From the IMG/VR virus record IMGVR_UViG_3300017963_000032, positions 15,465 through 79,464 of that record: 64,000 bases of DNA. The stretch is one strand, 5' to 3'. The notes beneath the pieces are model-generated. The model saw only the letters and a program-made list of their open reading frames with translations, made no database searches and was not told the DNA's origin. Positions within the stretch are counted from its first letter, which is position 1. Every line of letters starts with the position of its first letter. Below, piece after piece: positions 1 through 64,000 of the stretch. Position numbers and translations under genes: made by a program. The DNA comes from a virus. Taxonomy: Duplodnaviria > Caudoviricetes.

Positions 1-917
1 TGGATACAGTTATTTTAGAAGTTAACTGGACTGGAACACTCACAAACTTTACTGTAACAAATGTATCAGATACATACTCCTATGAGCTCAACACCACAGA
101 TTATGGAGTAGGAACAATGTATTATAGATGGTATGCAAATAACAGCTTTAGCAATAGCAACCAGACAGGATGGTACAATATAACTCTTGCAAAATTCCAG
201 ACAGTAATAACTATGACTCTTAATGGAGCATCAGCAAACTTGACAATCATAACACCTACAACTGTAGAGATTAATGGAAGCATAACATGTGTTTATTGTA
301 CACAGAACTTGACTCTCTATAATGATACTGGAGATTTGTTAGCTAATCAAGCAAGTCCTTTATCATATAGCGAACTTGTAAACATTAGCATAGGAGAGAA
401 TATAACTTACACCATAAATTTCACAGGAAATGCAAATTACACGGCTGCAAATCAGAGCTATACTGTTTTCATGACAGACAATCAAGCACCAGTATGGAGC
501 ACAATTCCAAATCAGACTCTAAAAAGAGGACATAAACTTATTGTTAATCTAAGCCAATACGTGACAGACCCAGAAGGAGACCCAGTAAATTACTCAGTCT
601 CAGCTCAAAACCTAGAGCAAGTTGCATGTGATATAAACACAACAAATGGGAATGTAACTCTTTGGGGGATGGTTAATCAAACCACAAACCAGACTTGGTA
701 TGGGAATGCAACATGCACAATAGTTGCAACAGACGTAGGAGGCTCATCTAGCACAACACTTAACATAGAAGTTAACAGCACAGGATACGTAGTTATCGGA
801 AACTTCCTAGATAACTATGCAGGATTCTGGAACATAACCACTGTAGTCAACAGAAATATAAACCTGAGCTGTATTGCATGGGATACTTATGACTTTTCAA
901 GGTGGAAATATGAATAA
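1..917 (+). CDS. 5'-truncated surface/virion protein with Ig/cadherin-like repeat
   Basis: Frame is open from the window edge (DTVILEVNWTG...). Thr/Asn-rich with many N-x-S/T sequons. DNQAPVWSTIPNQ...VTDPEGDPVNY resembles cadherin-like repeats. Confidence 0.6.
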   Translation, partial: DTVILEVNWTGTLTNFTVTNVSDTYSYELNTTDYGVGTMYYRWYANNSFSNSNQTGWYNITLAKFQTVITMTLNGASANLTIITPTTVEINGSITCVYCTQNLTLYNDTGDLLANQASPLSYSELVNISIGENITYTINFTGNANYTAANQSYTVFMTDNQAPVWSTIPNQTLKRGHKLIVNLSQYVTDPEGDPVNYSVSAQNLEQVACDINTTNGNVTLWGMVNQTTNQTWYGNATCTIVATDVGGSSSTTLNIEVNSTGYVVIGNFLDNYAGFWNITTVVNRNINLSCIAWDTYDFSRWKYE

Positions 918-3813
918 GAAAATACTTTTGATAATGCTTGTAATGATTTTGCTAGCTGCACCAGTATTCGCAACAGTCTATCAAGTCCCATCCGAATATA
1001 ATTATTCTGCTGCTTACGCACTAGCTAGTGAGAATGATACAATAAATGTTTCTTCAGGAAGTATAGATGCAGTTGTTGCAAAAGGAATAATAATCAGAGC
1101 CTATAATACTTCGGTGTCTTATTTGAACATAACATCAAGTGCAAAAATATTTGGAATCAATGTCACAGGCGGACAATATTTTGGAAGCAAAGGAACGTAC
1201 AACGTTGATGGTTATGATAAGGCAGCGATTTTCGCTTCAGGAAATAACATTTATTTAGAGGATGTAACAATAACTTCAATAGCTGGTCAGAATGGAGGGG
1301 CAAAAAGCGCAGGAAGCGGAGGAGTTAGAAGATGTTATAATGGTGCTGGAGGAAATGGTTATGGTATTTATAGCACAGCGGCAGGCCTCAAGACAGAGAA
1401 CCTTCAAATAACTTCAATCTCAGGAGGAGTTGGGAGCAGTTCCGCAAGAGCCGATTCTGACGATGACGATGACTGCGAGGGAGGAATTGGTGGAGATGCT
1501 TATGGGATTTACAATTCTGAAGGCCACATGCAAATTTATAATTCTCAAATAACTACTGTAAGAAGTGGAAATGGAGGTAATGCAGACGCTGATGATGGAG
1601 ATGCCAGTGGAGGAGTAAACGGATATGCATATGGGATTTACACTGATGATTATACTAGCGTAATAAATTCAACAATAACTTCAGTAACTGGCGGAACTGT
1701 AGGTAAAGCATATAATGATGATGAGTGCGATGCTACAAACGGTCGTTCAGCAAGAGGTTCTTATGCTTTCTATGGGGACGATTACAATTTAATTTCAAAC
1801 TCAACTATAACAACAGTCCAAGGAGGAACAGGAGGCCAAGGGGATATTGATGGCGGTTGCGACGGAGATGATGACGAGAACGGTTGGGACGGAGGTTCAG
1901 GTGGATTTTCTTATGGTATAAGAACAGATAGAAATGCCTATGTTTATGGAAATACCGTCTCAGCAATAACTGGAGGAACTGGAGTTAATGGAGGTTCTGG
2001 AACAGGTGGAGAATGTGAAGACGGAGGAGACGGAGGAAGCTCAGGAGCAGTTTATGCAATAAGGATAGCGGCAAACTCAAATACTTATGATAATATAGTT
2101 TATGATTTAAATGGAGGAGTTGCAGGAAATGGAATAAGTGACAATGGAGACGGGGGAAACGGAGGAACAGCATCAGGTTTGATAGCATTATACTGTACAG
2201 GAGTGGGTTGTGATATTTATTCCAACACAGTTTATGATTTAGAAGGGAGCAATGGAGGTGTAGGTGGAGCTAACACAGATGATGACTGTAAAGACAATGG
2301 GGGAAGCGGAGGTGCAGGTTCTTCAACTTATGCATCATATTTTACTTCAAACTCAAATACTTATGTTTATAATAATAATTTCACAGACTTGAACCCGGGA
2401 GATGGAGCGGCACCGGGAAGCAATAGGAGAGCAGGTTACAGAAGTTATGGTGGAAGTGGAGGAAGCTCTTATGGTATGTTTAGTTCTTCAGGAGCAGTCG
2501 GAGACATAACACATTATAATAATTCAATGAGTGATTTCACATGGGGAAACAGAGGATGTGATAAAATTCAAGGAACTAACAGGTGTGATTTAAACCCTGA
2601 TGATTTTGGGAATGTCATCCCTTTGACAAATTCTTCAGTAACAGAACCAACACCTCAAACTTCACAAAGCGAAGAAACAGGCTCAACTATAACAATAAAT
2701 TGGTATACTACATTAGATATTTATGGAACTGGAACAACTGGTTCGGCTTTAGCAGTTAATTATGATTTGTATCATGGAGACAACAGCTCAGTCCAAACAA
2801 GCAGCATAGGTTCTGCAACATTATCAACTGACTGTTCAAATATTGTTTGCTCAAAGACATGGACTTATGGAGCAGAAACAGGAAGAGCTTACATCAAAGT
2901 CAACAGTTCAACAACAACCCTCACAAGCGCATACACTCTTGAAGAAGTAAGTAAATATTATTATATATTGCCTTATACTTTTACAGTCTCAGCTTATCCA
3001 ACATCAAGCCCGTACAGAACTTCTAACTTAACTTGCAAAGCTTACATAACAAGCACAGAAGTTTATGCAGCAACAGGGAATGTAACTTGGTACAAGAACG
3101 GAGCGTATTTCTCAAACCAAACAGGACAAAGCATAGCCCTGAATTCAAACGTGACAATCTCACCTCAAGTTAATATATCAGACTTAACAGTTGATGATGT
3201 ATGGAATTGTTCTATTTCTGTAACCGACACTGTAAAGTCTTCAAGTGATAGTGATACAACAACTATTTTGAATTACAGACCTACAAATCCAACTGACTTA
3301 CAATGCAATGAGACAACATGTCCTGCAAGCAAAGTTGATTGGTTCTATATTAATTGCAATGGGAGTACGGATACAGAGAATGACACAATCAGTTATTTCA
3401 TCGGAGCAGAAAGTCCAACAATGGAATCTCTTCCAAACATGACTCAAGTTAACAACAGATTAGATATTCAGTTCTGCTCAGGAATAAGCATCTTACAATT
3501 CAGACCTGACATGTCAAACTTCAACTTTACCAGCTTGACTTTGACCCAATATAATGTGACTGCAACAAATGTTTCAACAGCAGGATGCCTTTACAATGCA
3601 ACATGCACTTATGATTGTCCAATAAATGTAACTGCTTATGTTAGCTCTTCATCCAGCACTCATAATATAACATGTAATAATACTGTCTTGACTACTTCAC
3701 CTCAAGTAGTTTATACTGGAGTGAACACAAGTTATTTCCCTTTCAACTGTACAATGGATTATGTGAATGCAACGGGCGGTTACGATTTCAACCTACTATT
3801 TGATATACAATGA
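910..3813 (+). CDS. large secreted beta-helix/Gly-rich repeat protein (adhesin or fibre-like)
   Basis: Signal peptide MNKKILLIMLVMILLAAPVFA from ATG 910. Repeated YGIY...ITxVxGGxGG units with Asp/Cys-rich loops. Many sequons. Confidence 0.6.
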   Translation: MNKKILLIMLVMILLAAPVFATVYQVPSEYNYSAAYALASENDTINVSSGSIDAVVAKGIIIRAYNTSVSYLNITSSAKIFGINVTGGQYFGSKGTYNVDGYDKAAIFASGNNIYLEDVTITSIAGQNGGAKSAGSGGVRRCYNGAGGNGYGIYSTAAGLKTENLQITSISGGVGSSSARADSDDDDDCEGGIGGDAYGIYNSEGHMQIYNSQITTVRSGNGGNADADDGDASGGVNGYAYGIYTDDYTSVINSTITSVTGGTVGKAYNDDECDATNGRSARGSYAFYGDDYNLISNSTITTVQGGTGGQGDIDGGCDGDDDENGWDGGSGGFSYGIRTDRNAYVYGNTVSAITGGTGVNGGSGTGGECEDGGDGGSSGAVYAIRIAANSNTYDNIVYDLNGGVAGNGISDNGDGGNGGTASGLIALYCTGVGCDIYSNTVYDLEGSNGGVGGANTDDDCKDNGGSGGAGSSTYASYFTSNSNTYVYNNNFTDLNPGDGAAPGSNRRAGYRSYGGSGGSSYGMFSSSGAVGDITHYNNSMSDFTWGNRGCDKIQGTNRCDLNPDDFGNVIPLTNSSVTEPTPQTSQSEETGSTITINWYTTLDIYGTGTTGSALAVNYDLYHGDNSSVQTSSIGSATLSTDCSNIVCSKTWTYGAETGRAYIKVNSSTTTLTSAYTLEEVSKYYYILPYTFTVSAYPTSSPYRTSNLTCKAYITSTEVYAATGNVTWYKNGAYFSNQTGQSIALNSNVTISPQVNISDLTVDDVWNCSISVTDTVKSSSDSDTTTILNYRPTNPTDLQCNETTCPASKVDWFYINCNGSTDTENDTISYFIGAESPTMESLPNMTQVNNRLDIQFCSGISILQFRPDMSNFNFTSLTLTQYNVTATNVSTAGCLYNATCTYDCPINVTAYVSSSSSTHNITCNNTVLTTSPQVVYTGVNTSYFPFNCTMDYVNATGGYDFNLLFDIQ

Positions 3814-4139
3814 CACCAAGAGCAACATTCGGAGGCTCAGGAGATTTTCCAAGCCTATTAGCAAGTAAACAGATTCACTTAGGCAATACCATAGTCAGAG
3901 TAAATATAAGGTGTGTCTTTGAAGGAACAATCCGGATGGAGATGACTGCCGATGGAACTAACTGGGAGTATGTTGGAGCATTGACTAGCGGAATTTTATC
4001 AACATATACTTTTACAAATCCCGGGGGAAATGTCCAGTACAGGATAATTGGATATTCTGGAGCCAAACTAAAGAATGAATATAATGCTGACGGCAGTTAC
4101 AGCAAAGCCGCAATAAGAATAGAACTAGCTGAGGTATGA
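3810..4139 (+). CDS. hypothetical beta-rich (structural?) protein
   Basis: ORF with ATGA overlaps at both ends. Confidence 0.55.
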   Translation: MTPRATFGGSGDFPSLLASKQIHLGNTIVRVNIRCVFEGTIRMEMTADGTNWEYVGALTSGILSTYTFTNPGGNVQYRIIGYSGAKLKNEYNADGSYSKAAIRIELAEV

Positions 4140-4972
4140 AAATGGTAAACACACAATATTGGCTTGAGCTAATTAAACGTTATTTCAGGCATGGAAAATT
4201 TGTTTTGGACTTAGAACCTTTAGATGTAGATAAGAGGGATTTAAAGCTTAGAGGAAGGCCTAAATCAGGCACTGTAGACTTATCATGGGATGACCAAGAA
4301 GTAAAATATCAGGGCAGAGTTGGAAGCTGTGCTAGCCATACTGCAATGAGCTTGTTCGAACAGCAGATAAACAAGATTAATGTTAATTTCTTGAGAGACC
4401 CGGTATTCAAAAAGGGCTTCAGCGAGAGATACCATTACTATTTTGCAAGGAAACTCAACGGAGGCTTCCCAAAGTTTGGAGGGATGACAGTTAGAGATAT
4501 GTTCAAAGTGATGCACAAGTATGGGATGGCCCCAGATAAATTATGCCCGTACAAGATAGCAGAACTGAATGATGAACCAAACTTTGCAGCCCAACAATAT
4601 GGGAGGAACTTCTGGAAAATTAAGGACTACTTTTTCATAAAGGATTCCGATGAAGTTGTTACCTGCCTTAACTCTGGAAGAGCCGTAGGGATAGGACTTA
4701 AAGTATGGAATTTCAAAGCCGATAAGACAACAGGGTATATCCCAATGCCTGATTTAAAAAGAGAGACTTACAGGGGAGGGCATGCTGTAACCCTTCTAGG
4801 CTATGATGCCATGCTCGATAGGTTCAAAGGAATCAACAGCTGGGGAACTTGGTGGGGAAAAAAAGGTTATTTTTATATAGATAGAGAGTATGTTGATACT
4901 CACAACGTTGGAATTGGGTCTTGTAACATAGACCCTAAATGGATTAAAACAGGAGGTGCATCAAATGTATGA
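4136..4972 (+). CDS. papain-like C1 family cysteine peptidase
   Basis: QGRVGSC (catalytic Cys), GGHAV (His) and INSWG (Asn) motifs. Confidence 0.88.
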   Translation: MKMVNTQYWLELIKRYFRHGKFVLDLEPLDVDKRDLKLRGRPKSGTVDLSWDDQEVKYQGRVGSCASHTAMSLFEQQINKINVNFLRDPVFKKGFSERYHYYFARKLNGGFPKFGGMTVRDMFKVMHKYGMAPDKLCPYKIAELNDEPNFAAQQYGRNFWKIKDYFFIKDSDEVVTCLNSGRAVGIGLKVWNFKADKTTGYIPMPDLKRETYRGGHAVTLLGYDAMLDRFKGINSWGTWWGKKGYFYIDREYVDTHNVGIGSCNIDPKWIKTGGASNV

Positions 4973-5252
4973 CCATATAATCGGAGGCGCTATTGCTGGG
5001 CTTGGATATTCCTTGCTTGGTTATGGAAAGAACCTCAAAGAAAAAGAAGAAAGTTTTGACTGGACAAAGTTCGGTAAGAGCATAGTAATCTGTACAGTTG
5101 TTGGAGGAGTTACAGGTTACACAGGAGCAGACTTCAATGCGGCTTTAACAGGTAGCATGGGTATTGCTATAACAAGTGTTGTAAACAACGCTGTAAGGTT
5201 TGTAAAGACCTTTCTAGAGAAAAAAGGAGTGAAGCTCAAAAAGAAAAAATAG
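4965..5252 (+). CDS. small membrane protein, holin-like
   Basis: GGAGGTG RBS before ATG 4965. Two to three hydrophobic segments and a highly basic C-terminus. Confidence 0.55.
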   Translation: MYDHIIGGAIAGLGYSLLGYGKNLKEKEESFDWTKFGKSIVICTVVGGVTGYTGADFNAALTGSMGIAITSVVNNAVRFVKTFLEKKGVKLKKKK

Positions 5253-5277
5253 AAACTCTTGAGTTATAACTGGAGCA

Positions 5278-5415
5278 ATGACGCTCAAGAAGAAGGTCCG
5301 GGAGATTCTTTGGAATCTCTTGGACTGGATTATTTCTAAGTACTATACTGCCGAGTATCTTGAGGTAAATACTAGAGGAAAAGTAATTGCAAAAATTAAA
5401 ATAAGAAGAAAGTAA
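5278..5415 (+). CDS. 45-aa basic amphipathic peptide
   Basis: Read manually: MTLKKKVREILWNLLDWIISKYY...KIRRK*. Not in the ORF track. Confidence 0.4.
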   Translation: MTLKKKVREILWNLLDWIISKYYTAEYLEVNTRGKVIAKIKIRRK

Positions 5416-5437
5416 ATTTTCTACTTCTTAATTGTTA

Positions 5438-5451
5438 CAAAAGTTTATATA
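5438..5451 (+). promoter_or_regulatory. archaeal BRE/TATA promoter
   Basis: CAAAAGTTTATATA about 25 nt upstream of ATG 5477. Confidence 0.6.
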
Positions 5452-5476
5452 ATAATTATATCACAAAAATACAAAA

Positions 5477-5710
5477 ATGGGAAAAAATATTACAATTTCT
5501 GATGAGCTGCACAGGAAGCTCAAAGTTGAAGCTGCACAAGCAGGTGATACACTACAAGATTATGTTGAAGAAAAGCTGGAGGGTTCTAAATTGATAAAGA
5601 AAAAAGATGATAAATCCATTGAAGAAATCAAAGAAGGACTTGGAGATGGAAAACAGGTTACTTCAGAAGCACTCGAAGCAGCCAATAGGAAGAAGAGATT
5701 AGCAGAATAG
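5477..5710 (+). CDS. ribbon-helix-helix DNA-binding protein
   Basis: KNITISDELHRKLKVEAAQAGDTLQDYVEE fits the RHH pattern. Confidence 0.65.
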   Translation: MGKNITISDELHRKLKVEAAQAGDTLQDYVEEKLEGSKLIKKKDDKSIEEIKEGLGDGKQVTSEALEAANRKKRLAE

Positions 5711-5721
5711 AGGTAAAGTAA

Positions 5722-6192
5722 ATGTTTGATTGGTGGTTTAAGAAAACAAGGTCCATAGACGATTTGAGGGAGACTCTTGAAGTCCCCGAGTATAGAGAGT
5801 TCTTACTATTTTACACCAAAAACAACAATGAGATAATAAACCCGATGGGGTTCTTTCATCTATTCAGATATTTTCATGTAGAAAAATCTAAGAATCCAAA
5901 CCTCAAAGACATAGGTGCGTACGTTCTAAAGAAAATAAAGGAGCTGAAGAACAAAGAATTTAAAGCTGCACCGCCAATGGTAAAGCTTAACATTAAAAAC
6001 TTCACAAAGTTATGGAAAGATTTAGAAGTGGAATTCAGACACAAAAACAGATACAAGATGCTCAAAGAATTTCTTTTTATGTGCAGTGATGATGACATCC
6101 CATGGGTTGTCAGATTCTTATGCAAAGAAGTAAGATTCCCAAAAGGATGGGATAAAATAATTGAGGAGGCAAAACAAGATGGAAAGATATAG
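5722..6192 (+). CDS. hypothetical protein
   Basis: 156-aa ORF with GAGGT RBS. Confidence 0.6.
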   Translation: MFDWWFKKTRSIDDLRETLEVPEYREFLLFYTKNNNEIINPMGFFHLFRYFHVEKSKNPNLKDIGAYVLKKIKELKNKEFKAAPPMVKLNIKNFTKLWKDLEVEFRHKNRYKMLKEFLFMCSDDDIPWVVRFLCKEVRFPKGWDKIIEEAKQDGKI

Positions 6193-6523
6193 AGTTATCT
6201 GCAAGGCATGTGGTCATGTAGAAAAGGAAGTTGACAAACCGGGACAACCTATAGACCCTCGATGCACTAAGTGCGGTGCTGAAAAGATGGCTGTAGAGCC
6301 TGTGATGAAAGAAGAGATTGACAAAGGCGCAACATTTGATATTGTCATATTCAATAAAGAGACTAACAGAAGCATAAAGGATGGCTTTGCTATGAGTATA
6401 GATGAGCTGAACCTTACAGAGACAAAGAAGAAAAAGCTACTGGTGAAAAAAGTAGCTGATGTGATAGTTTCAATGATGAAGAAGGACCAGAATGTGGCAA
6501 CCTTACTTCAGACACAAAACTAA
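6179..6523 (+). CDS. Zn-ribbon protein
   Basis: CKAC...CTKC. Confidence 0.6.
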   Translation: MERYRVICKACGHVEKEVDKPGQPIDPRCTKCGAEKMAVEPVMKEEIDKGATFDIVIFNKETNRSIKDGFAMSIDELNLTETKKKKLLVKKVADVIVSMMKKDQNVATLLQTQN

Positions 6524-6534
6524 GGAGGAAGAAA

Positions 6535-6882
6535 ATGAAATTAGCAAAAATTATAGAAACAGACGTTAGGAGTAATTTCCAAGAAGCAGAGATGCAAGTC
6601 AACAAACACATGGTTGAACTGCAAAAGAATGGTTGTGAGATTCTAGAATCTCCAAGGATTATTGAGAAGAGTTCAGGATTCTTGATAGGAGTTATTTATT
6701 ATGATGACCCTAAAATGGTTCCTGAAGAAGACAAACCAGAAGAGACAGGCGGTGAAGAAGAGGCAGCTGAAGCTGAAACAGAAGATGATGCTCCAGCTGA
6801 AGAGGAAGAGGCTCCTGAAGAAGAAGCCGAAGAAGAAACAACAGAAGAAGAAAAGCCTGAAAAAGAAGAAAAGAAAAAATGA
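6535..6882 (+). CDS. protein with Glu-rich acidic C-terminus
   Basis: GGAGG RBS and a low-complexity acidic tail. Confidence 0.6.
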   Translation: MKLAKIIETDVRSNFQEAEMQVNKHMVELQKNGCEILESPRIIEKSSGFLIGVIYYDDPKMVPEEDKPEETGGEEEAAEAETEDDAPAEEEEAPEEEAEEETTEEEKPEKEEKKK

Positions 6883-7277
6883 TGAGTGACGACGAGAAGA
6901 GAAAAGCTAAGCTGCAATTAAAAGCTTATGAAGATAAGCTTATGCAGATTGCAGAAGAGCACGGCCAGAAATGGGGAAGGGGAGTGATGGAAGCAACAGA
7001 AGAAAGATTCGCAGAGATTTACAATAAACTCATTGACTTCTTCAACAAGGAGAATCTTCCCGTCACCATAAAAAGAAGGTTGGCTGCTGACTTAGAATAT
7101 GTCGACGGCTATCCCGGACTGGTTCTAGGAGGACAGATTGTAACCGCAGAGTTCAGACTGATGCCTCTTGACCAGACAGGCAAAGAAAAGATAGACGAGA
7201 AAGTTAACCAAGAGGTTAGCGAGATTCTCGCAAAAAAGAATGAATTACAACTGAAGTTGGAGGCAGATGCAAAATGA
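6879..7277 (+). CDS. hypothetical protein
   Basis: ORF translationally coupled to its neighbours. Confidence 0.55.
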   Translation: MMSDDEKRKAKLQLKAYEDKLMQIAEEHGQKWGRGVMEATEERFAEIYNKLIDFFNKENLPVTIKRRLAADLEYVDGYPGLVLGGQIVTAEFRLMPLDQTGKEKIDEKVNQEVSEILAKKNELQLKLEADAK

Positions 7278-7558
7278 GACAAGGAGGATTTAAACCACCT
7301 GTTAATGAAGGTCAAGAAATAGAGCTCGAGATAATGAGCAAGGGAGCTAAAGGAGACCCTATTGGAAAAGTTGATGGTTATACAATTTTTGTTCAAGGAG
7401 ACGTCAACATAGGAGAGAAGGTAAATGTCAGAATTACAAAGACACTTGACAAGTTTGGTTTCGCAGAGATAATAGGAGATTCAGAAGAAGTTCCAGAAGA
7501 ATCTGAACAAGAAAACACAGAAGATTTTGGAGAAGATGAAAGCGGAACTGAAGATTAG
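7274..7558 (+). CDS. single TRAM-domain protein (archaeal RNA chaperone type)
   Basis: PVNEGQEIELEI...GxxGDPIGKVDGYTIFV...GEKVNVRI...FGFAE. Confidence 0.85.
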   Translation: MRQGGFKPPVNEGQEIELEIMSKGAKGDPIGKVDGYTIFVQGDVNIGEKVNVRITKTLDKFGFAEIIGDSEEVPEESEQENTEDFGEDESGTED

Positions 7559-7721
7559 GTGCTCTCATTGCGGTAGCACACTCATAGTTGAGAAGGGGGA
7601 CGAAGTCCAGAAGAACGAGGCGGTCGTTGGGCTTCCCCCTAACTCACTATTCGTATCTTGCATAGTTTGCAAAGCGCCAGTGAGTCTCGGGGTTGAAGAA
7701 TGGAAGAAGAAAAAACAGTAA
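7536..7721 (+). CDS. Zn-ribbon protein
   Basis: CSHC...CIVC. Confidence 0.55.
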   Translation: MKAELKIRCSHCGSTLIVEKGDEVQKNEAVVGLPPNSLFVSCIVCKAPVSLGVEEWKKKKQ

Positions 7722-8953
7722 TGATTTTTGGAGATAGATGGGAAAGTACAACAGGCTATGCTAGAATGGGCAAGATGCTTGCAAGAGATTTATCTAAAGA
7801 CCATAAGGTTATTTATGTTGGGGGCAATTATGGGTGTGACCCTACAGATATAGAAGTTGTAACAAAAGAAGGAGTCATTGTAGTTCCAATGTATCCTCCT
7901 GAAGGAAGCAACGAATACCTGATTCGATTAATGACTTATCTTAACAAGTACTCTCCAGATGTTTTGTTTGTCATAGGAGATGCAATAATAAGAGAATCAT
8001 TACAACATCTTAATTTGATAAATTATAATGATAAAATAAAAAAGATATTCTATTCTTTTGTTGATTCAGAGGGCCTTCCATCGGCAGGCATAGAATTCAT
8101 GAATAAGATGGATATAATTATTCCTCCTTCAAAGTTTGGCGAAGACCAGATGAAAAGGGAAGGGTTCGAAGTAACAGAGCCAGTATTGTGCCCTGTTGAC
8201 AAGACTGTCTTTAAGCCGATAAAGGATTTGGCGAAAAAGAATGTTAGGCGCAAGTATAACTTTGGCAAAGAGCACTTCATAGTGTTCAATTATATGAGGT
8301 TTCAAAGACGGAAGAACCCTTTCCACATTCTGGAAGCTGCAATAAAAGTAGGACTTGAACACAAACATGTGAAGTTCTTTTTCCACTGGGTTAAATACAA
8401 TGATTATCCTCACATGAATGCTATTGATTATCTTGATAGAGTAATTCCTAAAAGGATAGATTTACCTGAAGGATTCAAATGGCAGGATGTAATTTGCATC
8501 CATGATAAACCATTGGAGTACGAAGAAGTTGCAGAATTAATTGCTGCGTCAGACCTTTGCTTGAGTGCAAGTAGTGGGGAAGGATTTAACTTGATGATTC
8601 CAGAGAGTTTGTATTCTCATGTACCAATTCTTGTATCAGACAATAGCACAGCAGTTGAAATAACAAATGGGAGAGCGGGCTTGATTGAAGCACCACACCC
8701 TATTGATGCAGGTTATGGAACTTGGCATTACGCTTCTGATGCAGACAATATTTATTCAGAGCTGAATTTGGCAATAACTGATAAAGAACATTACAATTTA
8801 ATGAAGGAAGATGCTATAAAATATAGGGAAGAGTTTGATTTAGACTCTGAGACTTGGATAAAAAAGATGAGAGGGATAATAGATGGGAGAACTGACACCG
8901 CAGATGGAAAAGATGCTGAAGGACCTGAAGCCAAAGAAGAAAAAGAAAGTTAA
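7700..8953 (+). CDS. GT-B fold glycosyltransferase (GT4-like)
   Basis: TTGYARM N-terminal motif, RFQRRKN and the SSGEGFNLMIPE signature. Confidence 0.88.
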   Translation: MEEEKTVMIFGDRWESTTGYARMGKMLARDLSKDHKVIYVGGNYGCDPTDIEVVTKEGVIVVPMYPPEGSNEYLIRLMTYLNKYSPDVLFVIGDAIIRESLQHLNLINYNDKIKKIFYSFVDSEGLPSAGIEFMNKMDIIIPPSKFGEDQMKREGFEVTEPVLCPVDKTVFKPIKDLAKKNVRRKYNFGKEHFIVFNYMRFQRRKNPFHILEAAIKVGLEHKHVKFFFHWVKYNDYPHMNAIDYLDRVIPKRIDLPEGFKWQDVICIHDKPLEYEEVAELIAASDLCLSASSGEGFNLMIPESLYSHVPILVSDNSTAVEITNGRAGLIEAPHPIDAGYGTWHYASDADNIYSELNLAITDKEHYNLMKEDAIKYREEFDLDSETWIKKMRGIIDGRTDTADGKDAEGPEAKEEKES

Positions 8954-9068
8954 GTACACTGCTTGGCAATATGTCTTATCACTGATTACTCTAGCTTTCG
9001 TGTTAGTTTGCTTATTTGCATTTTATGGTGCCCTGATATTACTCGCTAAATGGTTGTGGTATTTATGA
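8883..9068 (+). CDS. small single-TM membrane protein
   Basis: Lys cluster followed by a hydrophobic helix. Start uncertain. Confidence 0.45.
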   Translation: MGELTPQMEKMLKDLKPKKKKKVKYTAWQYVLSLITLAFVLVCLFAFYGALILLAKWLWYL

Positions 9069-9478
9069 AGAAGAAAATAGTCGCAGTAAGCGGATACTTT
9101 ACATGCCTTCATGAAGGACATGTTCGGCTCATGGAAGAAGCAAAGAAACTCGGAGATGAGCTTGTCGTAATTATAAACAATAATAGACAGCAGATTCTAA
9201 AGCATGGTCAAATAGTCCATGATGAGATGAGCATTAAACATACAATAAGACCTTACGAATTTGTTGATAGAGTTATGATTTCTATAGATAAAGATGGTTC
9301 TCAATGTGAGACTTTAAGAGAGCTCAAGCCAGATATTTTTGCTAATGGTGGGGACAGAGACGAAAATAATATTCCAGAAGCAGAAGTTTGCAAAGAGCTA
9401 AAGATAAAAATGGTCTCTAATGTTGGTGGAGAAAAAGTCAACAGCAGCAGTGAGATAAGAAAGAGGATGGGAAAATGA
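9065..9478 (+). CDS. cytidylyltransferase-like nucleotidyltransferase (HxGH family)
   Basis: VAVSGYF..LHEGH, PDIFANGGDR and KVNSSS motifs. Confidence 0.88.
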   Translation: MKKKIVAVSGYFTCLHEGHVRLMEEAKKLGDELVVIINNNRQQILKHGQIVHDEMSIKHTIRPYEFVDRVMISIDKDGSQCETLRELKPDIFANGGDRDENNIPEAEVCKELKIKMVSNVGGEKVNSSSEIRKRMGK

Positions 9479-11532
9479 AATGGTTTGCTTGTTATATAAC
9501 CCTCAACGGGGGAGAATACATATGGTACAGTATAAAGTCAATATATGATTTCATAAAGGAATCAGGCGGTAAGATAATAATTATAGAAGGAAGCACTGAT
9601 TATGCTAAAGCCGTTAATGAAGAAGGATTATCTCTTGATGACACCGAACACATAATAAATGATTTCATCAAGGACAGCCCTGAAGATTTCATAATCTATA
9701 AAAGACTAGGGAAAGTCAAGGACAAGACTGTTCTAAGACAGGCATACATTGACGCACTGGATAAACTTCCAGATGGCCAAAGACCTGACCACGAGAGAGA
9801 TATGGTCTTGGTAGTTGATGATGACGAGCTGTACAAGAAAGATGATTTAGATAGACTCAATGAATATCTTGAAAGGCACCATCAAGTAATGCATGTGTTC
9901 AATCCTCAAAGATGGTTCTGGAAAGATTTTAACCATGTTGCAGACTCTGACGAGTATGGTTGCATGGAACAAATTGCTAAGGGAAAAAGGGCTGATAGAT
10001 TATTCTTTGATATGATTGGAACAAGAGTAAGGCAAGGGCAATATCATGAGAGAATCTTTAGATGGCAAGACGGAATGCATTACCCTAGTCACGCTACAAT
10101 CAGTGATAAGGAAGGAAGACAAATCTATATTGATGACGAGTACAGAAAAAGAAGGATTGTTTTTCCGGGATGCCCAAGGTACCATTATGGTTATCTCACA
10201 GAAACCAAAAGAATGTGGGAAAGATTCAGGTATTATGAGCTCAGAGACAAAGCCAGAATATCAAGCAATCCTCTAAACGTATGGCTTGATAATTATGGGG
10301 GGTTCTTATTGAAAGGAGCTCCTTTGAATACTGTAACAATGGTGAAGCCTTACTTCGGAGACCATCCAGAAATCATTAAGGAACATCCTTATTGGAAGTT
10401 AGGCAAGTGCCCCATGGCATTAGACGCTGAGAACTTGAAGAAAGAATATGGCGATGATGCATTTGAAAAAATACAACAGGAGGTTATAGGCGTGAAAGAA
10501 CCAATAAACAAAGAGGTCAAACAACAAGAATGGTATGATAAAAAGAAATGCTTAGAGCTTGTTGAAAAGGGCAAGAAACTTGCAGAAAGCGTTGAGGAAC
10601 TTCCAAAGGTTGCTTACTGCTTTATGACACTGAACAGGTCTGACGAATTAAAGACTGCTGTTGGAAGAGTGAAAGATTACGTTGATAAGATTGTAGCTGT
10701 AGATGGAGGAAGTGTTGATGACTCAATCGAGTTCTTACAAAACATCGAGAAATGCGACATCGTAAGAAGGACTTGGGATGATAAGTTTGATGTTCAAAGA
10801 AACCAATATCTTAATCACGTGTTGGAAAAATACCCAGACCATTGGGTTCTAGTATCCGACACTGACGAATGGTATTGCAAAGAATTTATGGAGAATCTCA
10901 AGTACATATTATTAGCTTGTGAAGAAGAAGGATATAACAGGCTAGGAATTATGTGCTGGTTTAAGATGGTTGCAGGAGAGGACAGTCCTAAAGCTTTTGA
11001 GAAACCACCTGAATTCAAGAGTGAGGAACAAGGAGGAATCAAAAAGACATTCTTCAAGAAGTTAGCTTTCAAGGCACAGGACGGAATGAATTATGTTAAG
11101 AGCCCTCACGAAGGATTGTTCGGCACTTGGAATATTCTGAATCTTGGAAACAAGGACTGGTATTTTGAGCATGTCAAAACAAGAAAGGCAGAAGTCGAAA
11201 GAGGAGCAAGGAATTATTTTATTGCGGGTCCCGGAATGAGAAAGCCTAAAGAGTGGGAGAAGTTCAGGAAACTAACAGAAAAGGTTGGCTGGAACATATG
11301 GGCTGATATGAACGCTGCAATGATTAAGGGTTCAATGCCTGAGTTCATTTACGAATGGATTTGGTCTAGGAGAGATTGGGTTATTGATGAGGGACCTAGT
11401 TCAGAACAGAGAGAGTTCTGGATATACTTTTATGAATTCCTACACCCTGAAATGCTCGAGGACCATAAGAAAATGTTTGAGAAATTTGTCTTGAATCACG
11501 AGCAACAAAGAAAGCTTATAGAGGAGGGATAA
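9475..11532 (+). CDS. two-domain GT-A (GT2-like) glycosyltransferase
   Basis: Two GT-A units: IIIIEGS...VVDDDE and IVAVDGGSVD...LVSDTDE. Confidence 0.8.
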   Translation: MKWFACYITLNGGEYIWYSIKSIYDFIKESGGKIIIIEGSTDYAKAVNEEGLSLDDTEHIINDFIKDSPEDFIIYKRLGKVKDKTVLRQAYIDALDKLPDGQRPDHERDMVLVVDDDELYKKDDLDRLNEYLERHHQVMHVFNPQRWFWKDFNHVADSDEYGCMEQIAKGKRADRLFFDMIGTRVRQGQYHERIFRWQDGMHYPSHATISDKEGRQIYIDDEYRKRRIVFPGCPRYHYGYLTETKRMWERFRYYELRDKARISSNPLNVWLDNYGGFLLKGAPLNTVTMVKPYFGDHPEIIKEHPYWKLGKCPMALDAENLKKEYGDDAFEKIQQEVIGVKEPINKEVKQQEWYDKKKCLELVEKGKKLAESVEELPKVAYCFMTLNRSDELKTAVGRVKDYVDKIVAVDGGSVDDSIEFLQNIEKCDIVRRTWDDKFDVQRNQYLNHVLEKYPDHWVLVSDTDEWYCKEFMENLKYILLACEEEGYNRLGIMCWFKMVAGEDSPKAFEKPPEFKSEEQGGIKKTFFKKLAFKAQDGMNYVKSPHEGLFGTWNILNLGNKDWYFEHVKTRKAEVERGARNYFIAGPGMRKPKEWEKFRKLTEKVGWNIWADMNAAMIKGSMPEFIYEWIWSRRDWVIDEGPSSEQREFWIYFYEFLHPEMLEDHKKMFEKFVLNHEQQRKLIEEG

Positions 11533-11534
11533 AA

Positions 11535-11996
11535 ATGTTAACACAACTGCTTCAACAAAAAGAAGAATTGAGTGATTATTGTAAGGAACAAAAAATCCAT
11601 GGTTTCGAAGAAAGATTAAGAAGCCACATAGATGGTTATTGCATAGCAAATGGGGCCACATATAAAGATGAACCCCAGCTTAAATTGCAAGTTGACGCCT
11701 TGAATTATGCGCTTAACGACCAAAGAGCAATACCTGCATTTTTAAGACAACAGTTAGCTTATAGAGAAGAAGCAGAACAAAATGATGGGTATCATTACGG
11801 GGAGATAGTAGAAGAGATAACAGTTCCAGCTCTAAGCAGAAGGATACCTATTCAGAATGTAAGCAATGGCCCTCAAGAAGTAAAGGTTAATTATAAAGAA
11901 CCATTGGTTGTGATAGATGCAGGAGTTGGAGGGGATGTACATTACAACTGGAAAAAGATGGCGGCTCACAGAAAAGAGGTTAAGGAAACAAAATGA
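11535..11996 (+). CDS. hypothetical protein
   Basis: GGAGG RBS; 153-aa ORF inside the glycan cluster. Confidence 0.55.
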   Translation: MLTQLLQQKEELSDYCKEQKIHGFEERLRSHIDGYCIANGATYKDEPQLKLQVDALNYALNDQRAIPAFLRQQLAYREEAEQNDGYHYGEIVEEITVPALSRRIPIQNVSNGPQEVKVNYKEPLVVIDAGVGGDVHYNWKKMAAHRKEVKETK

Positions 11997-12865
11997 GAAT
12001 CGTAGCAGGAACACACGTACATAACGCAGAGAGATGGATTGGCTATGCAATAGCTTCAGTCCTTCCAGCAGTTGATGAAGTGCTTGTAGGAATCAGCAGG
12101 CAAACAACTGATAAGACAAGATTGATTGTTGAATCTATGGCTTCAATGAATGGTAAGATTAAGATTTATGATAATGACAGATGCGACTTAGTTGAAGGCG
12201 GATTTGGAACTGTCAAGACAGATATGATTAAAAGGTGCGGAGAGATGGGAGCTGATTGGATTCTTAATTTCGACCATGACCATGTATATTATCCAATAGA
12301 ACACGGGGTCTTGCACAAGCTCGCTGAAGAACAACAAAAGTTAGGCTTTAATGGGATAAAGTTCAGACAATACTTTGTTTATTCAGGTATCAGGACTCTT
12401 CCTTTAGACCCAGAAGTTAACAAGAAAGCAACCAATGCTGGTTATTCTATGTTCGCTAGCTTCTTCAAGTTCGAACCAGACCTAAAAGTTACAGGAGAAG
12501 TTCATGAGACTGTAAAGATAAAAGGGGCTTGGACATTTCATCCAGAATTTGACTTTGCTCATGTAGGTCCTCTAGGTCTTTCTGATTGGGAGACTGTTGA
12601 GAAAGAATTATTCTATGCAAAACTTAATCACAAGCTTGATAGTGAAGATGAAGAAATAGAATGGCTGAAGAAATGCCAAGAGATAAAATTCTTTCCAGAA
12701 TGCATGATTGATTTCACTGCAAGGAGAAGATTAGAATATCCTCTTGGTCTTCCATTATTGAGTGAAGTTAAAGAGGGAGGACTCCCACCAGTACTTGATA
12801 AGTACATCAATGGAAGTCACGCACTTGACATTGAATACTTAAAAGGGGTTGTAAACAATGAATGA
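11993..12865 (+). CDS. GT2-like glycosyltransferase
   Basis: NAERWI..AIAS...VDEVLV, TTDKT, DWILNFDHD and GEVHE motifs. Confidence 0.8.
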   Translation: MRIVAGTHVHNAERWIGYAIASVLPAVDEVLVGISRQTTDKTRLIVESMASMNGKIKIYDNDRCDLVEGGFGTVKTDMIKRCGEMGADWILNFDHDHVYYPIEHGVLHKLAEEQQKLGFNGIKFRQYFVYSGIRTLPLDPEVNKKATNAGYSMFASFFKFEPDLKVTGEVHETVKIKGAWTFHPEFDFAHVGPLGLSDWETVEKELFYAKLNHKLDSEDEEIEWLKKCQEIKFFPECMIDFTARRRLEYPLGLPLLSEVKEGGLPPVLDKYINGSHALDIEYLKGVVNNE

Positions 12866-13376
12866 TTGGAAGAAAGAACACACGGAACTTCATTATAACA
12901 CTCTAAGGTATTTATTTACCAGCATCAATAAGATTAGAGATGTTAAAGTGATGGTCGAGACAGGGATAGCGTCAGGACAATCTGGTAAAGTAATGCTTGA
13001 ATCTTGTCCTAAAGCAACTTATTACGGATATGATTTGTGGCTTGGTTACGATGAAGTAAATGAGAAACCAGCAAGGGCTTTGCTGGAATCATTTGAGAGA
13101 GTAAATATTCAAAAAATAAATACTCAGACGCTTGAGAAGTTTCCTGATAATGTAGACTTAATTTATGTTGATGGGGACCATTCAACTTTGGGTTGCTTGC
13201 ATGATTTGGAACTTGTTGAAAAACATTTAAGTCCAGAAGGAATCATAGTAGTTCATGATATGGACCATGTGCCCATACAAGAGGCTATTAAAATTTGGAA
13301 CAAAGATGAAAGATTCGGAAGTTTTGAGATTAAATTTGGCAGAGGATACGGAGTATTCTGGAGGAAAGAAAAATGA
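12858..13376 (+). CDS. class I SAM-dependent methyltransferase (Methyltransf_24-like)
   Basis: VETGIASGQS and DLIYVDGDH...IIVVHD. Confidence 0.85.
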   Translation: MNDWKKEHTELHYNTLRYLFTSINKIRDVKVMVETGIASGQSGKVMLESCPKATYYGYDLWLGYDEVNEKPARALLESFERVNIQKINTQTLEKFPDNVDLIYVDGDHSTLGCLHDLELVEKHLSPEGIIVVHDMDHVPIQEAIKIWNKDERFGSFEIKFGRGYGVFWRKEK

Positions 13377-14176
13377 ACAAAGAAATTGATGGAGACAGCG
13401 GAACACCAGTTAAAGATTTACCACCACTTACAATCGGAGACCAAGATGATAGAGAGTATTGGAATCAGCCTAGAGTTCTAGCCAGCACAGGAAAGAACTG
13501 GAAGGTAGACAAAGGAGGAATCCTTGAATGGTTTCAGAAATCTTGTGAAAAGCATGGAGTCCCTAAAGATGCTAAAGTTCTAGTCATAGGTGGAGGCCCG
13601 GGAAGATTGGTCAAAGGAATGCAACAATTACTTCAGCCATTGACTAAAGATTGGCACATCACAGTTGCAGAAGGCAGCGCAGGAATGGTAGAGAATGCAA
13701 AGAAAAACCTTGCAGAAATTCACCCTGATTGCCCAGATTCTAACAACCTTTGCAAAGTAGATTATTTACATAAGAATGCAATGGATTTAGAATATAAAGA
13801 ACAGTTCGATGTTATATGGACTTGCACAGTGTTGCAGCATAACAGCACAAAGAACAAAGATATTTTCGTTCCTAAAATGTACAATGCATTAAAGCCTCAA
13901 GGACTTTATATCTGTCTTGAAGGTACAAAGACTGAAAGAATGTGGGTAGACCCTACGCCTGAATATCCAGAAGGCCAGTTCAAAAAATACAACGAGCGAG
14001 GAAGGTTCACATTTGATTGGAGTGATTCAAAAGGAGCAAAAGGAACTGCTGCTTGGTTCATTAATTACATAGGCAAGCATGGTTTTGAGATTCAAGAGTA
14101 TGGCAGCCATCACATTGATTGGTTCGTGTTCAGAAAAATCAGAGAGGTTGGTGAGAATGGGGCAGAGGAATCCTAA
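13373..14176 (+). CDS. class I SAM-dependent methyltransferase
   Basis: VLVIGGGPG, FDVIWT..VLQH and LKPQG. Confidence 0.8.
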   Translation: MNKEIDGDSGTPVKDLPPLTIGDQDDREYWNQPRVLASTGKNWKVDKGGILEWFQKSCEKHGVPKDAKVLVIGGGPGRLVKGMQQLLQPLTKDWHITVAEGSAGMVENAKKNLAEIHPDCPDSNNLCKVDYLHKNAMDLEYKEQFDVIWTCTVLQHNSTKNKDIFVPKMYNALKPQGLYICLEGTKTERMWVDPTPEYPEGQFKKYNERGRFTFDWSDSKGAKGTAAWFINYIGKHGFEIQEYGSHHIDWFVFRKIREVGENGAEES

Positions 14177-14675
14177 GTTTTTAGATGTTGGAAGTGGAAA
14201 TCATCCACACCCCGAAGCTGGAGTTTTACTAGAGAAGTATAAAGATAACACTAGCCGGGGAGGAGACCTTGTAGTACCTGAAGGAGTAAAGTTTATAGAA
14301 GGTGACGTAGAGGATATGCCCTTCAAAGACAAAGAGTTTGACTTTGTGAATTGCAGCAATGTTCTTGAACACGTTGATGACCCTGAAAAAGCCTGCAAAG
14401 AATTAATGAGAGTTGCAAAAGCAGGGTACATCGAGTGCCCAAGATATTTCTGGGAAGTTCTTTTTGGAAGAAAATATCACAAATGGTTTGTTAACATAAA
14501 AGGTAACAAGATTATCTTTGTCAACAAGGCAGGAAAGATTCCTGAGAATACTTTTGACGGGGATAAGTTGTATTCTAATGTTCCTGAATTCAGGGAGATG
14601 TTTGTTAGTAACCATCACTTGTTCTATGCTAAGTTCCAATGGAAGGAATCATTCGAAGTGGAGGTGTCTAAGTGA
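14157..14675 (+). CDS. methyltransferase type 11-like
   Basis: LDVGSG, MPFKDKEFDFV..SNVLEHV.DP...ELMRVAK. Confidence 0.85.
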   Translation: MGQRNPKFLDVGSGNHPHPEAGVLLEKYKDNTSRGGDLVVPEGVKFIEGDVEDMPFKDKEFDFVNCSNVLEHVDDPEKACKELMRVAKAGYIECPRYFWEVLFGRKYHKWFVNIKGNKIIFVNKAGKIPENTFDGDKLYSNVPEFREMFVSNHHLFYAKFQWKESFEVEVSK

Positions 14676-15493
14676 AGGCATTAATAACTGGAGGTTCAGG
14701 ATTTATTGGAAGCCATATTATGAATCTCTTTGATTACGAATTTGAGAATATAGACATTCAAGTCGACAGGGATATTAGGAAAGCAAACATCAAAGGAAGT
14801 CCAAAAATATGTTTCCATCTGGCAAGCAAGTGTATAGTCAGGGATTGCATAACAACTCCTAACATAGCCTTCAGGAATAATGTTGAAGGAACATTCAATA
14901 TAATGGAAGGGTTGAGAAGAAAGGATGTAAAAGAATTAATATTGTTCAGTTCAAGCAGGGTTCTTTCTAAAGAGAAAAATACCTATACTGCATCTAAGAC
15001 TTATGCTGAAGGATTGGCTGAAGCTTACTGGGAATGTTATGGAATCAAGTACAAGATTATCAGGCCAAGCACAGTTTACGGAGAGCTCGATAAGACAGAT
15101 AGGATAATCCCTAGGTTCATTCGTGCTGCATTCAACGGCAGGCCTTTAGTAATATATGGTGATGACAAAAAGACATTGGACTTGACTTACATTAGAGACT
15201 TCATGAATGCATTTAAATTAGTGATGGACAGCCCGGTGTGGAATACAGATTATAACATTGCTAATGGAAAAGAAGTAAATGTTTTTGAAATAGCAAAGTA
15301 CGTGAAAGATATTACAGGGAGCAAATCAGAAATTGTATTCAGAGATTCTGAAGTTGCACAACCTCAAAGAGTCAAAGTTGATATTAACAAGATAAGAATG
15401 CTTGGTTACAGGCCACAGATGGATTGGAAAAAGGGGGTAGCTAAAACAATAGCTTGGTTGAAAAATGATGAAGAGCTTACTGGAAGAAATTAA
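14672..15493 (+). CDS. NAD-dependent sugar epimerase/dehydratase
   Basis: ITGGSGFIG, YTASK and RPSTVYG; GTG start. Confidence 0.9.
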   Translation: MKALITGGSGFIGSHIMNLFDYEFENIDIQVDRDIRKANIKGSPKICFHLASKCIVRDCITTPNIAFRNNVEGTFNIMEGLRRKDVKELILFSSSRVLSKEKNTYTASKTYAEGLAEAYWECYGIKYKIIRPSTVYGELDKTDRIIPRFIRAAFNGRPLVIYGDDKKTLDLTYIRDFMNAFKLVMDSPVWNTDYNIANGKEVNVFEIAKYVKDITGSKSEIVFRDSEVAQPQRVKVDINKIRMLGYRPQMDWKKGVAKTIAWLKNDEELTGRN

Positions 15494-15770
15494 AGCAATG
15501 CACAAGACTATTCGATTCTCAAATAAAGTCTTGATGATGGTCAACATAGTTAACATACTTACAATAGCGGTCTTGATAATAGCCCTATTTACTATGAGTG
15601 GTTGCACAATGGAAGAACCTGAAGAGCTGTACACTCAAGATGAATGTATAAATAAAACTGTTCCTTTATGCCATAAGGTTTGTAAAGAGAAAGTTCTGGA
15701 AGTTTTGAATGACCAAGAATTTAGAGAAGAATATTGCGAAGGAATAGTTGAAGACGTGGTGGTAATATGA
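15465..15770 (+). CDS. membrane protein/putative lipoprotein
   Basis: Hydrophobic helix ending in LFTMSGC. Confidence 0.5.
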   Translation: MMKSLLEEIKAMHKTIRFSNKVLMMVNIVNILTIAVLIIALFTMSGCTMEEPEELYTQDECINKTVPLCHKVCKEKVLEVLNDQEFREEYCEGIVEDVVVI

Positions 15771-16930
15771 AAAGAAGAATAGTTTATAACAGTCCATTAT
15801 GGAGTCATGAAGGAATAACAAAAAGCAGCAGAGAGTATGTAAAGCAGATAGCAAAGTTCAATAAAGTTTGGTTAACTCAGTTCCCAACAAATTATTTCGG
15901 ACCAGAGTTCACAAAGATGTACAACGCATTCTCAATCAAATCGGACAATCACATTCTTTTCAATTACGGCTGGACAGACCACTGGCATAGATATTTGAAA
16001 CACCACATAACAATAGGATATTCTGTTTATGAAGGAGACAATCCTCCGGGTTGTTGGATTAATAATATGAATCTTCCAACCATAAAAGAGGTTTGGGTTC
16101 CTAGTAATTATGTTAAAGATGTATACAAGAATGCAGGCGTGAAGAATAAACTTAGAGTTGTACCTCATGGTGTAGGTCCTCATGTTAAACCTATAAAAGT
16201 TGAGAGAAAGAAAACATTCAAATCAATCCATGGGGGAGACAAGTTGCTTGATAAATTTATCTTCTTCGGTATGGGTGCAGTGTGCGCTTTCGGAGAGAGA
16301 GACAGGAAAGGTGTTGATATTTTTCTTCAAGCATTCGAGCAAGAGTTCAAGAAAGAAACAGATGTCGCACTGATGCTGAAGCTTAATACAAATTATGCTA
16401 CTTCTATTGCTTTAGACAAAGGAGAACCTTTTGATGTTAATCAATGGTTAGGCCAGTACTTGACTCCAAAATCTAAAAATGTGTTTGTTCTTATACAAGA
16501 CCTGTCTGAAGAGCAATTAATTAGACTGTATAATTCCGTAGATGTTGGAGTATTTGCAAGCAGAGGAGAAGGTTTTGGTATGTGTGAGATGGAAATGATG
16601 GCATGCGACAAGCCAGTAATCACTACAGGATTTGGAGGGACTCTAGATTTTAGTCATCCAAGCTTGAGAATCAAAGTCAAAGAGATGTTAAATGCTGAGA
16701 GAGATAACGTTTCTGACCAGAGATACCCTTATGTTGGCAGCAAATGGGCAGAGCCCGATATAAAGGATTTGAGACGACTTATGAGAAAAGTTTACTCAAA
16801 CTACAAAAGAGCAAAGAAAACGGCTCAGGCTCATGGTAAGCACATCAGAAAGGACTTCTCATGGGATGTTATAGGTAAAGATATAGAGAAGTATATCGAA
16901 GACATCTGGAAGAAAGAAAAGAATCTTTAA
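15767..16930 (+). CDS. GT4-like glycosyltransferase
   Basis: WVPSNY..VPHGV, RKGVDI and SRGEGFGM..MEMMA...VITT. Confidence 0.88.
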   Translation: MKRRIVYNSPLWSHEGITKSSREYVKQIAKFNKVWLTQFPTNYFGPEFTKMYNAFSIKSDNHILFNYGWTDHWHRYLKHHITIGYSVYEGDNPPGCWINNMNLPTIKEVWVPSNYVKDVYKNAGVKNKLRVVPHGVGPHVKPIKVERKKTFKSIHGGDKLLDKFIFFGMGAVCAFGERDRKGVDIFLQAFEQEFKKETDVALMLKLNTNYATSIALDKGEPFDVNQWLGQYLTPKSKNVFVLIQDLSEEQLIRLYNSVDVGVFASRGEGFGMCEMEMMACDKPVITTGFGGTLDFSHPSLRIKVKEMLNAERDNVSDQRYPYVGSKWAEPDIKDLRRLMRKVYSNYKRAKKTAQAHGKHIRKDFSWDVIGKDIEKYIEDIWKKEKNL

Positions 16931-16939
16931 ATACTAATA

Positions 16940-17215
16940 ATGCAATGTTGCTATTGTAAGAGCAAGAAGGCGCATCTGCTCTTTGAAACGAAGAAAGAAT
17001 CATACTATAAGTGTAATACTTGTGGTACGATGTTCTCAATCAAACGTGGTGAAGATATGAAAGACAAATCTGGCCGTAAAATGCATTATTATCATCCAAC
17101 ATTTGATGCAAGTTATTGTACAAGATGTACAAATAAAAATTTTTTAACACATAATATTGATAAAGTTACCTGCATTCTCTGCAAAAACAAGATTGAGAAG
17201 GCACTTCAAGGATAA
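16940..17215 (+). CDS. Cys-rich Zn-finger protein
   Basis: Four CxxC pairs. Confidence 0.55.
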   Translation: MQCCYCKSKKAHLLFETKKESYYKCNTCGTMFSIKRGEDMKDKSGRKMHYYHPTFDASYCTRCTNKNFLTHNIDKVTCILCKNKIEKALQG

Positions 17216-17216
17216 A

Positions 17217-17520
17217 TCATATATACAAATGTATATCACATCCATATATCATTTTCATATTCAGTGGAAATAGAGGTCCACTGGAAATAAAGGCGGTTAA
17301 GTGCTCAAAGGATTGAATTTCTTAATTCTGGCCCCTCCTATTGGGATGCTGACCCCCCCTTATTTCTTGTGGAACTCTATTATATTATATATAGATTAAG
17401 CATATATTATATTATATTATATAAGAACTACATGAGAATTGAATATCACATCTCCAGTGGAAATGAAGGGGGGTGGGTTATATATTAGTATATACTAATC
17501 ATATATACATTTGTATATCT
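17217..17520. other. putative replication origin with ORB elements and AT-rich DUE
   Basis: ORB-like boxes: 17260-17277 TTCAGTGGAAATAGAGGT, 17277-17297 TCCACTGGAAATAAAGGCGGT, 17352-17375 (minus) GTTCCACAAGAAATAAGGGGGGGT, 17453-17474 TCCAGTGGAAATGAAGGGGGGT. (TA)-rich tract at 17378-17424. Confidence 0.78.
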
Positions 17521-17533
17521 TAATGAAATGTAA

Positions 17534-17550
17534 CCGAAAAGTATTTATAT
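17534..17550 (+). promoter_or_regulatory. BRE/TATA promoter
   Basis: CCGAAAAGTATTTATAT upstream of ATG 17606. Confidence 0.6.
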
Positions 17551-17605
17551 TACATATACTTTACACTCAAAATTAAGCATTAATCAATTAAACGAGGCGG
17601 AAAAT

Positions 17606-17791
17606 ATGGAATCGTGGAATAAACTCGTAGGAAAAGAAGTTGTAGTAATATACAATGACAATGGCAGGCATCCAATAAAGAAAATAGGATTTCTGCTGGA
17701 GCATGACTTACACAACTTTGCACTACAATCTGAAAAGAAAGACCCTGAAATTCTGAACAAGGCACAAATCATAAGGGTGGTGCCAAAATGA
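17606..17791 (+). CDS. small protein, possibly Sm/LSm-like fold
   Basis: LVGKEVVV...GFLLEHD...ILNKAQIIRV; GAGGCGG RBS. Confidence 0.4.
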   Translation: MESWNKLVGKEVVVIYNDNGRHPIKKIGFLLEHDLHNFALQSEKKDPEILNKAQIIRVVPK

Positions 17792-18147
17792 AACAACAAA
17801 AATTAATCAGACTTAGTGAAGATGTTCTCAAAGACATTCAACTAAATGACTGCATGGATAACTTCTCTGACTGGGTAGAAAGAGCCTATAGAAATGAGTT
17901 CATGACCATGAAGAACAAGAAAGAGCAACTGGAGAAAATCAAAGCTGAAGCAGAAAGACTAGAGAAAGAAGTTGCATTGATGAAAGAAGAAGATGAGAAG
18001 AGAATGTCAAAGAGTGACAGAGTTTTCTGCAACATCTGCGGAGAGTCAGCAATAGATGAAGTCAAAATTAATGGACTAATCACTTGCAAGCAATGTTACT
18101 TGACAAGAAGTGAAGAGCTCAGAAAAAAGAGAAGGGACGGACAATGA
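17788..18147 (+). CDS. coiled-coil plus Zn-finger protein
   Basis: CNIC...CKQC. Confidence 0.55.
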   Translation: MKQQKLIRLSEDVLKDIQLNDCMDNFSDWVERAYRNEFMTMKNKKEQLEKIKAEAERLEKEVALMKEEDEKRMSKSDRVFCNICGESAIDEVKINGLITCKQCYLTRSEELRKKRRDGQ

Positions 18148-18521
18148 CTTGGCAATGTAAAAAGGGGTGTAGCGAGTGTTGCGGAGTCATACCAATGAAG
18201 AAAGACTGGGCCAAGAAGCACGAGAAAAAAGCAATGGTCCAGCCAGAAGAGATACTTCCATTCATCAAAGATGACGAGATTGTAGTGATGACAGAGGACT
18301 GCAAGTGCGTTTTTTTAGATAGAGTTAATAATAAGTGTGTCGTATATAATGATAGACCTGAGATTTGCAGGAAATATGGGCGTAGCGAAGATATTCCATG
18401 CAAGTACATAAAACCCAATGGAAACCCCAGAAGTCCTGCGCAAGTTAAGAGAGTTAGCAGACAGGTCGACAAACAACTGACGCACTTTATGCAGAGGTTG
18501 GCAAAAGAGGTGGAAAGATGA
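18144..18521 (+). CDS. YkgJ-like cysteine-cluster (Zn/Fe-chelating) protein
   Basis: CxxGCSECC...CVFLD...CVVYNDRPEICRKY. Confidence 0.8.
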   Translation: MTWQCKKGCSECCGVIPMKKDWAKKHEKKAMVQPEEILPFIKDDEIVVMTEDCKCVFLDRVNNKCVVYNDRPEICRKYGRSEDIPCKYIKPNGNPRSPAQVKRVSRQVDKQLTHFMQRLAKEVER

Positions 18522-18712
18522 GCATTGACCAAACAGTGAAGGAGAAACCTAAATACCAACAACCACACAACATACATTTTAATCTGGGTTATCACAACCC
18601 AGCATTGTACGAGCATCTTAGATTGAAGGAACATGCAAGGCAGAAATATGATGCAATGTACAATCAACAAAAAAAAGGAGGCGGTTATAATGAGGATAGA
18701 GTTGGAAGGTAA
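18518..18712 (+). CDS. hypothetical protein
   Basis: Coupled short ORF. Confidence 0.4.
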   Translation: MSIDQTVKEKPKYQQPHNIHFNLGYHNPALYEHLRLKEHARQKYDAMYNQQKKGGGYNEDRVGR

Positions 18713-18962
18713 GCAAGTGCTACTGGGTGTACTCATTACTATATTACTATTGGGTACACTAGTGGCTTTGCCAATGTATACATACAAGTTAGGAAAAGAC
18801 AGTAAAACAACATGCACGTACAGGCCTGCAAAGTGTCCGGTATGTCCTGTGTGTCCTGAGACACCAGAGAATTTAGACATTAATCTGAACAGCAAAGGGG
18901 ATTGTATTATGATAACTCAGCCCGGAGACAAAGAAGGAACCATGAGGTGTAAGTTAACATGA
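18690..18962 (+). CDS. single-TM membrane protein with Cys-Pro repeat
   Basis: GGAGGCGG RBS, TM helix and CPVCPVCP. Confidence 0.55.
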   Translation: MRIELEGKQVLLGVLITILLLGTLVALPMYTYKLGKDSKTTCTYRPAKCPVCPVCPETPENLDINLNSKGDCIMITQPGDKEGTMRCKLT

Positions 18963-19192
18963 CATGGTTCGAGACTTATCTTTATCATCAGTATGGTAGC
19001 AAAAAGACTATGTTGATTGATTGGTACAGAATACCTGATGGGATAGATGCTTACAAAGACAGCCACGGAGTCAACTACAATTACATGAGAGACCAACTCA
19101 AAGACATGGGAGATGTCATGGGCTTTGACAATCCAAAAGCAAAGATAGAGAAGAGGGCAGACGTCACTATAGATGACTGCATTGGACTATGA
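18959..19192 (+). CDS. hypothetical protein
   Basis: Coupled ORF. Confidence 0.5.
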   Translation: MTWFETYLYHQYGSKKTMLIDWYRIPDGIDAYKDSHGVNYNYMRDQLKDMGDVMGFDNPKAKIEKRADVTIDDCIGL

Positions 19193-19473
19193 AAGTAATT
19201 GATTTGCTAAAGAAAGCATTGTCTCATTGGGGGATAGACATGCAAGCTGGAATGTTGAATGAAGAGATGGCAGAGTTAACAATAGCAGTTAATAAGTACA
19301 GAAGAAAGCCAAACAAGATAACCAAAGCAGCTGTTGCAGAAGAGATTGCAGACGTTAGGATAATGCTGGAGCAGATAGAGTTAGCATTCAAAATAACTCC
19401 AGAGCAAAAAGCTTATTGGAGAAAACATAAGTTGTACAAGTTAGAGAGGTTGATTGAACATGGGAGAAGATGA
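19189..19473 (+). CDS. MazG-like NTP pyrophosphohydrolase
   Basis: EEMAEL...EEIADV..MLEQI. Confidence 0.85.
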   Translation: MKVIDLLKKALSHWGIDMQAGMLNEEMAELTIAVNKYRRKPNKITKAAVAEEIADVRIMLEQIELAFKITPEQKAYWRKHKLYKLERLIEHGRR

Positions 19474-19894
19474 TTTTTATGAAGAAGGAGACACTTGCCC
19501 AAGCTGTAAGAAAGGGATGCTTGTTGTTGGAGTACCAAGCGAAGCTACTGGTGGCTTGTGTGAGTTGAGATGTCAGGATTGTAATTATGATGCGACCGAT
19601 GATGACACAAAAGGATACACAAAAAATCCATGGGGATGGGAGAAGATAATACACCAGAACAAGAAGTGGACTGTTAAGCTCTTACATATCAAAGCAGGAC
19701 ACCAACTAAGTGAACAGTATCATACTAAGAAAGGAGAGTTTATGTTTGATGAAGAGAAGATGCGTTATTTTCCTGCAAAGACTGTTCATAGGCCTAGCGC
19801 AAAAGGAAGGAAGACAGACCTAGAAATCATAGAGGTCTCAACAAACGTCAAAGATGAGATAGTCAGACTTAAAGATGACTATGGAAGAAAATGA
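19460..19894 (+). CDS. Zn-ribbon plus cupin (mannose-6-P isomerase type II C-terminal-like)
   Basis: CPSC/CQDC, then NPWGWEKI...LHIKAGHQLSEQYH. Confidence 0.7.
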   Translation: MGEDDFYEEGDTCPSCKKGMLVVGVPSEATGGLCELRCQDCNYDATDDDTKGYTKNPWGWEKIIHQNKKWTVKLLHIKAGHQLSEQYHTKKGEFMFDEEKMRYFPAKTVHRPSAKGRKTDLEIIEVSTNVKDEIVRLKDDYGRK

Positions 19895-20622
19895 AAAACT
19901 TAATCTTAGACATGGATGGAGTTATCAGTGAGAGCAGAACTCCTGCAAGTTCTGATATGATTATTGAGCTTGCAAGACTCGCAGAGAAGTACAGGCTTTG
20001 CGTAATCTCTGGAGGAACTTTATCTTTGATGAAGTATCAGTTCTTAGATAGATTACTTGGAGCCCTCCCACAAAGAGTTTACATTGATTTGCTTCCAACA
20101 TCTGGTCTTGCTTATTATAGGACTGCTATGGGCGAGATTGTGGAATGGTATTTTGAAGAGATGCAGCATGACTTGAGGATAAAAATAGTCAGGATTGCAA
20201 GTGAAGTCTTAAAGAAATCTGCAACCAAACCGATTACTCTTGATGTAATTGAAGACAGGCAAACTCAAATTACAATTTCTGTTCTTGGAAGGAGCGCACC
20301 ATTAGAGGACAAAAAAAGATACGACCCGCTTGGAACAAAGAGAAAGCATTTAGTTACCAAGCTGAAGAGATTGCTCCCGTCTGGACTGTCAATTAAGATT
20401 GGAGGCACAACAAGTATAGATATTACAGAGGATGGAAAGGACAAAGGATATGGCCTAAACAGTTACAGAGAGAGAACAGGGATAAGATTCCAAGATTCGA
20501 TGTATATAGGAGATAGCTTGCACAAAGGAGGCAACGATTATCCTGCAAAACTGCTCATGCCAGAGACAAGCTTTAACGTTAATAGCCCCGAAGAAGCCTT
20601 GAAATTGCTTAAAAGTCTGTAA
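19891..20622 (+). CDS. HAD IIB family phosphomannomutase-like enzyme
   Basis: DMDGVI, ISGG, GGTTSIDI...DKGYGL and GDSL..GGND. Confidence 0.85.
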   Translation: MKNLILDMDGVISESRTPASSDMIIELARLAEKYRLCVISGGTLSLMKYQFLDRLLGALPQRVYIDLLPTSGLAYYRTAMGEIVEWYFEEMQHDLRIKIVRIASEVLKKSATKPITLDVIEDRQTQITISVLGRSAPLEDKKRYDPLGTKRKHLVTKLKRLLPSGLSIKIGGTTSIDITEDGKDKGYGLNSYRERTGIRFQDSMYIGDSLHKGGNDYPAKLLMPETSFNVNSPEEALKLLKSL

Positions 20623-20623
20623 G

Positions 20624-20691
20624 AAAAACGAAACATTTATATACTAGCTATACTTACATAAGTGTAAGACGTTAAATCAAGTCGGAGGCGA
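20624..20691 (+). promoter_or_regulatory. promoter with CTTAC-N6-GTAAG operator (copy 1) and RBS
   Basis: AAAAACGAAACATTTATATA, CTTAC(20653)-ATAAGT-GTAAG(20668), GGAGGCGA at 20684. Confidence 0.7.
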
Positions 20692-20696
20692 GACAA

Positions 20697-20999
20697 ATGG
20701 AAATAAAACAAATCGAATCAAAGGTTAAGGACATGGCGCATATATCTGGGTACAAACCAGAAGAGTACAGCAAGTGTGAACTTGTAGATGCACAAAGGAG
20801 AATTAACGCATTGATGTCATGGGCTAATATAAATGAAGATGCAGACCTAATGCAAGCATGTCATAATGTAGCAAAAGAGTTTGTTTGGCAGAAAGGCTAT
20901 GCACAAGAACCTAACGAATATATCCTTGTACAAGAACAGAATATTCACGAATCAGTTCAAAGAGTAATTGATAAGATTAGGGAAGAGAAAAATGAATAA
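20697..20999 (+). CDS. hypothetical protein
   Basis: First gene after the promoter. Confidence 0.6.
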   Translation: MEIKQIESKVKDMAHISGYKPEEYSKCELVDAQRRINALMSWANINEDADLMQACHNVAKEFVWQKGYAQEPNEYILVQEQNIHESVQRVIDKIREEKNE

Positions 21000-21132
21000 G
21001 AAAGAACTCATACAAGAAATGAAGGAAAACATCAAACCATATGCTTTACCAAGAAGTATTAACAGCAGGAGCAAAGCAGAGCTCGAGAAAACTTATGAAG
21101 AAGCTAAGAGACTGGGGTTGACAAAACAATGA
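20992..21132 (+). CDS. 46-aa hypothetical helical protein
   Basis: Read manually: MNKKELIQEMK...RSKAELEKTYEEAKRLGLTKQ*. Confidence 0.45.
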   Translation: MNKKELIQEMKENIKPYALPRSINSRSKAELEKTYEEAKRLGLTKQ

Positions 21133-21773
21133 AGGCCAAAGCTTCTTTTTCAATTCTTTTACCATACTTGATGACAGAGTACGAGCAACTAAAACCTCTT
21201 GCAATAGCAACAGTCAAGGAGGGCACAAGATACAGATGGTACTTCAACTGGGAAGACTTCGAATCAGTTGCAAAGCTCGTAGGAAAAGACATCGAGTTCG
21301 AGAAAGGAGAAATCGAAAGCATGTTGGAAATGAGCCCTGCAATGAAAAGAGCAATAAAGACAGACAGATACAAAGGCACAGGAAAGTTTGAAATCAAATG
21401 GAGAAGCCCTAAGATTTACATTATAGAAACAATCATTAACAAAAAAGTCGTGCAGAAGAAGATACCTGTTGAAGCAATTCAAACAGCATGGGATGTAATG
21501 AGGAATTACCCCATTAACAAACCTATCAAGACCAGAACAGTTGCTGAAAGAATTTGTGACCTCTTAGGAATAGACCGATTCAACAGGGAAGAGTCAGGAA
21601 CATTTGACTTTGCAAAGTTCTTCGGAGAGAGAGCAGACTATTACCGCTACTTTTATGCGCCAATAAAAGTATTGGAGGCCGAGGGGGTGGTCCTCCATCA
21701 TAAAGATGGGCGTGTAGAGAGAACAGTTGACAGCTGGGAATTACAGACTGAGTTCGATGAGGATGTACAATGA
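21129..21773 (+). CDS. hypothetical protein
   Basis: 214-aa coupled ORF. Confidence 0.65.
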   Translation: MKAKASFSILLPYLMTEYEQLKPLAIATVKEGTRYRWYFNWEDFESVAKLVGKDIEFEKGEIESMLEMSPAMKRAIKTDRYKGTGKFEIKWRSPKIYIIETIINKKVVQKKIPVEAIQTAWDVMRNYPINKPIKTRTVAERICDLLGIDRFNREESGTFDFAKFFGERADYYRYFYAPIKVLEAEGVVLHHKDGRVERTVDSWELQTEFDEDVQ

Positions 21774-21937
21774 GCGCAGTATACAAAGTGATGTGCCCCA
21801 AGTGTGGGGGAAAGCAACTTACAGAACCAAGAGGACTAATAACTACTGCTAGGAAGAAGTGTGTTTATTGTGGCAAGAGCTTCAAGATTCACACCCACAT
21901 AGCAAAGAGCAGTACAATATTGGAGCGAGTGAGGTAA
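21770..21937 (+). CDS. Zn-ribbon microprotein
   Basis: Read manually: MSAVYKVMCPKCG...CVYCGKSF. Confidence 0.55.
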   Translation: MSAVYKVMCPKCGGKQLTEPRGLITTARKKCVYCGKSFKIHTHIAKSSTILERVR

Positions 21938-22125
21938 TAAAAATGGATGATATACATGATGTACACTGCACAGACACAGTTGAGAGTTGTAAAGATTGCC
22001 CAAGATACATGGATGATTGCGATGGAATGGAAGGAACAGACGATGACTAGGTTTCACATGAAAATAACCGAAAATTATATATATGACAAGTGTTTAATGA
22101 ATAAAAACACATGCAGGTGATGTTC

Positions 22126-22257
22126 ATGAAAATAGAAGTAGAGGCGGAAGAAACACTCAACAAAAAGGTGCCAGTGACGAAATCACCTTCGCCAGCCATA
22201 TATGTTCCTAAACATTGGGAAGGGCGGAAAATATTGATTATCTTAGAAAAAGAATAA
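22126..22257 (+). CDS. DUF2080/AbrB-like small DNA-binding protein
   Basis: Read manually: KKVPVTKSPSPAIYVPKHWEGRKILII. AGGTGA RBS and own TATA at 22068-22083. Confidence 0.55.
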   Translation: MKIEVEAEETLNKKVPVTKSPSPAIYVPKHWEGRKILIILEKE

Positions 22258-22272
22258 TTGGAGGCGAGATAC

Positions 22273-22719
22273 ATGACAAACGAAATAGAAGGTATCGTAG
22301 AGAATGTCAGTCAAAAGACTGGCGGAATCTGCATAGGTGGAAAGTGGTACAGCAGTACAGACAGAACAAAGAAATTTGTTTTGCAGGCCAACAAAGGAGA
22401 CAAGGTCAAGATAGAGATTGACGATAAGAACGCAGTCAACTTCATCAAGACATTGCAAAAGAATTCTAATTCTGGAGGCAATTCACAACCTATGAATGTT
22501 CCAGAAGAAAGAGTAGAGACCAACGAAGAGCAAAGAAAAAGGGTAGTCGAAAACATGGGCAACATCCATAGAGATTGCATGGAAAAGACTATTGAGAATC
22601 TTAGCTCAGAGAAGTTTACTTTTATGAAGGAACTTCCGATAGACAAGAAGTCAGAGCTCATTGGCCAACAGACTAGCACACTTTTTATCCAAGTATGCAA
22701 GGCTTTAGGGTACAAATAA
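22273..22719 (+). CDS. possible OB-fold ssDNA-binding protein
   Basis: Beta-rich N-terminus IEGIVENVSQK.GGICIGGKWY, low-complexity linker, GGAGGCGA RBS. Confidence 0.4.
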   Translation: MTNEIEGIVENVSQKTGGICIGGKWYSSTDRTKKFVLQANKGDKVKIEIDDKNAVNFIKTLQKNSNSGGNSQPMNVPEERVETNEEQRKRVVENMGNIHRDCMEKTIENLSSEKFTFMKELPIDKKSELIGQQTSTLFIQVCKALGYK

Positions 22720-22734
22720 ACGGAGGCGGAAACC

Positions 22735-22992
22735 ATGGAATTAAAATACAAAGAACTGAACATAAAAGAGAATGATTCAGACGAGACAGCAATAGCAGTA
22801 TTTGATGGACAGACAGGAGCAAGTATGACCATCAAACTTCAGATAAGAGGGGACAAAGAAGAAATCGACAAGTTCTTGAAAGAACACAAGATAACTGCAT
22901 ACAATCAAGTCATCAGTGCAGAGTTCAAGAACAATCAGAAGACTCTTGCAGAGAGTACAAAAAAACCTGAAGAAGAAAAGAAAGCTGAATGA
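22735..22992 (+). CDS. hypothetical protein
   Basis: GGAGGCGG RBS. Confidence 0.55.
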   Translation: MELKYKELNIKENDSDETAIAVFDGQTGASMTIKLQIRGDKEEIDKFLKEHKITAYNQVISAEFKNNQKTLAESTKKPEEEKKAE

Positions 22993-23264
22993 ATACTGAT
23001 AGATACAAAAAGGCTGAAAAACTAATCACTGAAGGGCAAGTAGTACTAGAGTCAAAAACTCAGAAGGCATTGTACTTCAAAGTCAAATGCTATGATGTAA
23101 GAATAGGTATGGAACAGAACAGTTGCACTTGTCATCATTACACTTATGATGCAGGATTAAAAAAGAACTGTTCCCATATCATTGCAGCTGAAGCATATTT
23201 AGTTTTCCAGTCTTATAAGATTGTGAAAAATGGAACCGCTAATAAAAGAAGAAGACCTAAGTAG
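22989..23264 (+). CDS. SWIM-type Zn-finger protein
   Basis: SCTC...NCSHIIA. Confidence 0.7.
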   Translation: MNTDRYKKAEKLITEGQVVLESKTQKALYFKVKCYDVRIGMEQNSCTCHHYTYDAGLKKNCSHIIAAEAYLVFQSYKIVKNGTANKRRRPK

Positions 23265-23436
23265 GAAATGCAAAAATTGTTATTATATGAGGGAGCATTT
23301 AGAGAATGGGGCTGAACTCCCAGTTGACTGTGAAAGAAGAGTGAGGACAAATAACCTTGTCACTCCATGCAAAAACAAACCAGTCATAGAAAAAATGTTC
23401 AAAACTAATGGAGAAGAAGATGATGAAGAAGATTGA
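23230..23436 (+). CDS. Cys-containing hypothetical protein
   Basis: CKNC...C...C. Confidence 0.45.
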   Translation: MEPLIKEEDLSRKCKNCYYMREHLENGAELPVDCERRVRTNNLVTPCKNKPVIEKMFKTNGEEDDEED

Positions 23437-23848
23437 AGAAGGAGTAGGAGACCTTCAGCAACAGATTCAAGATAATGACAGCTTGATGATTTACAAGAAG
23501 CTTCAAGAGAGCAAGAAGTTCAGACGGATGATGGACACACACTTTGATATAAAAGTCAAAGTAGATACCATGGAACCGATAGAGATAACAGATACTGAGA
23601 AAGGACAATCCATGGTTCAGATTGGAATGAAGAGAGGAGTAACAATCAGAGAGAGAAACATTATTGAAAGATTCTTTGCAAGAATATTAATCAGATGTCA
23701 TGAGATAATCAAAAAATTGGAGGCGAGACATAATGACACTACACGAGGAGACTCAGGAACTTCATGTAAATGCAGTGGAGACAAGCACATGCATGATAGG
23801 GAAGGAAAGGGAAGAGACAAAGGAAGGCTGGATAAGCATAAAAAGTAA
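23408..23848 (+). CDS. hypothetical protein
   Basis: ORF whose 3' end overlaps the next gene. Confidence 0.45.
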   Translation: MEKKMMKKIEEGVGDLQQQIQDNDSLMIYKKLQESKKFRRMMDTHFDIKVKVDTMEPIEITDTEKGQSMVQIGMKRGVTIRERNIIERFFARILIRCHEIIKKLEARHNDTTRGDSGTSCKCSGDKHMHDREGKGRDKGRLDKHKK

Positions 23849-23993
23849 AGACCTTCACAAGTACAAGAACCACACACTCAAGATAAAAATTATTGTAGAA
23901 GAGGACTTAGGAATATTCTGTGTCCACTGCAATACTAAACTAGAAGAAGAAAAAAAGATGTGCGCCAAGTGCGGGAGGAAAGTGTTACGATGA
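23733..23993 (+). CDS. Zn-ribbon protein
   Basis: CVHC...CAKC; GGAGGCGA RBS. Confidence 0.55.
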   Translation: MTLHEETQELHVNAVETSTCMIGKEREETKEGWISIKSKDLHKYKNHTLKIKIIVEEDLGIFCVHCNTKLEEEKKMCAKCGRKVLR

Positions 23994-24787
23994 AGATAGG
24001 AGTTATAGGTTGCGGAGTTGTTGGAGGTACAATCCTCACTGGCTATAAAGCTTTAGGTTATGATGTTCTTGGTTATGACCCTTACAAAGATGAATATATA
24101 ACTACATCTTTTGATGATATAACAAAGTGTGATGTTTTATTCTTATGTTTACCAACAGTCCCAGATTCTTCAGATAAGATGATTATGAAACCTTTGGATG
24201 AAACATTTGAGAAACTAAACGAGAGAGAATACAAGGGCTTAATAATTCTGAAGTCAACAGTAATTCCCGGTACTACAAGAAAGTATGCCCTTAAATATCA
24301 GAAGCTAGATATACTCCATAGCCCGGAATTCTTGACAGAAGCAAGAGCAACATTTGATTTCTTCTGCCCTGACAGAATAGTTGTTGGCAGCACAGACAAG
24401 TACATCAATGAACAATTCTTTGAGATTCATAAAATATTCAACTGTCCAATAATGGAAGTTGATGCAGAAACAAGTGAGCTAGCAAAGTTCATGAGCAATG
24501 CTTTCTTTGCAACAAAGGTAAGCTTCGCAAATGAATGGAACGAGATTGCTTTACACTACAGAGCAGACTATGATGCTGCAAAGAGAGTTCTTTACACAGA
24601 CAAAAGAGTTGGAGCTGACCATCTATCCATCAATGAAGACAGAGCTTACGGTGGAATGTGTTTGCCTAAAGATGTGACACAGATAACCAAGGACTTAAAT
24701 GACCAAGGGATAACACCATTGCAGCTTGAAGCTACTGATGATGTCAATGGTAGAACACAGAAATTAATCAAGAGGGATAAACAATGA
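23990..24787 (+). CDS. UDP-glucose/GDP-mannose dehydrogenase family protein
   Basis: IGVIGCGVVG, KSTVIPG, SPEFLTE, ELAKFMSNAFFATKVSFANE, GGMCLPKD. Confidence 0.92.
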   Translation: MKIGVIGCGVVGGTILTGYKALGYDVLGYDPYKDEYITTSFDDITKCDVLFLCLPTVPDSSDKMIMKPLDETFEKLNEREYKGLIILKSTVIPGTTRKYALKYQKLDILHSPEFLTEARATFDFFCPDRIVVGSTDKYINEQFFEIHKIFNCPIMEVDAETSELAKFMSNAFFATKVSFANEWNEIALHYRADYDAAKRVLYTDKRVGADHLSINEDRAYGGMCLPKDVTQITKDLNDQGITPLQLEATDDVNGRTQKLIKRDKQ

Positions 24788-24939
24788 AATGTCCTAAGTG
24801 CGGAAAAGAAGGATGCAAGTACGTTGATGAGAAAAAGCTCAAAGAAGTTGAAGATAAAAATAAAGTGAAAAGGAAAATGTATGCAAGAGATTCAAACAAA
24901 GTCATATGCAACAAATGCGGTTACGAGGGAAACGCATGA
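24784..24939 (+). CDS. Zn-ribbon microprotein
   Basis: Read manually: MKCPKCG...ICNKCG. Confidence 0.55.
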   Translation: MKCPKCGKEGCKYVDEKKLKEVEDKNKVKRKMYARDSNKVICNKCGYEGNA

Positions 24940-25045
24940 CTCTCGCAATCAGTCAGATGTTTTGCCACGTGTTCACCAAGGGGGTTATCTCTTTTCCCTC
25001 CTTTCTTAGCGCAGCTTTTCATAGACTGGCGATGAGGTTTTGAAT

Positions 25046-25165
25046 ATGGCTAAGTGTTATAACTGCGGAAAGGAACTTGAAGACATCATGAAAGAAGAAG
25101 GTTACGAGACAGTGTTCAGATGTCATAATTGTGGCGCTTTGAACAGTGTAAGGGGGGAAGAATGA
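25046..25165 (+). CDS. Zn-ribbon microprotein
   Basis: Read manually: MAKCYNCG...RCHNCG. Confidence 0.5.
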   Translation: MAKCYNCGKELEDIMKEEGYETVFRCHNCGALNSVRGEE

Positions 25166-25301
25166 TGAGTCCGATTGAATTAATCATATGGGAACTTAAA
25201 CAGATAACTGCTGCTGAACTAATCATCATGGTTATCTTGATAATATTCTTGAGTTGGGACATATATAAATTTTCAATGCTCAAGAGATGGAGGAATGAAA
25301 A

Positions 25302-25943
25302 ATGATAAAAGAAATCATAGACAAGCAAGCGCTTGCACTTAATGAAAAGAACAGAGCAGGAAGAAGTCCAACAAGGAATTACTTTTATGCTTCAGAAGCT
25401 GGCAAATGCCACAGAGCAATATTCTTTAGTATGACTGGAGTGAAAGGAAAGCCTAAAGACGCTAGGACAATCAGAATATTTCAGAACGGAGACTCAGTTC
25501 ATGAAAGACTCTGCAAGTATTTGAAAGAAGCAGGCGTTCTAGTTTGTGAAGAGAAAGAGATGAACAATCAATCTCCAGAGATTCATGGAAGAGTTGATGC
25601 AATCGTTGAGCTTAACGGAGAGCAGATTCCTTTGGAGTTCAAGAGCGCAAATATCAGAACTTTAGCTCAACCATATCCTGAACATGTAAAACAGATAATG
25701 CTCTACATGCACGTAGGAAATTACAAGAAAGGAATGCTCGTTTATGAATCAAAGCAGACTCAGGAAATATTTGAGTTCGAGATTGTTTATGATGAAGAGC
25801 ACGCAAAGAAAATCCTAGAATCATTCAAGGAAGTTGAGGAGTGCTACAAGAAGAACGAGACTCCAAAAAGAGCAGATGTAATGGTCAGAGCAAAGTACCC
25901 ATGTACTTACTGTGATTATGCAGACGAGTGCTGGAAGGAATAA
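25302..25943 (+). CDS. Cas4/RecB-like PD-(D/E)XK exonuclease with 4Fe-4S-type Cys pattern
   Basis: ASEAGKC, IHGRVDAI, LEFKS, QIMLY, CTYCDYADEC. Confidence 0.88.
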   Translation: MIKEIIDKQALALNEKNRAGRSPTRNYFYASEAGKCHRAIFFSMTGVKGKPKDARTIRIFQNGDSVHERLCKYLKEAGVLVCEEKEMNNQSPEIHGRVDAIVELNGEQIPLEFKSANIRTLAQPYPEHVKQIMLYMHVGNYKKGMLVYESKQTQEIFEFEIVYDEEHAKKILESFKEVEECYKKNETPKRADVMVRAKYPCTYCDYADECWKE

Positions 25944-25944
25944 A

Positions 25945-26340
25945 ATGCCAGACAAAAAAACAGATGAGATGATTAAGCAAATCAAAGACCAAGAATGCTG
26001 TTGGCCAGATTGTGAGCAGAAGAACATGATGACATGTAGCTTACCATTTGTAAAAGATGTAGATGGAAAGTTAGAGGTTCAACAGGACGTCCAACTTACT
26101 GCACCATTTTGCAAAGACCATTTCATGTACGGAATGTCAGGGTACTTCAGTGTTCTAGAAAGAAATGGAGTCAAACAAATCTATGGACCTTTTGATGTAT
26201 TCAGAATGGCAGAGATTGTTTATGAGACCAAGCAGGTAAAAGAGGGAAAATGTCCACACCATACCAAAGAGGAGCAAGATTCGAATACAGAATCATCTAC
26301 TACCTCCAAGACAAAGCCGCAATCGAAGGCAGAGAAGTAG
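25945..26340 (+). CDS. hypothetical Cys-containing protein
   Basis: CCWPDC...FCKDH. Confidence 0.5.
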   Translation: MPDKKTDEMIKQIKDQECCWPDCEQKNMMTCSLPFVKDVDGKLEVQQDVQLTAPFCKDHFMYGMSGYFSVLERNGVKQIYGPFDVFRMAEIVYETKQVKEGKCPHHTKEEQDSNTESSTTSKTKPQSKAEK

Positions 26341-26642
26341 AGATAGAAAGAAGCATGGGCAGTAAAGGTCCTGCTGATATTAAAGTCTACTGGCCTGACA
26401 TAGATGAGTGGTGGTTCATACAAGCCAAGCTTCACAAAGTTTCGCTAAGCATAAAAGAAAAAGAAGGCTTACAAAGATTGAAGGAAAAGGCTGAAGCAAG
26501 GAAACATAAAGCAAAATGTTTCATGGTATATTCAGTCAAGGACAGGAGAGATAAAAGAAAGAGACCAATCATATGGGAGGAACTCAAACATGAGCAAGCT
26601 GAAAAGACAGATGAAAGAAAACCAAATGATGCGGATGCTTGA
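26250..26642 (+). CDS. hjc: Holliday junction resolvase (Hjc-like)
   Basis: YQRGARFE, RSMGSKGPADI and FIQAK. Confidence 0.8.
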   Translation: MSTPYQRGARFEYRIIYYLQDKAAIEGREVEIERSMGSKGPADIKVYWPDIDEWWFIQAKLHKVSLSIKEKEGLQRLKEKAEARKHKAKCFMVYSVKDRRDKRKRPIIWEELKHEQAEKTDERKPNDADA

Positions 26643-26931
26643 TGATGCATTCAGGAAAGACCGCAACATGGTGAAGATAGGCAAAGGAAATACTAAAGCT
26701 CATGAGAGAACCAAGTTTGATATTTGTTGGGGGTTACTTCAGGAAGACAGAAACTTCGTAACAGAAGCAAGATTCAAGAGCGGAGGAAGAGCAGACGTTT
26801 TTGATATAACTACTGGGGTGGTTTACGAAGTTATCTGCTCTGAAACAAAGAAACAATGCGAGGAGAAAGTAAAGAAGTATCCTTGCGAACTAGAAATAAT
26901 TATCGTGGAGGCGATTAAGGATGGGACATAA
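26590..26931 (+). CDS. PD-(D/E)XK nuclease-like protein
   Basis: HERTK...FVTEARF...RADVFD...YEVI. Confidence 0.6.
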   Translation: MSKLKRQMKENQMMRMLDDAFRKDRNMVKIGKGNTKAHERTKFDICWGLLQEDRNFVTEARFKSGGRADVFDITTGVVYEVICSETKKQCEEKVKKYPCELEIIIVEAIKDGT

Positions 26932-27148
26932 TATAGATTTACAATGGTTGCTTGGATTACCAGCATACATTAGGTGTCCAAAGTGCAAGGAGAAAACAAG
27001 AAGCTGGTTTGATGATTATGACATTGACTGCGGAGAACCTCAATCTAAAGATGGAGTCATGACATTGGATGTACAATGTGACCATTGTGAGGAAGAGATA
27101 CAGTTCAAAGTAGAAATAAAACAAAAGGAGAGTGATTCAGATGAGTAA
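26921..27148 (+). CDS. Zn-ribbon protein
   Basis: CPKC...CDHC. Confidence 0.55.
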   Translation: MGHNIDLQWLLGLPAYIRCPKCKEKTRSWFDDYDIDCGEPQSKDGVMTLDVQCDHCEEEIQFKVEIKQKESDSDE

Positions 27149-27902
27149 GTTAGTATTCGCAGACATTGACTTTTTTAAGAAAGCAATGAAATCAATAAGT
27201 GTTTTGTTATTGGAAGCAACAATAGAGCTTGACCAAGAAGGTATGAGAATCAAAAGCATGGACCCTGCAAACGTGGCCATGGTTGATTTCTACATCAGGG
27301 CTGATACTTTTCCAGAGTATGATGTGAAAGAAGAGGGAGAAAAGCACACATTCAAGGTTGAGACTTTGCTAGCATTCTTGAAAAGAGCTAATGCAAAAGA
27401 CATAGTGACTCTAGAGTTTGATGAGAAGATGCACGTAAAGATTAAGAGCGAGAACAATAAAGAGTTCGGAACTACATTGATTGGTATTGAACCAGACAAA
27501 ACTCCAGACACTGTCAAGTTAGATTTTGATTTTGAAACAACAATGCCTACAGAACAATTCAATTCAGTATGCAATGATATTGCAACCATGGGTGACAGTG
27601 TGGTGCTTGTTGGAGATAAGGAAAGGATTGTCATGAGGGCAGAATCTGACAAGATGGTTGATAGCTTTGGAGAGATTAAATTGTCAGCTGATAACAAGGT
27701 AAAGATGAAGGAAGGAGTTGAAGCTGCAAAGGTCAAGCTGAGTTCGGAGTATATCAACAAGATTGTAGACTCAATCAAGAAGATAACAGAGAATGTTAAG
27801 ATTCAGTTTGGAAATGATTATCCAATACTATTGACGTATTCAATGGCAGATAGAGCTTCTATAAGCTTCTTGGTTGCTCCAAGGGTGGACAATGAGGGAT
27901 GA
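27141..27902 (+). CDS. pcn: DNA sliding clamp PCNA
   Basis: SMDPANVAMVD, FGNDYPI and SFLVAPRV; about 250 aa. Confidence 0.93.
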   Translation: MSKLVFADIDFFKKAMKSISVLLLEATIELDQEGMRIKSMDPANVAMVDFYIRADTFPEYDVKEEGEKHTFKVETLLAFLKRANAKDIVTLEFDEKMHVKIKSENNKEFGTTLIGIEPDKTPDTVKLDFDFETTMPTEQFNSVCNDIATMGDSVVLVGDKERIVMRAESDKMVDSFGEIKLSADNKVKMKEGVEAAKVKLSSEYINKIVDSIKKITENVKIQFGNDYPILLTYSMADRASISFLVAPRVDNEG

Positions 27903-28083
27903 AGAAGAGTTAAAGAAAGAGGAAGATACTCAAGTACGTTGTAGACGATGTAATAGGGTCTTATGGGGCAAGAAATCAGTTGAGGAAGGAATTGGCAAGG
28001 GCTGTAAAAGAAGGGAGTTCTGGGCCAAGCATAAGCCTCTGACGCACTTCTACAACAAAAACGAGAAATCTGAGGGCAATTAA
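27892..28083 (+). CDS. Zn-finger protein (DUF6011-like)
   Basis: RCRRCNRVL...SVEEGIGKGC. Confidence 0.6.
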   Translation: MRDEEELKKEEDTQVRCRRCNRVLWGKKSVEEGIGKGCKRREFWAKHKPLTHFYNKNEKSEGN

Positions 28084-28145
28084 GTGGGACTTCTTTTTTA
28101 AAGGATTCTCGCCTCCAGCCCTTGGACTCGTCTTTTTATTCTTAC

Positions 28146-28207
28146 AAAAACGAAAGATTTATATAGTAGTTATACTTACCTATACGTAAGACGTTAAACG
28201 GAGGCGA
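28146..28207 (+). promoter_or_regulatory. promoter with CTTAC-N6-GTAAG operator (copy 2) and RBS
   Basis: AAAAACGAAAGATTTATATA, CTTAC(28175)-CTATAC-GTAAG(28190), GGAGGCGA at 28200. Confidence 0.7.
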
Positions 28208-28214
28208 AACCAAT

Positions 28215-28937
28215 ATGAAAGTACCAAAATTCCCAAGCATAAAAGGTGTTGAATTGTACCTAGTAGGCGGATGCGTGAGAGATTCCCTAATGGGTCAGAC
28301 TCCAAAAGATTTGGACTATGTTATGATAACAGACAAGTCTTTCGAAGAAGTCGTAAAGCAAATATCAGAGACACCTAACTGCAAAGTATTCCAAGCTAAG
28401 GCAGAGTTCTTAACAATCAGATGCAAGATACAAGACCAGATAGTAGACTTAGTCATGCCAAGAACTGAAGAAGGATACTCAGACCATAGAAGGCCAGACG
28501 AAGTTAAAGGAACAGATTCTCTATTTGAAGATTCCAAGAGAAGAGACTTCACTATAAATTCAATGTACATGGACAAAGAAGGAACCATACTTGATTATCA
28601 TAAAGGAGTGGTTGACCTGAAGAATAAAGTCATCAAGTGCGTAGGCAACCCAAGGGAAAGATTCCAAGAAGATTACCTAAGAATACTCAGAGCTGTCAGG
28701 TTCTCTTGCAGGTTTGGATTCAAAATAGATAAGAGCACACAAAATCATATGATTAAATTATCAGAGAGATTAACTGATGTTGAACAGAACAGAGTCAGGG
28801 AAGAACTAAACAAATCATTGAAGGCAAATCCTAAGTGGACTATGAAATACATCGAAGCATTGAACTTATATAAAACATTATCAGAATTAGGATTACATTT
28901 TGAGCTTAGCTCTAAGGGGGGAGAAAATGATAAGTAA
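28215..28937 (+). CDS. cca: class II tRNA nucleotidyltransferase (CCA-adding enzyme), short form
   Basis: LVGGCVRD...DLD, RRDFTINSM and FQEDYLRILRAVRF (EDxxR). Confidence 0.88.
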   Translation: MKVPKFPSIKGVELYLVGGCVRDSLMGQTPKDLDYVMITDKSFEEVVKQISETPNCKVFQAKAEFLTIRCKIQDQIVDLVMPRTEEGYSDHRRPDEVKGTDSLFEDSKRRDFTINSMYMDKEGTILDYHKGVVDLKNKVIKCVGNPRERFQEDYLRILRAVRFSCRFGFKIDKSTQNHMIKLSERLTDVEQNRVREELNKSLKANPKWTMKYIEALNLYKTLSELGLHFELSSKGGENDK

Positions 28938-29361
28938 AGCTATGATGTTTGCATTCGAGAAACATAGAGGACAACTATGTGACGAAGGAAAACCATACAT
29001 ACTGCACCCATTCAAGGTTGCAGATATAGTAAGGCTAGTCACAGATGATAAAGAAATTATTGCAGCTGCATACCTGCATGATACAATAGAAGATACAGCA
29101 ACAACTTACGACGAATTAGTTGAAGAGTTCAGCAAGAGAGTTGCAGACTTAGTGATGGAAGTATCACATGAAGGACAGAAGGATGAAGTAGGATATTATT
29201 TTCCTAGATTGAAAACACAAGGAGGAATCATGCTCAAGTTCGCAGATAGATTATCCAACCTCTCAAGGATGAGCGCTTGGGATGATGGAAGAAAAGAACA
29301 TTATTTAAGAAGGTCAAGATTTTGGAAAAGGAAACCCGGGGACAGGTGGGAGAAAAAATGA
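28927..29361 (+). CDS. HD-domain hydrolase, RelA/SpoT-hydrolase (Mesh1-like) type
   Basis: H.GQ...PYILHP...AAYLHDTIEDT...KFADRLSNL. Confidence 0.88.
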   Translation: MISKAMMFAFEKHRGQLCDEGKPYILHPFKVADIVRLVTDDKEIIAAAYLHDTIEDTATTYDELVEEFSKRVADLVMEVSHEGQKDEVGYYFPRLKTQGGIMLKFADRLSNLSRMSAWDDGRKEHYLRRSRFWKRKPGDRWEKK

Positions 29362-29549
29362 AGTTTGCAGAAATGATTTATTGGAATCAGCATAGCTATG
29401 GAAAAGCGTTCAGGATAAAGAGAAGCATAATCATTACTTGTGGCATTGCGCTCTGCCTCCTTACGTTTGGTACTAACTGGCTGATTCCTTTTCTGCATAA
29501 GATAATCAAATCAGATATTGTAATAAGATACGGAGGCGAGATACTATGA
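29358..29549 (+). CDS. small membrane protein
   Basis: Hydrophobic segment IIITCGIALCLLTFG. Confidence 0.5.
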   Translation: MKFAEMIYWNQHSYGKAFRIKRSIIITCGIALCLLTFGTNWLIPFLHKIIKSDIVIRYGGEIL

Positions 29550-29764
29550 GTGAACCACAAAAACATAACAAAGAATTCATCGACGAGACAAGGAAAGCTC
29601 TTGAAGAAAACTTGAAGGGAATGTGCAACAAGAAGGCAACAGTGAGAAAACTTATTGACTTAGACAAAAGAAGCAGAGTCATAATCACTAAGGAAGTCAA
29701 GGCACTTAGAACAAAACATAAAGAGATTGAGAAGGAAGTACTAGGTTCAATATTTAAAGATTAA
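29546..29764 (+). CDS. coiled-coil hypothetical protein
   Basis: GGAGGCGA RBS. Confidence 0.55.
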   Translation: MSEPQKHNKEFIDETRKALEENLKGMCNKKATVRKLIDLDKRSRVIITKEVKALRTKHKEIEKEVLGSIFKD

Positions 29765-29765
29765 A

Positions 29766-29780
29766 CCGAAAGCTTTATAT
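29766..29780 (+). promoter_or_regulatory. BRE/TATA promoter for the Y-RNA/TROVE unit
   Basis: CCGAAAGCTTTATAT about 25 nt upstream of element 1. Confidence 0.65.
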
Positions 29781-29805
29781 TTATGTTGTCATTTTCATGT
29801 TGTTC

Positions 29806-29895
29806 GGGTGGCGTAGAATAGGGTTACTTCGCTTGAAACGAAACCAAAATAGGCTGTAAGAGCCTATTGTCTATACCCTGTTTGATTGTACCCCC
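29806..29895 (+). ncRNA. Y-RNA-like element 1
   Basis: GGTGGCGTAG-AATA-GGGTTACTTCG 5' strand pairs with ACCCTGTT...CCCCC. Internal hairpins TTCG-CTTGAAA-CGAA and AATAGGCT/AGCCTATT. Confidence 0.7.
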
Positions 29896-29910
29896 ACAAC
29901 TCATGTTCAT

Positions 29911-30035
29911 GGTGGCGTAGTCGAGAGTTACTTCGACTCGTAATCGAGAGGTCGCAGGTTCGAATCCTGTCATGTGCTTCGGCACGTGTAGCTCAGTTTG
30001 GTAGAGCGCTAACGTACTCTCGACGACTGTTCCCC
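29911..30035 (+). ncRNA. YrlA-like Y RNA, element 2 (permuted tRNA mimic)
   Basis: Closing stem GTCGAGAG/CTCTCGAC. Anticodon-like arm 29932-29948, T arm 29954-29970 (TTCGAAT), 7-bp acceptor stem closed by UUCG 29971-29988, D arm 29991-30007. Confidence 0.85.
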
Positions 30036-30072
30036 TTCATAATCATAAGCACTAAGGTACCAGATTGACAGT

Positions 30073-30138
30073 ATGCGGTGACGTAAACAAGGGATACTTC
30101 GTTCCTAAGAAAAGACCCTCGTTGCTTGTTTCCCGCAT
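30073..30138 (+). ncRNA. Y-RNA-like element 3 (minimal)
   Basis: GGTGACGTAA-ACAA-GGGATACTTCG; termini ATGCGG/CCGCAT pair. Confidence 0.6.
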
Positions 30139-30155
30139 TCATTATCATAGTCATT

Positions 30156-30270
30156 GGGTGGCGTAGTAAAGAGTTACTTCGGTAAAAAACAAACTTCAAA
30201 ATTTGTTCAACTGGTTCAAATCCAGAATCCCTTCGGGGTTTCAAAACGTACTCTTTACGTCCGTTCCCCC
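30156..30270 (+). ncRNA. Y-RNA-like element 4 (T arm plus capped acceptor, no D arm)
   Basis: GGTGGCGTAG-TAAA-GAGTTACTTCG pairs with GTACTCTTTAC. CTGG-TTCAAAT-CCAG T arm and a cUUCGg-capped stem. Confidence 0.72.
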
Positions 30271-30307
30271 GGACAATTTAATAAATAAGAACATGAGGTG
30301 TTTGAAC

Positions 30308-31855
30308 ATGAGTAAATACAACAAGCCTACTAGAGGCAAAGATAAGACTGTAAACCACGAAGGAGATGTGGCTTACAAATTGGATAGCAAAACAGAACTG
30401 TATTCTACAGTCTGCACATCAATGTTGCAGAACAAGTTCTACGAGAAAGAAGATGAAACTCTGAATAGAATCAGAACTCTCATCAAGACTACAGACCCAG
30501 AGTTTGTGGCTAAGCTAGCAGTGTATGCAAGAGAGAAGATGTACCTTAGAAGTATACCTTTAGTCCTTGCAGTTGAGCTGGCAAAGGTCCACAACGAGGA
30601 CAGCATTCTTGGAAGAACTGTTAGCAGAATAGTCCAAAGGGCTGACGAGATAACAGAGATTCTAGCTTACTACAAAGAAGCTAACAAGGATAACTGGGAG
30701 ACTGAAAAGAATTCTGGAAAGACAAAGCATCTTGGAAGATTATCAAAGCAGATAGCTAAAGGTCTGAACTTTTCTTTTAACAAGTTCGACGAGTACCAGT
30801 TTGCTAAGTACAACAGAAAGGGCCAAGTTACTTTGAAGGATGCACTATTCCTAGTTCACCCAAAGGCAAAGAATAAAGAGCAGCAAAAACTGTTTGATAA
30901 GATTGTCAATGGAGAACTAAAGACACCTGAAACTTGGGAAGTTAAGATGAGTGAAGGTGGAAAGGAAGGAGCTGACAAGAAAGAAGTCTGGGAGAAAATG
31001 ATTAGCTCAGGCAAGATGGGTTACATGGCAATGCTGAGAAACCTAAGAAACTTCTTGGAAGCTGACGTGAGCCAGAAGCACATGGCTGATGTAGCGCAGA
31101 CTCTTGCAGACCCTGAGAAAGTTAGAAAGAGCAAGCAGTTACCATTCAGATTCTTGAGCGCTTACAAAGAGCTGAAAGGAAACAAGAGCTCTAAGGCTAC
31201 AATGATTTTGAACGCTCTGGAAGAAGGAGTGATTACAAGCATTGAGAACTTGAAGGGCTATGATTATAACACAACTGTTTGCGTAGCTTGTGATGTTTCA
31301 GGAAGTATGCAGCATTCAATCAGTGACAGAAGCAAGGTCGAACTTTACGACATTGGATTGCTACTTGGTATGCTATTGCAGTCAAGATGCAAGAGTGTAA
31401 TCACTGGTATATTCGGAGACACTTGGAAGATTAAAGCACTTCCTCAAAAGAGCGTCTTGCAGAATGTGATGGACTTGCATAACATCGAAGGAGAAGTTGG
31501 TTACTCAACTAACGGGTACAAAGTAATCCAAGACTTAATCACTAGAAAGGAGAAAGTGGATAAGATTATGATATTCACTGACTGTCAGATGTGGAACAGT
31601 TACTCTGGAAGTAGAGGAAGCTTTGCTACTTGTTGGTCTGAATACAAGAAGATTCATCCAGAAGCAAAACTCTACTTGTTTGATTTGTCAGGTTACGGAA
31701 ACACTCCTGTATCTGTTAAAGGAGATGGAGTTTACTTGATTGCAGGATGGAGCGAGAAAGTCTTTGATATGCTAGCTGCAATAGATAAGGGCAGTAATGC
31801 AGTGAAGGAGATTGAAAGCATCGACTTGTTCAAGAAACCAAGCAAGAAGAAATAG
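30308..31855 (+). CDS. rsr: Ro60/TROVE-domain RNA-binding protein with vWA domain
   Basis: TVNHEGDVAY, EFVAKLAVYARE..YLR, FDEYQFAKY, ETWE, MGYMAMLRNLRN, SKQLPFRF, CDVSGSM (MIDAS), FTDCQ. GAGGTG RBS before ATG 30308. Confidence 0.95.
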   Translation: MSKYNKPTRGKDKTVNHEGDVAYKLDSKTELYSTVCTSMLQNKFYEKEDETLNRIRTLIKTTDPEFVAKLAVYAREKMYLRSIPLVLAVELAKVHNEDSILGRTVSRIVQRADEITEILAYYKEANKDNWETEKNSGKTKHLGRLSKQIAKGLNFSFNKFDEYQFAKYNRKGQVTLKDALFLVHPKAKNKEQQKLFDKIVNGELKTPETWEVKMSEGGKEGADKKEVWEKMISSGKMGYMAMLRNLRNFLEADVSQKHMADVAQTLADPEKVRKSKQLPFRFLSAYKELKGNKSSKATMILNALEEGVITSIENLKGYDYNTTVCVACDVSGSMQHSISDRSKVELYDIGLLLGMLLQSRCKSVITGIFGDTWKIKALPQKSVLQNVMDLHNIEGEVGYSTNGYKVIQDLITRKEKVDKIMIFTDCQMWNSYSGSRGSFATCWSEYKKIHPEAKLYLFDLSGYGNTPVSVKGDGVYLIAGWSEKVFDMLAAIDKGSNAVKEIESIDLFKKPSKKK

Positions 31856-31868
31856 AAAGCTTTAAATA
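31855..31868 (+). promoter_or_regulatory. BRE/TATA promoter for tRNA array 1
   Basis: GAAAGCTTTAAATA, near-identical to the 29766 promoter. Confidence 0.55.
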
Positions 31869-32056
31869 TTTCTTTATTATTCTTTTTTTGTTTTATTTGA
31901 AACTAGGTGATTAAAGCAATATGTTATACAACACGACAACCGGAATGTGTACATCAGACTTACTTAATAGTCTGGCGTCTCATTGATTCGGGCCTGTCGT
32001 TGTTAAACTTTTTCTGCGCTTTGTTGTTTGATGACGACAAGGCAAAGCTATATCAT

Positions 32057-32141
32057 ACCGAGGTCGGATAGCGGTCAATTCCAAAGGGCTCATGACCCTT
32101 CGCTCATCAGAGCTGCGCAGGTTCAATTCCTGCTCTCGGTA
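32057..32141 (+). tRNA. tRNA-iMet(CAT) with long variable arm
   Basis: A1:U72, three G-C pairs in the anticodon stem (AAGGG/CCCTT), extra GCTC-ATCA-GAGC arm. Confidence 0.85.
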
Positions 32142-32149
32142 TCTTTTAT

Positions 32150-32221
32150 GCCTTCAGAGTGCGTGAGGTAGCACACCTGACTGTTAATCAGGAAGTCCAA
32201 GTTCGACTCTTGGTGAGGGCG
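32150..32221 (+). tRNA. tRNA-Asn(GTT)
   Basis: Cloverleaf; CCTGA-CTGTTAA-TCAGG. Confidence 0.92.
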
Positions 32222-32226
32222 TTCAT

Positions 32227-32364
32227 AGGCGGGTGCCAGAGCCCGGTTGAATGGGCTGGACTTAGGAGCCAAATGGCTTGGTCAAAGGGCCACACTCAAA
32301 ACCGATAGCTTAGAAATCCAGTGCGGTAGCGCTAAACACGTGGGTTCGAATCCCACCCCGCCTA
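32227..32364 (+). tRNA. tRNA-Leu(TAG) with 37/38 intron (32267-32315)
   Basis: CTGGA/TCCAG stem, long V arm, A73; BHB with one U.U pair. Confidence 0.82.
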
Positions 32365-32370
32365 TCAAAT

Positions 32371-32500
32371 GCCGAGGTTGAGCAGCTGGTAGCTCGCTGG
32401 TCTGCTGATTAACTCAGCCCAGAGTGGAGTTCCGGGTTGTTAGCCCAGAGTTGAAAACCAGTTCCCTTGCGGTCTGCGGGTTCGAGTCCCGTCCTCGGCG
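32371..32500 (+). tRNA. tRNA-Ser(TGA) with non-canonical 32/33 intron (32403-32450)
   Basis: Strict BHB: central helix CTGG(32397-400)/CCAG(32445-448) with bulges TCT and AGT. Spliced loop CTTGAAA; G73; extended V region. Confidence 0.8.
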
Positions 32501-32504
32501 TTAC

Positions 32505-32577
32505 GGGCAGGTAGCTCTAATGGTAGAGCGGTTGGCTTGCATCCAACAGGCTTCGGGTTCGAATCCCGACTTGTCCA
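32505..32577 (+). tRNA. tRNA-Ala(TGC)
   Basis: Cloverleaf; G3.U70. Confidence 0.95.
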
Positions 32578-32580
32578 TAA

Positions 32581-32626
32581 GCTCTCCAGCAAGGATACTG
32601 TCAAGTGAGAGTTAAAAAGTCCTTGC
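32581..32626 (+). ncRNA. pseudoknotted RNA element with HDV-like topology
   Basis: P1 GCTCTC/GAGAGT, P2 GCAAGGA/TCCTTGC, P3 ACT/AGT. Confidence 0.45.
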
Positions 32627-32630
32627 GTAT

Positions 32631-32703
32631 GCTGGCGTGGCCTAATTGGTATGGCAGTTGCCTTGTAAGCAGCCGAATGGGGGTTCGAGTCCCTCCGCCA
32701 GCT
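32631..32703 (+). tRNA. tRNA-Thr(TGT)
   Basis: Cloverleaf; U73. Confidence 0.92.
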
Positions 32704-32706
32704 TTC

Positions 32707-32779
32707 GGCACTATGGACAAGCTGGTAAGTCGTCAGGTTGCAACCCTGAAGAACGAGGGTTCAAGCCCCTCTAGTGCCT
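32707..32779 (+). tRNA. tRNA-Cys(GCA)
   Basis: Cloverleaf; TCAGG-TTGCAAC-CCTGA; U73. Confidence 0.92.
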
Positions 32780-32810
32780 TAATTCTACCATTTATAAACA
32801 AATCTCTTAC

Positions 32811-32865
32811 AAAAACGAAAGATTTATATATAAGCTATGCTTACTAATATGTAAGATGGAGGCGA
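32811..32865 (+). promoter_or_regulatory. promoter with CTTAC-N6-GTAAG operator (copy 3) and RBS
   Basis: AAAAACGAAAGATTTATATA, CTTAC(32840)-TAATAT-GTAAG(32855), GGAGGCGA at 32858. Confidence 0.7.
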
Positions 32866-32870
32866 GCAAT

Positions 32871-33023
32871 ATGAATGACGAACCATGGGCAAAAGGATAT
32901 GTCAGCCCAACAGTATGCGCTGACGGAGAAGACTCTCATGAATGGGAGAATACAGTTATGGTAGAAAATGGCTGTATAGAAATACCAGTAAGGCACTGCA
33001 AGAAGTGCGGATTTTATATGTAA
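32871..33023 (+). CDS. 50-aa Cys/His microprotein
   Basis: Read manually: MNDEPW...C...HEW...HCKKCGFYM*. Confidence 0.55.
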   Translation: MNDEPWAKGYVSPTVCADGEDSHEWENTVMVENGCIEIPVRHCKKCGFYM

Positions 33024-33040
33024 AAATGGAGGCGAGAAAT

Positions 33041-33565
33041 ATGAGAAAAACATTATATAAGGAGACGAAAACAACTGGCTGCGAGATGGAAGACGGCAGC
33101 GACACAAGAAAGACTGAATCAACTTTGATTTTGGTCAATGAATCGGAAGAGGAATCCTACCAAGACCACGTGGCTGATGAAGCAGGAAGTCAAGACTACA
33201 GTTACCAGTTCAATAACAAAGCAATCATAACTCTTGAAGATGGAGATTGGGATAAGGTTGCAGACCTTCTTGAAGCTGAAGGCAAGATAGCCAAAGCAGA
33301 GAGTGAAGAGTATAATGGATGGACTAACAGAGAGACATGGGCAGTAAAGCTGCACTGGGACAACAACCAAGGAGATTACGAGTCTCTGATTGATAGAACA
33401 AGACAGATGAAAAAACAAGGTAAGTCACCTTATAACTTAGCATCAGAATTAAAAGAGTATGCTGAAGAAGCATTCAACATGATGTTTGAAGGCCAGAAAC
33501 TTCCAGAGCAAACAGCACACTTCATCAATGATGTGGGCAGCCTTTGGAGAGTTAATTGGAAATAG
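33041..33565 (+). CDS. hypothetical protein
   Basis: GGAGGCGA RBS before ATG 33041; YNGWTNRETW motif. Confidence 0.6.
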   Translation: MRKTLYKETKTTGCEMEDGSDTRKTESTLILVNESEEESYQDHVADEAGSQDYSYQFNNKAIITLEDGDWDKVADLLEAEGKIAKAESEEYNGWTNRETWAVKLHWDNNQGDYESLIDRTRQMKKQGKSPYNLASELKEYAEEAFNMMFEGQKLPEQTAHFINDVGSLWRVNWK

Positions 33566-33597
33566 ATTGCTGAAGCTTACTGGTCAGAGGTGGAACT

Positions 33598-33939
33598 ATG
33601 AAAAAGAAAGAGCGGAAGGTTTACGAGGACGAGGCAAACAACAAGATATTTTTTGACATCAGGAAGTACATGAAGAACTTAACCAACAGCGTGATAGACC
33701 AAGATGCAGAAGCTTCATACTATATCCAAAGAGAGATAAGCATCCATAGGCTTTGGGATTATCATGAAGGAGAGGTTCTAGAAATCTTGAAGAAAAATCC
33801 AGAAGTCACAGAGATATTCAAGGTTGAGAAGATAAAAGATAGGGGCCATCTCACAACTTATGTGCAGTTCAGAGGAGAAGCGGAAGTCAGCACTGGATAT
33901 GACAGGATATTCATCAAGAAGATGGAAGTGGTAAAATGA
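33598..33939 (+). CDS. hypothetical protein
   Basis: GAGGTGG RBS. Confidence 0.55.
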   Translation: MKKKERKVYEDEANNKIFFDIRKYMKNLTNSVIDQDAEASYYIQREISIHRLWDYHEGEVLEILKKNPEVTEIFKVEKIKDRGHLTTYVQFRGEAEVSTGYDRIFIKKMEVVK

Positions 33940-34832
33940 ATACTTGGAAGACCTTCAATAAGTATGTTGATTTCCACAAGAAAGGATTGGACTTGGGCTT
34001 AGAGCCTTACACTATTGGAGAGCCTGAAGAGACATTCATAGAGAAATTAGATAACACCTTCGCACACGGCAAAGTCTTTGATATAAATGAAGATGTTAAG
34101 GATTTGCTTTTGAGAACTAAAGGGACAAAGGAGATTGACAAAGTACCTTTTGAGAGTATCTTTATTGATACAGACTTTGATGTTTCAGAGTTCAAGGAGA
34201 AGCAAGACAATGATGACATAACAAGCGTTGCAGGATTGCTCGTATCTGTGGCCAACAAGGTAGAGATAATAGAGAACAAAGAATATGTGAAGAACTCAAC
34301 TCTAGACTTGAAGACATTAAGGGGTGCTGAAGGATTCAAGATATACTGGCTCGGGCTAGACAAAGGAAAGATAGGTTATTGCTTTCACACAATCAACATA
34401 GTCAACAAGAACAATCTAGACATGGAGTTTGAGATTAGCAGCAAGACACCTAAGATAAGAAAGTTCCTTATTAATTTTGTCAGCAACTTCTTGAACTTAC
34501 TTAACAATCCTCAACCAGACATAGTAATCACAGAAAGAAAAGCCAACGAAGCAAAGAACAAAAGATTGATTAGACATGGACAGATTCCAATGCCAACTAA
34601 AAGTGTTGTGCTCATGATTGGAAAATTAAAGATATACCTTGACCAGCTCCGAAGTAATGGGTACATGTCTTACTCTCATAAGTTCTGGGTCAGAGGCCAT
34701 TGGAGAACTCTTAGAGATGAGGACCGATGGGGAGAAAAGGTAGGAACAAAATTATGGATTCACCCGTTTGTGAAGGGAAGCGGAATCCTAATTGACAAGA
34801 AATACAATGTTACCAAGGAGGCGGAAGCATGA
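33936..34832 (+). CDS. hypothetical protein
   Basis: 298 aa; C-terminal HKFWVRGHWR..WIHPFVKG motif of a type seen in phage proteins. Confidence 0.65.
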   Translation: MNTWKTFNKYVDFHKKGLDLGLEPYTIGEPEETFIEKLDNTFAHGKVFDINEDVKDLLLRTKGTKEIDKVPFESIFIDTDFDVSEFKEKQDNDDITSVAGLLVSVANKVEIIENKEYVKNSTLDLKTLRGAEGFKIYWLGLDKGKIGYCFHTINIVNKNNLDMEFEISSKTPKIRKFLINFVSNFLNLLNNPQPDIVITERKANEAKNKRLIRHGQIPMPTKSVVLMIGKLKIYLDQLRSNGYMSYSHKFWVRGHWRTLRDEDRWGEKVGTKLWIHPFVKGSGILIDKKYNVTKEAEA

Positions 34833-35095
34833 ATGGAAAAGAATTATGGATGAGGATATTCAACACAGACTTTGAGGAAGCAGTCTTATCTCATCTAAAC
34901 TTAGAAAAGAACTTTGAAGATGAAGGAACTGACGAAGAGAACAAAGAGATTGTAGAGGCTCTTGAAGGAAAAACCTTGCAAGACATGATAGATTATAGGT
35001 GTCAATATTTTGGATATGGAATTGATTCAACAGATATAAGAGACATGATTGAGCAACTCCAGATAGAAGACATAAAGGAAATAAAAGGGTGGTAA
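34829..35095 (+). CDS. acidic hypothetical protein
   Basis: GGAGGCGG RBS. Confidence 0.55.
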   Translation: MNGKELWMRIFNTDFEEAVLSHLNLEKNFEDEGTDEENKEIVEALEGKTLQDMIDYRCQYFGYGIDSTDIRDMIEQLQIEDIKEIKGW

Positions 35096-35096
35096 T

Positions 35097-35981
35097 ATGG
35101 CAAAAGAAAAATTCAGAGAGAAACTACATCTCTCACCAAAGAACAAGAAACAACTTGAAGTTATCAATGAAATTATAGATGAGTACGCAGCAGAAGGTTA
35201 CAAGCTAACATTAAGGCAGCTTTATTACCAGTTAGTGTCCAGAGACATAATCCCTAACAAACAATCAGAGTATGCAAAACTTAGCAACTTACTTGTTAAA
35301 GGAAGGATGGCTGGTGTTGTTGACTGGGAAGCTATCGAAGACAGAATCAGAGTACCATTTATTCCTTACTGGGTACATGGAGTTAAGGATGCAATAGATG
35401 ACACAATCAGTCAGTACAGATTAGACAGGCAAGACGAACAAGAAGTTTACATAGAACTCTGGGTAGAGAAGGACGCATTGTCAGGAGTGCTGAAGAGAAT
35501 CACATCACACTATCATATCAATTTGATGGTTAACAGAGGGTACAGTTCTTGCACTGCAATGCATGATGCATACAAAAGATTCAGAACACAAGCTATAGCC
35601 AATGAGAAGAAGATTGTAATACTGTATCTTGGAGACCACGACCCAAGCGGTCTGGATATGATTAGAGATATAAGGGACAGGTTATTTGAGTTCGGAGTTG
35701 ATGTAACAGTCAAACCAATAGGACTTACTATGGCTCAGATTAAGCAATACAATCCACCACCAAACCCTGCAAAGATTACAGACCCAAGGGCAAAGGATTA
35801 TATCGAAGAGCACGGAAACACTTCATGGGAAGTTGACGCTCTGAATCCTAAAGTCTTGCACCAGTTAGTAAGAACAAATGTCGAAGGCATGATTGACATG
35901 GGCTTGTTCGAAGAGATGCTAGAGAAAGAGAAAGAGCACAAGAAAGAACTGGAGAGACTGCGTGAGGAAAGCAAAAAATGA
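35097..35981 (+). CDS. Topo VI-A/Spo11-like winged-helix plus TOPRIM protein
   Basis: TLRQLYYQLV, LWVEKDAL, RGYSS, YLGDHDPSG and WEVDAL. Confidence 0.78.
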   Translation: MAKEKFREKLHLSPKNKKQLEVINEIIDEYAAEGYKLTLRQLYYQLVSRDIIPNKQSEYAKLSNLLVKGRMAGVVDWEAIEDRIRVPFIPYWVHGVKDAIDDTISQYRLDRQDEQEVYIELWVEKDALSGVLKRITSHYHINLMVNRGYSSCTAMHDAYKRFRTQAIANEKKIVILYLGDHDPSGLDMIRDIRDRLFEFGVDVTVKPIGLTMAQIKQYNPPPNPAKITDPRAKDYIEEHGNTSWEVDALNPKVLHQLVRTNVEGMIDMGLFEEMLEKEKEHKKELERLREESKK

Positions 35982-36763
35982 AGGAGAAGATTAAAGGACT
36001 CTGCAAGCAGATAGAGAAAGAAAAAGGAATCAAGATACTATTTGCTGTAGAGAACGGAAGCAGAGCTTGGGGCATGGAGAGTGAAGACTCAGACTATGAC
36101 ATCAGGTTCGTCTATCACAGGGAAGTCAAGGACTATCTTTGCCTGAACCCAAGTGATGAAGTAATCAAAGCAAGCTTCGATAAGGAAGGAAACAAAGCTC
36201 CAGCTGAAGGATGTTTCTTTGATATTGTAGGATTCGATTTGTTCAAGTTCGCAAGGATGTTGAGCAGCTCTAACCCTCAAGTCATTGAATGGCTTTGCAC
36301 GGACATTGTTTACTTAGGAAAGCAGAACAAAGTGTTCCAAGAGTATGCAGAGAAGTGCTTCAAGCAAATCAGTTTGTACTATCATTACAAGAGCATGTGC
36401 AAGCAGAACTATTTGAAGTATTTAAAGTCAGGCAATCTAGTTACATACAAGAAGTATCTATATGCAATGCGAGGATTAATCAACGCAAGGTATGTAGCTA
36501 ACTTCAAAGTATTGCCGCCTATAAACTTCATTCAAACATTGGAGACTCTTGATAAATTACTTCCTTTGTATGTTGTTGAAAGGTTGAAACAGATTGTTGA
36601 GCTCAAGAAAGAAGGAAAAGAAAAGGACATCATAGAGAACGAGACCAAGATAGATAATTACATTGAGGAGTTCTTGAAGGATGACAGCGAAGCTCCAAAA
36701 GAGAAGAAGCTTTCAACACAGACAGAGCTCAATCAAGAAGTACAAAAAATATTGGGGGTGTAA
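35978..36763 (+). CDS. Pol-beta superfamily nucleotidyltransferase (YcgL/NrdC.11-like)
   Basis: ENGSRAWGM.S.DSDYDIRFVY, SSNPQVIEWL and KKYLYAMR. Confidence 0.85.
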   Translation: MKEKIKGLCKQIEKEKGIKILFAVENGSRAWGMESEDSDYDIRFVYHREVKDYLCLNPSDEVIKASFDKEGNKAPAEGCFFDIVGFDLFKFARMLSSSNPQVIEWLCTDIVYLGKQNKVFQEYAEKCFKQISLYYHYKSMCKQNYLKYLKSGNLVTYKKYLYAMRGLINARYVANFKVLPPINFIQTLETLDKLLPLYVVERLKQIVELKKEGKEKDIIENETKIDNYIEEFLKDDSEAPKEKKLSTQTELNQEVQKILGV

Positions 36764-36765
36764 GG

Positions 36766-37137
36766 ATGGTTGAAATATTGTTTAAACAATTCGTGATAGT
36801 GCCTAAGAGACCTAAGATGTCTCCCGGTAAGATTGCAAGCCAAGTAGCTCATGCAACATTCATGGCACTTGAGAATCAGAAGGAACTCAATAAGCATCAA
36901 ACAGATATTATAGACACTTGGAAACATAACGGGATGTGTGTCATAGTATTGCAATGCAAGAGCTCATCACAGTTGATGGGGATTGCTAAGTACTTGGACC
37001 AATGGAAGATTCCAAACCATCTTTACATTGATGAAGGGATGACAGAGGTTGAGATGGGAACTCCTACAGCTCTTGCAACAGGCGTACTTCCTTTAGATAA
37101 ACATTGGATGCTTGGTCAGTTGGAGTTGTTAAAATGA
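36766..37137 (+). CDS. pth2: peptidyl-tRNA hydrolase type 2
   Basis: KMSPGKIASQVAHA and IDEGMTEV..GTPT. Confidence 0.9.
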   Translation: MVEILFKQFVIVPKRPKMSPGKIASQVAHATFMALENQKELNKHQTDIIDTWKHNGMCVIVLQCKSSSQLMGIAKYLDQWKIPNHLYIDEGMTEVEMGTPTALATGVLPLDKHWMLGQLELLK

Positions 37138-37403
37138 TACTGGCAATAGACCCTGATGGGATAATCAGATTAATGTCGGACTGGAGTTTAAGATACAATA
37201 TAGGGTCTGACTGGACTATCATTAAACGATTTGAGATGCCAAAGATGGGCAGGAAAACTCACACTACAAAGCTTGATGAGTACATCCAAGTCCAAAGAGA
37301 AACCAAAGAGAAACTAGAGAAAGAGATTAAAGAGCGAGAGAAGAACATAAAGTTACTCGAAGCATTGAAACAGGAGGCAGAAAAACATGCAAAGAAAAAG
37401 TAG
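37134..37403 (+). CDS. coiled-coil hypothetical protein
   Basis: Coupled ORF. Confidence 0.5.
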   Translation: MILAIDPDGIIRLMSDWSLRYNIGSDWTIIKRFEMPKMGRKTHTTKLDEYIQVQRETKEKLEKEIKEREKNIKLLEALKQEAEKHAKKK

Positions 37404-37563
37404 AATATTCACAAACGCTGAGTTAGAAGTGATAGCTCAGAAAGAGGCAGGCAAGTACAAAGACACAAATGGCTTGTTTGCAGGTAGGATAAAACCTAAA
37501 GTCAAGGAGTTGCTCAAAGAATGGGTACCAAAAAAGAAAAAGCTGGAAAAGTTAATCAAGTAA
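37387..37563 (+). CDS. 58-aa basic protein
   Basis: Read manually: MQRKSRIFTNAELE...KELLKEW. Confidence 0.45.
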   Translation: MQRKSRIFTNAELEVIAQKEAGKYKDTNGLFAGRIKPKVKELLKEWVPKKKKLEKLIK

Positions 37564-37910
37564 TCTGGATGGCTCCCCTTGTTATTTTATCTTTATTCGG
37601 AGTGATTTTCCTAGGATTATTGATTCATGAAGCAACACACGTAGCTCAGAGCAAGGAGCCTATAAGTATATGTTATGATTTTCAACAAGCTACAATGGCT
37701 CATGTTTGGCATGATACTACAGCTTGGGCTTTAGAAAATAATCATACAAGAGCTGCAACTCTGGCCGAGTTTCATGACTGGCAGATATACACAGAGAAGT
37801 GGGCGTATAATATTCAAGGATTTTTATTGGCTATATTGCCATTCTTACTAGGAATAAGCACGACAATGTGCTGGAGGAAATACAATGAGCGGAAAAGAAA
37901 AGAAGATTGA
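37521..37910 (+). CDS. membrane protein with HExxH motif (M50-like)
   Basis: Two TM segments and LLIHEATH. True start probably near 37569. Confidence 0.55.
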   Translation: MGTKKEKAGKVNQVIWMAPLVILSLFGVIFLGLLIHEATHVAQSKEPISICYDFQQATMAHVWHDTTAWALENNHTRAATLAEFHDWQIYTEKWAYNIQGFLLAILPFLLGISTTMCWRKYNERKRKED

Positions 37911-38236
37911 GAAGGTCACAGTCAGGGAATTGATTCATATGCTACTTGATTACCCTAATGACTGGGAAGTTATTATAAGGAGCAAAGGAGGCAACAGGTT
38001 ATCCGGGGCCACAATCAATGTAAAAGAGCCAGAAGGATTAGCTTGTTTGTTTGGATAAAATGAGAGCGAGATTCCATAAGCAAAGTTGGAGGAGTCCAGC
38101 ATACAAGTATGAATTGTTTAAGATATTATTCCATAGACATTCTTACATCAGTCCAGATAAGATAGCTTATTCATTCGAGCTTGTGATATTTGGATATGAA
38201 TTGCACTTAGAGATACTCAGACCAAAACCAAAATAA

Positions 38237-38252
38237 CCAAAACATTTAAATA
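38237..38252 (+). promoter_or_regulatory. BRE/TATA promoter for tRNA array 2
   Basis: CCAAAACATTTAAATA. Confidence 0.55.
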
Positions 38253-38431
38253 TATGTAAGAGTTTCTCGCAAATTATGAGTACCGTAATTTGGAAAAGGG
38301 ATAGAGAACAGGGCATCGGGATAGTCGATGTGCCGTTTCAATATCATCAGTGATTCCAGAGCTGCGGTCAAGACCTTCTAAAATTTTATTCAACCCCTCG
38401 AATCGTTTTGTATCGCAGTTCTAATTTATAT

Positions 38432-38503
38432 GCCCCTATGGTGTAGCAGCAATCACACTCGATTTTCGGTCGAGTAACTTGGGTGCGAGTCCCAATGGGG
38501 GTG
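38432..38503 (+). tRNA. tRNA-Glu(TTC)
   Basis: CTCGA-TTTTCGG-TCGAG; atypical T loop TGCGAGT. Confidence 0.85.
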
Positions 38504-38507
38504 TTTC

Positions 38508-38581
38508 GGGCATGTGGTCTAATCTGGTAGGTCACTTGGCTTACATCCAAGAAGGTGCAGGTTCAAATCCTGTCATGCCCA
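38508..38581 (+). tRNA. tRNA-Val(TAC)
   Basis: Cloverleaf. Confidence 0.92.
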
Positions 38582-38582
38582 T

Positions 38583-38688
38583 CCAGCGCTGAGCGGAGAA
38601 GCAGGTTCGAGTCCTGTCAGCTTCAGATGAGTGCGCACATAAAATATCTGAAGATGTGGTGTATTGGGAGAGCATACCGCTTTATTGG
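38583..38688 (+). ncRNA. circularly permuted tRNA-like RNA
   Basis: Order is AGCGG, T arm (38601-38617), acceptor 3' strand, linker, acceptor 5' strand (38650-56), D arm, CCGCT (38677-81). Confidence 0.7.
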
Positions 38689-38758
38689 GGTATTGGTGTA
38701 ATGTGTAGCATCCGTGCCTTGGACGCACGAGACAGAGGTTCGATTCCTCTATGCCCCA
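38687..38758 (+). tRNA. tRNA-Pro(TGG)
   Basis: CGTGC-CTTGGAC-GCACG; G1-C72; A73. Confidence 0.82.
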
Positions 38759-38763
38759 TAAAT

Positions 38764-38834
38764 GCCTGTGTGATGTAATGGCAACATACATGCCTGTCCA
38801 GCATGAACCTCGGGTTCGATTCCCGACACGGGCG
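38764..38834 (+). tRNA. tRNA-Asp(GTC)
   Basis: Cloverleaf; G73. Confidence 0.92.
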
Positions 38835-38837
38835 TAC

Positions 38838-38948
38838 GGTGCTGTGGCGCAACTGGTGAGCGCATCCGGCTGATAAGGAGCGTGCAGAGCTTATATGCAC
38901 AGTTGCGAAGAGTCTGGAAGGCTAAGGGTTCAAGTCCCTTCAGCACCA
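38838..38948 (+). tRNA. tRNA-Ile(GAT) with anticodon-loop intron (about 38876-38912)
   Basis: TCCGG-CTGATA...CTGGA; relaxed BHB with tandem G.A pairs. Confidence 0.8.
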
Positions 38949-38953
38949 TTCAT

Positions 38954-39061
38954 AGGCGTGTAGTCTAACGGACAGGACTCTTGGCTTCTATGCAGTGCAT
39001 GGCTAGGAAGAAGTCATGTCGAAGAGACCAAGGAATCTGGGTTCAAATCCCGGCACGCCTA
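38954..39061 (+). tRNA. tRNA-Arg(TCT) with 37/38 intron (38991-39026)
   Basis: BHB central helix CTTC/GAAG. Confidence 0.88.
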
Positions 39062-39065
39062 TTAC

Positions 39066-39148
39066 GAGCAGGTCGCATAATCTGGTATTGCACTGGACTT
39101 TTAATCCAGAGCCATTAGGCATCGAGGGTTCAAATCCCTTCCTGCTCA
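39066..39148 (+). tRNA. tRNA-Lys(TTT) with long variable arm
   Basis: CTGGA-CTTTTAA-TCCAG followed by a GCC-ATTA-GGC arm. Confidence 0.82.
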
Positions 39149-39152
39149 TCAC

Positions 39153-39227
39153 AGCCCCGTAGTGTAGATAGGACAATCATCTTAGACTTTGAATCTAGGG
39201 ACGGCGGTTCGAATCCGCCCGGGGCTA
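39153..39227 (+). tRNA. tRNA-Gln(TTG)
   Basis: A1:U72 (archaeal type); cloverleaf. Confidence 0.9.
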
Positions 39228-39231
39228 TCAT

Positions 39232-39312
39232 GGTGCAGTTGGTGTAAGGGTTATCATAGCACGGAAGACTGTGACTCTTCAGGACCGGGTTCGAGTCCCG
39301 GATTGCACCCCA
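39232..39312 (+). tRNA. tRNA-His(GTG)
   Basis: Encoded G-1:C73 and CCA; enlarged D loop. Confidence 0.85.
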
Positions 39313-39313
39313 T

Positions 39314-39385
39314 GGGATTATAGCTTAACCGGGAGAGCACCTCGCTGAAGACGAGAAGGTCCGAGTTCAAATCTCGGTAATCCCA
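39314..39385 (+). tRNA. tRNA-Phe(GAA)
   Basis: Cloverleaf; CTGAAGA loop. Confidence 0.9.
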
Positions 39386-39387
39386 TT

Positions 39388-39451
39388 AAAAGAAGAGAAG
39401 AAGAAAAGGGTTCCCCCCGGACCCCCCTCCCAAAAGAAGAAGAGAAGAAAA
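39388..39451. repeat. perfect 20-nt homopurine mirror repeat around a C-tract spacer
   Basis: AAAAGAAGAGAAGAAGAAAA (39388-407) and its exact reverse (39432-451). Confidence 0.85.
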
Positions 39452-39949
39452 ATGGACTACGCAATTTTCAGAAAGACCCTGTCAAAGGAGGAGTTCTTTG
39501 GCAAGTGGACTAGGGATGATTTTGCTAGCGCAAGCGATGCAGACAAAGAGAAGGGATATAATGATTATGTTGTGAAGAGCATTGTATTTCAGAGGGATGG
39601 TTTTAAATGTCAGAATGTGAACTGCGAGCATCCACACAGTGGATTAACTCTTCACCATATAAAACATCAAAGGAACGGGGGAAAGACAACAGTAAGGAAC
39701 TGTATAACAATTTGTTTAAGATGTCATGAGTTGTTTAACAAGAAGGCCATAGGCCTAACGTTCGCTGACAGACCAGAGCTGCCAGCTCACGTAAGGAACA
39801 GGACTTTTAAGATTAACAAGGACAACAGTATTAATTGGAAACAAGTTAGAGCGGAAGGAAAGAAGATAAGAAAACAGAACAAAGAGCATCATGGTTATAG
39901 GATTAGCTGGGAGATGATGCTTAAACTAATCAGATTTTTGAAACTTTAA
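39452..39949 (+). CDS. HNH endonuclease
   Basis: VFQRDGFKCQ..C...LTLHHI...GG.T..RNCITICLRCH. Confidence 0.9.
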   Translation: MDYAIFRKTLSKEEFFGKWTRDDFASASDADKEKGYNDYVVKSIVFQRDGFKCQNVNCEHPHSGLTLHHIKHQRNGGKTTVRNCITICLRCHELFNKKAIGLTFADRPELPAHVRNRTFKINKDNSINWKQVRAEGKKIRKQNKEHHGYRISWEMMLKLIRFLKL

Positions 39950-39950
39950 T

Positions 39951-40023
39951 GCGTCCATATCCTAATCTGGCAGGGAACTCGGCTTCCACCCGAGGTATGC
40001 GGGTTCAAATCCCGCTGGGCGCA
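39951..40023 (+). tRNA. tRNA-Gly(TCC)
   Basis: Cloverleaf. Confidence 0.92.
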
Positions 40024-40027
40024 TCAA

Positions 40028-40098
40028 CTCCTCTTGGTGTAAGGGCTGCATAACTGGCTGTAACCCAGCAGGACTGAGTTCGACTCTCAGAGAGGAGA
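40028..40098 (+). tRNA. tRNA-Tyr(GTA), archaeal type
   Basis: C1:G72, short variable loop, A73. Confidence 0.9.
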
Positions 40099-40146
40099 TA
40101 CATTTAAATATGAGTGTACATTACTTGGTCTACACTCAATATTAAA

Positions 40147-40278
40147 GGGAGCGTAGTGTAACGGCACCACGTTGGACTCCAGATTCTAGGGTAGAGTTTA
40201 ACACCCTCCGCCCAAAGAATACCCCTCGGATAACAAAGGAGAAACCCAAAGATGCTGGTTCGAATCCGGCCGTTCCCA
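40147..40278 (+). tRNA. tRNA-Trp(CCA) with 37/38 intron (40183-40243)
   Basis: BHB central helix CTCC/GGAG; A31.C39 mismatch. Confidence 0.85.
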
Positions 40279-40342
40279 TTCTTGAATATCAATTAAATTA
40301 CAATCAAAACTCACATGATATTAGGGTTAACTAACGTAACAA

Positions 40343-40357
40343 CGAAAGATTTAAATA
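40343..40357 (+). promoter_or_regulatory. BRE/TATA promoter
   Basis: CGAAAGATTTAAATA. Confidence 0.6.
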
Positions 40358-40413
40358 TAACCAACACTTATTAAACTAAGGAAAGGTCAATTAGTAGTCG
40401 GCTGAACCCGCAA

Positions 40414-40932
40414 ATGCTAACCCGACCGTACACCAAAGATTCCCTAAAAGAAAGGAGGTACCTCCAAATGAGGCGGTTCGAGGCGGTTTTATTAAAGACA
40501 GACAAAGCTAACGCAGCAAACATCAAGTTCATGAGGCGAAGCCTAAAAGGCAAGCTTGACGATGTTCTATGGATTCATCATGGCAGAGGCTCTGTTGAAA
40601 ACCCAGCTAAAATCATTGGTGAAGCTAAAGCCAGACTCGAAGGAAACAATCTTATTCTTGCAGGAAAACTCAACAGCACTGAGATAACTAACAGGTTAGA
40701 AGAGCTAGACAAGATAACCTGTTTGCTTGACATTAACAAATCAATCAAAAGAGGAAAGGTTGAGATGGTAATTGACGCAGACTTCAAGGCTTTAATCATT
40801 GATGAAGAAAGCTTTGGAAACAAGAAGCGCCACCAAAAACTAGGGATTGGCATAACTAACATTGAAGATGTCGAAGGCCCAGAGATTGAATACAACAAAG
40901 ATAAGGGGGAAAAAACTCATGACACAGAATAA
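40414..40932 (+). CDS. hypothetical protein
   Basis: 172-aa ORF after the promoter. Confidence 0.6.
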   Translation: MLTRPYTKDSLKERRYLQMRRFEAVLLKTDKANAANIKFMRRSLKGKLDDVLWIHHGRGSVENPAKIIGEAKARLEGNNLILAGKLNSTEITNRLEELDKITCLLDINKSIKRGKVEMVIDADFKALIIDEESFGNKKRHQKLGIGITNIEDVEGPEIEYNKDKGEKTHDTE

Positions 40933-41248
40933 TGTTATTGGAGTAGATATAGCAAATGGAGAAGAGACAACTGTTTATGGACATTTAGAAGGTGACAAGT
41001 TAATAATCGACAAGATAGAAAGAAGACCAGTTGAAGAGAAAAAGACATTGAGTGATAATTTTGTTTTAATTCCTGCTGCTATGGTTGGGATAAGGCATCC
41101 CGGAGAAGAAGCAGTTTACAGAGAATATGACGTAAAGCATTACTTGAAAAAGTTCATTGAATTTACAGAAGAGATGACTCTTGGTGGATGGAACAAGACT
41201 GTTAGAGACAAAGCAAAAAGTATATTCGGGGAGAGAGTGATAGAATGA
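40919..41248 (+). CDS. hypothetical protein
   Basis: Coupled ORF. Confidence 0.5.
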   Translation: MTQNNVIGVDIANGEETTVYGHLEGDKLIIDKIERRPVEEKKTLSDNFVLIPAAMVGIRHPGEEAVYREYDVKHYLKKFIEFTEEMTLGGWNKTVRDKAKSIFGERVIE

Positions 41249-41529
41249 AAATAAACAAGTGGTTAACAATCAATAGAAACGGAGCTTGCAGGATAACAGC
41301 TAGCAAGCCCCGAATGGAGTGGGACGAGATAAGCGTACTGCTTAATATCAATTTGCCTGATGCATTATTCGAGCGACCAAGACTTGAAGCAAGCATTGAC
41401 ATCCCAGAGGAAGCAGTCAAGGCAGATATAATAAGCGCCGAAGTCTTAGACAATGTAAAAGATGTAGTCAAGAAAGCAACAGACTTAGAGCTGAACATAA
41501 ACGTAATCAAGGAGGATGAAGATGAGTGA
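41245..41529 (+). CDS. hypothetical protein
   Basis: Coupled ORF. Confidence 0.55.
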   Translation: MKINKWLTINRNGACRITASKPRMEWDEISVLLNINLPDALFERPRLEASIDIPEEAVKADIISAEVLDNVKDVVKKATDLELNINVIKEDEDE

Positions 41530-41836
41530 GATAATAATATCAGGACAAAGGCAGGCAGGAAAAACAGAAGTATTAGTCACATTAATTCTGGCAAATATTG
41601 GGGAAGAGATGCTAGTTATAACTCCAACTACACAACACCATGCAATAATAAGAAGCAGAATTTTGAGAAGATACCCTCAATTATCAGTTCTTGAATATAA
41701 TAAAATAAAATTCGCAACAGAGAAGAATTTGCAAACTGTAACTGTGGGTAGAGCATTCGATAAAGTTTTTATGGATGAAATAACCGAATACATTCCAGTA
41801 AAAGCCTCAATGATTTATAAAACGAGGTCAACTTAA
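41522..41836 (+). CDS. stand-alone mini P-loop domain resembling a terminase ATPase
   Basis: ISGQRQAGKT (Walker A), LVITPT and FDKVFMDE (Walker B) in about 104 aa. Confidence 0.6.
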   Translation: MSEIIISGQRQAGKTEVLVTLILANIGEEMLVITPTTQHHAIIRSRILRRYPQLSVLEYNKIKFATEKNLQTVTVGRAFDKVFMDEITEYIPVKASMIYKTRST

Positions 41837-41838
41837 AT

Positions 41839-42384
41839 ATGGCAACACCAGCATTCGAGAAGAGCAAGAACAAGAAGAGGATATTCGAACTACTTGGCAA
41901 AGTCAACAGGAAAGACTTCACCTTCAAGAAATGCAGGATTACAATAAAGAAAGAACTCGGAGAAGATTACAACGAGAAAACTCTTCAGTACTGGAGAAGC
42001 AAGTTCTTAACACCAGAGCAAAGACTCCCACCTAAAGTAGCACAGGTAAGGATGAAAAAGCTCGATGAAACAGTGGATGTTTACAAAGAGAGCATAAGAT
42101 TATTTAACATGCAGAAAGCACGAGTTGAAAAAGAAGTAGAAGCAGAAAATCAATGTCAAAGACTCCTACCATCCGTGAGGGAAGAAATCAAGGTTGCAGG
42201 AGTCCTTCTTGAGGGTATCAAGAACCTAGAGTTTGAGCTTGGAATAAAAGAGAAGAAAACCAACAACGGAGTTGCTGGAGACCTCAATTATTACATCCTC
42301 GACACTATGGAAAAAGTAAAGGCCGCCAAAAAGGAAATAGATGCAGAAGACAAAAAACTTGGAAGTCGAACCCGAATTAGTTGA
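41839..42384 (+). CDS. putative terminase small subunit
   Basis: Directly upstream of and overlapping TerL; helical with an N-terminal HTH-like region. Confidence 0.55.
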   Translation: MATPAFEKSKNKKRIFELLGKVNRKDFTFKKCRITIKKELGEDYNEKTLQYWRSKFLTPEQRLPPKVAQVRMKKLDETVDVYKESIRLFNMQKARVEKEVEAENQCQRLLPSVREEIKVAGVLLEGIKNLEFELGIKEKKTNNGVAGDLNYYILDTMEKVKAAKKEIDAEDKKLGSRTRIS

Positions 42385-44023
42385 AGACTGGTTCCAAAGG
42401 CCCGAACTATTCTTTACAGCGGTGACTGGACTTAAATCTTGTAGATACCAGACTGTATTTCTCAGAGACAAATCACAGAAGATAGCAATGCGTGTAGGCA
42501 GGCAAGGAGGCAAAAGCACAGTAGTTGCAGTAAGAACAGTCTTCAAAGCCATGATGAACAATGGACACTTTAGTTTATTAATCAGCCCAACACTAGAGCA
42601 GACAGGAATTCTATTCAGAAAGATATTAAGGATTGTTAACACCAACCCTTGGATTAAACAAAGAATCAAGGTCCAGACTCAGACAAGGATTTATTTCAAG
42701 AATGAGAGCTGGATTTATACAACAAGTAAAGATACAGTGAGAGGTCACACACCTGATGAGCTCATAGTTGACGAGGCAGCATTCGTACCTGATGAAGTTT
42801 ATGAAGCAGCTGAGCCTTCTCTTGCAGCAACATTCGATACAGGAGGAAGCGTTGTTTATATCAGCACTCCTTTTGGTATGAGGGGAAAATTCTATCAGGC
42901 ATTCCAAGACAGTTCATTTAGCACATATCACGTTCCAAGCACAGAGATTGCTCACGTGAGTCAACAGTACTTAAAAGACAAGGAAGCCAAATGTTTAGAG
43001 AATGAATTCAGGCAGGAGTATCTAGCCGAGTTCGTTGAGGACGTTGACACTTACTTCCCAAGGCCACTAGTTATGAGCGTGGCTGGAGATATTGAAGAAG
43101 TTAAAGAACCAAGGGAAGGATTCCTTTATTTCTTAGGAGTGGACATTGCAAGGTATGGAATGGATGAAACAGTATTCATAGTCTTAGAAGTCGACCCAAC
43201 CACTAGCACTGGACAAGTTGTTGAGATAACAAGAACAGCAAAGAAACCAACAACAGATACTATGGGAAGGATTAAAGAGCTCCATAAGAAATGGAAGTTC
43301 AGGACTATTTACCCAGACGAGACAAGTCTTGGTGGAGGAGTTGTTGATGTACTGCTTGAAGCTAAGCTCCCAGTCAAACCTATATCTTTCGGTGCAAGAG
43401 CTGAGAACAGGAAAGAGTCAAACAAGGAGTACATGTATAAAAGTCTGAAATGGCTCATGGAAAACAAGAAAATCAAAATACCTCACTATCATAAATTAAT
43501 CAACCAGCTGGTAGAGTTAAGAGAAGACTACACTGCTTCAGGCAGACTGATGGTCAAGCACCCAGAGAGAGGCCATGACGATTATCCTGATGCTTTAGCT
43601 CTAGCTTGCTTAGCTCTGGCCAAGACAAGAGACATGCCAAAGGCAGCGTTCGGAGCACTAGGAAAACCCGGAATGGTATCCTATAAGAAGGAAGAGTCTG
43701 AAGGTCAGAAGTTCATCAACAAGAGAGGAAAGGTAAAAAACAAAGACATCAAGATTGTCAGGCAGGACAAGGTCGAAGAGAATATTGACTGGGAAAAGAT
43801 AGATGAAGTAATCAAAGAAGAAGCTGCAAGCGGTGTGGTCACTTGCAATATTTATGGTAAGATTGTAACCCCTCTTTATTGCTGGGGATGTTACAAGGAG
43901 CAATGCGATAATTTTAAAAGAGTAAGCCAGATAGCTCTTAGAAAAGGAATAAAGAAAGAGCAGCTCTGGATGAGACAAACAAGATACAAGAGGGGGGAAC
44001 ATGTCACAAAAAAAACAGATTAG
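42341..44023 (+). CDS. terL: terminase large subunit
   Basis: GRQGGKS, LIVDEAAF, STPFG, LGVDIAR and HDDYPDALA. Confidence 0.95.
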   Translation: MQKTKNLEVEPELVEDWFQRPELFFTAVTGLKSCRYQTVFLRDKSQKIAMRVGRQGGKSTVVAVRTVFKAMMNNGHFSLLISPTLEQTGILFRKILRIVNTNPWIKQRIKVQTQTRIYFKNESWIYTTSKDTVRGHTPDELIVDEAAFVPDEVYEAAEPSLAATFDTGGSVVYISTPFGMRGKFYQAFQDSSFSTYHVPSTEIAHVSQQYLKDKEAKCLENEFRQEYLAEFVEDVDTYFPRPLVMSVAGDIEEVKEPREGFLYFLGVDIARYGMDETVFIVLEVDPTTSTGQVVEITRTAKKPTTDTMGRIKELHKKWKFRTIYPDETSLGGGVVDVLLEAKLPVKPISFGARAENRKESNKEYMYKSLKWLMENKKIKIPHYHKLINQLVELREDYTASGRLMVKHPERGHDDYPDALALACLALAKTRDMPKAAFGALGKPGMVSYKKEESEGQKFINKRGKVKNKDIKIVRQDKVEENIDWEKIDEVIKEEAASGVVTCNIYGKIVTPLYCWGCYKEQCDNFKRVSQIALRKGIKKEQLWMRQTRYKRGEHVTKKTD

Positions 44024-44477
44024 GCCGGGAGTTATTGAGGTAGATTCCATAATTGGAAGAGTTAATCAAGAAGAAGAAAAAACACCAGATATTCCGAAGT
44101 TATTCCCAAAGAAGGATGAAACAGAGGAGATAGTTGAGAAAGCATTCAGCAAGCACCCATTATACGAGAAACCACAAAGATTAAAAGTATCTTTAAATAC
44201 TCTAGCCTCTATTCTTAGACTCAAGGGCAAGAATCTCTTGACGCTTACCAAGTTTTACACTGGGAAAATAATCAAGCCCATACGGGACGCATCAGAAATA
44301 CCAGTATTCATCGTCATACACGGACTCTTAGGATGGAGCGTACTGATAGCATTTTTAGGTTTTCAAATTAGCAAGCTGTCAATAGTACATATCATCGCTT
44401 GTGGAAGTGTGTATTACTTTATTTATGACTTATTAACCCTTCTTAAAACGAAGAGGCAGGAGATAATTAAACGATGA
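44001..44477 (+). CDS. membrane protein between terminase and portal
   Basis: Two C-terminal hydrophobic helices. Confidence 0.55.
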   Translation: MSQKKQIRPGVIEVDSIIGRVNQEEEKTPDIPKLFPKKDETEEIVEKAFSKHPLYEKPQRLKVSLNTLASILRLKGKNLLTLTKFYTGKIIKPIRDASEIPVFIVIHGLLGWSVLIAFLGFQISKLSIVHIIACGSVYYFIYDLLTLLKTKRQEIIKR

Positions 44478-46669
44478 AGCTGATAAGAGAAAGATTCAAC
44501 AGGCCCGTAGCACTAAAAGAAAGGAGTTCTATAGTAGGTTCTATCGGTAATTTCGACAGGGACATCTACAGAGAAAGACTCTGGTCGCCTCATGAAGAAA
44601 TGATTGAGTGCGTTAAGATGTACAATGAGAATTCTCTTGCTCAAGCAGCAATAAACACTATGAAAGAGTTCATCACTGGAGGGCAAATAAAAGTTATAGC
44701 TGATGATGAAAGAACTGCAAGAGCAGGCACAGCTTATATCGAAAGCATAGGGATGCTTGACTTTACCAGTGAAATTGTCGAGAACACAATCAAGACAGGA
44801 AATGGTTATCTTGAGTGTGACTTTGACCGAATGACCAAGTTAAGAAAGAGATTCTATCCAATCGCTGATTCTTCAAGGATGTACTTGAACATTGACATTT
44901 ATGGAAATGCAAAGAAAACTCAAAAGCTCGTAATGAGAAAAGGCGAGTACAAATACATAACAGTTGATAATGATGATGAATTCTTCCTACAACAAGTAGA
45001 CCCTTCACAAATGATACCTCAAGCTAAGTGGTATGATATGAGCTATTATTTTGGGAGTATGCTTAGGAGATTTAGAATTTACGCAATCCCAATTCACAGA
45101 GATAAGATGATTCATTTCAAGCTCAACATAGGGGATACTGGAGTGTACGGACGAAGCTATATGGCTAGTGCATTGAACGATAATCTTGCTTTAAGACAAG
45201 TCGAAGAATCACTGGCCACTATAGCCAAGTTCAAAGCTGTTCCTAGAGATGTCCTACAATATGGTGATGAGAACATGCCAGCAGAAAGTGAAGAGCTGGA
45301 TGAGTTCATAGCTTACATGGAAAGTCTTGAAAAGGACGAGACAGCTATTATTAACAAGCCAATCAAGAGAGAAGTTCTTTCTTATGCAGGCCAAGATATA
45401 AACCTTGATTATGTTATTCAGCACTTGAGAAAGAAAATCATTGCAGGTATTGCTCCTGATTTCATGATGGGTCTTGGAGACCAAGTCAACAGGGCAACAG
45501 CCGGGCAAGCTTTACTCGCTTACGTTCTTGCTATTTATTCAAAGAGAAGATTGTTCTTGAAACCATTAGAGAGATACATACTTTATCCATGGCTATTGCA
45601 TCATGGGTTTAAAGTGGACAATGTACATTTAGAGTTCGGACAGTTAGACTTTGAAACAAAATCAGAAAAAGAATCAAGAGTATTGCAATCATGGAATAGC
45701 AATGTCTTAACACTCAACCAAACACTGGAAGAGCTAGGCAAGCCACAGATTGGAAAAGAAGGTGATGTTTACAGCCTAGACTGGCAGAACCAAATGATGC
45801 CAGATTTAATGGGTGGCTTCGGTGATTTTTCGCAGCCAGAGGAAGGAATGTCAGATTTCTCAACCACCCCCCAAAAAACAACTTCCGATGATGAGGAAGT
45901 TTCCGAAGCCAATTCTTATACTGAAAGTTTGACTAAGTTCCCTCATAATCCTACAGGTACTAAAACATTGCAGAAGCAAATGGCAGTCATGATAAGAAGC
46001 GCTTACAGGGAGAGATTGAAAGAAATCCTTTCAACCCTAGAGAAGAACAAGAAGTTATACGAAGAAAAGATAATGACTGAAGCAACCATAGGTGTTGAGG
46101 CCATTGACAATATTCTTTCTAAGATGATTGGACTTAACTTGTTATTGAAGCCAATAATAAACGAGTTCATCAAGAAAGCTTATGACAAAGGAAACAGCGC
46201 AGTTGCAAGAGTCTTGAATGTTGGAACATTCGTTCCTTATGAGAAGAGACAACTTCAAGCATTGCAGAAGAACGCATTCGGTTACATCAAAGATTTCGGA
46301 GAGGAAAAGAAAGAAGAGCTCAGAGGAATCCTAACTGAAGGGGTAAGCCAAGGAGACAGAGTAAGCGAAATATCTAAAGAGATAAAGCAATCCTTCAATA
46401 CCGTAGCTTGGAAGAGCGAGCAAATAGCTAGGACAGAAATGATAAGGACATACAACGAAGCAGCAGTTCAAGCAACAAACCAGTCAGGAGTCACAAAAGA
46501 AGTCAGATACGTTACTGCTCATGATGACAGGGTTTGCCCAGAGTGCAGGCCTAATCATATGAAGATATTCAAAACAAACCAATTAAAAGAAAACGTGAAC
46601 AAACCGCCACTTCATCCTAATTGCAGGTGCGGTCTTGTACCATACGTTGGACCAAAGGAGGAAGAATAA
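44474..46669 (+). CDS. portal protein fused to MuF (SPP1 gp7-like) head morphogenesis domain
   Basis: Portal motifs (IHFKLN...VYGRS, GNGYLE). C-terminal IARTE...HDDRVCPEC...PPLHPNCRC. Confidence 0.9.
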   Translation: MKLIRERFNRPVALKERSSIVGSIGNFDRDIYRERLWSPHEEMIECVKMYNENSLAQAAINTMKEFITGGQIKVIADDERTARAGTAYIESIGMLDFTSEIVENTIKTGNGYLECDFDRMTKLRKRFYPIADSSRMYLNIDIYGNAKKTQKLVMRKGEYKYITVDNDDEFFLQQVDPSQMIPQAKWYDMSYYFGSMLRRFRIYAIPIHRDKMIHFKLNIGDTGVYGRSYMASALNDNLALRQVEESLATIAKFKAVPRDVLQYGDENMPAESEELDEFIAYMESLEKDETAIINKPIKREVLSYAGQDINLDYVIQHLRKKIIAGIAPDFMMGLGDQVNRATAGQALLAYVLAIYSKRRLFLKPLERYILYPWLLHHGFKVDNVHLEFGQLDFETKSEKESRVLQSWNSNVLTLNQTLEELGKPQIGKEGDVYSLDWQNQMMPDLMGGFGDFSQPEEGMSDFSTTPQKTTSDDEEVSEANSYTESLTKFPHNPTGTKTLQKQMAVMIRSAYRERLKEILSTLEKNKKLYEEKIMTEATIGVEAIDNILSKMIGLNLLLKPIINEFIKKAYDKGNSAVARVLNVGTFVPYEKRQLQALQKNAFGYIKDFGEEKKEELRGILTEGVSQGDRVSEISKEIKQSFNTVAWKSEQIARTEMIRTYNEAAVQATNQSGVTKEVRYVTAHDDRVCPECRPNHMKIFKTNQLKENVNKPPLHPNCRCGLVPYVGPKEEE

Positions 46670-46671
46670 AA

Positions 46672-47055
46672 ATGGCATTAAGAACATTAAAATCAGGAGT
46701 AAGAACAGCTACTGGAGCTACAGATAGTTTCACATTCGACAACATCAGAGGCATAGTTCATGCAATAAGATTCATAGTGAGTGCAAGCACTAACTTTGAA
46801 ATCTCAGAAATAGCACCAGACGGAACAACAGAACTACAGCATTTATTTGGAACAGCAGGTGTACCAGTAACCGTGGCTGCATCATGCGTACATGCAGTAA
46901 GAGGAGTCCCTGTTGATAGAACAGATGGAGCAGACATAGCAACACTAAATGGGGTTGTCCTAGTAGCAATAGATGGAAAAGTCAAAGTAGAAGCTTCAGC
47001 TTTAACAGCAGATGATACTTGGGCTGTTGAAATAATAGTTGAGGTACCAGAATAA
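46672..47055 (+). CDS. putative virion structural protein
   Basis: Beta-rich Ala/Thr/Val protein in the head module. Confidence 0.55.
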   Translation: MALRTLKSGVRTATGATDSFTFDNIRGIVHAIRFIVSASTNFEISEIAPDGTTELQHLFGTAGVPVTVAASCVHAVRGVPVDRTDGADIATLNGVVLVAIDGKVKVEASALTADDTWAVEIIVEVPE

Positions 47056-47080
47056 AAATAATAATCAAGGAGGAAAGAAA

Positions 47081-48799
47081 ATGGAAGATGTAGACCCTAT
47101 CGCAGGAGATGAAGTCGTTCTAAAAGAACCTAAAGATTTCAAGAAGATGAGTGATGAAGAATTAAGTGCTTGGATTGATAATAAGAAAGCACAAATCCAA
47201 CAGGCAGAAGAAGAAGGAGACGCAGAGTCTAAGAAGATTTACGAGAGTGGACTCAAGAAAGCTACTGAGATTCAAGATGCTAGAGCTGGAGTAGAACAGC
47301 CAATGGAAGAAGAGATTAATCCAGAAGAGAATCCTATTCAAGCAAACCCGGGCCAACCTAATGCGCCTAGGACAGAACCTTTACCTGAAACGCCAGAAGA
47401 TGTAGAACCTTCTGATGATGACCCAGAAAAGATAATTGATGCTGGGGAAGTAATCATAGAAGCAGAAGAAGCACCAACAGGAGAGGGCGAAGTAACAGAA
47501 GACAGTTACCAGAAAGGAATAGACATAGAGTCCAAAGAACACCCTGACCTTTCACCAAAAGATATAATCAAATTAGTCAAAGACCACATGATTGAAGACC
47601 CTTATTATTATGATAAGGAAGAAGAAGTCAGCACTGAAGCAGGACCTCAGCTTCCACCGGGAGCAAAGAGCGTGAGCGACCCATCACAAGTACCAAAAGG
47701 ATGGAGAGTAATCAAAGGCCCTAAAGGAGGAACTTACGCAGTGCCACCAGCAGGAGGAGCAGGCGGAGACCAGAAACCATCTGAAGAACCTAAAGGGGAA
47801 GTACCAGATAATAAACAAGATGCAAGGTATGATTCCATTGCTCAAGCATTGTACGGAAAGGATGCAAAAGATTTGACAGACCAAGAATTGGACGCAGTGC
47901 AAGAGTATGACCCAACAACAACATCTAATGTTACAATAAATGATGGGGAATCAGTTATTGGTGACAAAGTTTATTCTGGGACGGATGAAGTAGAAATCAA
48001 AGCAATAGATGAGAATAACCAGATGGTTGTTGTTCAAGACTCTTCAGGAGAATATTCCGTAAAAGATGGAAAAGAACTCACAAAAGCTTCTGATGACAGC
48101 GGCAGTTTCGAAGGCGATGAAAAAGGATTCGCAGATGCAGTTTCTAAATTCACTGACGCAGAAGTTACAGATGTAAGAACAATGAATGACTTTGCTGTTG
48201 ATTATGCTGAAGTAGAAACCAATGAAGGAACATATATGGTTTTCAACAGCGATGAAGATGCAGAGCATTTTGCAACTCAGAGAGTTCTTGATGATTTAAA
48301 GAATGAACCTGAGCTATTCAATCAAGACTGGCTTGCAGGACATGTAGATGAAGAAGCTGCAAAAAATGACATCGCACTTGGAATAGAAAATGATTCTGGA
48401 TTCTATGACCAGTTTGTTGAAGAAGAACAACCAAAAACAGACGAAGACTATGACAAATTTGCAGATTGGGCAAAAGAAAAAGCAGACCAAATCGTAGACA
48501 ATGATGAATACTCAGAGTATGGGTTCGACAAATTGTCTTATATAGATGAAGAAGCCGCTGCCAAAGATGCAATAGCAACAGACGGAGTTGCTCACTTCCT
48601 ATCCACTTATGATGGAGAAGAGAACGAGTCTGATGGTAAAATTCTTTACAGGACAGAAAAAACTTGTGAAGATTGTTCAAAGAAAGAAGGAGAAGAAACT
48701 CCGGGAAAACCAGATGGAACAGGACCTAACCCTGAATGTCCAATGAAGAAAGAAGAAAACTTCGTGATGGTTGATGGAGTGATGACGAGGTTAGGATGA
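47081..48799 (+). CDS. large highly acidic protein
   Basis: D/E-rich. Contains EHPDL...KDHMIEDPYYY (DUF5661-like) and GPKGGTY motifs. Confidence 0.6.
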   Translation: MEDVDPIAGDEVVLKEPKDFKKMSDEELSAWIDNKKAQIQQAEEEGDAESKKIYESGLKKATEIQDARAGVEQPMEEEINPEENPIQANPGQPNAPRTEPLPETPEDVEPSDDDPEKIIDAGEVIIEAEEAPTGEGEVTEDSYQKGIDIESKEHPDLSPKDIIKLVKDHMIEDPYYYDKEEEVSTEAGPQLPPGAKSVSDPSQVPKGWRVIKGPKGGTYAVPPAGGAGGDQKPSEEPKGEVPDNKQDARYDSIAQALYGKDAKDLTDQELDAVQEYDPTTTSNVTINDGESVIGDKVYSGTDEVEIKAIDENNQMVVVQDSSGEYSVKDGKELTKASDDSGSFEGDEKGFADAVSKFTDAEVTDVRTMNDFAVDYAEVETNEGTYMVFNSDEDAEHFATQRVLDDLKNEPELFNQDWLAGHVDEEAAKNDIALGIENDSGFYDQFVEEEQPKTDEDYDKFADWAKEKADQIVDNDEYSEYGFDKLSYIDEEAAAKDAIATDGVAHFLSTYDGEENESDGKILYRTEKTCEDCSKKEGEETPGKPDGTGPNPECPMKKEENFVMVDGVMTRLG

Positions 48800-49200
48800 A
48801 TAAAAAGATAGTCTACTACAGCGTTGTATTTATTGCAGTAGCTATAGTGGTACTTCTTTTATTATCTGGTTGCAAGAAACAGGATGAACCTGTATTAGTT
48901 GGCGCAAGTTATTCTGGCTCTTGCAATGAACAAATTCTAGAATTAATAGGAGACATGAATATTGTAATCTACAGGGTAAATTACGCTGTAGATAAGTATA
49001 ACAGTCTGGAAGAATTAGACGCAGATTATGACTTACTGAAAGCATATCGAGAACAAGGATTAACAATAGCTACAGGTTGTAATGACGAGATGGTTGACGA
49101 GTTTGAGGATATTGAGATTCAGATAAATGACGCCAGTGAAGACCCACACAGACTAGAAAGTAATATGAGGCGAATTCACGACGTAGAATTTGAAATATAA
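48796..49200 (+). CDS. putative lipoprotein
   Basis: Signal peptide ending in LLLSGC. Confidence 0.55.
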   Translation: MNKKIVYYSVVFIAVAIVVLLLLSGCKKQDEPVLVGASYSGSCNEQILELIGDMNIVIYRVNYAVDKYNSLEELDADYDLLKAYREQGLTIATGCNDEMVDEFEDIEIQINDASEDPHRLESNMRRIHDVEFEI

Positions 49201-49201
49201 A

Positions 49202-49471
49202 ATGAGCAAAAAAATGAAGGAAGAAATAGCAAGGTGGAAGAAGACTAATGGTAACGCTACGTTTACCATGAAAGATATGCTCATTTGGAACACTCAAAAA
49301 TTAGAGAAGCTCGATGACAAATTGGACAAACATATAGAAGGAATCCAGAAACAGTTCGGCTCACAGATAAAAGATTGCAACAAGACCTTTGTAACTCAGA
49401 GAGTTGCAACAGGAGGATTCACATTGTTATTGATGTTGATTGGAGCTCTTGCGGGGTATGTCTTACTATGA
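49202..49471 (+). CDS. coiled-coil protein with C-terminal TM helix
   Basis: Terminal hydrophobic helix. Confidence 0.55.
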   Translation: MSKKMKEEIARWKKTNGNATFTMKDMLIWNTQKLEKLDDKLDKHIEGIQKQFGSQIKDCNKTFVTQRVATGGFTLLLMLIGALAGYVLL

Positions 49472-49761
49472 AAACCAAAATAATAACATATGAAACATTG
49501 AAGAAGAACTTTAGTCAGATGTTCATGCAGCCTTTAATCACAGAAGTATTCTATCAAGAAGAAGAAGACAAGTTCACATTAGAATTTGAAAAAGGATTAT
49601 ATTATGTTAAATGTGTAGTTCCAAAGAAGGTCTTAATCAATGAGCTCAAACTAAACCTTGGAGGGAAAGAGCTTGACAAAGAAAGTGTTGATTTGGCCAT
49701 CAAAGCATTCAAAGACCAATTCCTAAGAAATGGTATACTTGCAAAGACGGAGGGTGAATAA
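49468..49761 (+). CDS. hypothetical protein
   Basis: Coupled ORF. Confidence 0.5.
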   Translation: MKTKIITYETLKKNFSQMFMQPLITEVFYQEEEDKFTLEFEKGLYYVKCVVPKKVLINELKLNLGGKELDKESVDLAIKAFKDQFLRNGILAKTEGE

Positions 49762-50003
49762 TGACAGTTTTCCAATACGGCTATTCAACAAGCCTTCAAG
49801 AAAGATGGATTCATGATGCTAGTGGAAGATTAATCTATCATGGAGAAGCAGAGCCGGGAGTTGCAGAAAGCTCTGTTGGTTGGAGAATAAGAAAGTTCAG
49901 TTACACGGGTGATAATTATTATGCAGACAAAACCGAATGGGCAAGTGGAACCAACAAGTTCGACAAGGAATGGGACGAGAGAGAGAACTACGACTACTCT
50001 TGA
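49761..50003 (+). CDS. small phage-type protein
   Basis: WRIRKFSY...WASG...FDKEWDER motif; GGAGGGTG RBS. Confidence 0.6.
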   Translation: MTVFQYGYSTSLQERWIHDASGRLIYHGEAEPGVAESSVGWRIRKFSYTGDNYYADKTEWASGTNKFDKEWDERENYDYS

Positions 50004-50179
50004 TGACAAATGTACTGATGCTCGAACAAACTTTCAGGACACGCAGTATGGTGTAAATGTTTGTACTTTTTATCCCTACAGTGTCGCTCTTTGGAAGCAT
50101 GTCCCTTGTTACGTGAGGGAAGGCCAATACTTCCAGAATCCAAGAACCAAAGAGTTATATTCAATATGTGAAAAACCAA

Positions 50180-53100
50180 ATGAACAAGAATAAATTTATC
50201 GGATTGATTGCATTGATGATTTTCCTAGTTCTATCTACTTCAGCCCTTGCAGTTGTTAAGTACAAACCCATAACAAACCAGTACACAGGAAGGCCTGATA
50301 TGACTCTTAACGAGGAAGCGATTAATATTTCTACGATTAACACAACAGAGATGACAATAGATTACTTGACTGTGATAAACATAACAGGCACCTACTTGAG
50401 TTTTACAACTGGAGTAATTACAAACCTGACAGGAACGAATGGAATTTTCGATTACCTTACTGTTCTTTACAATGCAACCATTGGGGAAGACCTTGTTGTT
50501 AATAACTCAGTGAGTGTAGGAGATACTTCTCAACCAAGAGCTTGCAGGTGGAATAATGATGGAACAGACAACTGGCTTAACTGTTCTAATGGAGAACTTA
50601 GAGCTCCAATAAATATAACTGATGTTGATATAATCACAGCCAACGGATTCGAAGGGCCATTGCTGAATGTAAATGATAATGATGCCCAGATTGTTTCAAA
50701 TGGCAATGGTTGGAATATGATTTCAACTGGAAGCGGACCATTTGGTGGTCAAGGAAATATATATGTTAATACGAATGTTCCAATTATTCAATATGGTCCT
50801 GCAAAAAATACAGAGATAAATGCTCCAACTAGCTATTTAGTTGAGATAGGAAAAGACATAGAGATGAATAGCAATGACATAGATAACTTAGACAGGATGA
50901 ATGTAGAGAACAGAATCGTTTTGGAAACTGGAGCCGACCTCTATGTTGCTGATTCCCCAAGTGTAATATTCTTCGGTGATGGAATAGACGTAGACTTAGG
51001 CTGGGACGATACAAACCAATGGCTTGAGATGAATAACTTTGGGACAATGTTCTGGAACATAGATAATGTAAATGGAAACAACTGGTTACTTGGACACATA
51101 AATGCTTCTGAAGGATATTTTAGAGGAGATGTTGAGATGAACGGCAACAACATCACCAACCCTAATGTAATATTATTCAACACAACAGGCTGTGATGACA
51201 CAACAACAGAAGGTGCGGTTTGTTGGAACTCAGACCAGCAAACTCTTAACATAGTAACTGGCCTTGGAAATGTTTATCAAGTAGGACAAGAACTCACAGG
51301 TGTAGGAAAAAACTTAGAAGGCAGCACAATATATAATGGACAAGTTGTTTATCAATCAGGCTCTCAGGGAGAGATGCCAACCATCATGTTAGCAGATGCA
51401 AGCAATGGAAGCAAGATTCACACACCTGCTGTTGTGACAATCGCATCATGCAACAATAATGCTTTATGTCCAGTAACTACTTTTGGTTATGTCAGAAATA
51501 TTAAAACAAACCAGTGGAGTGAAGGAGATGTTCTTTATCTTTCAAGTGATGGAAGCGGTAATCTTACAAATGTCCAGCAAAGCTATCCTAATTATAATAT
51601 AAGAATGGGGAGGGTGATTAGAAGCCACGTTTCATCAGGAGTAATCTTAGTCCTCCCAGAAATAGACATCGGAGATGGAGTCGTATTAAATTTTTTAGAT
51701 GTAGTTACTGACTTGAGAGTCATGAGGAATGCAGAGTTCAAAGGAGGATATTATAATTTCACAGATACAGAAGACCCTTTAGGGTTTGGTGCAAGTGTAA
51801 TCGAAGTATATTCAAACTCAACTCAGACATCAGGGTGTTTCAGAGGATACAATGAAGAAGATGAATATGTTGCAGTGTGTAAGGTTGGTCCTGATTTGCC
51901 TGTTGGAGTAACCGGAACATTTGCAAACAGCTCAATATTTTTTAACAGTGATGGTGATTCAGTCTTTTGGAATAATGATAATGGAAGTTTCATATTCAGT
52001 GCTGACCCAGATGGGAATAAAAACTTTACAGAGAATATAAGATTTGAATTGAAAGCAAGCGGAGATTCATTCTTTTATGGTAGCTTAGATTTTCAAGCTA
52101 ACAATGTAAGCAACATTAACAGACTTACAGCACCTGATGGTTCGGCCATACAGTTCGGAGCACCATCACCATTCAGCTCATTCGACCAAGCGATAGTATT
52201 TGCTACAAACCAGTCACTTCCAGCAGGAGAGATTTCTCATGCACTTATAGACATAAACGGAGAAAAAATATTAAGAACTTGGCAGGTCGGCCTTCCTTTT
52301 GCAGCAGGTTATATGAGGAACTCCCAAATTGTAGGGGAAGATTTCACAGAGACTAATGCTACAAAAGTAAGCAGGTGCGATATTTATTGGGATATGAGGA
52401 ACTCATTATTGAACAAGACAAGCGCATTAGACATAGATTGTTCTTCTAATGCTTATTCTGGAAGTGGAACAGGAGCAGACCTTCTTATCGAAGACGATAT
52501 CAAAGCAGGAGGAACTATATTCGCAGATGGTGGTTTTGAAGGAACAACAATATTTACATTCTTAGGTACTGACGAAAATCTTGATGCTGATTTCATTGAT
52601 ACAGATATTCACTTGAGAACTGGAAGGTTAGACAATATAACTTTCGGAGCAGGCTTCACAAGCAACTTAGAAAAGTTTGATGCGGGACTAGGAACTTATA
52701 CAAGCCTTTTCTGGTCAGTCACAGCAGATGTTATTTATTGTAATTCAGATGGGTTGTGTGCTGCTACTAGCTCAGGAACAGATGAAGATATGTACAGGAC
52801 TTATGATTTCGCTAATAAGACAAACATCACACTTCAATTTTATTACGGTGGGCTCGGTCTTGATGCAGCTAATGATGATTTATATGCAGTCATAAGCAAT
52901 GGCTCAACTTCTCAACAGATTTGGAATATAACTCTTGTTGGAAGCAATAACAATATACCTAGCACTGCGACAGCAGTTCTAAACATATCAGAGAATTTAT
53001 GGAACCAATCAAATGTTAACATCACATTTTATTGCACTACATCAAACCCTTCAGAAGCTTGTTATATAGATGACATTAATGTAACAACATACGATTCAAC

Positions 53101-53329
53101 CACAAACACTCAAGAAGTCGTTGTGTTGGATGCTCAATTTGATTTAGGGGATAGAGAAAATTCAATAGAAGTTAATGGTACAACAAACACAATGAGTTTA
53201 ATATCACCAAAGAATGTTACTATAGGAGAACCGGGAAAGCCGGGAGGATTAAGATTCAGAGACTCTGATGATGCAGGCTGGACTTGCTGCACTTACTTGA
53301 ACGGAGCTCAATCATGCGGAGTATGCTAA
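50180..53329 (+). CDS. large secreted/fibre-like protein
   Basis: Signal peptide MNKNKFIGLIALMIFLVLSTSALA, an internal fibre/cement-like domain (GDVLYLS..GSG.LT) and many sequons. Confidence 0.65.
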   Translation: MNKNKFIGLIALMIFLVLSTSALAVVKYKPITNQYTGRPDMTLNEEAINISTINTTEMTIDYLTVINITGTYLSFTTGVITNLTGTNGIFDYLTVLYNATIGEDLVVNNSVSVGDTSQPRACRWNNDGTDNWLNCSNGELRAPINITDVDIITANGFEGPLLNVNDNDAQIVSNGNGWNMISTGSGPFGGQGNIYVNTNVPIIQYGPAKNTEINAPTSYLVEIGKDIEMNSNDIDNLDRMNVENRIVLETGADLYVADSPSVIFFGDGIDVDLGWDDTNQWLEMNNFGTMFWNIDNVNGNNWLLGHINASEGYFRGDVEMNGNNITNPNVILFNTTGCDDTTTEGAVCWNSDQQTLNIVTGLGNVYQVGQELTGVGKNLEGSTIYNGQVVYQSGSQGEMPTIMLADASNGSKIHTPAVVTIASCNNNALCPVTTFGYVRNIKTNQWSEGDVLYLSSDGSGNLTNVQQSYPNYNIRMGRVIRSHVSSGVILVLPEIDIGDGVVLNFLDVVTDLRVMRNAEFKGGYYNFTDTEDPLGFGASVIEVYSNSTQTSGCFRGYNEEDEYVAVCKVGPDLPVGVTGTFANSSIFFNSDGDSVFWNNDNGSFIFSADPDGNKNFTENIRFELKASGDSFFYGSLDFQANNVSNINRLTAPDGSAIQFGAPSPFSSFDQAIVFATNQSLPAGEISHALIDINGEKILRTWQVGLPFAAGYMRNSQIVGEDFTETNATKVSRCDIYWDMRNSLLNKTSALDIDCSSNAYSGSGTGADLLIEDDIKAGGTIFADGGFEGTTIFTFLGTDENLDADFIDTDIHLRTGRLDNITFGAGFTSNLEKFDAGLGTYTSLFWSVTADVIYCNSDGLCAATSSGTDEDMYRTYDFANKTNITLQFYYGGLGLDAANDDLYAVISNGSTSQQIWNITLVGSNNNIPSTATAVLNISENLWNQSNVNITFYCTTSNPSEACYIDDINVTTYDSTTNTQEVVVLDAQFDLGDRENSIEVNGTTNTMSLISPKNVTIGEPGKPGGLRFRDSDDAGWTCCTYLNGAQSCGVC

Positions 53330-53330
53330 G

Positions 53331-53972
53331 ATGGTAGAGATAAATATTAAAGACCCGAAACTTGCAGGAGTTATAGTATTTGTATCTATGCTCTTAGGAA
53401 TAGGGGGAACTATGACTCTAACCCAAGAACAGTTTGATAATGCTTATGTCTGTAGCGATACAGATGAATTACAAATCTTTTATGGAGGAATAAGTGACAG
53501 CAAAATAACGGGATACCCTTCAGATGAAACAACGAAAGGGGCTAAGAGATGCTACAAAGTTTATAGAGAATGGGGAGAATGGATTCCTCTTAAAGAATAT
53601 TGTGAAAAGAAAGGCATAGACCCTAAGAAATTCCTAGAAAGCAAGATAGGAGAAGAGAATCTTGATGCCATATTTATCTGCAATGAAGGAGAGAAATGCA
53701 AGTACGCAACTCTTGTGAAGATGGAAGAATGGGTTGGAGATGAAAAGTACGAGGCCGAAGTTCGTAAAGAAGTTAAATCAATACCTCTCCTTTGCATGAA
53801 AGATAATGTCTATTGCGAGTATGAAGTAAAAGACTTCGCAGATAAAGATGCCATATCCACAAGGGTAGCATTGACTGATGCAGATTGCATAAATGAGAGT
53901 TCTTGGAATCAAAGGCCTTTCCCTGAAGGAACTTTCGAGAAGTGTGCTCCTAAGCTTGTAGTCGTAAAATGA
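53331..53972 (+). CDS. membrane-anchored Cys-containing protein
   Basis: N-terminal TM helix. Confidence 0.55.
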   Translation: MVEINIKDPKLAGVIVFVSMLLGIGGTMTLTQEQFDNAYVCSDTDELQIFYGGISDSKITGYPSDETTKGAKRCYKVYREWGEWIPLKEYCEKKGIDPKKFLESKIGEENLDAIFICNEGEKCKYATLVKMEEWVGDEKYEAEVRKEVKSIPLLCMKDNVYCEYEVKDFADKDAISTRVALTDADCINESSWNQRPFPEGTFEKCAPKLVVVK

Positions 53973-53975
53973 AAA

Positions 53976-56900
53976 ATGATGAAGAAATTAATCTTATTAC
54001 CGCTGATTCTTTTATTTTTAATTAGCTCTGCTTCTGCTTATACTTACACGGTCAAAAAAGATGGAACAGGAAACTTTGATTGCTTGGCTGCTTGTCTTGA
54101 TTTCACAGAGAACACAGATAATGAATGCGAGATATACGGAACTTGGAAGATAGAAAATTGCACAAATGCAAATGTTTCTAATCTAAAGATACAAGGTGCT
54201 GATTATATTGAAAGCAGTATGTTAAGAAGTGGAGAAGCTGATGGTGGAAGCTGCACATTTCCTGCTACAAAGAACTTAGACTTTCTTATAGGGGATGATT
54301 TTCCAACAGTTTGCGATGCTCAAAGGCTTGTTATGAGGATACTAAACTCAACATTAGACAAAGCAATATTCTCAGGAACATTTAATATCACAGGACTATG
54401 GTTGTATGTCAATACTAAGAGAGATTTATCAGGAACTAATACCCAGATGTTCAGAAGAGTTAACACTTCTTGGGAGGCAGGAGATACGAGCTGGAATTAT
54501 ACTGATTATTCAGAACTAGAAAAATGGACTAATCCGGGAGCCAACGAGTCACCAGATATTTTAGAAAATGATGATATTAATTTTACTTATCTTACAAGTA
54601 TTGTAACAAACAGATTTCATTATATGGGCAATTCAACTACAAGCCCTTCTGTTTGGCTTGAATGGTTCCAAGAATGGGCCAACGGAATAGTATCAAATAA
54701 TGGCTTCTGGATAGCTTTGCTTGGAGATAATGCAGGAGGTTCTTCAAGAGAGTATCTTATATTTGAAGGCCCAGCAGGAGGAACAGCAAATAATTATCCT
54801 TATTTCAATATGACATCAGCAACATTTAATGTAACTGTAAAGACACAGTATAACTTTACACATACAGCCATAAGCTTTGGAGATGGTAATTCTTCTTTAG
54901 ACTGCAATAATGTAAAGCTTTATGGAGATGGTGGAGGAGATGGTATTGAAGCTTTTAGGATTGGAGACAATATAACAATAAAAAACTGCATTATTGAAAA
55001 CTTTGATAGAGGTATAGATATAGACGCTTATATTACAGGAAGCGATGGATATGAAAACTACACAGTTATTAATATAACAACAATAGGTGGAAGATGTTTA
55101 AATGCTATAAATTTGAATAGTGGAACTGGTTGGTATAATTTCACAGACATAACCTGCAATCAAACAGGGGATGCAGGAGCAGAGAATTATGGATTAATTA
55201 TCTCTCAGTCAACATCTCAACAAGGAGTTACTGCAAGAGATATAAATATGCTTGATTGCACAGCAGATGTTGCATGTATCTGGTTCACTACAAGAGATTC
55301 TACCATAGACAATATTGTATTGAACGTGCAAGGGGCAGGTTATGGTATTGGAACAAGAGCTAATAATGCTACATTTACAAACATAATAATAAATGCTGGC
55401 GGGAACAACGGCTTTGAATTTCAAAATAGTGGAGAGTCTTCAACGCTTCAAGATAGTACAATACATAATTGTTCGACTTGTATAGGTAATGACGGAAGCT
55501 CTAGTTTATATTTAGAGACTATAAGAAGAAATAATATTTACAATGGGGTTATTGGTATAGATACAAATTATATGAATTGGTTCATCCATAACAACAATGT
55601 AACAAACATGAGCTTAGAAGGGATATATTTAGAAGAGGGGGCGATTGGAAATGCTTATGGTGAAGTAATAAACAACACAATAATTAATGCAGGAAACACA
55701 TCTATAACTAACCAGTTCTTAATATCTTTATTCAGGGCAGTTTATAGCGGATTCACTTTCGACCAGTCTACACCTTTAGCCTTGGATAATGCTTTAGGTG
55801 GAGCAGTTGGCGTATCTGCTGACGATACAGATGTAAGCACAATATTTACAGGAGCAAATGATGGAGACTTATGGGCAATAGACTTACCTCTTGCAGCTCT
55901 TCCTTTCTTAACAGCATACGTTGAAGACGGAAGCATTGGATGCTTTGCAGCAGCCGCCGCCTTTGGAGGAACATGCTATCTTGATAGTGATAAATATTAT
56001 ACAGGAAATGGAAACGCTAATTATACAATAGCAACAGTACCCGGTTTGACTGTTAAACCCGGAGATACAGACCCACCTTATTTAAGGTATAATGTCATCG
56101 AAACTCAAGATAATTACCCTTTTTATGTCGTAGCAGATGGAAACAACAATGTAACAGTAGAAGGGAATGTTGTTTACAATAATGATGGTCGGACAACTTA
56201 TGAACAAGCATATTTCGATTTTGATGACACCTCTTCAGGCAGGATAAGCCAAATTCATTTAAACCATTTTGATATAGATGCCCCAATAACAATATCTGGT
56301 ACGGCTGGAACCGATTATTCAGTGTGCAAATATTTAGAAAGTGGTTACTGGCCAACACAATCAGACAATCTTCTTGCAGCATGGACTTTTAATAATGATA
56401 GCAAGAGCTTTTCAAATCTTACTTTCACTCAAGAATACAATAACTTGCTCAATGGAACAATGAACAGCACAAGTTATAATCTTTATCAAGGATATCAATA
56501 TAATGGAAGTGCTGTTTCTGGAGCTTATAGTTATGATGGTGTTTGCAACAGAGCACAGATAGATAATGACACAACAACAGATGTTGCAAACTTACCGGAT
56601 GGATTCACACTTAGCGCTTGGATTTATAGGGAAGGAGAAGTAAAAGATGTAGATGGAACTCCTTTGACAGTTCCCGGAATAAGTCTTGTTGCAGGAAGAG
56701 GCGATACACAAACAGATAACCTTACTGATTTCGGAAGGATAAGTTATGGTTTCTTTGTATCTAATGATGAGTTCCTAAATATAGATGACTTAAACAATCA
56801 ACCCGGAATGGTCGTATCTAACGGGACTCACTTGTATGTTGTCGGCTCAACTCTAGCTGAACACAACATAAACCTAAGCACTTGGTACTTCTTGACTATG

Positions 56901-57578
56901 ACAATCAATGCAAGCAACTTCATGACTTTTTACGTCAATGGAGTAAAAGCCTCAAATGGGGGGTTGGTTATATCAAATAGCACACTAGATGTCCAACTTA
57001 ATCCAGAGTATTCCCCTAACTTGACTTCTACCCCAAATGGAAGCTTTTTCATAGGGGCCATGGACTCAACATTTGCTAGCAATATAACAGGAGGAGACAC
57101 AGGCTACTTTGGATTCGATGGAGTAATAGACCAAGTAGAATTTCATAATAAATCATTGAATGCAACAGAAATATTAGGGTTATATAATTCTTACAGCGTA
57201 GGTCCCAAAGGGAATTATTACCAAGAGAATGCAACAGAGATAACTGGAGACTGTGGAAATCTAGATTTGATAGGGGCTACAACTTACAGGCAGACAATCA
57301 CAATGTTTTACAAGAACGCATCACACGCTCCTAGATTGCCATTGACTTACTATGGGAAAGCAGACAATGTTTTAATCAGCGCATTATCTTCAACAAACAC
57401 TTATGTAGTCCCAGTGGGGACTGTAAATGTCACACTCATCCCTCATGATGGTTATGTTTATGGAAAGCCAGATTCATTGACTCTGGCAATTACTCCATAT
57501 TTAGAAGCTTACATTGATTTATATAATAATTCGGAGGTAGATTTGTACCCAACAGGTAGTGTCGATAATAGAGAATAA
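53976..57578 (+). CDS. large secreted beta-helix plus LamG/concanavalin-like protein
   Basis: Signal peptide, parallel beta-helix repeats, and FTLSAWI...TWYFLT...FYVNG...FDGVIDQV..HNKSL (LamG-like). Confidence 0.75.
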   Translation: MMKKLILLPLILLFLISSASAYTYTVKKDGTGNFDCLAACLDFTENTDNECEIYGTWKIENCTNANVSNLKIQGADYIESSMLRSGEADGGSCTFPATKNLDFLIGDDFPTVCDAQRLVMRILNSTLDKAIFSGTFNITGLWLYVNTKRDLSGTNTQMFRRVNTSWEAGDTSWNYTDYSELEKWTNPGANESPDILENDDINFTYLTSIVTNRFHYMGNSTTSPSVWLEWFQEWANGIVSNNGFWIALLGDNAGGSSREYLIFEGPAGGTANNYPYFNMTSATFNVTVKTQYNFTHTAISFGDGNSSLDCNNVKLYGDGGGDGIEAFRIGDNITIKNCIIENFDRGIDIDAYITGSDGYENYTVINITTIGGRCLNAINLNSGTGWYNFTDITCNQTGDAGAENYGLIISQSTSQQGVTARDINMLDCTADVACIWFTTRDSTIDNIVLNVQGAGYGIGTRANNATFTNIIINAGGNNGFEFQNSGESSTLQDSTIHNCSTCIGNDGSSSLYLETIRRNNIYNGVIGIDTNYMNWFIHNNNVTNMSLEGIYLEEGAIGNAYGEVINNTIINAGNTSITNQFLISLFRAVYSGFTFDQSTPLALDNALGGAVGVSADDTDVSTIFTGANDGDLWAIDLPLAALPFLTAYVEDGSIGCFAAAAAFGGTCYLDSDKYYTGNGNANYTIATVPGLTVKPGDTDPPYLRYNVIETQDNYPFYVVADGNNNVTVEGNVVYNNDGRTTYEQAYFDFDDTSSGRISQIHLNHFDIDAPITISGTAGTDYSVCKYLESGYWPTQSDNLLAAWTFNNDSKSFSNLTFTQEYNNLLNGTMNSTSYNLYQGYQYNGSAVSGAYSYDGVCNRAQIDNDTTTDVANLPDGFTLSAWIYREGEVKDVDGTPLTVPGISLVAGRGDTQTDNLTDFGRISYGFFVSNDEFLNIDDLNNQPGMVVSNGTHLYVVGSTLAEHNINLSTWYFLTMTINASNFMTFYVNGVKASNGGLVISNSTLDVQLNPEYSPNLTSTPNGSFFIGAMDSTFASNITGGDTGYFGFDGVIDQVEFHNKSLNATEILGLYNSYSVGPKGNYYQENATEITGDCGNLDLIGATTYRQTITMFYKNASHAPRLPLTYYGKADNVLISALSSTNTYVVPVGTVNVTLIPHDGYVYGKPDSLTLAITPYLEAYIDLYNNSEVDLYPTGSVDNRE

Positions 57579-57593
57579 AATAGAGGTGGTTAA

Positions 57594-57818
57594 ATGAGCG
57601 AGGCGGAAAAACACATAGACAATAGGATTCTGGATTGTATAAGTTCAGAGTTCAAATCATGCAAAGATATAGCAGAGGAACTAAAGGAACCAGAGAAACT
57701 GATTTATCAGAGGCTTAGATTCCTTAGAAAGGCCCGGTGGGTAACATTCATTAAGAGTAGTGAAAAGCCAGCTAGAGGCTTCCCACCCACTAAGTACAAG
57801 AAAAAGGAGGGGATTTAA
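57594..57818 (+). CDS. winged-helix DNA-binding protein
   Basis: SCKDIAEEL...IYQRLRFL.K...V. Confidence 0.65.
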   Translation: MSEAEKHIDNRILDCISSEFKSCKDIAEELKEPEKLIYQRLRFLRKARWVTFIKSSEKPARGFPPTKYKKKEGI

Positions 57819-57833
57819 AAGTATCTTTAAATA
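57817..57833 (+). promoter_or_regulatory. promoter for the capsid operon
   Basis: AAAAGTATCTTTAAATA followed by a two-hairpin leader. Confidence 0.5.
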
Positions 57834-57932
57834 GTTAAGACATTATTATTGGACATATACGAGATTTAACCGCCTCGTTTCTTCTGGGGAGACCTAGTTT
57901 CCCCCGAAGACCTTTATAATCCGGATGATAAA

Positions 57933-58901
57933 ATGGCAGCTGAAGCAAAACAAAAATTCAAAGAACAGGTCAAACTTCTATGCGAGACCTACCGTCTGAA
58001 GGAAGACATTGATGAAAACACAGGCGAGTTAAAGGGCGTAATTCTAGAGGGTGTTGCGATAACATTTGATAAGCCTACAAGAAATGGAGTTAGCTATACG
58101 TATAAAAGCGGTTTAGAGACTCACAAAGGTCTTGTAGGAAAACCATTCCTAGATAGTCACCATGATGATTCTATCAGAGATTATCCTCCTTTTGGGCATG
58201 TTATAGAAACTTGGATACAACAAAATAAGGAGACTGGTTTTTATCAGTTAATGTATAAAGTAGATATAGACCCTAAAGAAGAACAATTCATAAGGAAGGC
58301 TAGGAGGCATGACATTCCCGGCGTAAGCATTCAGGTTCTAGTTGATGAAGCTGACGAAGCTACTGGAGATAATGGGGAAGTTTATGTTGTGGCTAACATA
58401 ACAGAATTCTTAGAGTTATCATCTGTTCTAATCCCGGGCGATGGGGACACAACTATGAGATTCCTTGAGAAGCTAAAGAACAGGCATAAGAACACTCTTA
58501 GCATGAGGGGAGAAATAGAAGATGATGACGGTAAAATTAGGCCTTTCTCAATGCAGATAGGAGAAGAAGATGTTACAACTCTTGGAGGACATCAAATAAA
58601 TGAGCCAAAGGACAAGGACGATAAAGAAGAGCTCAACACAGATAATGGCGGAGCACTCATAGGAGAAGGAGAACCTAAGAAAGTAAAGCCAGCTGAAGAG
58701 AATATCAAGTTCACAAAAATAACCAAGCAGAAATGCATCAAGTGCAAGAAGCTACCACTTCTTGAAGGTAAAGCTCAAGATGGGTCAATAGCATTAAAGT
58801 GTCATAAGTGTAAGAAAGTCTATAGGCCTAATGAGGCGCTCTTAAAAAAGACAAGAGCTGAAAATTATAAACAGAAAATTTTACAACAAATGAGGAGGTA
58901 G
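57933..58901 (+). CDS. prohead (capsid maturation) protease with C-terminal Zn ribbon
   Basis: LEGVAI....TRNG, GKPFLDSH, GVSIQ, ELSSVLIPGD; CIKC/CHKC. Confidence 0.85.
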   Translation: MAAEAKQKFKEQVKLLCETYRLKEDIDENTGELKGVILEGVAITFDKPTRNGVSYTYKSGLETHKGLVGKPFLDSHHDDSIRDYPPFGHVIETWIQQNKETGFYQLMYKVDIDPKEEQFIRKARRHDIPGVSIQVLVDEADEATGDNGEVYVVANITEFLELSSVLIPGDGDTTMRFLEKLKNRHKNTLSMRGEIEDDDGKIRPFSMQIGEEDVTTLGGHQINEPKDKDDKEELNTDNGGALIGEGEPKKVKPAEENIKFTKITKQKCIKCKKLPLLEGKAQDGSIALKCHKCKKVYRPNEALLKKTRAENYKQKILQQMRR

Positions 58902-58907
58902 AGTACC

Positions 58908-59759
58908 ATGGTAAAGAAAGAAGAACTCGCCCCTGAAGCACCAAAACCTGAAGAGGAAACCCCTATGGACGATGTTCCAAAGGAAGAACCTAAGACGGAG
59001 ATGGACGAAGAAGGCGATGATGTTTTAGAAGCATTACTTGTTAAGGTTCAACAACTTGAGAACGAAGTTGCAGAATTGAAAACTAGAAATGCACCTGTAG
59101 AAGAAAAGTGCAAAGAGCAATCTGATACAGAAGAAGATGAGGACAAGAAGAAAGAAGACCTTAACCCAGAACAAGGAGAAAGAGATACTGGTGAGACAAA
59201 AAAACCTGTTGAACCTATCATGAACACTCCAGATGATTCTGATGGAAGAGGTAAGAGTCATAGTCCGATGCAGATTCCGGACACAACTCAGCCACCAACA
59301 GGCACTCCACCGGGTGAAGACCTAGAGGACAAAATGCCAGTAGGACCTGAGACAAATAGTGCAGAACCAGAGGATGCAAAGAAGGAGATGGAAGGAGAAG
59401 TCACAGCTGGAACAGCTAAAGACCCAACCAAACCAGACCCGGGCGCATCAACAAAAGACCCTAAACCAATGGAAGGGGCTTCAGCACAGAAACTGCAAAA
59501 GAACAAAGTCACAAGACCAGCAGACCCATTGAAGGAAATATATAATGATTTGAAAAAGGAGATACTTTCAGAAAAAGAAAGTGTTACCATGACTGAATCA
59601 TTAGTGTCTAAACAGACAACTCAAGGGATGTCAGCTGAGAAAGTAGACCCTGCTTTAGAAGCTAAGAAGGAAGAGTTGAGTACTTCAAGTTCTAGAGTGA
59701 CAGACACAGTGAAAGAGTTCCTCGGAAAGACGGGACAACTAAACTTACTAACAGCATAA
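58908..59759 (+). CDS. scaffold-like acidic protein
   Basis: Low-complexity P/E/D/K protein between the protease and the MCP. Confidence 0.65.
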   Translation: MVKKEELAPEAPKPEEETPMDDVPKEEPKTEMDEEGDDVLEALLVKVQQLENEVAELKTRNAPVEEKCKEQSDTEEDEDKKKEDLNPEQGERDTGETKKPVEPIMNTPDDSDGRGKSHSPMQIPDTTQPPTGTPPGEDLEDKMPVGPETNSAEPEDAKKEMEGEVTAGTAKDPTKPDPGASTKDPKPMEGASAQKLQKNKVTRPADPLKEIYNDLKKEILSEKESVTMTESLVSKQTTQGMSAEKVDPALEAKKEELSTSSSRVTDTVKEFLGKTGQLNLLTA

Positions 59760-59773
59760 GGAGGTAGAAAAGA

Positions 59774-60784
59774 ATGCCACAAGTAGAAATATCAGGAGGC
59801 ACACAGTTGTGCGAAGCAGCAGGTAAACTGCTGGTTAAAGAGATGGTGAAGAAAGGTGTAAACCTAGAATCACTTAAAGAACATGTCCGACTAAAAGAAG
59901 GTATGAGATTCAGAGAGGATGTATCAACAGCTAACGCTTCAGCTTTATATATCACTGCACTTGCAAGTGTTATCAGAGCTGCTGTAGAACCAAACATGGT
60001 GGGCTTAGAACTTCTTCAGATGAACACAGACCTGATGGCAGGCGGTGGAAAGGGAGCTATTAAGTTGCCTAAAGAGAAGAGAGTAACAGCTGCTGAAGTT
60101 TCAGAAGGCGGAAACGTTACTTACACAGGTGAAGGATACGAGAGTATCACTGTAAGCCCAACCAAGAAGGTTGCTGCTTCCAAAATCACTTGGGAGATGA
60201 TTCACAGGGGAATGATTTCAATGATAACAGCTGAAGCTGCTAGAGTTGGTAAAGCCCTTGCAAGAAAAGTGGATAGCGACATCATTGCTGGAATAACTGC
60301 TGTATGCACAGCTGCAAACAGTAACAGGAAAGCAACTGGCGGAGCTACAACAAGAGTAAGCTACAACAACTTGATTGATGCGAGAGCATATGTTGAAGGT
60401 TACGACGTTGGTGGATTCAAGTGTACACACTTAATCCTACACCCTGATGACTACGCTGCTTTAATGAAGGACACTGACTTTAAGCAGTCACTGCACAGAG
60501 GAATAACTGTTTCAGGAGGCCAAGGAACTGCTGGCGCTGCTGTATTCCCACAAGTGGAATATTTCGGACCGCAGAAGGTTATCCAGTCTGCACAGACTAC
60601 AACTGGAACAAGCTTGTTTGTTGACTCAAATGAACTTGGAACATTTGTTCAGGAATCCGATGTGGAAATAGTTGATGGAAGAATCAGCGGAACCGTTGAT
60701 ACAGAAATCATCGCAGTACAGTCATACGGAATAGGTATCCAAAACGTAAGAGCTGCTGCTTCAGTAGTAATGGCTGCATCTTAG
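59774..60784 (+). CDS. major capsid protein, HK97 fold
   Basis: Position; AEVSEG, ITVSPTKKVAASKITWEMI, LARKVDSDII, LILHPDDYAAL. Confidence 0.9.
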   Translation: MPQVEISGGTQLCEAAGKLLVKEMVKKGVNLESLKEHVRLKEGMRFREDVSTANASALYITALASVIRAAVEPNMVGLELLQMNTDLMAGGGKGAIKLPKEKRVTAAEVSEGGNVTYTGEGYESITVSPTKKVAASKITWEMIHRGMISMITAEAARVGKALARKVDSDIIAGITAVCTAANSNRKATGGATTRVSYNNLIDARAYVEGYDVGGFKCTHLILHPDDYAALMKDTDFKQSLHRGITVSGGQGTAGAAVFPQVEYFGPQKVIQSAQTTTGTSLFVDSNELGTFVQESDVEIVDGRISGTVDTEIIAVQSYGIGIQNVRAAASVVMAAS

Positions 60785-60820
60785 ATGCACCATTAACTTA
60801 GTTTTTTTCGGTGATACCCA

Positions 60821-61078
60821 ATGGCTAAAACTGTAAACGCATCAGGAACAGGAACTCTTCCTGTCTCAGGCCCGGGTGTTCAGTCAACTGTAACAGTTAC
60901 CGACGCTAACGTGTTGGCAGCGGATAAAGTTATGCTGACTGAGACAAAGAGGGTGAGAGACTCAGAAGGAGCTTTCCACGCATATGTATCTAGTGCTGGA
61001 GCTGGAACGTTCATTGTAGCTTCTAGCAGAGACCAGTTACCAGAGACATTGACGTTTAATTACATCTCAGTAACTTAA
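60821..61078 (+). CDS. putative head decoration protein
   Basis: Small beta-rich protein after the MCP. Confidence 0.55.
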   Translation: MAKTVNASGTGTLPVSGPGVQSTVTVTDANVLAADKVMLTETKRVRDSEGAFHAYVSSAGAGTFIVASSRDQLPETLTFNYISVT

Positions 61079-61150
61079 TTGTTACTGACTTGTGATTCAA
61101 CTTAAAATAAAAAAAATCCTGTCACTACGGGGGCAGGTGGAGAAAAGAAA

Positions 61151-61660
61151 ATGGCATTAAATGGAACAATTACAGCATCCGCACCTACAAGGTATGGATT
61201 GATTTCAAGAGGAGATAGACAGGACTTGGTTCTGACACTCCCATGTGCTGCAACAGCAGACATAAATGCAAACGATTTGTTAGTTTTGAGTTCAAGCTAT
61301 GTAACACCTTGCACAGCTGTAACTGACAAAGTTTGTGGTATGGCTACAGAAACAAAAGACAATTCAAGTGGCTCAGCAGGAGATTTGAATGTTGGAGTTT
61401 GTGTTAGAGGAATCATCATACAAGATGGTCTGACAGCATCAGCAACACACACAAGTCTTGCAGTTGGAACACCACTTTACCTTGCACCAGCAGTTTCAAG
61501 TTATTGTGCAGTCGCTCAGGCGCTTTCTGCATCAACAGCTAACTCTGCGGTAGAAGTAGGTAAGTGCTTGGATGTAGTAACTGCACCGGGCTCAGGAAGC
61601 CAGATTAACGCAGTAAGATGCTTAATCGACTTAGCTGACCAAGCAGTTGACTGGGTATAA
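61151..61660 (+). CDS. capsid cement/decoration protein (DUF2190-like)
   Basis: INANDLLV...VCGMATE...GTPLY...VGKCL. Confidence 0.6.
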   Translation: MALNGTITASAPTRYGLISRGDRQDLVLTLPCAATADINANDLLVLSSSYVTPCTAVTDKVCGMATETKDNSSGSAGDLNVGVCVRGIIIQDGLTASATHTSLAVGTPLYLAPAVSSYCAVAQALSASTANSAVEVGKCLDVVTAPGSGSQINAVRCLIDLADQAVDWV

Positions 61661-61712
61661 ACCCAGCTTTTTTTATTTTTTTTATATTAAATAAACTCGA
61701 GGTGGTTAAAAA

Positions 61713-62012
61713 ATGTCAAAAGAAATATTGGTAACAACAGATAATGATTATTTCAATAGCGCAGATGGAGCAAATTTTCATTTGCTAAAAGAACAAGTCA
61801 AACCTTTACCTGAAAAACTCACTCCAATCATTGAGCGAGCTTTGGAAGAAGGATTGATTAGGGAAGCTACTGAAAAAGAGATTGCAAAACAGAAAAAGCA
61901 GGATGAGGAAGAGAAGATGATTAAACAGGGACAAGCAGTTCCGGTTTATGGAAAGACTCATACTGAAACTCTCAAGCTGAGAGAAAAGAAGGCCGAAGAT
62001 AAGAAAGCCTAA
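61713..62012 (+). CDS. hypothetical protein
   Basis: GAGGTGG RBS. Confidence 0.55.
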   Translation: MSKEILVTTDNDYFNSADGANFHLLKEQVKPLPEKLTPIIERALEEGLIREATEKEIAKQKKQDEEEKMIKQGQAVPVYGKTHTETLKLREKKAEDKKA

Positions 62013-62083
62013 GTCCAAGCGGGACTATAAATGAAATCCAAGCTGGATAGAGATTTAGCTATTTCTATCTGGAGGAACAAAGC

Positions 62084-62818
62084 ATGACCATAACAAGCTA
62101 TTGCACCCTTGCCAGATTCAGGACGATAACAGGTTTAGGTAGTTCTGTTATCAGTGATTCGGTCGCCAATGAGAAGATTACTCAAGCGCATTATCAAATT
62201 CTACGAGAAGGTTTCGTTAAGATTAGCGAAGAGCTCGCTTCTAAGGATGACAATGATAGGTACTTTACAGAGTACAGGTACATTGCTGATGGAGACCTTG
62301 ATGGAGATGTTGACACTGGAGACTTGCTCGTTTACGAGTATGATTCTACAAACAAACTATTGGTTGATATTTCTAGCCAAGTAGCAAGCATTGACGGATT
62401 GAACAATTTCTTCACATTAAGTACAGGATACCCTACAGAGAGCAGGTCAGTGTATGTGACTTATTATATCTCAAACAGACCGATAGCTCAGTTGAAAGGG
62501 GATTACAGCATCCTTGAAGAAGCTGTTGCAAGATTCGCAGAGCAACTTTGTTATGCAACCCTAAAGAAAACTAGGATGTATGATGGGGTTATCAGCTGGA
62601 GCGCAGGAGACAAAACCTTAACTAGAGACGAGAAAGAATTTGATGCTATGGTTCAAAAAATAATGCAGAGATACAACACCTTGATTCAAAAAATAAGACC
62701 CTTCTATGGAAAGAGAGCAAGAGTAGGAAGAGGACTGAGCCAGAGAAGAGGAAGAAGACTTCAAGGAATGATGTATAACGAACCATTAACTCATAACGGC
62801 AGATTGCTTTACTACTGA
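62084..62818 (+). CDS. head-tail adaptor/connector
   Basis: Position; N-terminal SYCT...R.ITG pattern. Confidence 0.6.
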   Translation: MTITSYCTLARFRTITGLGSSVISDSVANEKITQAHYQILREGFVKISEELASKDDNDRYFTEYRYIADGDLDGDVDTGDLLVYEYDSTNKLLVDISSQVASIDGLNNFFTLSTGYPTESRSVYVTYYISNRPIAQLKGDYSILEEAVARFAEQLCYATLKKTRMYDGVISWSAGDKTLTRDEKEFDAMVQKIMQRYNTLIQKIRPFYGKRARVGRGLSQRRGRRLQGMMYNEPLTHNGRLLYY

Positions 62819-62820
62819 AA

Positions 62821-63219
62821 ATGGTAAATGTAGAACAGAAGAGAAATGATTTGGACAGGAATATTTTCATCATGCCTGTAACACTTCATAAGAGAACAAA
62901 GAATGTCACAGATAATATTAGAGGCAGCACTGAACCTACATTTACTGATTATGTAGTGTGGGCCCAATGTAGCATTATCAGGGACAGCCATAATTATGTA
63001 AAGCAAGGTTTGTTAAAGGACGGCGATGGAGCTGGAAACTTCAGGTACGAGTATACAGAAACAACTGATGGAACAGCAATTAGCCCGGCAATAACAATAG
63101 CCCAATTTGATGAAGTTACTTTTGGAGGGTCAAGATACAAAGTCCAAGAGGTTCATGCAATACTTGATGAGTATGGGAATGTAATCTGCTATGATGCAGA
63201 ACTAGTGAGGAACGGATAA
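62821..63219 (+). CDS. head closure protein
   Basis: Position; VTLHKRT...VWAQ...DEVTFGGSRYKV. Confidence 0.6.
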   Translation: MVNVEQKRNDLDRNIFIMPVTLHKRTKNVTDNIRGSTEPTFTDYVVWAQCSIIRDSHNYVKQGLLKDGDGAGNFRYEYTETTDGTAISPAITIAQFDEVTFGGSRYKVQEVHAILDEYGNVICYDAELVRNG

Positions 63220-63671
63220 TGCCAAACAATAAGGAATTGAAACTAGCATTGAAGAGTAGATTGATTAGAGGCCTCACTAAAGCAACACTTATAGTTTTTG
63301 AAGACGCATTTATCAGATGTCCTGTGAATAAGAAAGGAGGACATCCAGAATTAAGAAGTGCATTGAGATGGGAAGTAGATGAAAAGAATCTTGTAGGAAA
63401 AGTCTATGTAGATACAAAGCTTGCACCTTATGCACCTTATGTAGAATATAACACTAAACCTCATGTAATCAAGCCTAAAGGAGGAAAGAAATTTCTAGCA
63501 TGGAAAGACCCGGGTAGCGTGTATGCTGTAAAGAAAGGAAAATACATGGGATTTGTTTTCAGCAAAATAGTTTATCATCCGGGAACAACAGCTCAGCCTT
63601 TTTTGAGGCCTGCACTTTGGACTAACAAGACTAGAATTCTTCAAGCTTTTGCGGGGGAACTAACAATATGA
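63219..63671 (+). CDS. HK97 gp10-like tail completion/neck protein
   Basis: YAPYVEY.T.PH.I.P...V.HPGT.AQPFLRPA. Confidence 0.8.
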   Translation: MPNNKELKLALKSRLIRGLTKATLIVFEDAFIRCPVNKKGGHPELRSALRWEVDEKNLVGKVYVDTKLAPYAPYVEYNTKPHVIKPKGGKKFLAWKDPGSVYAVKKGKYMGFVFSKIVYHPGTTAQPFLRPALWTNKTRILQAFAGELTI

Positions 63672-64000
63672 CTCAATTCGATTTCGACCCTAACGCTATA
63701 AGCGATGAGCAAGTTAATTTCATTAGAAAGAGTGTTACAGACCCAAAGAGCAGAACAACAAATACTACTCAGAATTTCTCAGGTACCGGAGTTCAAACAG
63801 AATTTCAAGTTACTAATGCAACTTCTTTTCAATTTGTAAATTCAGTTACAGTTGGAGGAGTAGCTCAAGTTTATGGAACAGATTATACTGCTTCATTCAC
63901 TGGAGCTAACAGAGGAAAAATCACATTCACAACAGCACCAGCAGATGGTGCAGCAATAGTAGTAGATTATGATTATGGAGATAGTTGTATAGCTTATGAA
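63668..64000 (+). CDS. 3'-truncated tail/structural protein
   Basis: Open to the window end; FSGTGVQTEF...ITFTTAPADGAAI.VDY. Confidence 0.6.
   Translation, partial: MTQFDFDPNAISDEQVNFIRKSVTDPKSRTTNTTQNFSGTGVQTEFQVTNATSFQFVNSVTVGGVAQVYGTDYTASFTGANRGKITFTTAPADGAAIVVDYDYGDSCIAYE

What the first reader, a model, noticed from the sequence alone, without database searches (positions are those of the whole stretch)
17217..17520. Cellular-type archaeal oriC (ORB boxes plus DUE) in a virus with no initiator gene
Seen: four ORB-like boxes, two with long G-strings (TCCAGTGGAAATGAAGGGGGGT at 17453; inverted GTTCCACAAGAAATAAGGGGGGGT at 17352-75), with an AT tract at 17378-17424 between that inverted pair. 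The region is bracketed by a 16-bp quasi-palindrome in inverted copies (17221-36, 17503-18) and contains a perfect 16-bp palindrome (17484-99). Known: ORBs are the Orc1/Cdc6 binding sites of archaeal chromosomal origins, which normally sit beside an orc1/cdc6 gene. Seen: I recognise no Orc1, MCM, primase or polymerase in the 5-41 kb non-structural region. Inference: the virus mimics the host origin to hijack Orc1/Cdc6-MCM loading, and the palindromes may bind a viral regulator.
Basis: partly seen in the sequence, partly recalled or inferred. Interest (0 to 1): 0.82.

Follow-up and report, generated by a model that had tools for sequence, protein, structure and literature searches.

The report
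Host-type replication origin in archaeal virus
A complete 79-kb tailed archaeal virus carries a textbook archaeal chromosome-style replication origin (Orc1-binding ORB boxes around the most easily melted DNA of its genome) but no recognisable initiator, helicase, primase or polymerase gene, so it most likely borrows the host's own initiator to start copying itself.

Summary
Window 17216-17605 is the largest non-coding gap in the protein-coding part of a complete 79,464-bp tailed archaeal virus with direct terminal repeats. It holds four ORB-type boxes found nowhere else in the genome. The inverted pair ORB3(-)/ORB4(+) brackets the least stable 50 bp of the whole genome, with the same polarity as chromosomal oriCs. 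Two copies of a 16-bp quasi-palindrome and one perfect palindrome flank the boxes and are also unique.

Six-frame searches of the whole genome find no Orc1/Cdc6, MCM, AAA_22, PolB, primase or integrase.

The module of mini-ORBs, a full ORB with a G7 string and an AT tract recurs in at least five unrelated metagenomic contigs. Two of them place it upstream of a homologue of the virus's 119-aa early protein, so it is conserved and not a chance or passenger sequence.

ORB4 is identical over 28 nt to the ORB of a low-GC Thermoplasmata lineage, but the host remains unresolved.

My reading, at about 0.6, is a host-Orc1/MCM-licensed viral origin, possibly modulated by a viral palindrome-binding protein. 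I found no published precedent in the library searched. This scan had already noted the same stretch, read from another window of this genome. Nothing here shows binding or origin firing.

The parts
17216..17237 (.). Left palindrome box ATCATATATACAAATGTATATC. Its core, 17221-17236, is a 7+2+7 quasi-palindrome.
   Evidence: Only two copies exist in the 79-kb genome, both in this gap, against 0.09 expected by chance.
17260..17276 (+). ORB1, a mini-ORB: TTCAGTGGAAATAGAGG, with no G-string.
   Evidence: It matches the Methanomassiliicoccales consensus at 14 of 23 positions.
17277..17297 (+). ORB2: TCCACTGGAAATAAAGGCGGT, with an interrupted G-string. It forms a 33-nt inverted repeat with ORB3.
   Evidence: (repeat I1). 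It matches the archaeal ORB consensus at 18 of 23 positions. It aligns with an ORB in relative L225.
17352..17375 (-). ORB3, a full ORB with a G7 string: GTTCCACAAGAAATAAGGGGGGGT. Its core faces the DUE.
   Evidence: The box and the start of the AT tract after it are conserved in L225, L233/L237, L236, L238 and L240.
17376..17452 (.). AT-rich duplex-unwinding element between the inverted ORB3/ORB4 pair.
   Evidence: Positions 17376-17440 are 86% A+T. The 50-bp window from 17377 is the least stable duplex in the whole genome, more than 5 sd from the mean.
17453..17480 (+). ORB4, a full ORB with a G6 string and a second G run: TCCAGTGGAAATGAAGGGGGGTGGGTTA.
   Evidence: It is identical over 28 nt to the ORB of 15 low-GC Thermoplasmata MAGs. 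It is also the only part of window 10001-30000 that BLAST finds in those genomes.
17484..17499 (.). Perfect 16-bp palindrome ATTAGTATATACTAAT.
   Evidence: It is unique in the genome. This stretch is the second least stable duplex region.
17497..17519 (.). Right palindrome box AATCATATATACATTTGTATATC, the second copy of the left box.
   Evidence: (repeat D2, 91% identical).
17535..17560 (+). Probable BRE/TATA promoter (CGAAAAGTATTTATATTA) of the downstream operon. An RBS-like GAGGCGG follows at about 17594.
   Evidence: Read directly from the sequence. This is inference only. The bacterial-type scan does not apply to archaeal promoters.
17606..17791 (+). First gene after the gap: a 61-aa, beta-rich small protein of unknown function.
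   Evidence: A gene of 62-67 aa sits in the same position in relatives, but without detectable sequence similarity.
17788..18147 (+). 119-aa protein with a conserved N-terminal beta-alpha-alpha domain, a coiled coil and a C-terminal CxxC...CxxC motif. It is a candidate binder of the palindromes.
   Evidence: pLDDT 87-98 over residues 1-70. The structural matches that cover the N-terminus are ribbon-helix-helix antitoxins, but weakly, at Z 4.3-5.5. Homologues lie just downstream of ORB or iteron gaps.
27132..27902 (+). PCNA sliding clamp, the only replisome component the virus encodes.
   Evidence: PCNA_N E 4e-10 and PCNA_C E 4e-12. It is 27-35% identical to cellular PCNAs.

Best explanation
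Window 17216-17605 is the replication origin of this tailed archaeal virus, and it is of the cellular ORB type. Host Orc1/Cdc6 is proposed to bind the four ORB boxes. The inverted pair ORB3(-)/ORB4(+) would then direct loading of host MCM onto the roughly 77-bp AT-rich element between them, which melts first. The host primase and polymerases would do the synthesis, with the virus supplying only its own PCNA clamp.

The flanking palindromes are probably operators for a small viral DNA-binding protein, most likely the 119-aa product of the second gene downstream. That protein would couple origin use, early transcription or both to the infection programme. After the first rounds, concatemer formation for packaging may rely on recombination, since a Cas4-like nuclease is encoded.

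Shown: the sequence anatomy, its uniqueness in the genome, its conservation in relatives, and the absence of recognisable initiator, helicase and polymerase genes.

Inferred: Orc1 binding, MCM loading, and the role of the palindromes and the 119-aa protein.
For: Anatomy and statistics:
- Four ORB boxes are confined to the largest coding-region gap. The cluster was never reproduced in 300 simulated genomes.
- ORB2-4 match published consensus sequences at 15-18 of 23 positions.
- The ORB4 pattern hits 112 stretches in 185,579 species, nearly all of them archaeal.
- Chromosomal oriCs of Methanogenium, Methanothrix and Methanosarcinaceae show the same (-)|AT-rich|(+) polarity.
- The tract between ORB3 and ORB4 is the least stable duplex in the genome.

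Dependence on the host:
- The record is complete by CheckV and has a 123-bp direct terminal repeat.
- There are no six-frame hits to Cdc6_C, MCM, AAA_22, PolB, Prim-Pol or PriS.
- tblastn with a candidate-host Orc1, a relative's MCM and a relative's PolB finds nothing.
- The only P-loop ORFs are the terminase and a 106-aa ORF beside it.
- PCNA is present.

Conservation:
- The same module is in L225, with about 34 of 40 nt identical across ORB3 and the start of the AT tract, while the adjacent protein is only 30% identical.
- It is also in L233/L237/L241, L236, L238 and L240.

Host match: ORB4 is the only segment of window 10001-30000 that 15 Thermoplasmata MAGs share with the virus.
Against: - No experiment supports this. 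There are no read-depth data, because only assembled contigs were on offer.
- GC and AT skew stay positive across the whole genome, with no inflection at the site. All genes are co-oriented, so skew is uninformative.
- The ORB3-ORB4 spacing of about 80 bp is shorter than the 200-600 bp seen in chromosomal origins.
- ORB1 and ORB2 point the 'wrong' way for a simple symmetric origin.
- Relatives conserve the ORB2/ORB3 convergent pair and the AT tract, but not ORB4.
- In the Thermoplasmata that share ORB4, the two ORBs lie 3.5-4.9 kb apart in tiny intergenic spaces, not beside orc1. They may therefore not be origins there.
- About 40 small viral ORFs have no assignable function, so a novel initiator could be hidden among them.
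Confidence: 0.6

Rival explanations
1. The origin is run by a viral initiator that has not been recognised. The 119-aa ribbon-helix-helix-like protein, perhaps with the 61-aa protein or another orphan ORF, would bind the palindromes, melt the AT tract and recruit host MCM. The ORBs would be auxiliary, much as DnaA boxes are in plasmid origins that carry their own Rep.
For: - Homologues of the 119-aa protein always sit directly after a 400-620 bp gap that carries element-specific AT-rich palindromes or iterons. These are TTAATTAA in L223, AATATTATTTTGAAAA in L226, TATGCATA in L227 and TTATGAGTATA in L225. That pattern fits a co-evolving DNA-binding protein.
- In L226 the gene pair is followed directly by an MCM gene, so this is a replication module.
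- The N-terminal domain is confidently modelled as beta-alpha-alpha.
- The only structural matches that cover the N-terminus are ribbon-helix-helix antitoxins.
Against: - The structural matches are weak (Z 4.3-5.5) and Foldseek finds nothing.
- Ribbon-helix-helix proteins are typically repressors, not initiators.
- This reading does not explain why full ORBs with G-strings are conserved across elements while the palindromes are not.
- The virus has no helicase for such a protein to load.
Confidence: 0.17
2. The ORB cluster is not an origin. It would be an Orc1-binding regulatory or decoy element. One version uses host Orc1 as a transcription factor for the adjacent early promoter, sensing the host cell cycle. 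The other titrates Orc1 away from the host chromosome.
For: - The cluster lies just upstream of the probable promoter of the next operon.
- In relatives it lies upstream of early genes or of TerL.
- In the Thermoplasmata that share ORB4, the ORBs sit at the start of inward-facing genes rather than at a DUE or beside orc1. That hints at a regulatory use of ORBs.
- Orc1 paralogues are known to act as regulators (PMC9738581, listed; Orc1/Cdc6 in lysogeny switches).
Against: - The genome's least stable duplex sits exactly between an inverted ORB pair. A pure operator does not predict that.
- A virus with no initiator, helicase or polymerase still needs some way to recruit the host replisome.
- One cluster of four sites would be a poor sponge.
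Confidence: 0.15
3. The boxes are inert passenger DNA picked up from a host origin, or they are an attachment site for integration.
For: - ORB4 is identical over 28-29 nt, and 85-90% identical over about 40 nt in some MAGs, to a cellular sequence.
- One element that carries the module, L240, encodes a tyrosine integrase.
Against: - Similarity to cellular genomes stops at the ORB itself.
- The four boxes differ from one another.
- The module is conserved in at least five other contigs whose proteins have diverged far.
- The virus has no Phage_integrase hit, and it has terminal repeats typical of a virion-packaged lytic genome.
Confidence: 0.04

Closest known systems
Archaeal chromosomal oriC with ORB and mini-ORB boxes (Pyrococcus, Sulfolobus oriC1, Methanomassiliicoccales; consensus sequences quoted in PMC4153887 Table 2)
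   Same: - The box sequence is the same: a dyad core TCCAGTGGA, then AAT, then a G-string, sometimes followed by a second G run.
- Inverted full ORBs flank an AT-rich unwinding element with the cores facing inward.
- Extra mini-ORBs lie alongside.
   Different: - It is on a 79-kb virus.
- There is no adjacent orc1/cdc6 gene, and none anywhere in the genome.
- The DUE is much shorter, with about 80 bp between boxes against 200-600 bp.
- Two boxes point towards ORB3 rather than away from the DUE.
- There is no skew inflection.
Haloarchaeal and methanogen viruses and plasmids that carry their own orc1/cdc6 (e.g. BJ1, SNJ2, MSTV1; PMC2194725, PMC13612827, PMC12134362)
   Same: They are mobile elements of archaea that use the Orc1/Cdc6 system.
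   Different: Those elements encode their own Orc1/Cdc6. This virus encodes none. In some of them the Orc1 is thought to act in the lysogeny switch rather than in initiation.
Thermococcales viruses with MCM but neither Orc1 nor ORBs (preprint PMC12934983), and Aeropyrum virus AGV1 (bioRxiv 10.1101/2021.04.21.440749)
   Same: They are archaeal viruses without Orc1/Cdc6, and the authors explicitly looked for ORBs in them.
   Different: Those studies report no classical ORBs. They propose origin recognition by the viral MCM, or no autonomous replication at all. Here classical ORBs are present and MCM is absent.
Host-licensed viral and plasmid origins in other domains: EBV oriP using cellular ORC/MCM, and oriC-type minichromosomes and plasmids with DnaA boxes (from general knowledge, not tested here)
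   Same: The logic is the same: a mobile replicon carries binding sites for the cell's own initiator.
   Different: EBV still needs its own EBNA1 to recruit ORC, and most plasmids with DnaA boxes also encode a Rep protein. Here no viral partner is recognisable, although the 119-aa protein is a candidate.

Membership tests
ORB-type (Orc1/Cdc6-dependent) archaeal replication origin | Boxes that match the ORB consensus: a dyad core followed by a G-string. | tested here: met
   ORB2 matches the archaeal consensus at 18/23 positions. ORB3 matches the Methanomassiliicoccales consensus at 18/23. ORB4 matches both at 18/23. The ORB4 pattern is almost exclusive to archaeal genomes.
ORB-type (Orc1/Cdc6-dependent) archaeal replication origin | At least two ORBs in inverted orientation flanking an AT-rich duplex-unwinding element. 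| tested here: met
   ORB3(-) and ORB4(+) flank the least stable 50 bp of the genome. The polarity equals that of six chromosomal and other ORB loci examined.
ORB-type (Orc1/Cdc6-dependent) archaeal replication origin | An adjacent, or at least co-resident, orc1/cdc6 initiator gene. | tested here: not met
   There is no Cdc6_C or AAA_22 hit in six frames of the complete genome. tblastn with a Thermoplasmata Orc1 finds nothing.
ORB-type (Orc1/Cdc6-dependent) archaeal replication origin | Nucleotide-skew inflection at the origin. | tested here: inconclusive
   GC and AT skew are positive throughout with no switch. All genes share one strand, so coding bias dominates the signal.
ORB-type (Orc1/Cdc6-dependent) archaeal replication origin | Orc1/Cdc6 binding and initiation of DNA synthesis at the site. 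| not testable with these tools
   This needs EMSA or footprinting and origin mapping. Only assembled contigs of two DNA runs were available.
Iteron/Rep-type plasmid or phage origin | Repeated binding sites together with a cognate element-encoded initiator. | tested here: inconclusive
   Two palindrome copies and a perfect palindrome are present. No known Rep family was found. The 119-aa protein is a candidate binder, but its fold assignment is weak.
Phage attachment site (attP) | A cognate integrase in the element. | tested here: not met
   There is no Phage_integrase hit in six frames, and no recombinase appeared in the Pfam scans.

The most novel reading that the evidence does not exclude
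A lineage of uncultivated tailed archaeal viruses and related mobile elements replicates from a conserved, cellular-type ORB origin that is licensed entirely by the host's Orc1/Cdc6 and MCM, with no viral initiator. This would be the first archaeal counterpart of a host-licensed viral origin. The ORB sequence itself, for example the 28-nt ORB4 match, would then act as a host-range determinant that could be used to predict hosts.
Probability: 0.4. Interest if true: 0.78.

Novelty: new variant of a known kind. Interest (0 to 1): 0.68.

Why it matters
How archaeal viruses start DNA replication is largely unknown. Large tailed viruses are generally expected to bring at least a helicase or an initiator of their own.

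A 79-kb virus that carries only the cis-acting half of the cellular origin system would show that full parasitism of Orc1/MCM licensing is possible in archaea. It would also give a compact, roughly 300-bp natural ARS-like cassette for genetics in uncultivated lineages, and a new sequence-based handle (ORB matching) for linking viruses to hosts.

The recurrent pairing of the ORB module with a small conserved DNA-binding-like protein points to a testable viral control layer on host licensing.

Tried and rejected
- **Expression and coverage.** No RNA holder was listed for the stretch. Only two DNA runs, kept as contigs, hold it, so I laid no reads and made no marker-frequency profile.
- **Skew.** There is no inflection.
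- **Rfam.** Nothing reached E below 0.28 or a gathering score in 16900-17900.
- **Bacterial promoter and terminator scan.** Matches were at the level of the shuffles.
- **Host by PCNA.** Only 27-35% identity to any cellular PCNA.
- **Host by tRNAs.** At most 82% identity to anything. Thirteen of the 14 candidate Thermoplasmata gave no hit at all.
- **Host by the ORB3 variant.** It occurs in both the DPANN-type phylum and Thermoplasmatota.
- **Host by CRISPR spacers.** About 55 kb of the virus was searched against 15-21 MAGs. The short hits are not in repeat arrays.
- **Lineage-specificity of the ORB4 extension.** I first took TGGGTTA as lineage-specific. I down-weighted it because a second G run after the G-string is common in ORBs.
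- **Close relatives in IMG/VR.** Single-protein scans with PCNA and TerL found none. A TerL-profile scan found only relatives at 32% identity or less, without ORBs. The TerL relative L202 has no ORB cluster in the 21 kb seen.
- **Relatives sharing the glycosylation cluster.** L218 and L220 have no ORBs, and L218 carries its own PolB.
- **The three IMG/VR contigs with ORB4-like boxes.** L002-L004 are 4-5 kb fragments. No Cdc6_C was found in the two that could be searched.
- **Fold of the 119-aa protein.** Foldseek found nothing at E of 0.001 or better. VIA-align gave only weak matches to ribbon-helix-helix antitoxins.
- **L240's 322-aa AAA+-like protein.** It has no PDB sequence match.

Full report
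**What the window is.** The window is bases 15465-79464 of a 79,464-bp IMG/VR virus record. The record has a 123-bp direct terminal repeat and CheckV rates it 100% complete.

It is a tailed virus:
- large terminase at 42341-44023;
- portal with a Mu-F domain at 44474-46669;
- tail tube in the first 15 kb.

It is archaeal in character, with PCNA, PTH2, Ro60, RlaP and at least 16 tRNA genes found by ARAGORN. Nearly all genes are on the + strand.

**The observation.** The stretch 17216-17605 is the longest non-coding gap in the protein-coding part of the genome.
- ORB1 17260-17276 (+), ORB2 17277-17297 (+), ORB3 17352-17375 (-), ORB4 17453-17474 (+);
- an AT tract between ORB3 and ORB4;
- a quasi-palindrome at 17221-36 and again at 17503-18;
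- a perfect palindrome at 17484-99.

The repeat finder output shows ORB2/ORB3 as a 33-nt inverted repeat and ORB3/ORB4 as a 22-nt one.

These elements are not chance.
- The ORB cores occur as a cluster only here in the whole genome.
- Four loose cores within 215 bp were never approached in 300 simulated genomes, where the largest cluster was 2, seen once.
- The strict core occurs once in 902 kb of other viral DNA.
- The palindromes are unique, with 0.09 and 0.02 matches expected.

**Are they really ORBs?** A published table gives the archaeal consensus as CTTCCAGTGGAAACGAAAGGGGT and a Methanomassiliicoccales consensus as GTTCCAGTGGAAATGG-AGGGGTA. It also notes a frequent second G run (PMC4153887).
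- ORB2, ORB3 and ORB4 match these consensus sequences at 15-18 of 23 positions. ORB1 is a mini-ORB.
- A scan of one genome from each of 185,579 species with a 20-nt ORB4 pattern gave 112 stretches. Nearly all were archaeal: Thermoplasmata, Methanosarcinales, Methanomicrobiales, Asgard and DPANN.
- In loci with several boxes (Methanogenium, Methanothrix, Methanosarcinaceae and others) the layout is minus-strand ORBs, then an AT-rich gap, then plus-strand ORBs. ORB3, the AT tract and ORB4 have that same polarity.
- A nearest-neighbour stability scan puts the least stable 50 bp of the entire genome at 17377-17427, exactly between ORB3 and ORB4. Its dG is -44.3 against a genome mean of -64.1, sd 3.7. 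The second least stable window covers the palindromes just right of ORB4.

**Is there an initiator?**
- Six-frame HMM searches of the complete genome found no Cdc6_C, MCM, AAA_22, PolB, Prim-Pol, PriS or tyrosine integrase. The positive controls rang.
- tblastn with an Orc1 from a candidate host, an MCM and an AAA+ protein from related elements, and a PolB from a relative gave only noise.
- P-loop motifs occur only in the terminase and in a 106-aa ORF beside it. That ORF scores below the AAA_14 threshold.
- Pfam and PHROG scans of about 90 ORFs found sugar and RNA-repair enzymes but no replication initiator.
- About 40 small ORFs remain orphans, so the defensible wording is 'no recognisable initiator'.

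**Comparative evidence.** An exhaustive HMMER search with the 119-aa protein encoded just downstream (17788-18147) found 23 weak homologues of 73-153 aa, plus one 313-aa match that I left out. They share an N-terminal region of about 40 aa followed by a coiled coil.

In every context I fetched, the homologue follows a 400-620 bp repeat-rich gap.
- **L225** (32.6-kb JGI contig, TerL nearby). The gap holds two plus-strand ORBs, a minus-strand full ORB with a G7 string, and an AT tract. It aligns with ORB2, ORB3 and the start of the DUE in the virus. About 34 of 40 nt are identical there, although the adjacent protein is only 30% identical.
- **Other gaps** carry element-specific palindromic repeats instead. 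In L226 an MCM gene follows directly, which marks this as a replication module.

A metagenome scan with the ORB3 sequence found the same module (mini-ORBs, full ORB, AT tract) in four further contig groups:
- L233/L237/L241, next to a TerL gene;
- L236, next to a homologue of the 119-aa protein;
- L238;
- L240, which carries an integrase, methylases and a weak AAA+ protein.

The module is therefore a conserved functional element of a group of archaeal mobile elements. It is not a recent passenger. ORB4 is specific to this virus.

**Host.** BLAST of window 10001-30000 against 15 low-GC Thermoplasmata MAGs from hydrothermal and sediment sites returns essentially only ORB4, at 26-40 nt and 83-100% identity. 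The 28 nt TCCAGTGGAAATGAAGGGGGGTGGGTTA are identical in many of them.

In the five MAGs scanned with the ORB pattern, the ORB occurs exactly twice per genome at full match. The two copies are inverted, 3.5-4.9 kb apart. In the locus I annotated (L041) they flank a radical-SAM gene and an HflX gene, next to the PolD small subunit and SRP RNA. orc1 lies on another contig, with no ORBs nearby.

This is a lead rather than proof, for four reasons.
- A second G run is common in ORBs.
- PCNA and tRNA comparisons do not favour these MAGs.
- The ORB3 variant occurs in both DPANN-type genomes and Thermoplasmatota.
- The short BLAST hits to 21 MAGs do not lie in CRISPR arrays.

The virus is held by sediment and seawater/marine-sediment metagenome runs. 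The low G+C of the related contigs (24-41%) is compatible with that. I leave the host open.

**Mechanism.** The most economical reading (about 0.6) is a host-licensed origin, working in three steps.
1. Host Orc1/Cdc6 binds the ORBs.
2. MCM is loaded at the AT tract between ORB3 and ORB4.
3. The host replisome, with the viral PCNA, copies the genome.

The palindromes, and a probable BRE/TATA at about 17535-17560, suggest that a small viral protein gates origin use or early transcription. The 119-aa protein is the candidate. It models with high confidence as beta-alpha-alpha plus a long helix. It resembles ribbon-helix-helix antitoxins only weakly.

The rival readings are:
- an unrecognised viral initiator acting at the palindromes, with the ORBs auxiliary (0.17);
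- a regulatory or decoy Orc1 site (0.15);
- inert captured DNA or an attP site (0.04).

**Novelty.** In the library searched, I found archaeal viruses linked to Orc1 only where they carry their own gene. Two studies looked for ORBs in viruses that lack Orc1 and reported none: AGV1 and the Thermococcales viruses preprint PMC12934983. I found no report of classical ORBs in an archaeal virus without an initiator. The library is incomplete, so I rate this a new variant of a known kind.

Noticed in passing
L041:2150-2169 and 5672-5691 (also L037, L046, L072, L095 and about ten other Thermoplasmata MAG loci): A lineage of low-GC Thermoplasmata MAGs carries a conserved 36-nt ORB element (ATAAACTTTCCAGTGGAAAT[G/A]AAGGGGGGTGGGT..). 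In the five MAGs scanned it occurs exactly twice per genome at full match. The copies are inverted and 3.5-4.9 kb apart. In L041 they flank a radical-SAM gene and an HflX gene beside the PolD small subunit and SRP RNA. The single orc1 gene lies on another contig with no ORBs nearby. This is an unusual origin layout or a non-origin use of ORBs.
   Followed up: partly
L226:1360-4429: A related element has AATATTATTTTGAAAA-type inverted iterons in the gap upstream of its homologue of the 119-aa protein. A 670-aa MCM gene follows immediately. So the same gene module is coupled either to ORBs without a helicase or to iterons with a viral MCM.
   Followed up: partly
L218:1-21167 (77-kb ENA/NCBI contig, binned as Halanaerobiales): A contig with 27% G+C shares the virus's glycosyltransferase, methyltransferase and epimerase cluster in the same gene order, with GT4 56% identical. 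Where the virus has its ORB gap, this contig has an oppositely oriented block with PolB, DNA ligase, ThyX, dUTPase and GIY-YIG, and no ORBs. It is probably a virus that was wrongly binned into a bacterial MAG.
   Followed up: partly
window 41516-42384: A 106-aa ORF with a P-loop (GQRQAGKT; AAA_14 at 19.7 bits, below the cut-off) and a 181-aa orphan ORF in another frame lie directly before the large terminase. The terminase itself is about 100 aa longer than its relatives. This may be a split or unusual packaging ATPase, or a small terminase.
   Followed up: partly
window 35097-35981: A 294-aa protein with no Pfam hit matches phrog_6247 ('DNA topoisomerase') at E 1e-90 over its full length. It sits directly upstream of RlaP in the RNA-repair block, so the PHROG name may be misleading.
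   Followed up: no
L240:1281-7849: An 8-kb metagenomic contig carries the same ORB module next to a tyrosine integrase, two DNA methylases and a 322-aa protein with weak AAA_22 and HTH hits. It is likely an integrative element that uses the same origin type, perhaps with its own AAA+ protein.
   Followed up: partly
window 7700-24787: About 17 kb of glycosyltransferases, methyltransferases, an epimerase, phosphomannomutase, a mannose-6-phosphate isomerase fragment and UDP-glucose dehydrogenase surround the origin gap. That is a very large sugar-modification investment for a virus.
   Followed up: no

What the first reader, a model, noticed from the sequence alone, without database searches (positions are those of the whole stretch)
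28146..40278. A 12-kb tRNA supply/repair and translation-rescue island
Seen together: class II CCA-adding enzyme, HD (Mesh1-like) hydrolase, Ro60 with Y RNAs, 20 tRNAs, a Pol-beta NTase, Pth2, a Topo VI-A-like TOPRIM protein and an HNH nuclease. Known: CCA enzymes repair tRNA 3' ends, Pth2 recycles peptidyl-tRNA, Ro/Y RNAs are linked to tRNA damage responses with RtcB, and HD hydrolases remove alarmones. Inference: this is a coherent counter-defence system against host tRNA-cleaving or translation-arrest immunity. No RtcB or splicing endonuclease is in the window, so the host enzymes would be borrowed.
Basis: inference. Interest (0 to 1): 0.85.

Follow-up and report, generated by a model that had tools for sequence, protein, structure and literature searches.

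The report
Archaeal virus tRNA supply-and-repair gene cluster
A complete 79-kb tailed archaeal virus packs 20 tRNA genes (one per amino acid, five with introns) together with enzymes that finish, repair or recycle tRNAs and a Ro60/Y-RNA particle; this is a real, compact variant of an RNA-repair toolkit already described for jumbo phages and halovirus HGTV-1, and its claimed anti-immunity role is still untested.

Summary
Window 28147-40278 carries a head-and-neck-only class II CCA-type nucleotidyltransferase, a RelA/SpoT-type small alarmone hydrolase, four Y-RNA-like genes with Ro60, and 20 tRNA genes. The tRNAs cover one amino acid each, and five carry introns at position 37/38. The cluster also holds RlaP, Pth2, a Topo VI-A-like protein and an HNH endonuclease. 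The virus is archaeal; a DPANN host is only a lead.

The Topo VI-A-like protein and the HNH are DNA-side or mobile genes, not tRNA parts. One unnamed ORF folds like the anti-CRISPR AcrVA2. Among 50 other Ro60-encoding viral records, RlaP occurs in 10, CCA enzyme in 10, Pth2 in 7, RtcB in 7 and HD_4 in 2. None combines RlaP, CCA and Pth2, so this is a variable toolkit, not a fixed cassette.

HGTV-1 has Ro60-HNH-x-RlaP, RtcB, CCA enzyme and intron-bearing tRNAs. Iyer et al. 2021 already proposed this counter-defence reading for jumbo phages. This virus has no RNA ligase or splicing endonuclease.

Two facts give an ordinary supply-and-maturation reading equal footing. Nineteen of the 20 tRNA genes lack an encoded CCA, and the anticodons match the virus's preferred codons. 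Another first-stage note in this scan (e1-5650424, unchecked) reports a similar toolkit in a different genome.

The parts
28147..28165 (+). BRE/TATA promoter AAAACGAAAGATTTATATA for the CCA-SAH operon
   Evidence: The motif AAASNTTTAWAT occurs 7 times on the + strand against 0.52 expected, and 6 of the 7 lie in 28153-40356. The same 19-mer recurs at 32812.
28215..28937 (+). Class II CCA-type tRNA nucleotidyltransferase, head and neck only (240 aa)
   Evidence: Short 237-246 aa open frames holding the same head domain occur in G438 and G449.
28927..29361 (+). RelA/SpoT-type small alarmone hydrolase (SAH, Mesh1-like); the ORF is open from TTG 28900 and overlaps the CCA gene
29322..29764 (+). Two small ORFs (75 and 72 aa) of unknown function
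   Evidence: No family matches.
29805..30275 (+). Four Y-RNA-like units behind the promoter at 29763; units 2 and 4 hold tRNA-like parts
30293..31855 (+). Ro60 (TROVE + vWA); the frame is open from 30203
32057..32779 (+). tRNA block A: Met, Asn, Leu-UAG (49-nt intron), Ser-GCU (48-nt intron), Ala, Thr, Cys; promoter at 31850
32812..32830 (+). Second copy of the 19-mer promoter, heading the operon 32942-38236
32942..33939 (+). DUF7249 protein (207 aa) and a 113-aa ORF, function unknown
33936..34832 (+). AcrVA2-like protein (298 aa), a candidate anti-defence gene
   Evidence: The Atlas gives PF26125 as a lead only. The AF2 model has pLDDT 80, and its only Foldseek hits at E <= 0.001 are AcrVA2 chains 7ci2_A and 7ci1_A, with 7ci1_B next at 1.1e-3.
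35097..35981 (+). Stand-alone Topo VI-A/Spo11-like protein (winged helix with an RQLYYQ stretch, plus Toprim); a DNA enzyme, not a tRNA part
35978..36763 (+). RlaP Pol-beta nucleotidyltransferase
36766..37137 (+). Peptidyl-tRNA hydrolase Pth2
   Evidence: It is 65% identical to the Pth2 of G001.
37104..38236 (+). Five small ORFs (57-129 aa) of unknown function
38432..39385 (+). tRNA block B: Glu, Val, Pro, Asp, Ile-GAU (37-nt intron), Arg-UCU (36-nt intron), Lys, Gln, His, Phe; promoter at 38240; a tRNA-fragment-like element at 38582-38686
39452..39949 (+). HNH endonuclease inside the tRNA array, probably a mobile homing-type gene
   Evidence: HGTV-1 has HNH and LAGLIDADG ORFs between its tRNAs.
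39951..40278 (+). tRNA-Gly, tRNA-Tyr and tRNA-Trp-CCA (61-nt intron)

Best explanation
The region is a virus-encoded toolkit for supplying and maintaining tRNAs. It sits in a complete 79-kb tailed archaeal virus and keeps viral translation going.

Shown by tool results:
- Twenty tRNA genes, one per amino acid, with anticodons that match the virus's favoured A/U-ending codons.
- Nineteen of these genes lack an encoded CCA.
- A minimal CCA-type enzyme whose gene overlaps that of a Mesh1-like hydrolase.
- A Ro60 gene preceded by four Y-like RNAs.
- RlaP and Pth2 coupled in one operon.
- Near-identical promoters in front of the two protein operons.

Inferred from what these families do elsewhere:
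- The CCA enzyme completes or rebuilds tRNA 3' ends.
- The hydrolase removes 3' (pyro)phosphate from tRNA or degrades alarmones.
- RlaP puts back one or two nucleotides on damaged RNA 3' ends.
- Pth2 frees tRNA from dropped-off peptidyl-tRNA.
- Ro60-Y particles handle misfolded or damaged RNAs.
- The five intron-bearing tRNAs need the host's splicing endonuclease and RtcB, because the virus has neither, and host RtcB would also have to seal any cut tRNA.

The set is a loosely linked toolkit whose make-up varies between viruses. It is not one fixed system. Whether the damage it handles comes from host immunity or from the infection itself is not determined.
For: Gene identities.

tRNA set and introns. 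In the canonical bulge-helix-bulge register, 16 of 20 positions pair against 7.5 expected (P about 1e-4).

CCA ends: 19 of 20 tRNA genes have no encoded CCA.

Codon match: AGA 63%, GGA 58%, ACA 54%, GCA 52%.

Promoters: the motif is enriched, and an identical 19-mer precedes the CCA-SAH operon and the DUF7249-to-Pth2 operon.

Co-occurrence:
- HGTV-1 has RtcB, an intron-bearing tRNA, Ro60-HNH-x-RlaP, a tRNA array and a CCA enzyme.
- G001 has CCA-HD next to Pth2 (65% identical), a second Pth2, and Ro60 (55% identical) with a Y-like RNA within 19 kb.
- At least 3 tRNAs lie within 10 kb of 22 of 80 viral Ro60 genes.
- RlaP occurs in 10, CCA in 10 and Pth2 in 7 of 50 Ro60 records. In the phage database RlaP matches 87 and Pth2 matches 8 of 50,697 records.

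Literature: PMC7824862 sections 3.4.8-3.4.9; PMC8651126; RlaP biochemistry 10.64898/2025.12.29.696909; SAH acting on pyrophosphorylated tRNA 10.1101/2021.04.30.441581.
Against: - No activity, expression or splicing data exist for this virus.
- The toolkit is interrupted by about 3 kb of genes with no tRNA link: DUF7249, an AcrVA2-like protein and a Topo VI-A-like protein.
- There is no RNA ligase or end-healing enzyme, although RlaP usually travels with ligases (PMC7824862).
- The CCA-type enzyme lacks body and tail, so its tRNA specificity is unproven.
- The tRNA set does not cover UUR-Leu (47%), UCN-Ser (54%) or AUA (48% of Ile).
- The same promoter class also heads an unrelated operon at 20625.
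Confidence: 0.6

Rival explanations
1. Dedicated counter-defence. The enzymes exist mainly to undo immune damage to tRNAs: anticodon nucleases, CCA trimming, or toxSAS-type 3' pyrophosphorylation. The viral tRNAs replace those that are destroyed.
For: - RlaP prefers damaged RNA ends (10.64898/2025.12.29.696909).
- SAH enzymes reverse toxSAS pyrophosphorylation of tRNA CCA ends (10.1101/2021.04.30.441581), and toxSAS CapRel is an antiphage system (PMC9712102).
- The RelA_SpoT synthetase domain occurs in 150 of 301 genomes of the candidate host phylum, including some 320-390 aa SAS-sized open frames.
- An AcrVA2-like gene sits in the same operon as RlaP and Pth2.
- The same reading has been published for jumbo phages (PMC7824862).
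Against: - No tRNA-targeting effector has been identified in any host, and the host itself is unknown.
- Without a ligase the virus cannot by itself reseal a cut anticodon loop.
- Most of the RSH hits in the candidate hosts are long 620-700 aa housekeeping-type proteins.
- The CCA enzyme and the tRNAs have an ordinary explanation.
Confidence: 0.3
2. Pure supply and maturation. The tRNAs adapt the translating pool to viral codon usage, and the CCA enzyme simply matures viral tRNAs that lack CCA. Ro60/Y, Pth2, RlaP and SAH are general housekeeping extras unrelated to damage.
For: Anticodons match the top viral codons. Nineteen of 20 genes lack CCA. tRNA arrays lie beside Ro60 in many viruses that carry none of the repair enzymes.
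Against: RlaP's only known activity is on damaged RNA ends. The enrichment of RlaP, Pth2 and RtcB among Ro60 viruses is hard to explain by codon supply alone.
Confidence: 0.2
3. No joint function. The region is an accretion zone for horizontally acquired accessory genes that happen to include RNA-related ones.
For: - The Topo VI-A-like gene is 57% identical to Flavobacterium phage genes, and its family is spread across thousands of metagenomic clusters.
- An HNH sits inside the tRNA array.
- Unrelated genes are interleaved.
- No other record has the same combination.
Against: The RNA-related families co-occur far above background. G001 keeps CCA and Pth2 adjacent and Ro60 nearby. G420 keeps RlaP next to CCA. 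HGTV-1 keeps Ro60 next to RlaP.
Confidence: 0.12

Closest known systems
Halovirus HGTV-1 tRNA and RNA-metabolism gene set (NC_021328; PMC8651126)
   Same: It is an archaeal tailed virus and has the nearest TerL in the phage database (30.5% identity). It carries tRNAs for all 20 amino acids, some with introns, and HNH or LAGLIDADG ORFs among the tRNAs. It has Ro60 (34% identical) followed by HNH, one ORF and RlaP (25% identical), plus a class II CCA enzyme.
   Different: HGTV-1 is 144 kb with 36 tRNAs. It carries its own RtcB, and the paper reports two Rnl2 ligases and a LysRS. It has a full-length 445-aa CCA enzyme far from Ro60 and no Pth2. An HD_4 hydrolase was not found in it. The present virus is 79 kb with exactly one tRNA per amino acid, no ligase, a 240-aa CCA enzyme fused in an operon with an SAH, and Pth2.
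Jumbo-phage RNA-repair toolkit as described by Iyer et al. 2021 (PMC7824862, sections 3.4.8-3.4.9)
   Same: The same families are listed there and given the same counter-defence reading: ROT/TROVE with a tRNA-like partner RNA, RlaP, CCA-adding enzyme, PTH2 and an HD alarmone phosphodiesterase.
   Different: Those are bacterial viruses of 200 kb or more, in which RlaP tracks RNA ligases. Here the virus is archaeal and mid-sized, has no ligase, and carries archaeal-type tRNA introns.
Bacterial rsr-yrlBA-rtcBA RNA-repair operon of Salmonella (PMC7790460, PMC4201824)
   Same: Ro60 is encoded next to tRNA-like Y RNAs and linked to the tRNA damage response.
   Different: The bacterial operon is cellular, regulated by RtcR and built around the RtcB and RtcA enzymes, all of which are missing here. 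The Rfam YrlA model scores below its gathering threshold.
IMG/VR contig IMGVR_UViG_3300035698_013589 (G001)
   Same: It has the closest shared genes: Pth2 65%, Ro60 55% and CCA 30% identical, with a Y-like RNA beside Ro60.
   Different: Its CCA enzyme is 450 aa with an internal generic HD domain and a C-terminal tRNA_NucTran2_2 domain, and it is directly followed by Pth2. RlaP was not found. No tRNA array lies in the 56 kb examined. The record is only about 70% complete.

Membership tests
Class II CCA-adding enzyme | Pol-beta head with GGxVRD / DxD, RRD and the EDxxR templating motif | tested here: met
   PolyA_pol 7e-32. The alignment to PDB 6ibp shows GGCVRD, DLD, RRDFTIN and EDYLR.
Class II CCA-adding enzyme | Body and tail domains that hold the tRNA elbow (full length about 390-450 aa) | tested here: not met
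   The protein is only 240 aa and the matches stop at about residue 225. All NCBIfam scores fall below their cut-offs. Similar short open frames occur in G438 and G449.
Class II CCA-adding enzyme | Adds C-C-A rather than poly(A) or A only | not testable with these tools
   The CCA models score higher than PcnB (184 vs 134 bits), but the activity needs an assay.
RelA/SpoT-homologue small alarmone hydrolase (Mesh1-like) | HD_4 domain with His, HD and ED motifs, and no synthetase domain | tested here: met
   HD_4 1.6e-15. The sequence holds HP, LHDTIEDT and ADRLSN. PDB hits are Rel hydrolase domains, MESH1, a (p)ppApp hydrolase and an SAH. It is not related to the HD domain of G001's CCA enzyme.
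Ro60 / Y RNA ribonucleoprotein | TROVE ring plus vWA domain | tested here: met
   TROVE 2.4e-38; vWA_Ro60 6e-6, just under its cut-off.
Ro60 / Y RNA ribonucleoprotein | Adjacent Y RNA with a conserved Ro-binding stem and, for YrlA, a tRNA-like module | tested here: inconclusive
   Four units with a shared 5' strand and matching 3' strands. YrlA scores 43.8 bits against a gathering score of 69. Binding is untested.
RlaP (PF10127) | Full-length match to the RlaP model | tested here: met
   3.2e-52 over positions 1-244 of 249.
RlaP (PF10127) | Association with an RNA ligase gene | tested here: not met
   No RtcB or Rnl2-type ligase in the complete genome. The Rnl1 search was uninformative.
Pth2 | PTH2 domain over the whole protein | tested here: met
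   1.2e-22. NF003314 scores 73 bits, below its 126-bit cut-off.
Topo VI subunit A / Spo11 (stand-alone A-subunit-like form) | Winged-helix 5Y-CAP with catalytic Tyr, plus a Toprim domain with acidic residues | tested here: met
   Foldseek matches 9o8p_A at 8e-4 and 1d3y across about 290-310 columns. R40, Y43, Y44, E120, E124, D180 and D182 are invariant in 18 homologues. The Tyr motif assignment rests on my own knowledge of Spo11.
AcrVA2-like (PF26125) | Fold match to AcrVA2 | tested here: met
   The only Foldseek hits at E <= 0.001 are 7ci2_A (3.2e-4) and 7ci1_A (5.5e-4), with 7ci1_B next at 1.1e-3. The Atlas family lead agrees. Pfam gave no hit in the local copy, and anti-CRISPR activity is untested.
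Archaeal bulge-helix-bulge tRNA introns | Intron at 37/38 with a 4-bp helix between two 3-nt bulges | tested here: inconclusive
   Arg and Trp pair 4 of 4, Ser and Leu 3 of 4, Ile 2 of 4. Overall 16 of 20 pair against 7.5 expected. Splicing has not been observed.
Phage RNA-repair counter-defence toolkit (PMC7824862) | RNA ligase plus end-healing enzymes at the core | tested here: not met
   No kinase or phosphatase was found among the ORFs scanned.
Phage RNA-repair counter-defence toolkit (PMC7824862) | Protection against tRNA-targeting effectors | not testable with these tools
   This needs infection or heterologous rescue assays.

The most novel reading that the evidence does not exclude
A virus of genome-reduced DPANN archaea runs most of a tRNA life cycle on its own. 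It brings one tRNA per amino acid. The overlapping CCA-SAH gene pair acts as a two-step tRNA 3'-end repair unit: it removes a toxSAS-type pyrophosphate, then rebuilds CCA. RlaP, Pth2 and Ro60-Y particles salvage damaged or stalled tRNAs, with sealing left to the host's RtcB, which is assumed here to be constitutive because archaea need it for tRNA splicing. The intron-bearing precursors would stay immune to anticodon nucleases until they are spliced.
Probability: 0.15. Interest if true: 0.8.

Novelty: new variant of a known kind. Interest (0 to 1): 0.55.

Why it matters
Archaeal viruses with translation-related gene sets are few. HGTV-1 has been the reference case. This genome packs Ro60 with Y RNAs, RlaP, Pth2, a CCA-type enzyme, an alarmone-type hydrolase and a one-per-amino-acid tRNA set into 12 kb of a complete 79-kb virus that has no RNA ligase. 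Of the 50 other Ro60-encoding viral records compared here, none combines RlaP, CCA enzyme and Pth2.

It therefore offers small, clonable parts for testing three things:
- whether viral RNA-repair genes really counter tRNA-directed immunity;
- whether a body-less CCA enzyme works on tRNA;
- whether Mesh1-like hydrolases act on tRNA ends in archaeal systems.

If the DPANN host lead holds, it would also show how viruses cope with hosts that have minimal genomes.

Tried and rejected
- Single-sequence scans of IMG/VR with TerL and RlaP found no relatives. Only the Ro60 alignment reached further.
- The genome search draws no 'relatives' for a virus record.
- Host search: the nearest cellular PCNA homologues (33-38% identity) are in Woesearchaeota and Nanoarchaeota MAGs. 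No spacer-like match to window 40300-60299 appeared in 401 genomes of that phylum. tRNA similarity was weak. TerL had only two distant homologues, at 27-31% identity. The host stays a lead.
- I considered that the HD ORF is a split-off HD domain of an E. coli-type CCA enzyme, as fused in G001, and rejected it. It is HD_4/SpoT-like and shows no similarity to G001's HD region.
- I first assumed that archaea lack alarmone chemistry. One search corrected this: RelA_SpoT domains occur in half of the sampled genomes of the candidate host phylum.
- Sequence search of the PDB gave nothing for the 294-aa and 298-aa proteins. Fold searches resolved both.
- The Rnl1 family search rang nowhere, not even in the control genomes, so it is uninformative.
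- One Pfam call failed because of wrong coordinates and was repeated.

Full report
**Setting.** The window is bases 15465-79464 of a complete 79,464-bp IMG/VR virus record with 123-bp direct terminal repeats. Nearly all sizeable ORFs lie on the + strand.

The virus is archaeal, on four lines of evidence:
- A BRE/TATA-like motif (AAASNTTTAWAT) occurs seven times, all on the + strand, against 0.52 expected.
- The sliding clamp is PCNA-type, and its nearest cellular homologues are archaeal.
- The closest terminase in the phage database is that of halovirus HGTV-1, at 30.5% identity.
- Five tRNA genes carry anticodon-loop introns that fit the archaeal bulge-helix-bulge register.

The PCNA homologues (33-38% identity) are almost all from Woesearchaeota or Nanoarchaeota MAGs of 0.9-1.6 Mb. 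This makes a DPANN host a lead, but spacer, tRNA and terminase searches did not confirm it.

Upstream of the island the window holds a large glycosylation cluster, a papain-like protease and a Cas4-like nuclease. The terminase and structural genes follow downstream.

- The gene at 28215-28937 has the catalytic head and neck of class II CCA-adding enzymes, with GGCVRD, DLD, RRDFTIN and EDYLR. Its best PDB match is a CCA-adding enzyme at 2.4e-35. At 240 aa it lacks body and tail. Open frames of 237-246 aa holding the same head domain occur in two other Ro60 viruses, so the short form may not be peculiar to this contig.
- Overlapping its stop codon is a 144-153 aa RelA/SpoT-type hydrolase with HD and ED motifs. 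It matches Rel hydrolase domains, MESH1, a (p)ppApp hydrolase and small alarmone hydrolases.
- After a second promoter come four Y-RNA-like units at 29805-30275. Each opens with GG(U/C)G(G/A)CGUA and is closed by a matching 3' strand, and units 2 and 4 hold tRNA-like arms. Rfam's YrlA model hits unit 2 at 43.8 bits, below its gathering score.
- Ro60 follows (TROVE 2.4e-38). Its true start is probably the ATG at 30293 or 30308.
- RlaP (3.2e-52), Pth2 (1.2e-22) and an HNH endonuclease were confirmed by Pfam.

**The tRNAs.** Rfam and ARAGORN together find 19 tRNAs. The twentieth, Leu-UAG at 32227-32364, was read by hand and folds as a class II tRNA once a 49-nt intron is removed.

The set is exactly one tRNA per amino acid. 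Five genes carry introns of 36-61 nt after position 37: Leu, Ser, Ile, Arg and Trp.

In the canonical register, nucleotides 32-35 pair with the four intron bases that precede a 3-nt bulge. Pairing is 4 of 4 for Arg and Trp, 3 of 4 for Ser and Leu, and 2 of 4 for Ile. That is 16 of 20 against 7.5 expected, P about 1e-4.

Nineteen of the 20 genes lack an encoded CCA.

The anticodons match the virus's preferred codons: AGA 63% of Arg, GGA 58%, ACA 54%, GCA 52%. UUR-Leu, UCN-Ser and AUA are not covered. The set therefore supplements the host pool and does not replace it.

The complete genome holds no RtcB, no splicing endonuclease and no Rnl2-type ligase. Splicing, and any resealing of cut tRNAs, must use host enzymes.

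**Genes that do not fit the reading.**

The 294-aa 'Topo VI-A-like' call is correct at fold level. The AF2 model has pLDDT 84, and its best PDB matches are Topo VI A, the MksG nuclease and JetD. The homologues share invariant R40, Y43, Y44, E120, E124, D180 and D182. The family is very large and highly conserved, with more than 8000 clusters, many 70-80% identical. In bacteriophages it sits among ThyX, RNR, aGPT-Pplase and similar nucleotide or DNA-modification genes. It is a DNA enzyme and not part of a tRNA system, although it is translationally coupled to RlaP.

The HNH resembles the endonuclease ORFs that lie between tRNA genes in HGTV-1.

One unnamed ORF (33936-34832) folds like the anti-CRISPR AcrVA2. 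AcrVA2 chains are the only significant PDB hits.

**Is it a coherent unit?** The region consists of at least six promoter-led units. The CCA-SAH operon and the DUF7249-to-Pth2 operon start with the same 19-mer and a similar leader. The same promoter class also heads an unrelated operon at 20625, so co-regulation is only weak evidence.

Comparisons with other viruses give a mixed answer.

- HGTV-1 has RtcB, an intron-bearing tRNA, Ro60-HNH-x-RlaP and then a long tRNA array. Its CCA enzyme lies elsewhere and it has no Pth2.
- Contig G001 has a 450-aa CCA-HD enzyme directly followed by Pth2 (65% identical to ours). A second Pth2, Ro60 (55% identical) and a Y-like RNA lie within 19 kb. RlaP was not found.
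- Around 80 viral Ro60 genes, 22 loci have three or more tRNAs within 10 kb. CCA, RlaP and Pth2 each appear only twice and RtcB four times.
- Over the whole records of 50 Ro60 viruses, RlaP is in 10, CCA in 10, Pth2 in 7, RtcB in 7 and HD_4 in 2. No record has RlaP, CCA and Pth2 together, and none has more than three of the five families above their cut-offs.
- The background in the phage database is 87 records for RlaP, 112 for Ro60 and 8 for Pth2, out of 50,697.

The families are therefore strongly enriched together, but they assort freely. Genome size and shared ancestry inflate the enrichment. This is a toolkit, not a cassette.

**Mechanism.** What each part does is inferred from its family.

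- RlaP adds one or two nucleotides to damaged RNA 3' ends and restores aminoacylation of over-damaged tRNA (preprint 10.64898/2025.12.29.696909).
- MESH1-type hydrolases remove the pyrophosphate that toxSAS enzymes put on the tRNA CCA end (10.1101/2021.04.30.441581). The toxSAS CapRel is an antiphage system (PMC9712102).
- I expected alarmone chemistry to be irrelevant in archaea. However, the RelA_SpoT synthetase domain occurs in 150 of 301 sampled genomes of the candidate host phylum, mostly as long 620-700 aa proteins with some SAS-sized open frames. The viral hydrolase may therefore target alarmones, modified tRNA ends, or both.
- The CCA enzyme has an obvious routine substrate in the 19 CCA-less viral tRNAs.

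The data do not separate 'repair of immune damage' from 'supply, maturation and quality control during a heavy translational load'. I give 0.6 to the general maintenance-toolkit reading. Within it, I put the dedicated counter-defence reading at about 0.3.

**Comparison with what is known.** The same families and the same counter-defence idea were set out for jumbo phages by Iyer et al. 2021 (PMC7824862). HGTV-1's tRNA genes, RtcB, Rnl2 ligases and CCA enzyme are described in PMC8651126.

What is different here:
- the compact combination in a 79-kb archaeal virus;
- no ligase of any kind;
- a body-less CCA enzyme paired with an SAH;
- Pth2;
- four Y-like RNAs;
- one tRNA per amino acid, with five intron-bearing genes.

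Another first-stage note of this scan reports a CCA/PTH2/Ro60/RlaP toolkit in a different genome (e1-5650424, not checked by me). Several bacterial Ro60-Y-RtcB-RlaP islands have also been followed up in the scan.

**Verdict.** This is a new variant of a known kind, of moderate interest.

Noticed in passing
window 38582-38686: Between tRNA-Val and tRNA-Pro lies a 105-nt element with a T-arm-like hairpin (GCAGGTTCGAGTCCTGT) and acceptor-like pairing. Another first-stage note reads it as a circularly permuted tRNA. ARAGORN and Rfam do not call it.
   Followed up: no
window 32057-32141 and 39066-39148: tRNA-Met(CAU) and tRNA-Lys(UUU) carry hairpin extra arms of about 16 and 14 nt. This is unusual for class I tRNAs. 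The hairpins do not look like bulge-helix-bulge introns.
   Followed up: partly
window 38875-38911 and 38990-39025: The Ile and Arg introns end in the same CGAAGAG. In Arg this pairs with the anticodon loop, but in Ile it does not. This suggests the Ile intron was copied from the Arg one, or that the motif is recognised in its own right.
   Followed up: partly
window 20625, 28147, 32812, 40339: A near-identical promoter (AAAACGAAAGATTTATATA) recurs four times. Three of the copies are followed by a conserved leader with a CTTAC...GTAAG inverted repeat, a possible shared control element.
   Followed up: partly
window 31868-32055 and 38252-38430: About 190-nt ORF-free leaders lie between the promoters and the first tRNA of each block. 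The first holds a long inverted repeat (ACACGACAACCGG...CCTGTCGTTGT). They may encode further small RNAs.
   Followed up: no
window 35097-35981: The stand-alone Topo VI-A/Spo11-like family is very abundant: more than 8000 clusters, many 70-80% identical, including contigs binned as CPR bacteria. The Atlas also shows a form fused to a ParB_N domain.
   Followed up: partly
window 33936-34832: An AcrVA2-like fold in an archaeal virus. The homologues keep a conserved C-terminal FWVRGH.R...W motif.
   Followed up: partly
window 1-25000: A large glycan-biosynthesis cluster: several GT1, GT2 and GT4 glycosyltransferases, an epimerase/dehydratase, phosphomannomutase, UDP-glucose dehydrogenase, a cytidylyltransferase and methyltransferases, plus a papain-like protease.
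   Followed up: partly
G000:C1:6800-15400 (outside the window): About 8.6 kb of the viral genome has only short ORFs (63-125 aa), mostly on the minus strand.
   Followed up: no
genomes of the phylum of G003 (e.g. L181, L182): Half of 301 sampled Woesearchaeota/Nanoarchaeota-type genomes encode RelA_SpoT synthetase domains. Most are long 620-700 aa RSH proteins, which I did not expect for archaea.
   Followed up: no
L011:11620-18150 (G001): CCA-HD enzyme, Pth2, a calcineurin-like phosphoesterase and a Band_7/SPFH protein lie in a row in a related virus. This may be another repair neighbourhood.
   Followed up: partly

What the first reader, a model, noticed from the sequence alone, without database searches (positions are those of the whole stretch)
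29766..31855. Four-unit Y-RNA-like array co-transcribed with a viral Ro60/TROVE gene
Seen: four tandem elements lie between a TATA promoter and the TROVE ORF and share GGTGRCGTAR-N4-GRGWTACTTCG (29807, 29911, 30077, 30157). The N4 positions (AATA, TCGA, ACAA, TAAA) covary with each 3' strand, while the enclosed cargo differs: two hairpins, a full permuted tRNA mimic, a minimal loop, or a T arm plus capped acceptor. Known: Ro60 orthologues bind Y RNA stems, bacterial YrlA RNAs are permuted tRNA mimics with a GNCGAA-like 5' motif encoded next to rsr, and such RNAs can tether Ro to effector enzymes. Inference: this archaeal virus makes a modular set of Ro-RNPs with a constant Ro-binding handle and interchangeable payloads. 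I do not know of such an array in an archaeal virus.
Basis: partly seen in the sequence, partly recalled or inferred. Interest (0 to 1): 0.92.

Follow-up and report, generated by a model that had tools for sequence, protein, structure and literature searches.

The report
Viral Ro60 gene with four Y-RNAs
A probable archaeal virus carries a Ro60-type RNA-binding protein gene preceded by four small RNA genes that share one base-paired 'handle' and differ inside. This is the Ro60/Y-RNA arrangement known from bacteria and phages, seen here in a new host domain and in a widespread handle family that the public YrlA model does not capture.

Summary
Four copies of the 25-nt motif lie at 29807, 29911, 30077 and 30157 (none expected by chance). 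They sit between a promoter-like BRE/TATA motif (29768-29782) and a TROVE + vWA (Ro60) ORF (30308-31855).

Each unit closes with the same two-helix handle. Across 86 distinct relatives 92.5% of handle cells are paired, and 14 of 17 pairs show compensatory change. The cargos differ as described: two hairpins, a tRNA mimic, a minimal loop, and a T arm plus capped acceptor.

A covariance model of the handle finds only these four units in the 79-kb genome. It also finds about 100 other loci (Acidobacteriota, Desulfobacterota, Bacteroidota, phage-like contigs) with arrays of up to seven units. At least 64 of 105 have a TROVE gene in the fetched DNA, nearly always on the same strand.

So this is a Y-RNA set of YrlA/YrlB type next to Ro60, a known kind. 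New points:
- The host is probably archaeal.
- The handle signature is GGCGUAG...WUACUUCG, which Rfam YrlA does not reach at its threshold.
- The tRNA mimic keeps a complete anticodon-like arm.
- Relatives encode circularly permuted, tRNA-shaped versions.

Binding and transcripts are untested. This scan has already reported similar handle-RNA arrays beside Ro60-like genes in phages.

The parts
29768..29782 (+). Promoter-like BRE/TATA motif GAAAGCTTTATATTT, about 25-30 nt upstream of unit 1
   Evidence: The motif GAAAGMTTTAWATAT recurs on the + strand in intergenic positions at 28152, 29768, 31855, 32817 and 40344. No comparable motif and no T-run lies between the units. Promoter function is inferred.
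29805..29897 (+). Y-RNA-like unit 1: handle plus two hairpins (UUCG/CGAA stem with loop CUUGAAA, and an 8-bp hairpin)
   Evidence: R1 score 67.5 bits. The minimum-energy fold gives the handle and both hairpins, z -3.2.
29909..30038 (+). Y-RNA-like unit 2, YrlA-like. Layout: handle; UAC; 5-bp arm with loop CUCGUAA (29932-48); AGGUC; T arm (29954-70); 7-bp stem capped by UUCG (29971-88); UA; D arm (29991-30007); G; 3' handle strand
   Evidence: R1 score 50.2 bits, and this unit was not in the seed. Rfam YrlA 43.8 bits, E 2e-8, against a gathering score of 69; Rfam tRNA 22.6 bits against 29. ARAGORN miscalls 29905-29978 as tRNA-Thr(CGT).
30075..30137 (+). Y-RNA-like unit 3: handle closed by a loop of about 20 nt. 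G5 to A5 (GACGUAA) is matched by C to U on the 3' strand
   Evidence: R1 score 64.1 bits. Fold. Compensatory change at pair 8/92 of alignment A1.
30155..30272 (+). Y-RNA-like unit 4: handle, hairpin, T arm (CUGG/UUCAAAU/CCAG) and a UUCG-capped 6-bp stem, with no D arm
   Evidence: R1 score 51.0 bits, and this unit was not in the seed. Fold. L009 2811-2909 has the same design.
30295..30300 (+). GAGGUG ribosome-binding-like site 7 nt before the ATG
   Evidence: Read from the sequence. The alternative TTG start at 30203 would overlap unit 4. The alignment to phiLo Ro60 starts at residue 14 of the ATG form.
30308..31855 (+). Ro60 orthologue (515 aa): TROVE domain and vWA domain with DxSxS (D329, S331, S333)
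   Evidence: Pfam TROVE E 1.8e-38. vWA_Ro60 scores 26.9 bits against a cut-off of 27.7. Residues 14-500 align to the Thermus phage phiLo Ro60 structures 9KOP/9L5Y, E 2e-22. The best characterised virus relative is gene 129 of the haloarchaeal virus HGTV-1, 34% identity.
31855..31900 (+). Next promoter-like motif (31855-31869) and a T-rich run (about 31884-31900) that probably ends the array-Ro60 transcription unit
   Evidence: Inferred only.

Best explanation
The four units are small non-coding Y RNAs of the bacterial YrlA/YrlB type, and they are partners of the virus's own Ro60 protein.

**Transcription (inferred).** They are probably made as one transcript with the Ro60 mRNA from the promoter-like motif at 29768, then cut apart.

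**Handle (shown as structure, binding inferred).** In each RNA the 5' and 3' ends pair into a constant handle:
- Helix 1 is GG[U]GR with YCCC and has a bulged U. It continues into the nearly invariant CGUAG opposite YUGUU, which includes G.U and U.G pairs.
- A 3-nt bulge follows on the 3' strand.
- Helix 2 is an 8-bp helix whose sequence is free but always complementary.
- Then comes WUAC-UUCG.

The handle is the likely docking site for the outer face of the Ro60 ring, as in known Y RNAs.

**Cargo (inferred function).** The variable interior is the effector module. Unit 2 displays a sealed tRNA look-alike, and unit 4 a T arm plus sealed acceptor. Both should attract proteins that recognise tRNA. 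Units 1 and 3 would mainly occupy or gate Ro60.

**Context (inferred function).** The locus lies in a block with a CCA-adding enzyme, an HD hydrolase and 20 tRNA genes. The particles most likely act in surveillance, repair or decay of structured RNA, tRNA above all, during infection.

Shown: the RNA family, its structure, and its linkage to TROVE genes. Inferred: binding, processing, and the partners of each cargo.
For: - Four exact motif copies against 0 expected.
- Handle structure: 92.9% of cells paired and 12/17 pairs compensatory in a MAFFT alignment of 10 units, against about 50% paired when partners are slid. In 86 distinct units, 92.5% paired and 14/17 pairs compensatory, with 0/500 shuffles reaching the covariation score.
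- Model R1 recovers window units 2 and 4, which were not in its seed, and nothing else in the genome.
- Linkage to TROVE: 7 of 8 viral contigs with the motif have a TROVE gene beside it. Of 105 loci with R1 hits, 60 have TROVE by tblastn and 4 more have it by HMM at the locus edge. All but two are on the same strand, and most of the rest are contigs under 4 kb.
- One genome whose array lacks an adjacent TROVE gene encodes TROVE with a second array elsewhere.
- The handle family accompanies both deep TROVE clades.
- Motif: GGCGUAG in 46 of 87 units, with GGCGAAG, AGCGAAG and GGUGAAG at the same position in other units. The published Ro-recognition motif is GNCGAAN0-1G, and a conserved YUAY follows it (PMC4201824).
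- Unit 2 gives YrlA as its best Rfam family, E 2e-8.
- The protein is TROVE + vWA and aligns end to end with phiLo Ro60, which binds two phage Y-like RNAs in vitro (PMC12135203).
- Context: class II CCA-adding enzyme and HD_4 hydrolase just upstream, tRNA genes just downstream.
Against: - There is no direct evidence for transcripts, processing or binding.
- Unit 2 scores 43.8 bits, below Rfam YrlA's gathering score of 69. No unit in 15 related loci reaches that score.
- The predominant motif has U where the published motif has A.
- Some long loci (L057, L090, L128, L130) hold handle RNAs with no TROVE gene within several kb. They lie next to an RNA ligase, a radical-SAM protein or an ATP-grasp protein, and L113 has units flanking RtcB.
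- Archaea lack PNPase, the only well-established bacterial Y-RNA effector, so the effector here is unknown.
Confidence: 0.8

Rival explanations
1. The array is a cis-acting structured leader of the Ro60 mRNA. Ro60 binds the handles in its own 5' UTR to regulate translation or stability, and the units are not released as separate RNAs.
For: All four units lie between the only promoter-like motif and the start codon, with spacers of 11-36 nt and no internal promoter or terminator.
Against: In relatives the same units lie downstream of the TROVE gene (L008, L009, L002, L072), up to about 1.5 kb away, or unlinked. Salmonella Y RNAs are cut out of the rsr operon transcript (PMC4201824). The elaborate tRNA-like cargos have no obvious use in a leader.
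Confidence: 0.07
2. The handle is recognised mainly by a protein other than Ro60, for example an RNA-repair enzyme such as RtcB or an RNA ligase. Linkage to TROVE would then reflect a shared RNA-repair neighbourhood.
For: Handle units flank RtcB in L113. In L090 and L130 they sit beside an RNA ligase and a radical-SAM gene with no TROVE gene in 13-14 kb of fetched DNA.
Against: TROVE is by far the commonest neighbour, and it is on the same strand. The conserved 5' strand matches the motif that Ro60 contacts in solved or probed complexes (PMC4201824). No RtcB or RNA-ligase gene was seen next to the window's array.
Confidence: 0.08
3. The units are decaying or rearranged tRNA genes, or tRNA-like processing signals, with no function of their own.
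For: ARAGORN calls 29905-29978 a tRNA-Thr. Units 2 and 4 contain T arms. The locus adjoins a tRNA cluster.
Against: Units 1 and 3 have no tRNA parts, yet they keep the handle. The handle is conserved, with compensatory changes, across bacteria and viruses. Acceptor-like stems are sealed by UUCG loops.
Confidence: 0.03

Closest known systems
Bacterial Rsr (Ro60) with YrlA/YrlB Y RNAs (Salmonella rsr-yrlBA-rtcBA, Mycobacterium smegmatis; Chen et al. 2014, PMC4201824; Rfam RF02553)
   Same: - Small RNAs are encoded within 4 kb of a TROVE gene and on the same strand.
- The ends pair into a stem carrying a GNCGA/UA-G motif, followed by YUAY.
- At least one RNA per locus has a T arm, a sealed acceptor and a D arm, alongside shorter companions.
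- The RNAs are co-transcribed with rsr in Salmonella.
   Different: - The predominant motif is GGCGUAG, not GNCGAAG.
- The WUACUUCG block and the YUGUUCCCC 3' strand are far more conserved.
- The Rfam model does not reach its threshold.
- The stem-loop before the T arm has the form of an anticodon arm (5 bp, loop CU-NNN-AA, then a 5-nt variable loop), so the handle seems to join at tRNA position 26/27 rather than replace the anticodon stem.
- There are four units here and up to seven in relatives.
- The host is probably archaeal.
Thermus phage phiLo Ro60 with Yrl1 and Yrl2 (PMC12135203; PDB 9KOP, 9L5Y)
   Same: A virus-encoded Ro60 has Y-like RNA genes directly upstream. It is the closest solved structure by sequence (E 2e-22).
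   Different: phiLo is a bacteriophage with two RNAs carrying a CGAA motif. No tRNA-like cargo is described in the passages read. phiLo RNAs bind host PNPase, which archaea lack.
Deinococcus radiodurans Rsr with Yrn1 and further small RNAs upstream of rsr (RYPER complex)
   Same: Several small RNAs are encoded upstream of the Ro60 gene. The RNA tethers Ro60 to an effector. A T-arm-like element is present.
   Different: The order of the tRNA-like elements differs. The effector is known (PNPase), whereas none is known here.
TROVE/Ro60 genes already noted in archaeal mobile elements: HGTV-1 gene 129, Nidhogg viruses of Asgard archaea (bioRxiv 10.1101/2021.07.29.454249), Borgs (PMC11208441)
   Same: Ro60-type proteins are encoded by archaeal viruses or elements. 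HGTV-1 is the best hit among deposited virus genomes (34% identity).
   Different: In the passages read, those reports name the protein only and identify no Y RNA genes. Here four are defined. For HGTV-1 I found only one weak candidate (15.9 bits), in the gap before gene 129.

Membership tests
Y RNA (Ro60-associated RNA, general definition) | Encoded close to a Ro60/TROVE gene and on the same strand (within 4 kb, the criterion of Chen et al. 2014) | tested here: met
   Units lie 36-503 nt upstream of ORF 30308 on the + strand. The same holds in at least 62 related loci.
Y RNA (Ro60-associated RNA, general definition) | 5' and 3' ends pair into a long stem with a bulged helix that holds the Ro-binding site | tested here: met
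   17-pair handle with a bulged U and a 3-nt bulge. 92.5% of cells are paired and 14/17 pairs are compensatory in 86 units.
Y RNA (Ro60-associated RNA, general definition) | Conserved 5'-strand motif contacted by Ro60 (bacterial GNCGAAN0-1G, vertebrate GGUCCGA) | tested here: inconclusive
   The window units have GGCGUAG (three units) and GACGUAA (one unit), one base away from the published motif. Canonical GGCGAAG/AGCGAAG occupy the same column in other members of the family.
Y RNA (Ro60-associated RNA, general definition) | Bound by Ro60 in vivo or in vitro | not testable with these tools
   No RNA-protein prediction or RNA data were available. No RNA sequencing run was listed.
YrlA (Rfam RF02553) | Score at or above Rfam's gathering threshold (69 bits) | tested here: not met
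   Unit 2 scores 43.8 bits, E 2e-8 in a 651-nt search. No YrlA hit at threshold in the window or in 15 related loci.
YrlA (Rfam RF02553) | tRNA-like domain in the order T arm, sealed acceptor stem-loop, D arm, with YUAY before the stem-loop that precedes the T arm | tested here: met
   Unit 2 has UUAC, the arm 29932-48, the T arm 29954-70, the capped stem 29971-88 and the D arm 29991-30007. G15 with C48 and G18G19 with the UUC of the T loop are possible.
tRNA (Rfam RF00005) | Open acceptor stem and a score at or above 29 bits | tested here: not met
   Unit 2 scores 22.6 bits over model positions 7-64 only, and its acceptor is sealed. The ARAGORN tRNA-Thr call at 29905-29978 joins handle, arm and T arm and is an artefact.
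Ro60 / TROVE protein | TROVE (HEAT-repeat ring) domain | tested here: met
   PF05731, E 1.8e-38, 133 bits. Full-length alignment to phiLo Ro60.
Ro60 / TROVE protein | C-terminal vWA domain with a MIDAS motif | tested here: inconclusive
   PF25045 vWA_Ro60 scores 26.9 bits against a cut-off of 27.7. DxSxS is present at D329/S331/S333 and aligns with DVSGS of phiLo Ro60. No structure was predicted.

The most novel reading that the evidence does not exclude
In this family the Ro60 handle appears to be grafted at the 26/27 junction of a complete tRNA mimic.

- In 51 distinct units the arm before the T arm is a 5-bp stem with a 7-nt loop. The loop keeps CU at 32-33 (35/51) and AA or GA at 37-38 (41/51).
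- The 'anticodon' triplet takes 25 different values.
- Close relatives of the window's Ro60 clade encode the same RNA in the opposite circular permutation: an open 7-bp acceptor stem and a handle closed by a 4-6-nt loop.

The boldest reading not excluded is that these are Ro60-tethered tRNA decoys or sensors. They would be handled by tRNA-processing enzymes and targeted by tRNA-cutting defence nucleases. Virus and bacteria would use Ro60 particles to absorb or report attacks on tRNA.

The two permutations would then be surviving intermediates of the proposed origin of YrlA from tRNA genes.
Probability: 0.15. Interest if true: 0.8.

Novelty: new variant of a known kind. Interest (0 to 1): 0.55.

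Why it matters
Ro60 proteins have been noted in archaeal viruses and Borgs, but their RNA partners have not been defined in the papers I could read. This locus gives four concrete candidates.

The comparison also yields a structure-supported model (R1) that picks up about 100 bacterial and viral loci missed by the public YrlA model. That makes several things directly testable:
- which proteins each cargo recruits;
- what replaces PNPase as the effector in archaea;
- whether the tRNA-shaped permuted forms are processed like tRNAs.

It also flags an annotation trap, because unit 2 is called as a 21st tRNA by ARAGORN.

Tried and rejected
- **RNA evidence.** No RNA holder was listed for 29766-31900.
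- **Rfam at gathering thresholds.** Only tRNAs in the window. Nothing on 14 TROVE-less genome loci. No YrlA on 15 related loci.
- **False positives of the exact motif.** About 22 genome or metagenome hits without TROVE and without an R1 hit are false. Most lie in glutamate-dehydrogenase-type coding sequence (protein motif NAGGVTVSYFEW), and this includes the only archaeal hit, L023.
- **My 'YFE' filter** for those coding hits was not specific, so I relied on R1 instead.
- **PCNA in relatives.** Not found in five related viral records, mostly fragments. This says nothing firm about their hosts.
- **R1 on the whole HGTV-1 genome** with default filters found nothing. With filters off there is one weak hit in the right gap.
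- **Metagenome contigs** could not be reached through the genome search, so 'no TROVE' in L057, L090 and L130 holds only for the fetched DNA.
- **BHB reading rejected.** I considered the handle as a bulge-helix-bulge splice site. The two 3-nt bulges are separated by 8 bp, not 4.
[quoted passage not shown] R2 scores there (35-39 bits) are no better than on ordinary tRNAs.
- **Papers not held.** Two review papers (PMC10870794, PMC6047535) and the supplements of PMC4201824 were unavailable. I therefore could not check whether GGCGUAG-type RNAs were already in the 2014 candidate lists.
- **Tree.** The careful tree search did not finish, so the quick tree was used.
- **Not run.** No structure or complex prediction was run.
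Full report
**1. Observation**

None of 100 shuffles gave a match, even with three mismatches allowed. A looser pattern finds the same four sites in the complete 79,464-bp virus genome, which has direct terminal repeats. So does the handle model R1.

The ORF that follows (ATG 30308, stop at 31855) has a TROVE domain (E 1.8e-38). Its vWA_Ro60 match is just under the Pfam cut-off. It aligns over residues 14-500 with the solved Ro60 of Thermus phage phiLo (E 2e-22) and keeps the DxSxS of the metal site. The TTG start at 30203 listed by the ORF finder would run through unit 4 and is unlikely.

**2. Anatomy of the units**

Each unit begins with GG(G)-U-GR-CGUAR, then eight free bases ending in GRGW, then UAC-UUCG. 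Each ends with the complement of the eight bases, a 3-nt bulge, YUGUW and a C run.

In a MAFFT alignment of ten short units from the window and four viral contigs, I wrote a 17-pair structure by hand:
- 92.9% of cells form standard pairs, against 47-56% when the 3' partners are slid.
- 12 of 17 pairs carry changes on both sides.
- No shuffle of 500 reaches any of the five measures.

The G-to-A change in unit 3 (GACGUAA) is matched by C-to-U on its 3' strand.

A covariance model built from that alignment (R1) scores the four window units at 67.5, 50.2, 64.1 and 51.0 bits. Units 2 and 4 were not in the seed. The next best place in the window scores 12.5 bits. On 87 matches from 26 sources (86 distinct), 92.5% of cells pair and 14 of 17 pairs show compensatory change. 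That alignment is fitted to the model, so one search is the more independent test.

**3. Unit 2**

Its interior reads, in order:
- a 5-bp stem with the 7-nt loop CUCGUAA;
- AGGUC;
- a T arm;
- a 7-bp stem sealed by UUCG;
- UA;
- a D arm;
- G.

Rfam's best family for it is YrlA (43.8 bits, E 2e-8 for the 651 nt searched), below the gathering score of 69. The tRNA model gives 22.6 bits, also below threshold. ARAGORN reports 29905-29978 as tRNA-Thr(CGT), which is an artefact of handle plus arm plus T arm.

**4. Relatives**

An exact-match scan of viral contigs found eight loci. Seven have a TROVE gene next to the motif, and they hold arrays of two to five units upstream or downstream of it.

The scans of species genomes and of metagenome contigs returned 24 and at least 119 loci. 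About 22 of these are false. They have no R1 match and lie in coding sequence, mostly the NAGGVTVSYFEW motif of glutamate-dehydrogenase-type genes, including the single archaeal hit.

The remaining picture:
- 105 loci have R1 matches.
- 60 of them have a TROVE gene by tblastn, all but two on the same strand as the motif.
- Four more show the N-terminus of one at the locus edge by HMM.
- Most of the rest are contigs under 4 kb whose arrays run to the end.
- Arrays reach seven units (L094) and occur in Acidobacteriota, Thermodesulfobacteriota, Bacteroidota and Actinomycetota genomes.
- A few long loci have units but no TROVE gene in the fetched DNA. Their neighbours are an RNA ligase, a radical-SAM protein, an ATP-grasp protein or RtcB.
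- In the one such genome I could search whole, TROVE lies on another contig with its own array.

In a quick tree the window's protein falls in a 16-row clade (SH-aLRT 97) of viral and metagenomic sequences. HGTV-1 lies nearby. The Acidobacteriota-type proteins form a separate deep clade, and the handle family accompanies both (quick tree only).

**5. Relation to published Y RNAs**

Chen et al. 2014 (PMC4201824) found YrlA-like RNAs within 4 kb of Ro60 genes, on the same strand, in 254 bacteria and 22 phages. They defined a 5' motif GNCGAAN0-1G likely to be the Ro60 contact, a conserved YUAY that begins a stem-loop 'V' before the T arm, and the T, sealed-acceptor and D elements. They also found at least two Y RNAs in each species examined.

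In my alignment the motif column reads GGCGUAG in 46 of 87 units, with GGCGAAG, AGCGAAG and GGUGAAG in others. The WUAC that follows fits YUAY. The window's array is therefore the same kind of system.

It differs in four respects:
- the predominant motif base;
- the very strong conservation of WUACUUCG and of the 3' strand;
- failure to reach Rfam's YrlA threshold in any of 15 loci;
- the form of the 'V' stem-loop.

On the last point, in 51 distinct units it is a 5-bp stem with a 7-nt loop. The loop keeps CU (35/51) and AA or GA (41/51) around a triplet that takes 25 values. A 4-5-nt stretch such as AGGUC follows. That is the signature of an anticodon arm plus variable loop. It suggests the handle joins the tRNA mimic between positions 26 and 27 rather than replacing the anticodon stem as in Salmonella YrlA (10.1101/312249). 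This is a reading of sequence patterns, not a structure.

**6. Host domain**

Four lines point to an archaeal virus:
- The window encodes a PCNA. In the control set that family matches only the four archaea among 14 genomes.
- Several tRNA genes carry short insertions. The one I read (38838-38948) is a tRNA-Ile(GAU) with an insert of about 38 nt after position 37.
- The recurrent motif GAAAGMTTTAWATAT looks like a BRE/TATA promoter.
- The best deposited virus relative of the Ro60 is the haloarchaeal virus HGTV-1.

Ro60 genes have been reported in Nidhogg viruses of Asgard archaea and in Borgs, without RNA partners.

I found a weak candidate (15.9 bits) in the gap just before HGTV-1 gene 129. 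I also found a weaker array (24.5 to 11 bits) upstream of a TROVE gene in a Bathyarchaeia MAG, including a clear YrlA-like unit. A MAG contig may be viral or misbinned.

**7. Transcription**

The promoter-like motif at 29768 places a start about at the first G of unit 1. Spacers between units are 11, 36 and 17 nt, and 35 nt separate unit 4 from the ATG. No further promoter motif or T run appears before the next motif at 31855 and the T-rich stretch near 31884-31900. Co-transcription with Ro60 and later cutting is the simplest reading, and it has a precedent in Salmonella. It is untested, and no RNA run was listed.

**8. Permuted relatives**

Seven elements in loci related to the window have an open, fully complementary 7-bp acceptor stem. 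After the D arm comes the 3' handle strand, then a 4-6-nt loop, then the 5' handle strand, the anticodon-like arm and the T arm. They are:
- L009 2913-3039
- L002 3953-4075 and 4089-4214
- L040 2929-3052
- L075 1937-2066
- L065 3781-3907
- L052 188-316

These are tRNA-shaped circular permutations of unit 2.
- Rfam's tRNA model spans two of them end to end, with a 68-nt insert in the one shown.
- RNAalifold predicts acceptor, D, handle and T helices on four of them, with 11 compensatory pairs.
- A model built on them (R2) found the other three.

R2 also scores ordinary tRNAs and readings across neighbouring units, so only hits with a checked acceptor stem are counted. The window has none.

Sim and Wolin's idea that YrlA arose from dimeric tRNA transcripts (cited in 10.1101/312249) makes these forms interesting. 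I did not test any evolutionary order.

**9. Verdict**

It is a new variant of a known kind, not a new kind.

The archaeal setting and the defined RNA partners are new as far as the library I could search shows. The array architecture itself is widespread in bacteria and phages. Earlier reports of this scan (e1-272486, e1-5790182, e1-5935525) describe similar handle-RNA arrays beside Ro60-like genes in phages. I did not test those.

Noticed in passing
window 29905-29978: ARAGORN calls a tRNA-Thr(CGT) here. It is made of the handle 5' strand, the anticodon-like arm and the T arm of unit 2, and would be annotated as a spurious 21st tRNA.
   Followed up: yes
L009 2913-3039; L002 3953-4075 and 4089-4214; L040 2929-3052(-); L075 1937-2066(-); L065 3781-3907 (same as L101 178-304); L052 188-316: These are tRNA-shaped circular permutations of the unit-2 design. 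They have an open 7-bp acceptor stem, a D arm, then the handle closed by a 4-6-nt loop, an anticodon-like arm and a T arm. In L040 one stands first in the array, directly abutting the next unit. This suggests tRNA-type end processing could separate units.
   Followed up: partly
51 units in related loci; window 29932-29948: The stem-loop before the T arm keeps an anticodon-loop signature (CU-NNN-AA or GA), while the triplet varies freely (25 different triplets).
   Followed up: partly
L014, L017, L022, L023, L028, L033-L036 and others: The 25-nt RNA motif also matches, by coincidence, the coding sequence of the conserved NAGGVTVSYFEW motif of glutamate-dehydrogenase-type genes. Exact-motif scans therefore give about 15-20% false hits.
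   Followed up: yes
L157 3845-3933 (HGTV-1, NC_021328, gap between genes 130 and 129): A weak Y-like candidate (R1 15.9 bits) sits directly upstream of the TROVE gene of the cultured haloarchaeal virus HGTV-1. It has GGUGCGA, a 9-bp helix and AUACUUCA.
   Followed up: partly
L161 2079-3131 (-), Bathyarchaeia MAG: A TROVE gene (35% identical to the window's) is preceded by several weak handle-like units. One is a clear YrlA-like unit (2079-2210) with UUAC-UUCGA-loop-UCGAG-CGGUC-T arm. This may be cellular archaeal Ro60 with Y RNAs, or a misbinned or viral contig.
   Followed up: partly
L003 6131-8318 (-) (same in L004/L062): The TROVE gene matches in two pieces (residues 1-168 and 171-507) separated by about 670 nt. 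This points to an insertion, such as an intron, intein or homing-endonuclease gene, inside the Ro60 gene.
   Followed up: no
window 28152, 29768, 31855, 32817, 40344 (+): A recurrent GAAAG(A/C)TTTAWATAT motif lies in front of the CCA/HD operon, the Y-RNA array, the tRNA cluster and two further units. It is probably the virus's BRE/TATA promoter.
   Followed up: partly
window 29896-29910, 30036-30074, 30134-30155; also spacers in L008: Spacers after the 3' C run are rich in repeated CAU/UCAU (for example UCAUAAUCAU and CAUUCAUUAUCAUAGUCAU). They may be a processing or tail signal.
   Followed up: no
L113 31-3520; L090 622-4216: Handle units flank an RtcB ligase gene and a BCS1-like AAA ATPase gene (L113). 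Others bracket an RNA ligase and a radical-SAM gene (L090), with no TROVE gene in the fetched DNA.
   Followed up: partly
window 38838-38948: tRNA-Ile(GAU) carries an insert of about 38 nt after position 37. This is the canonical archaeal intron site and supports an archaeal host.
   Followed up: partly
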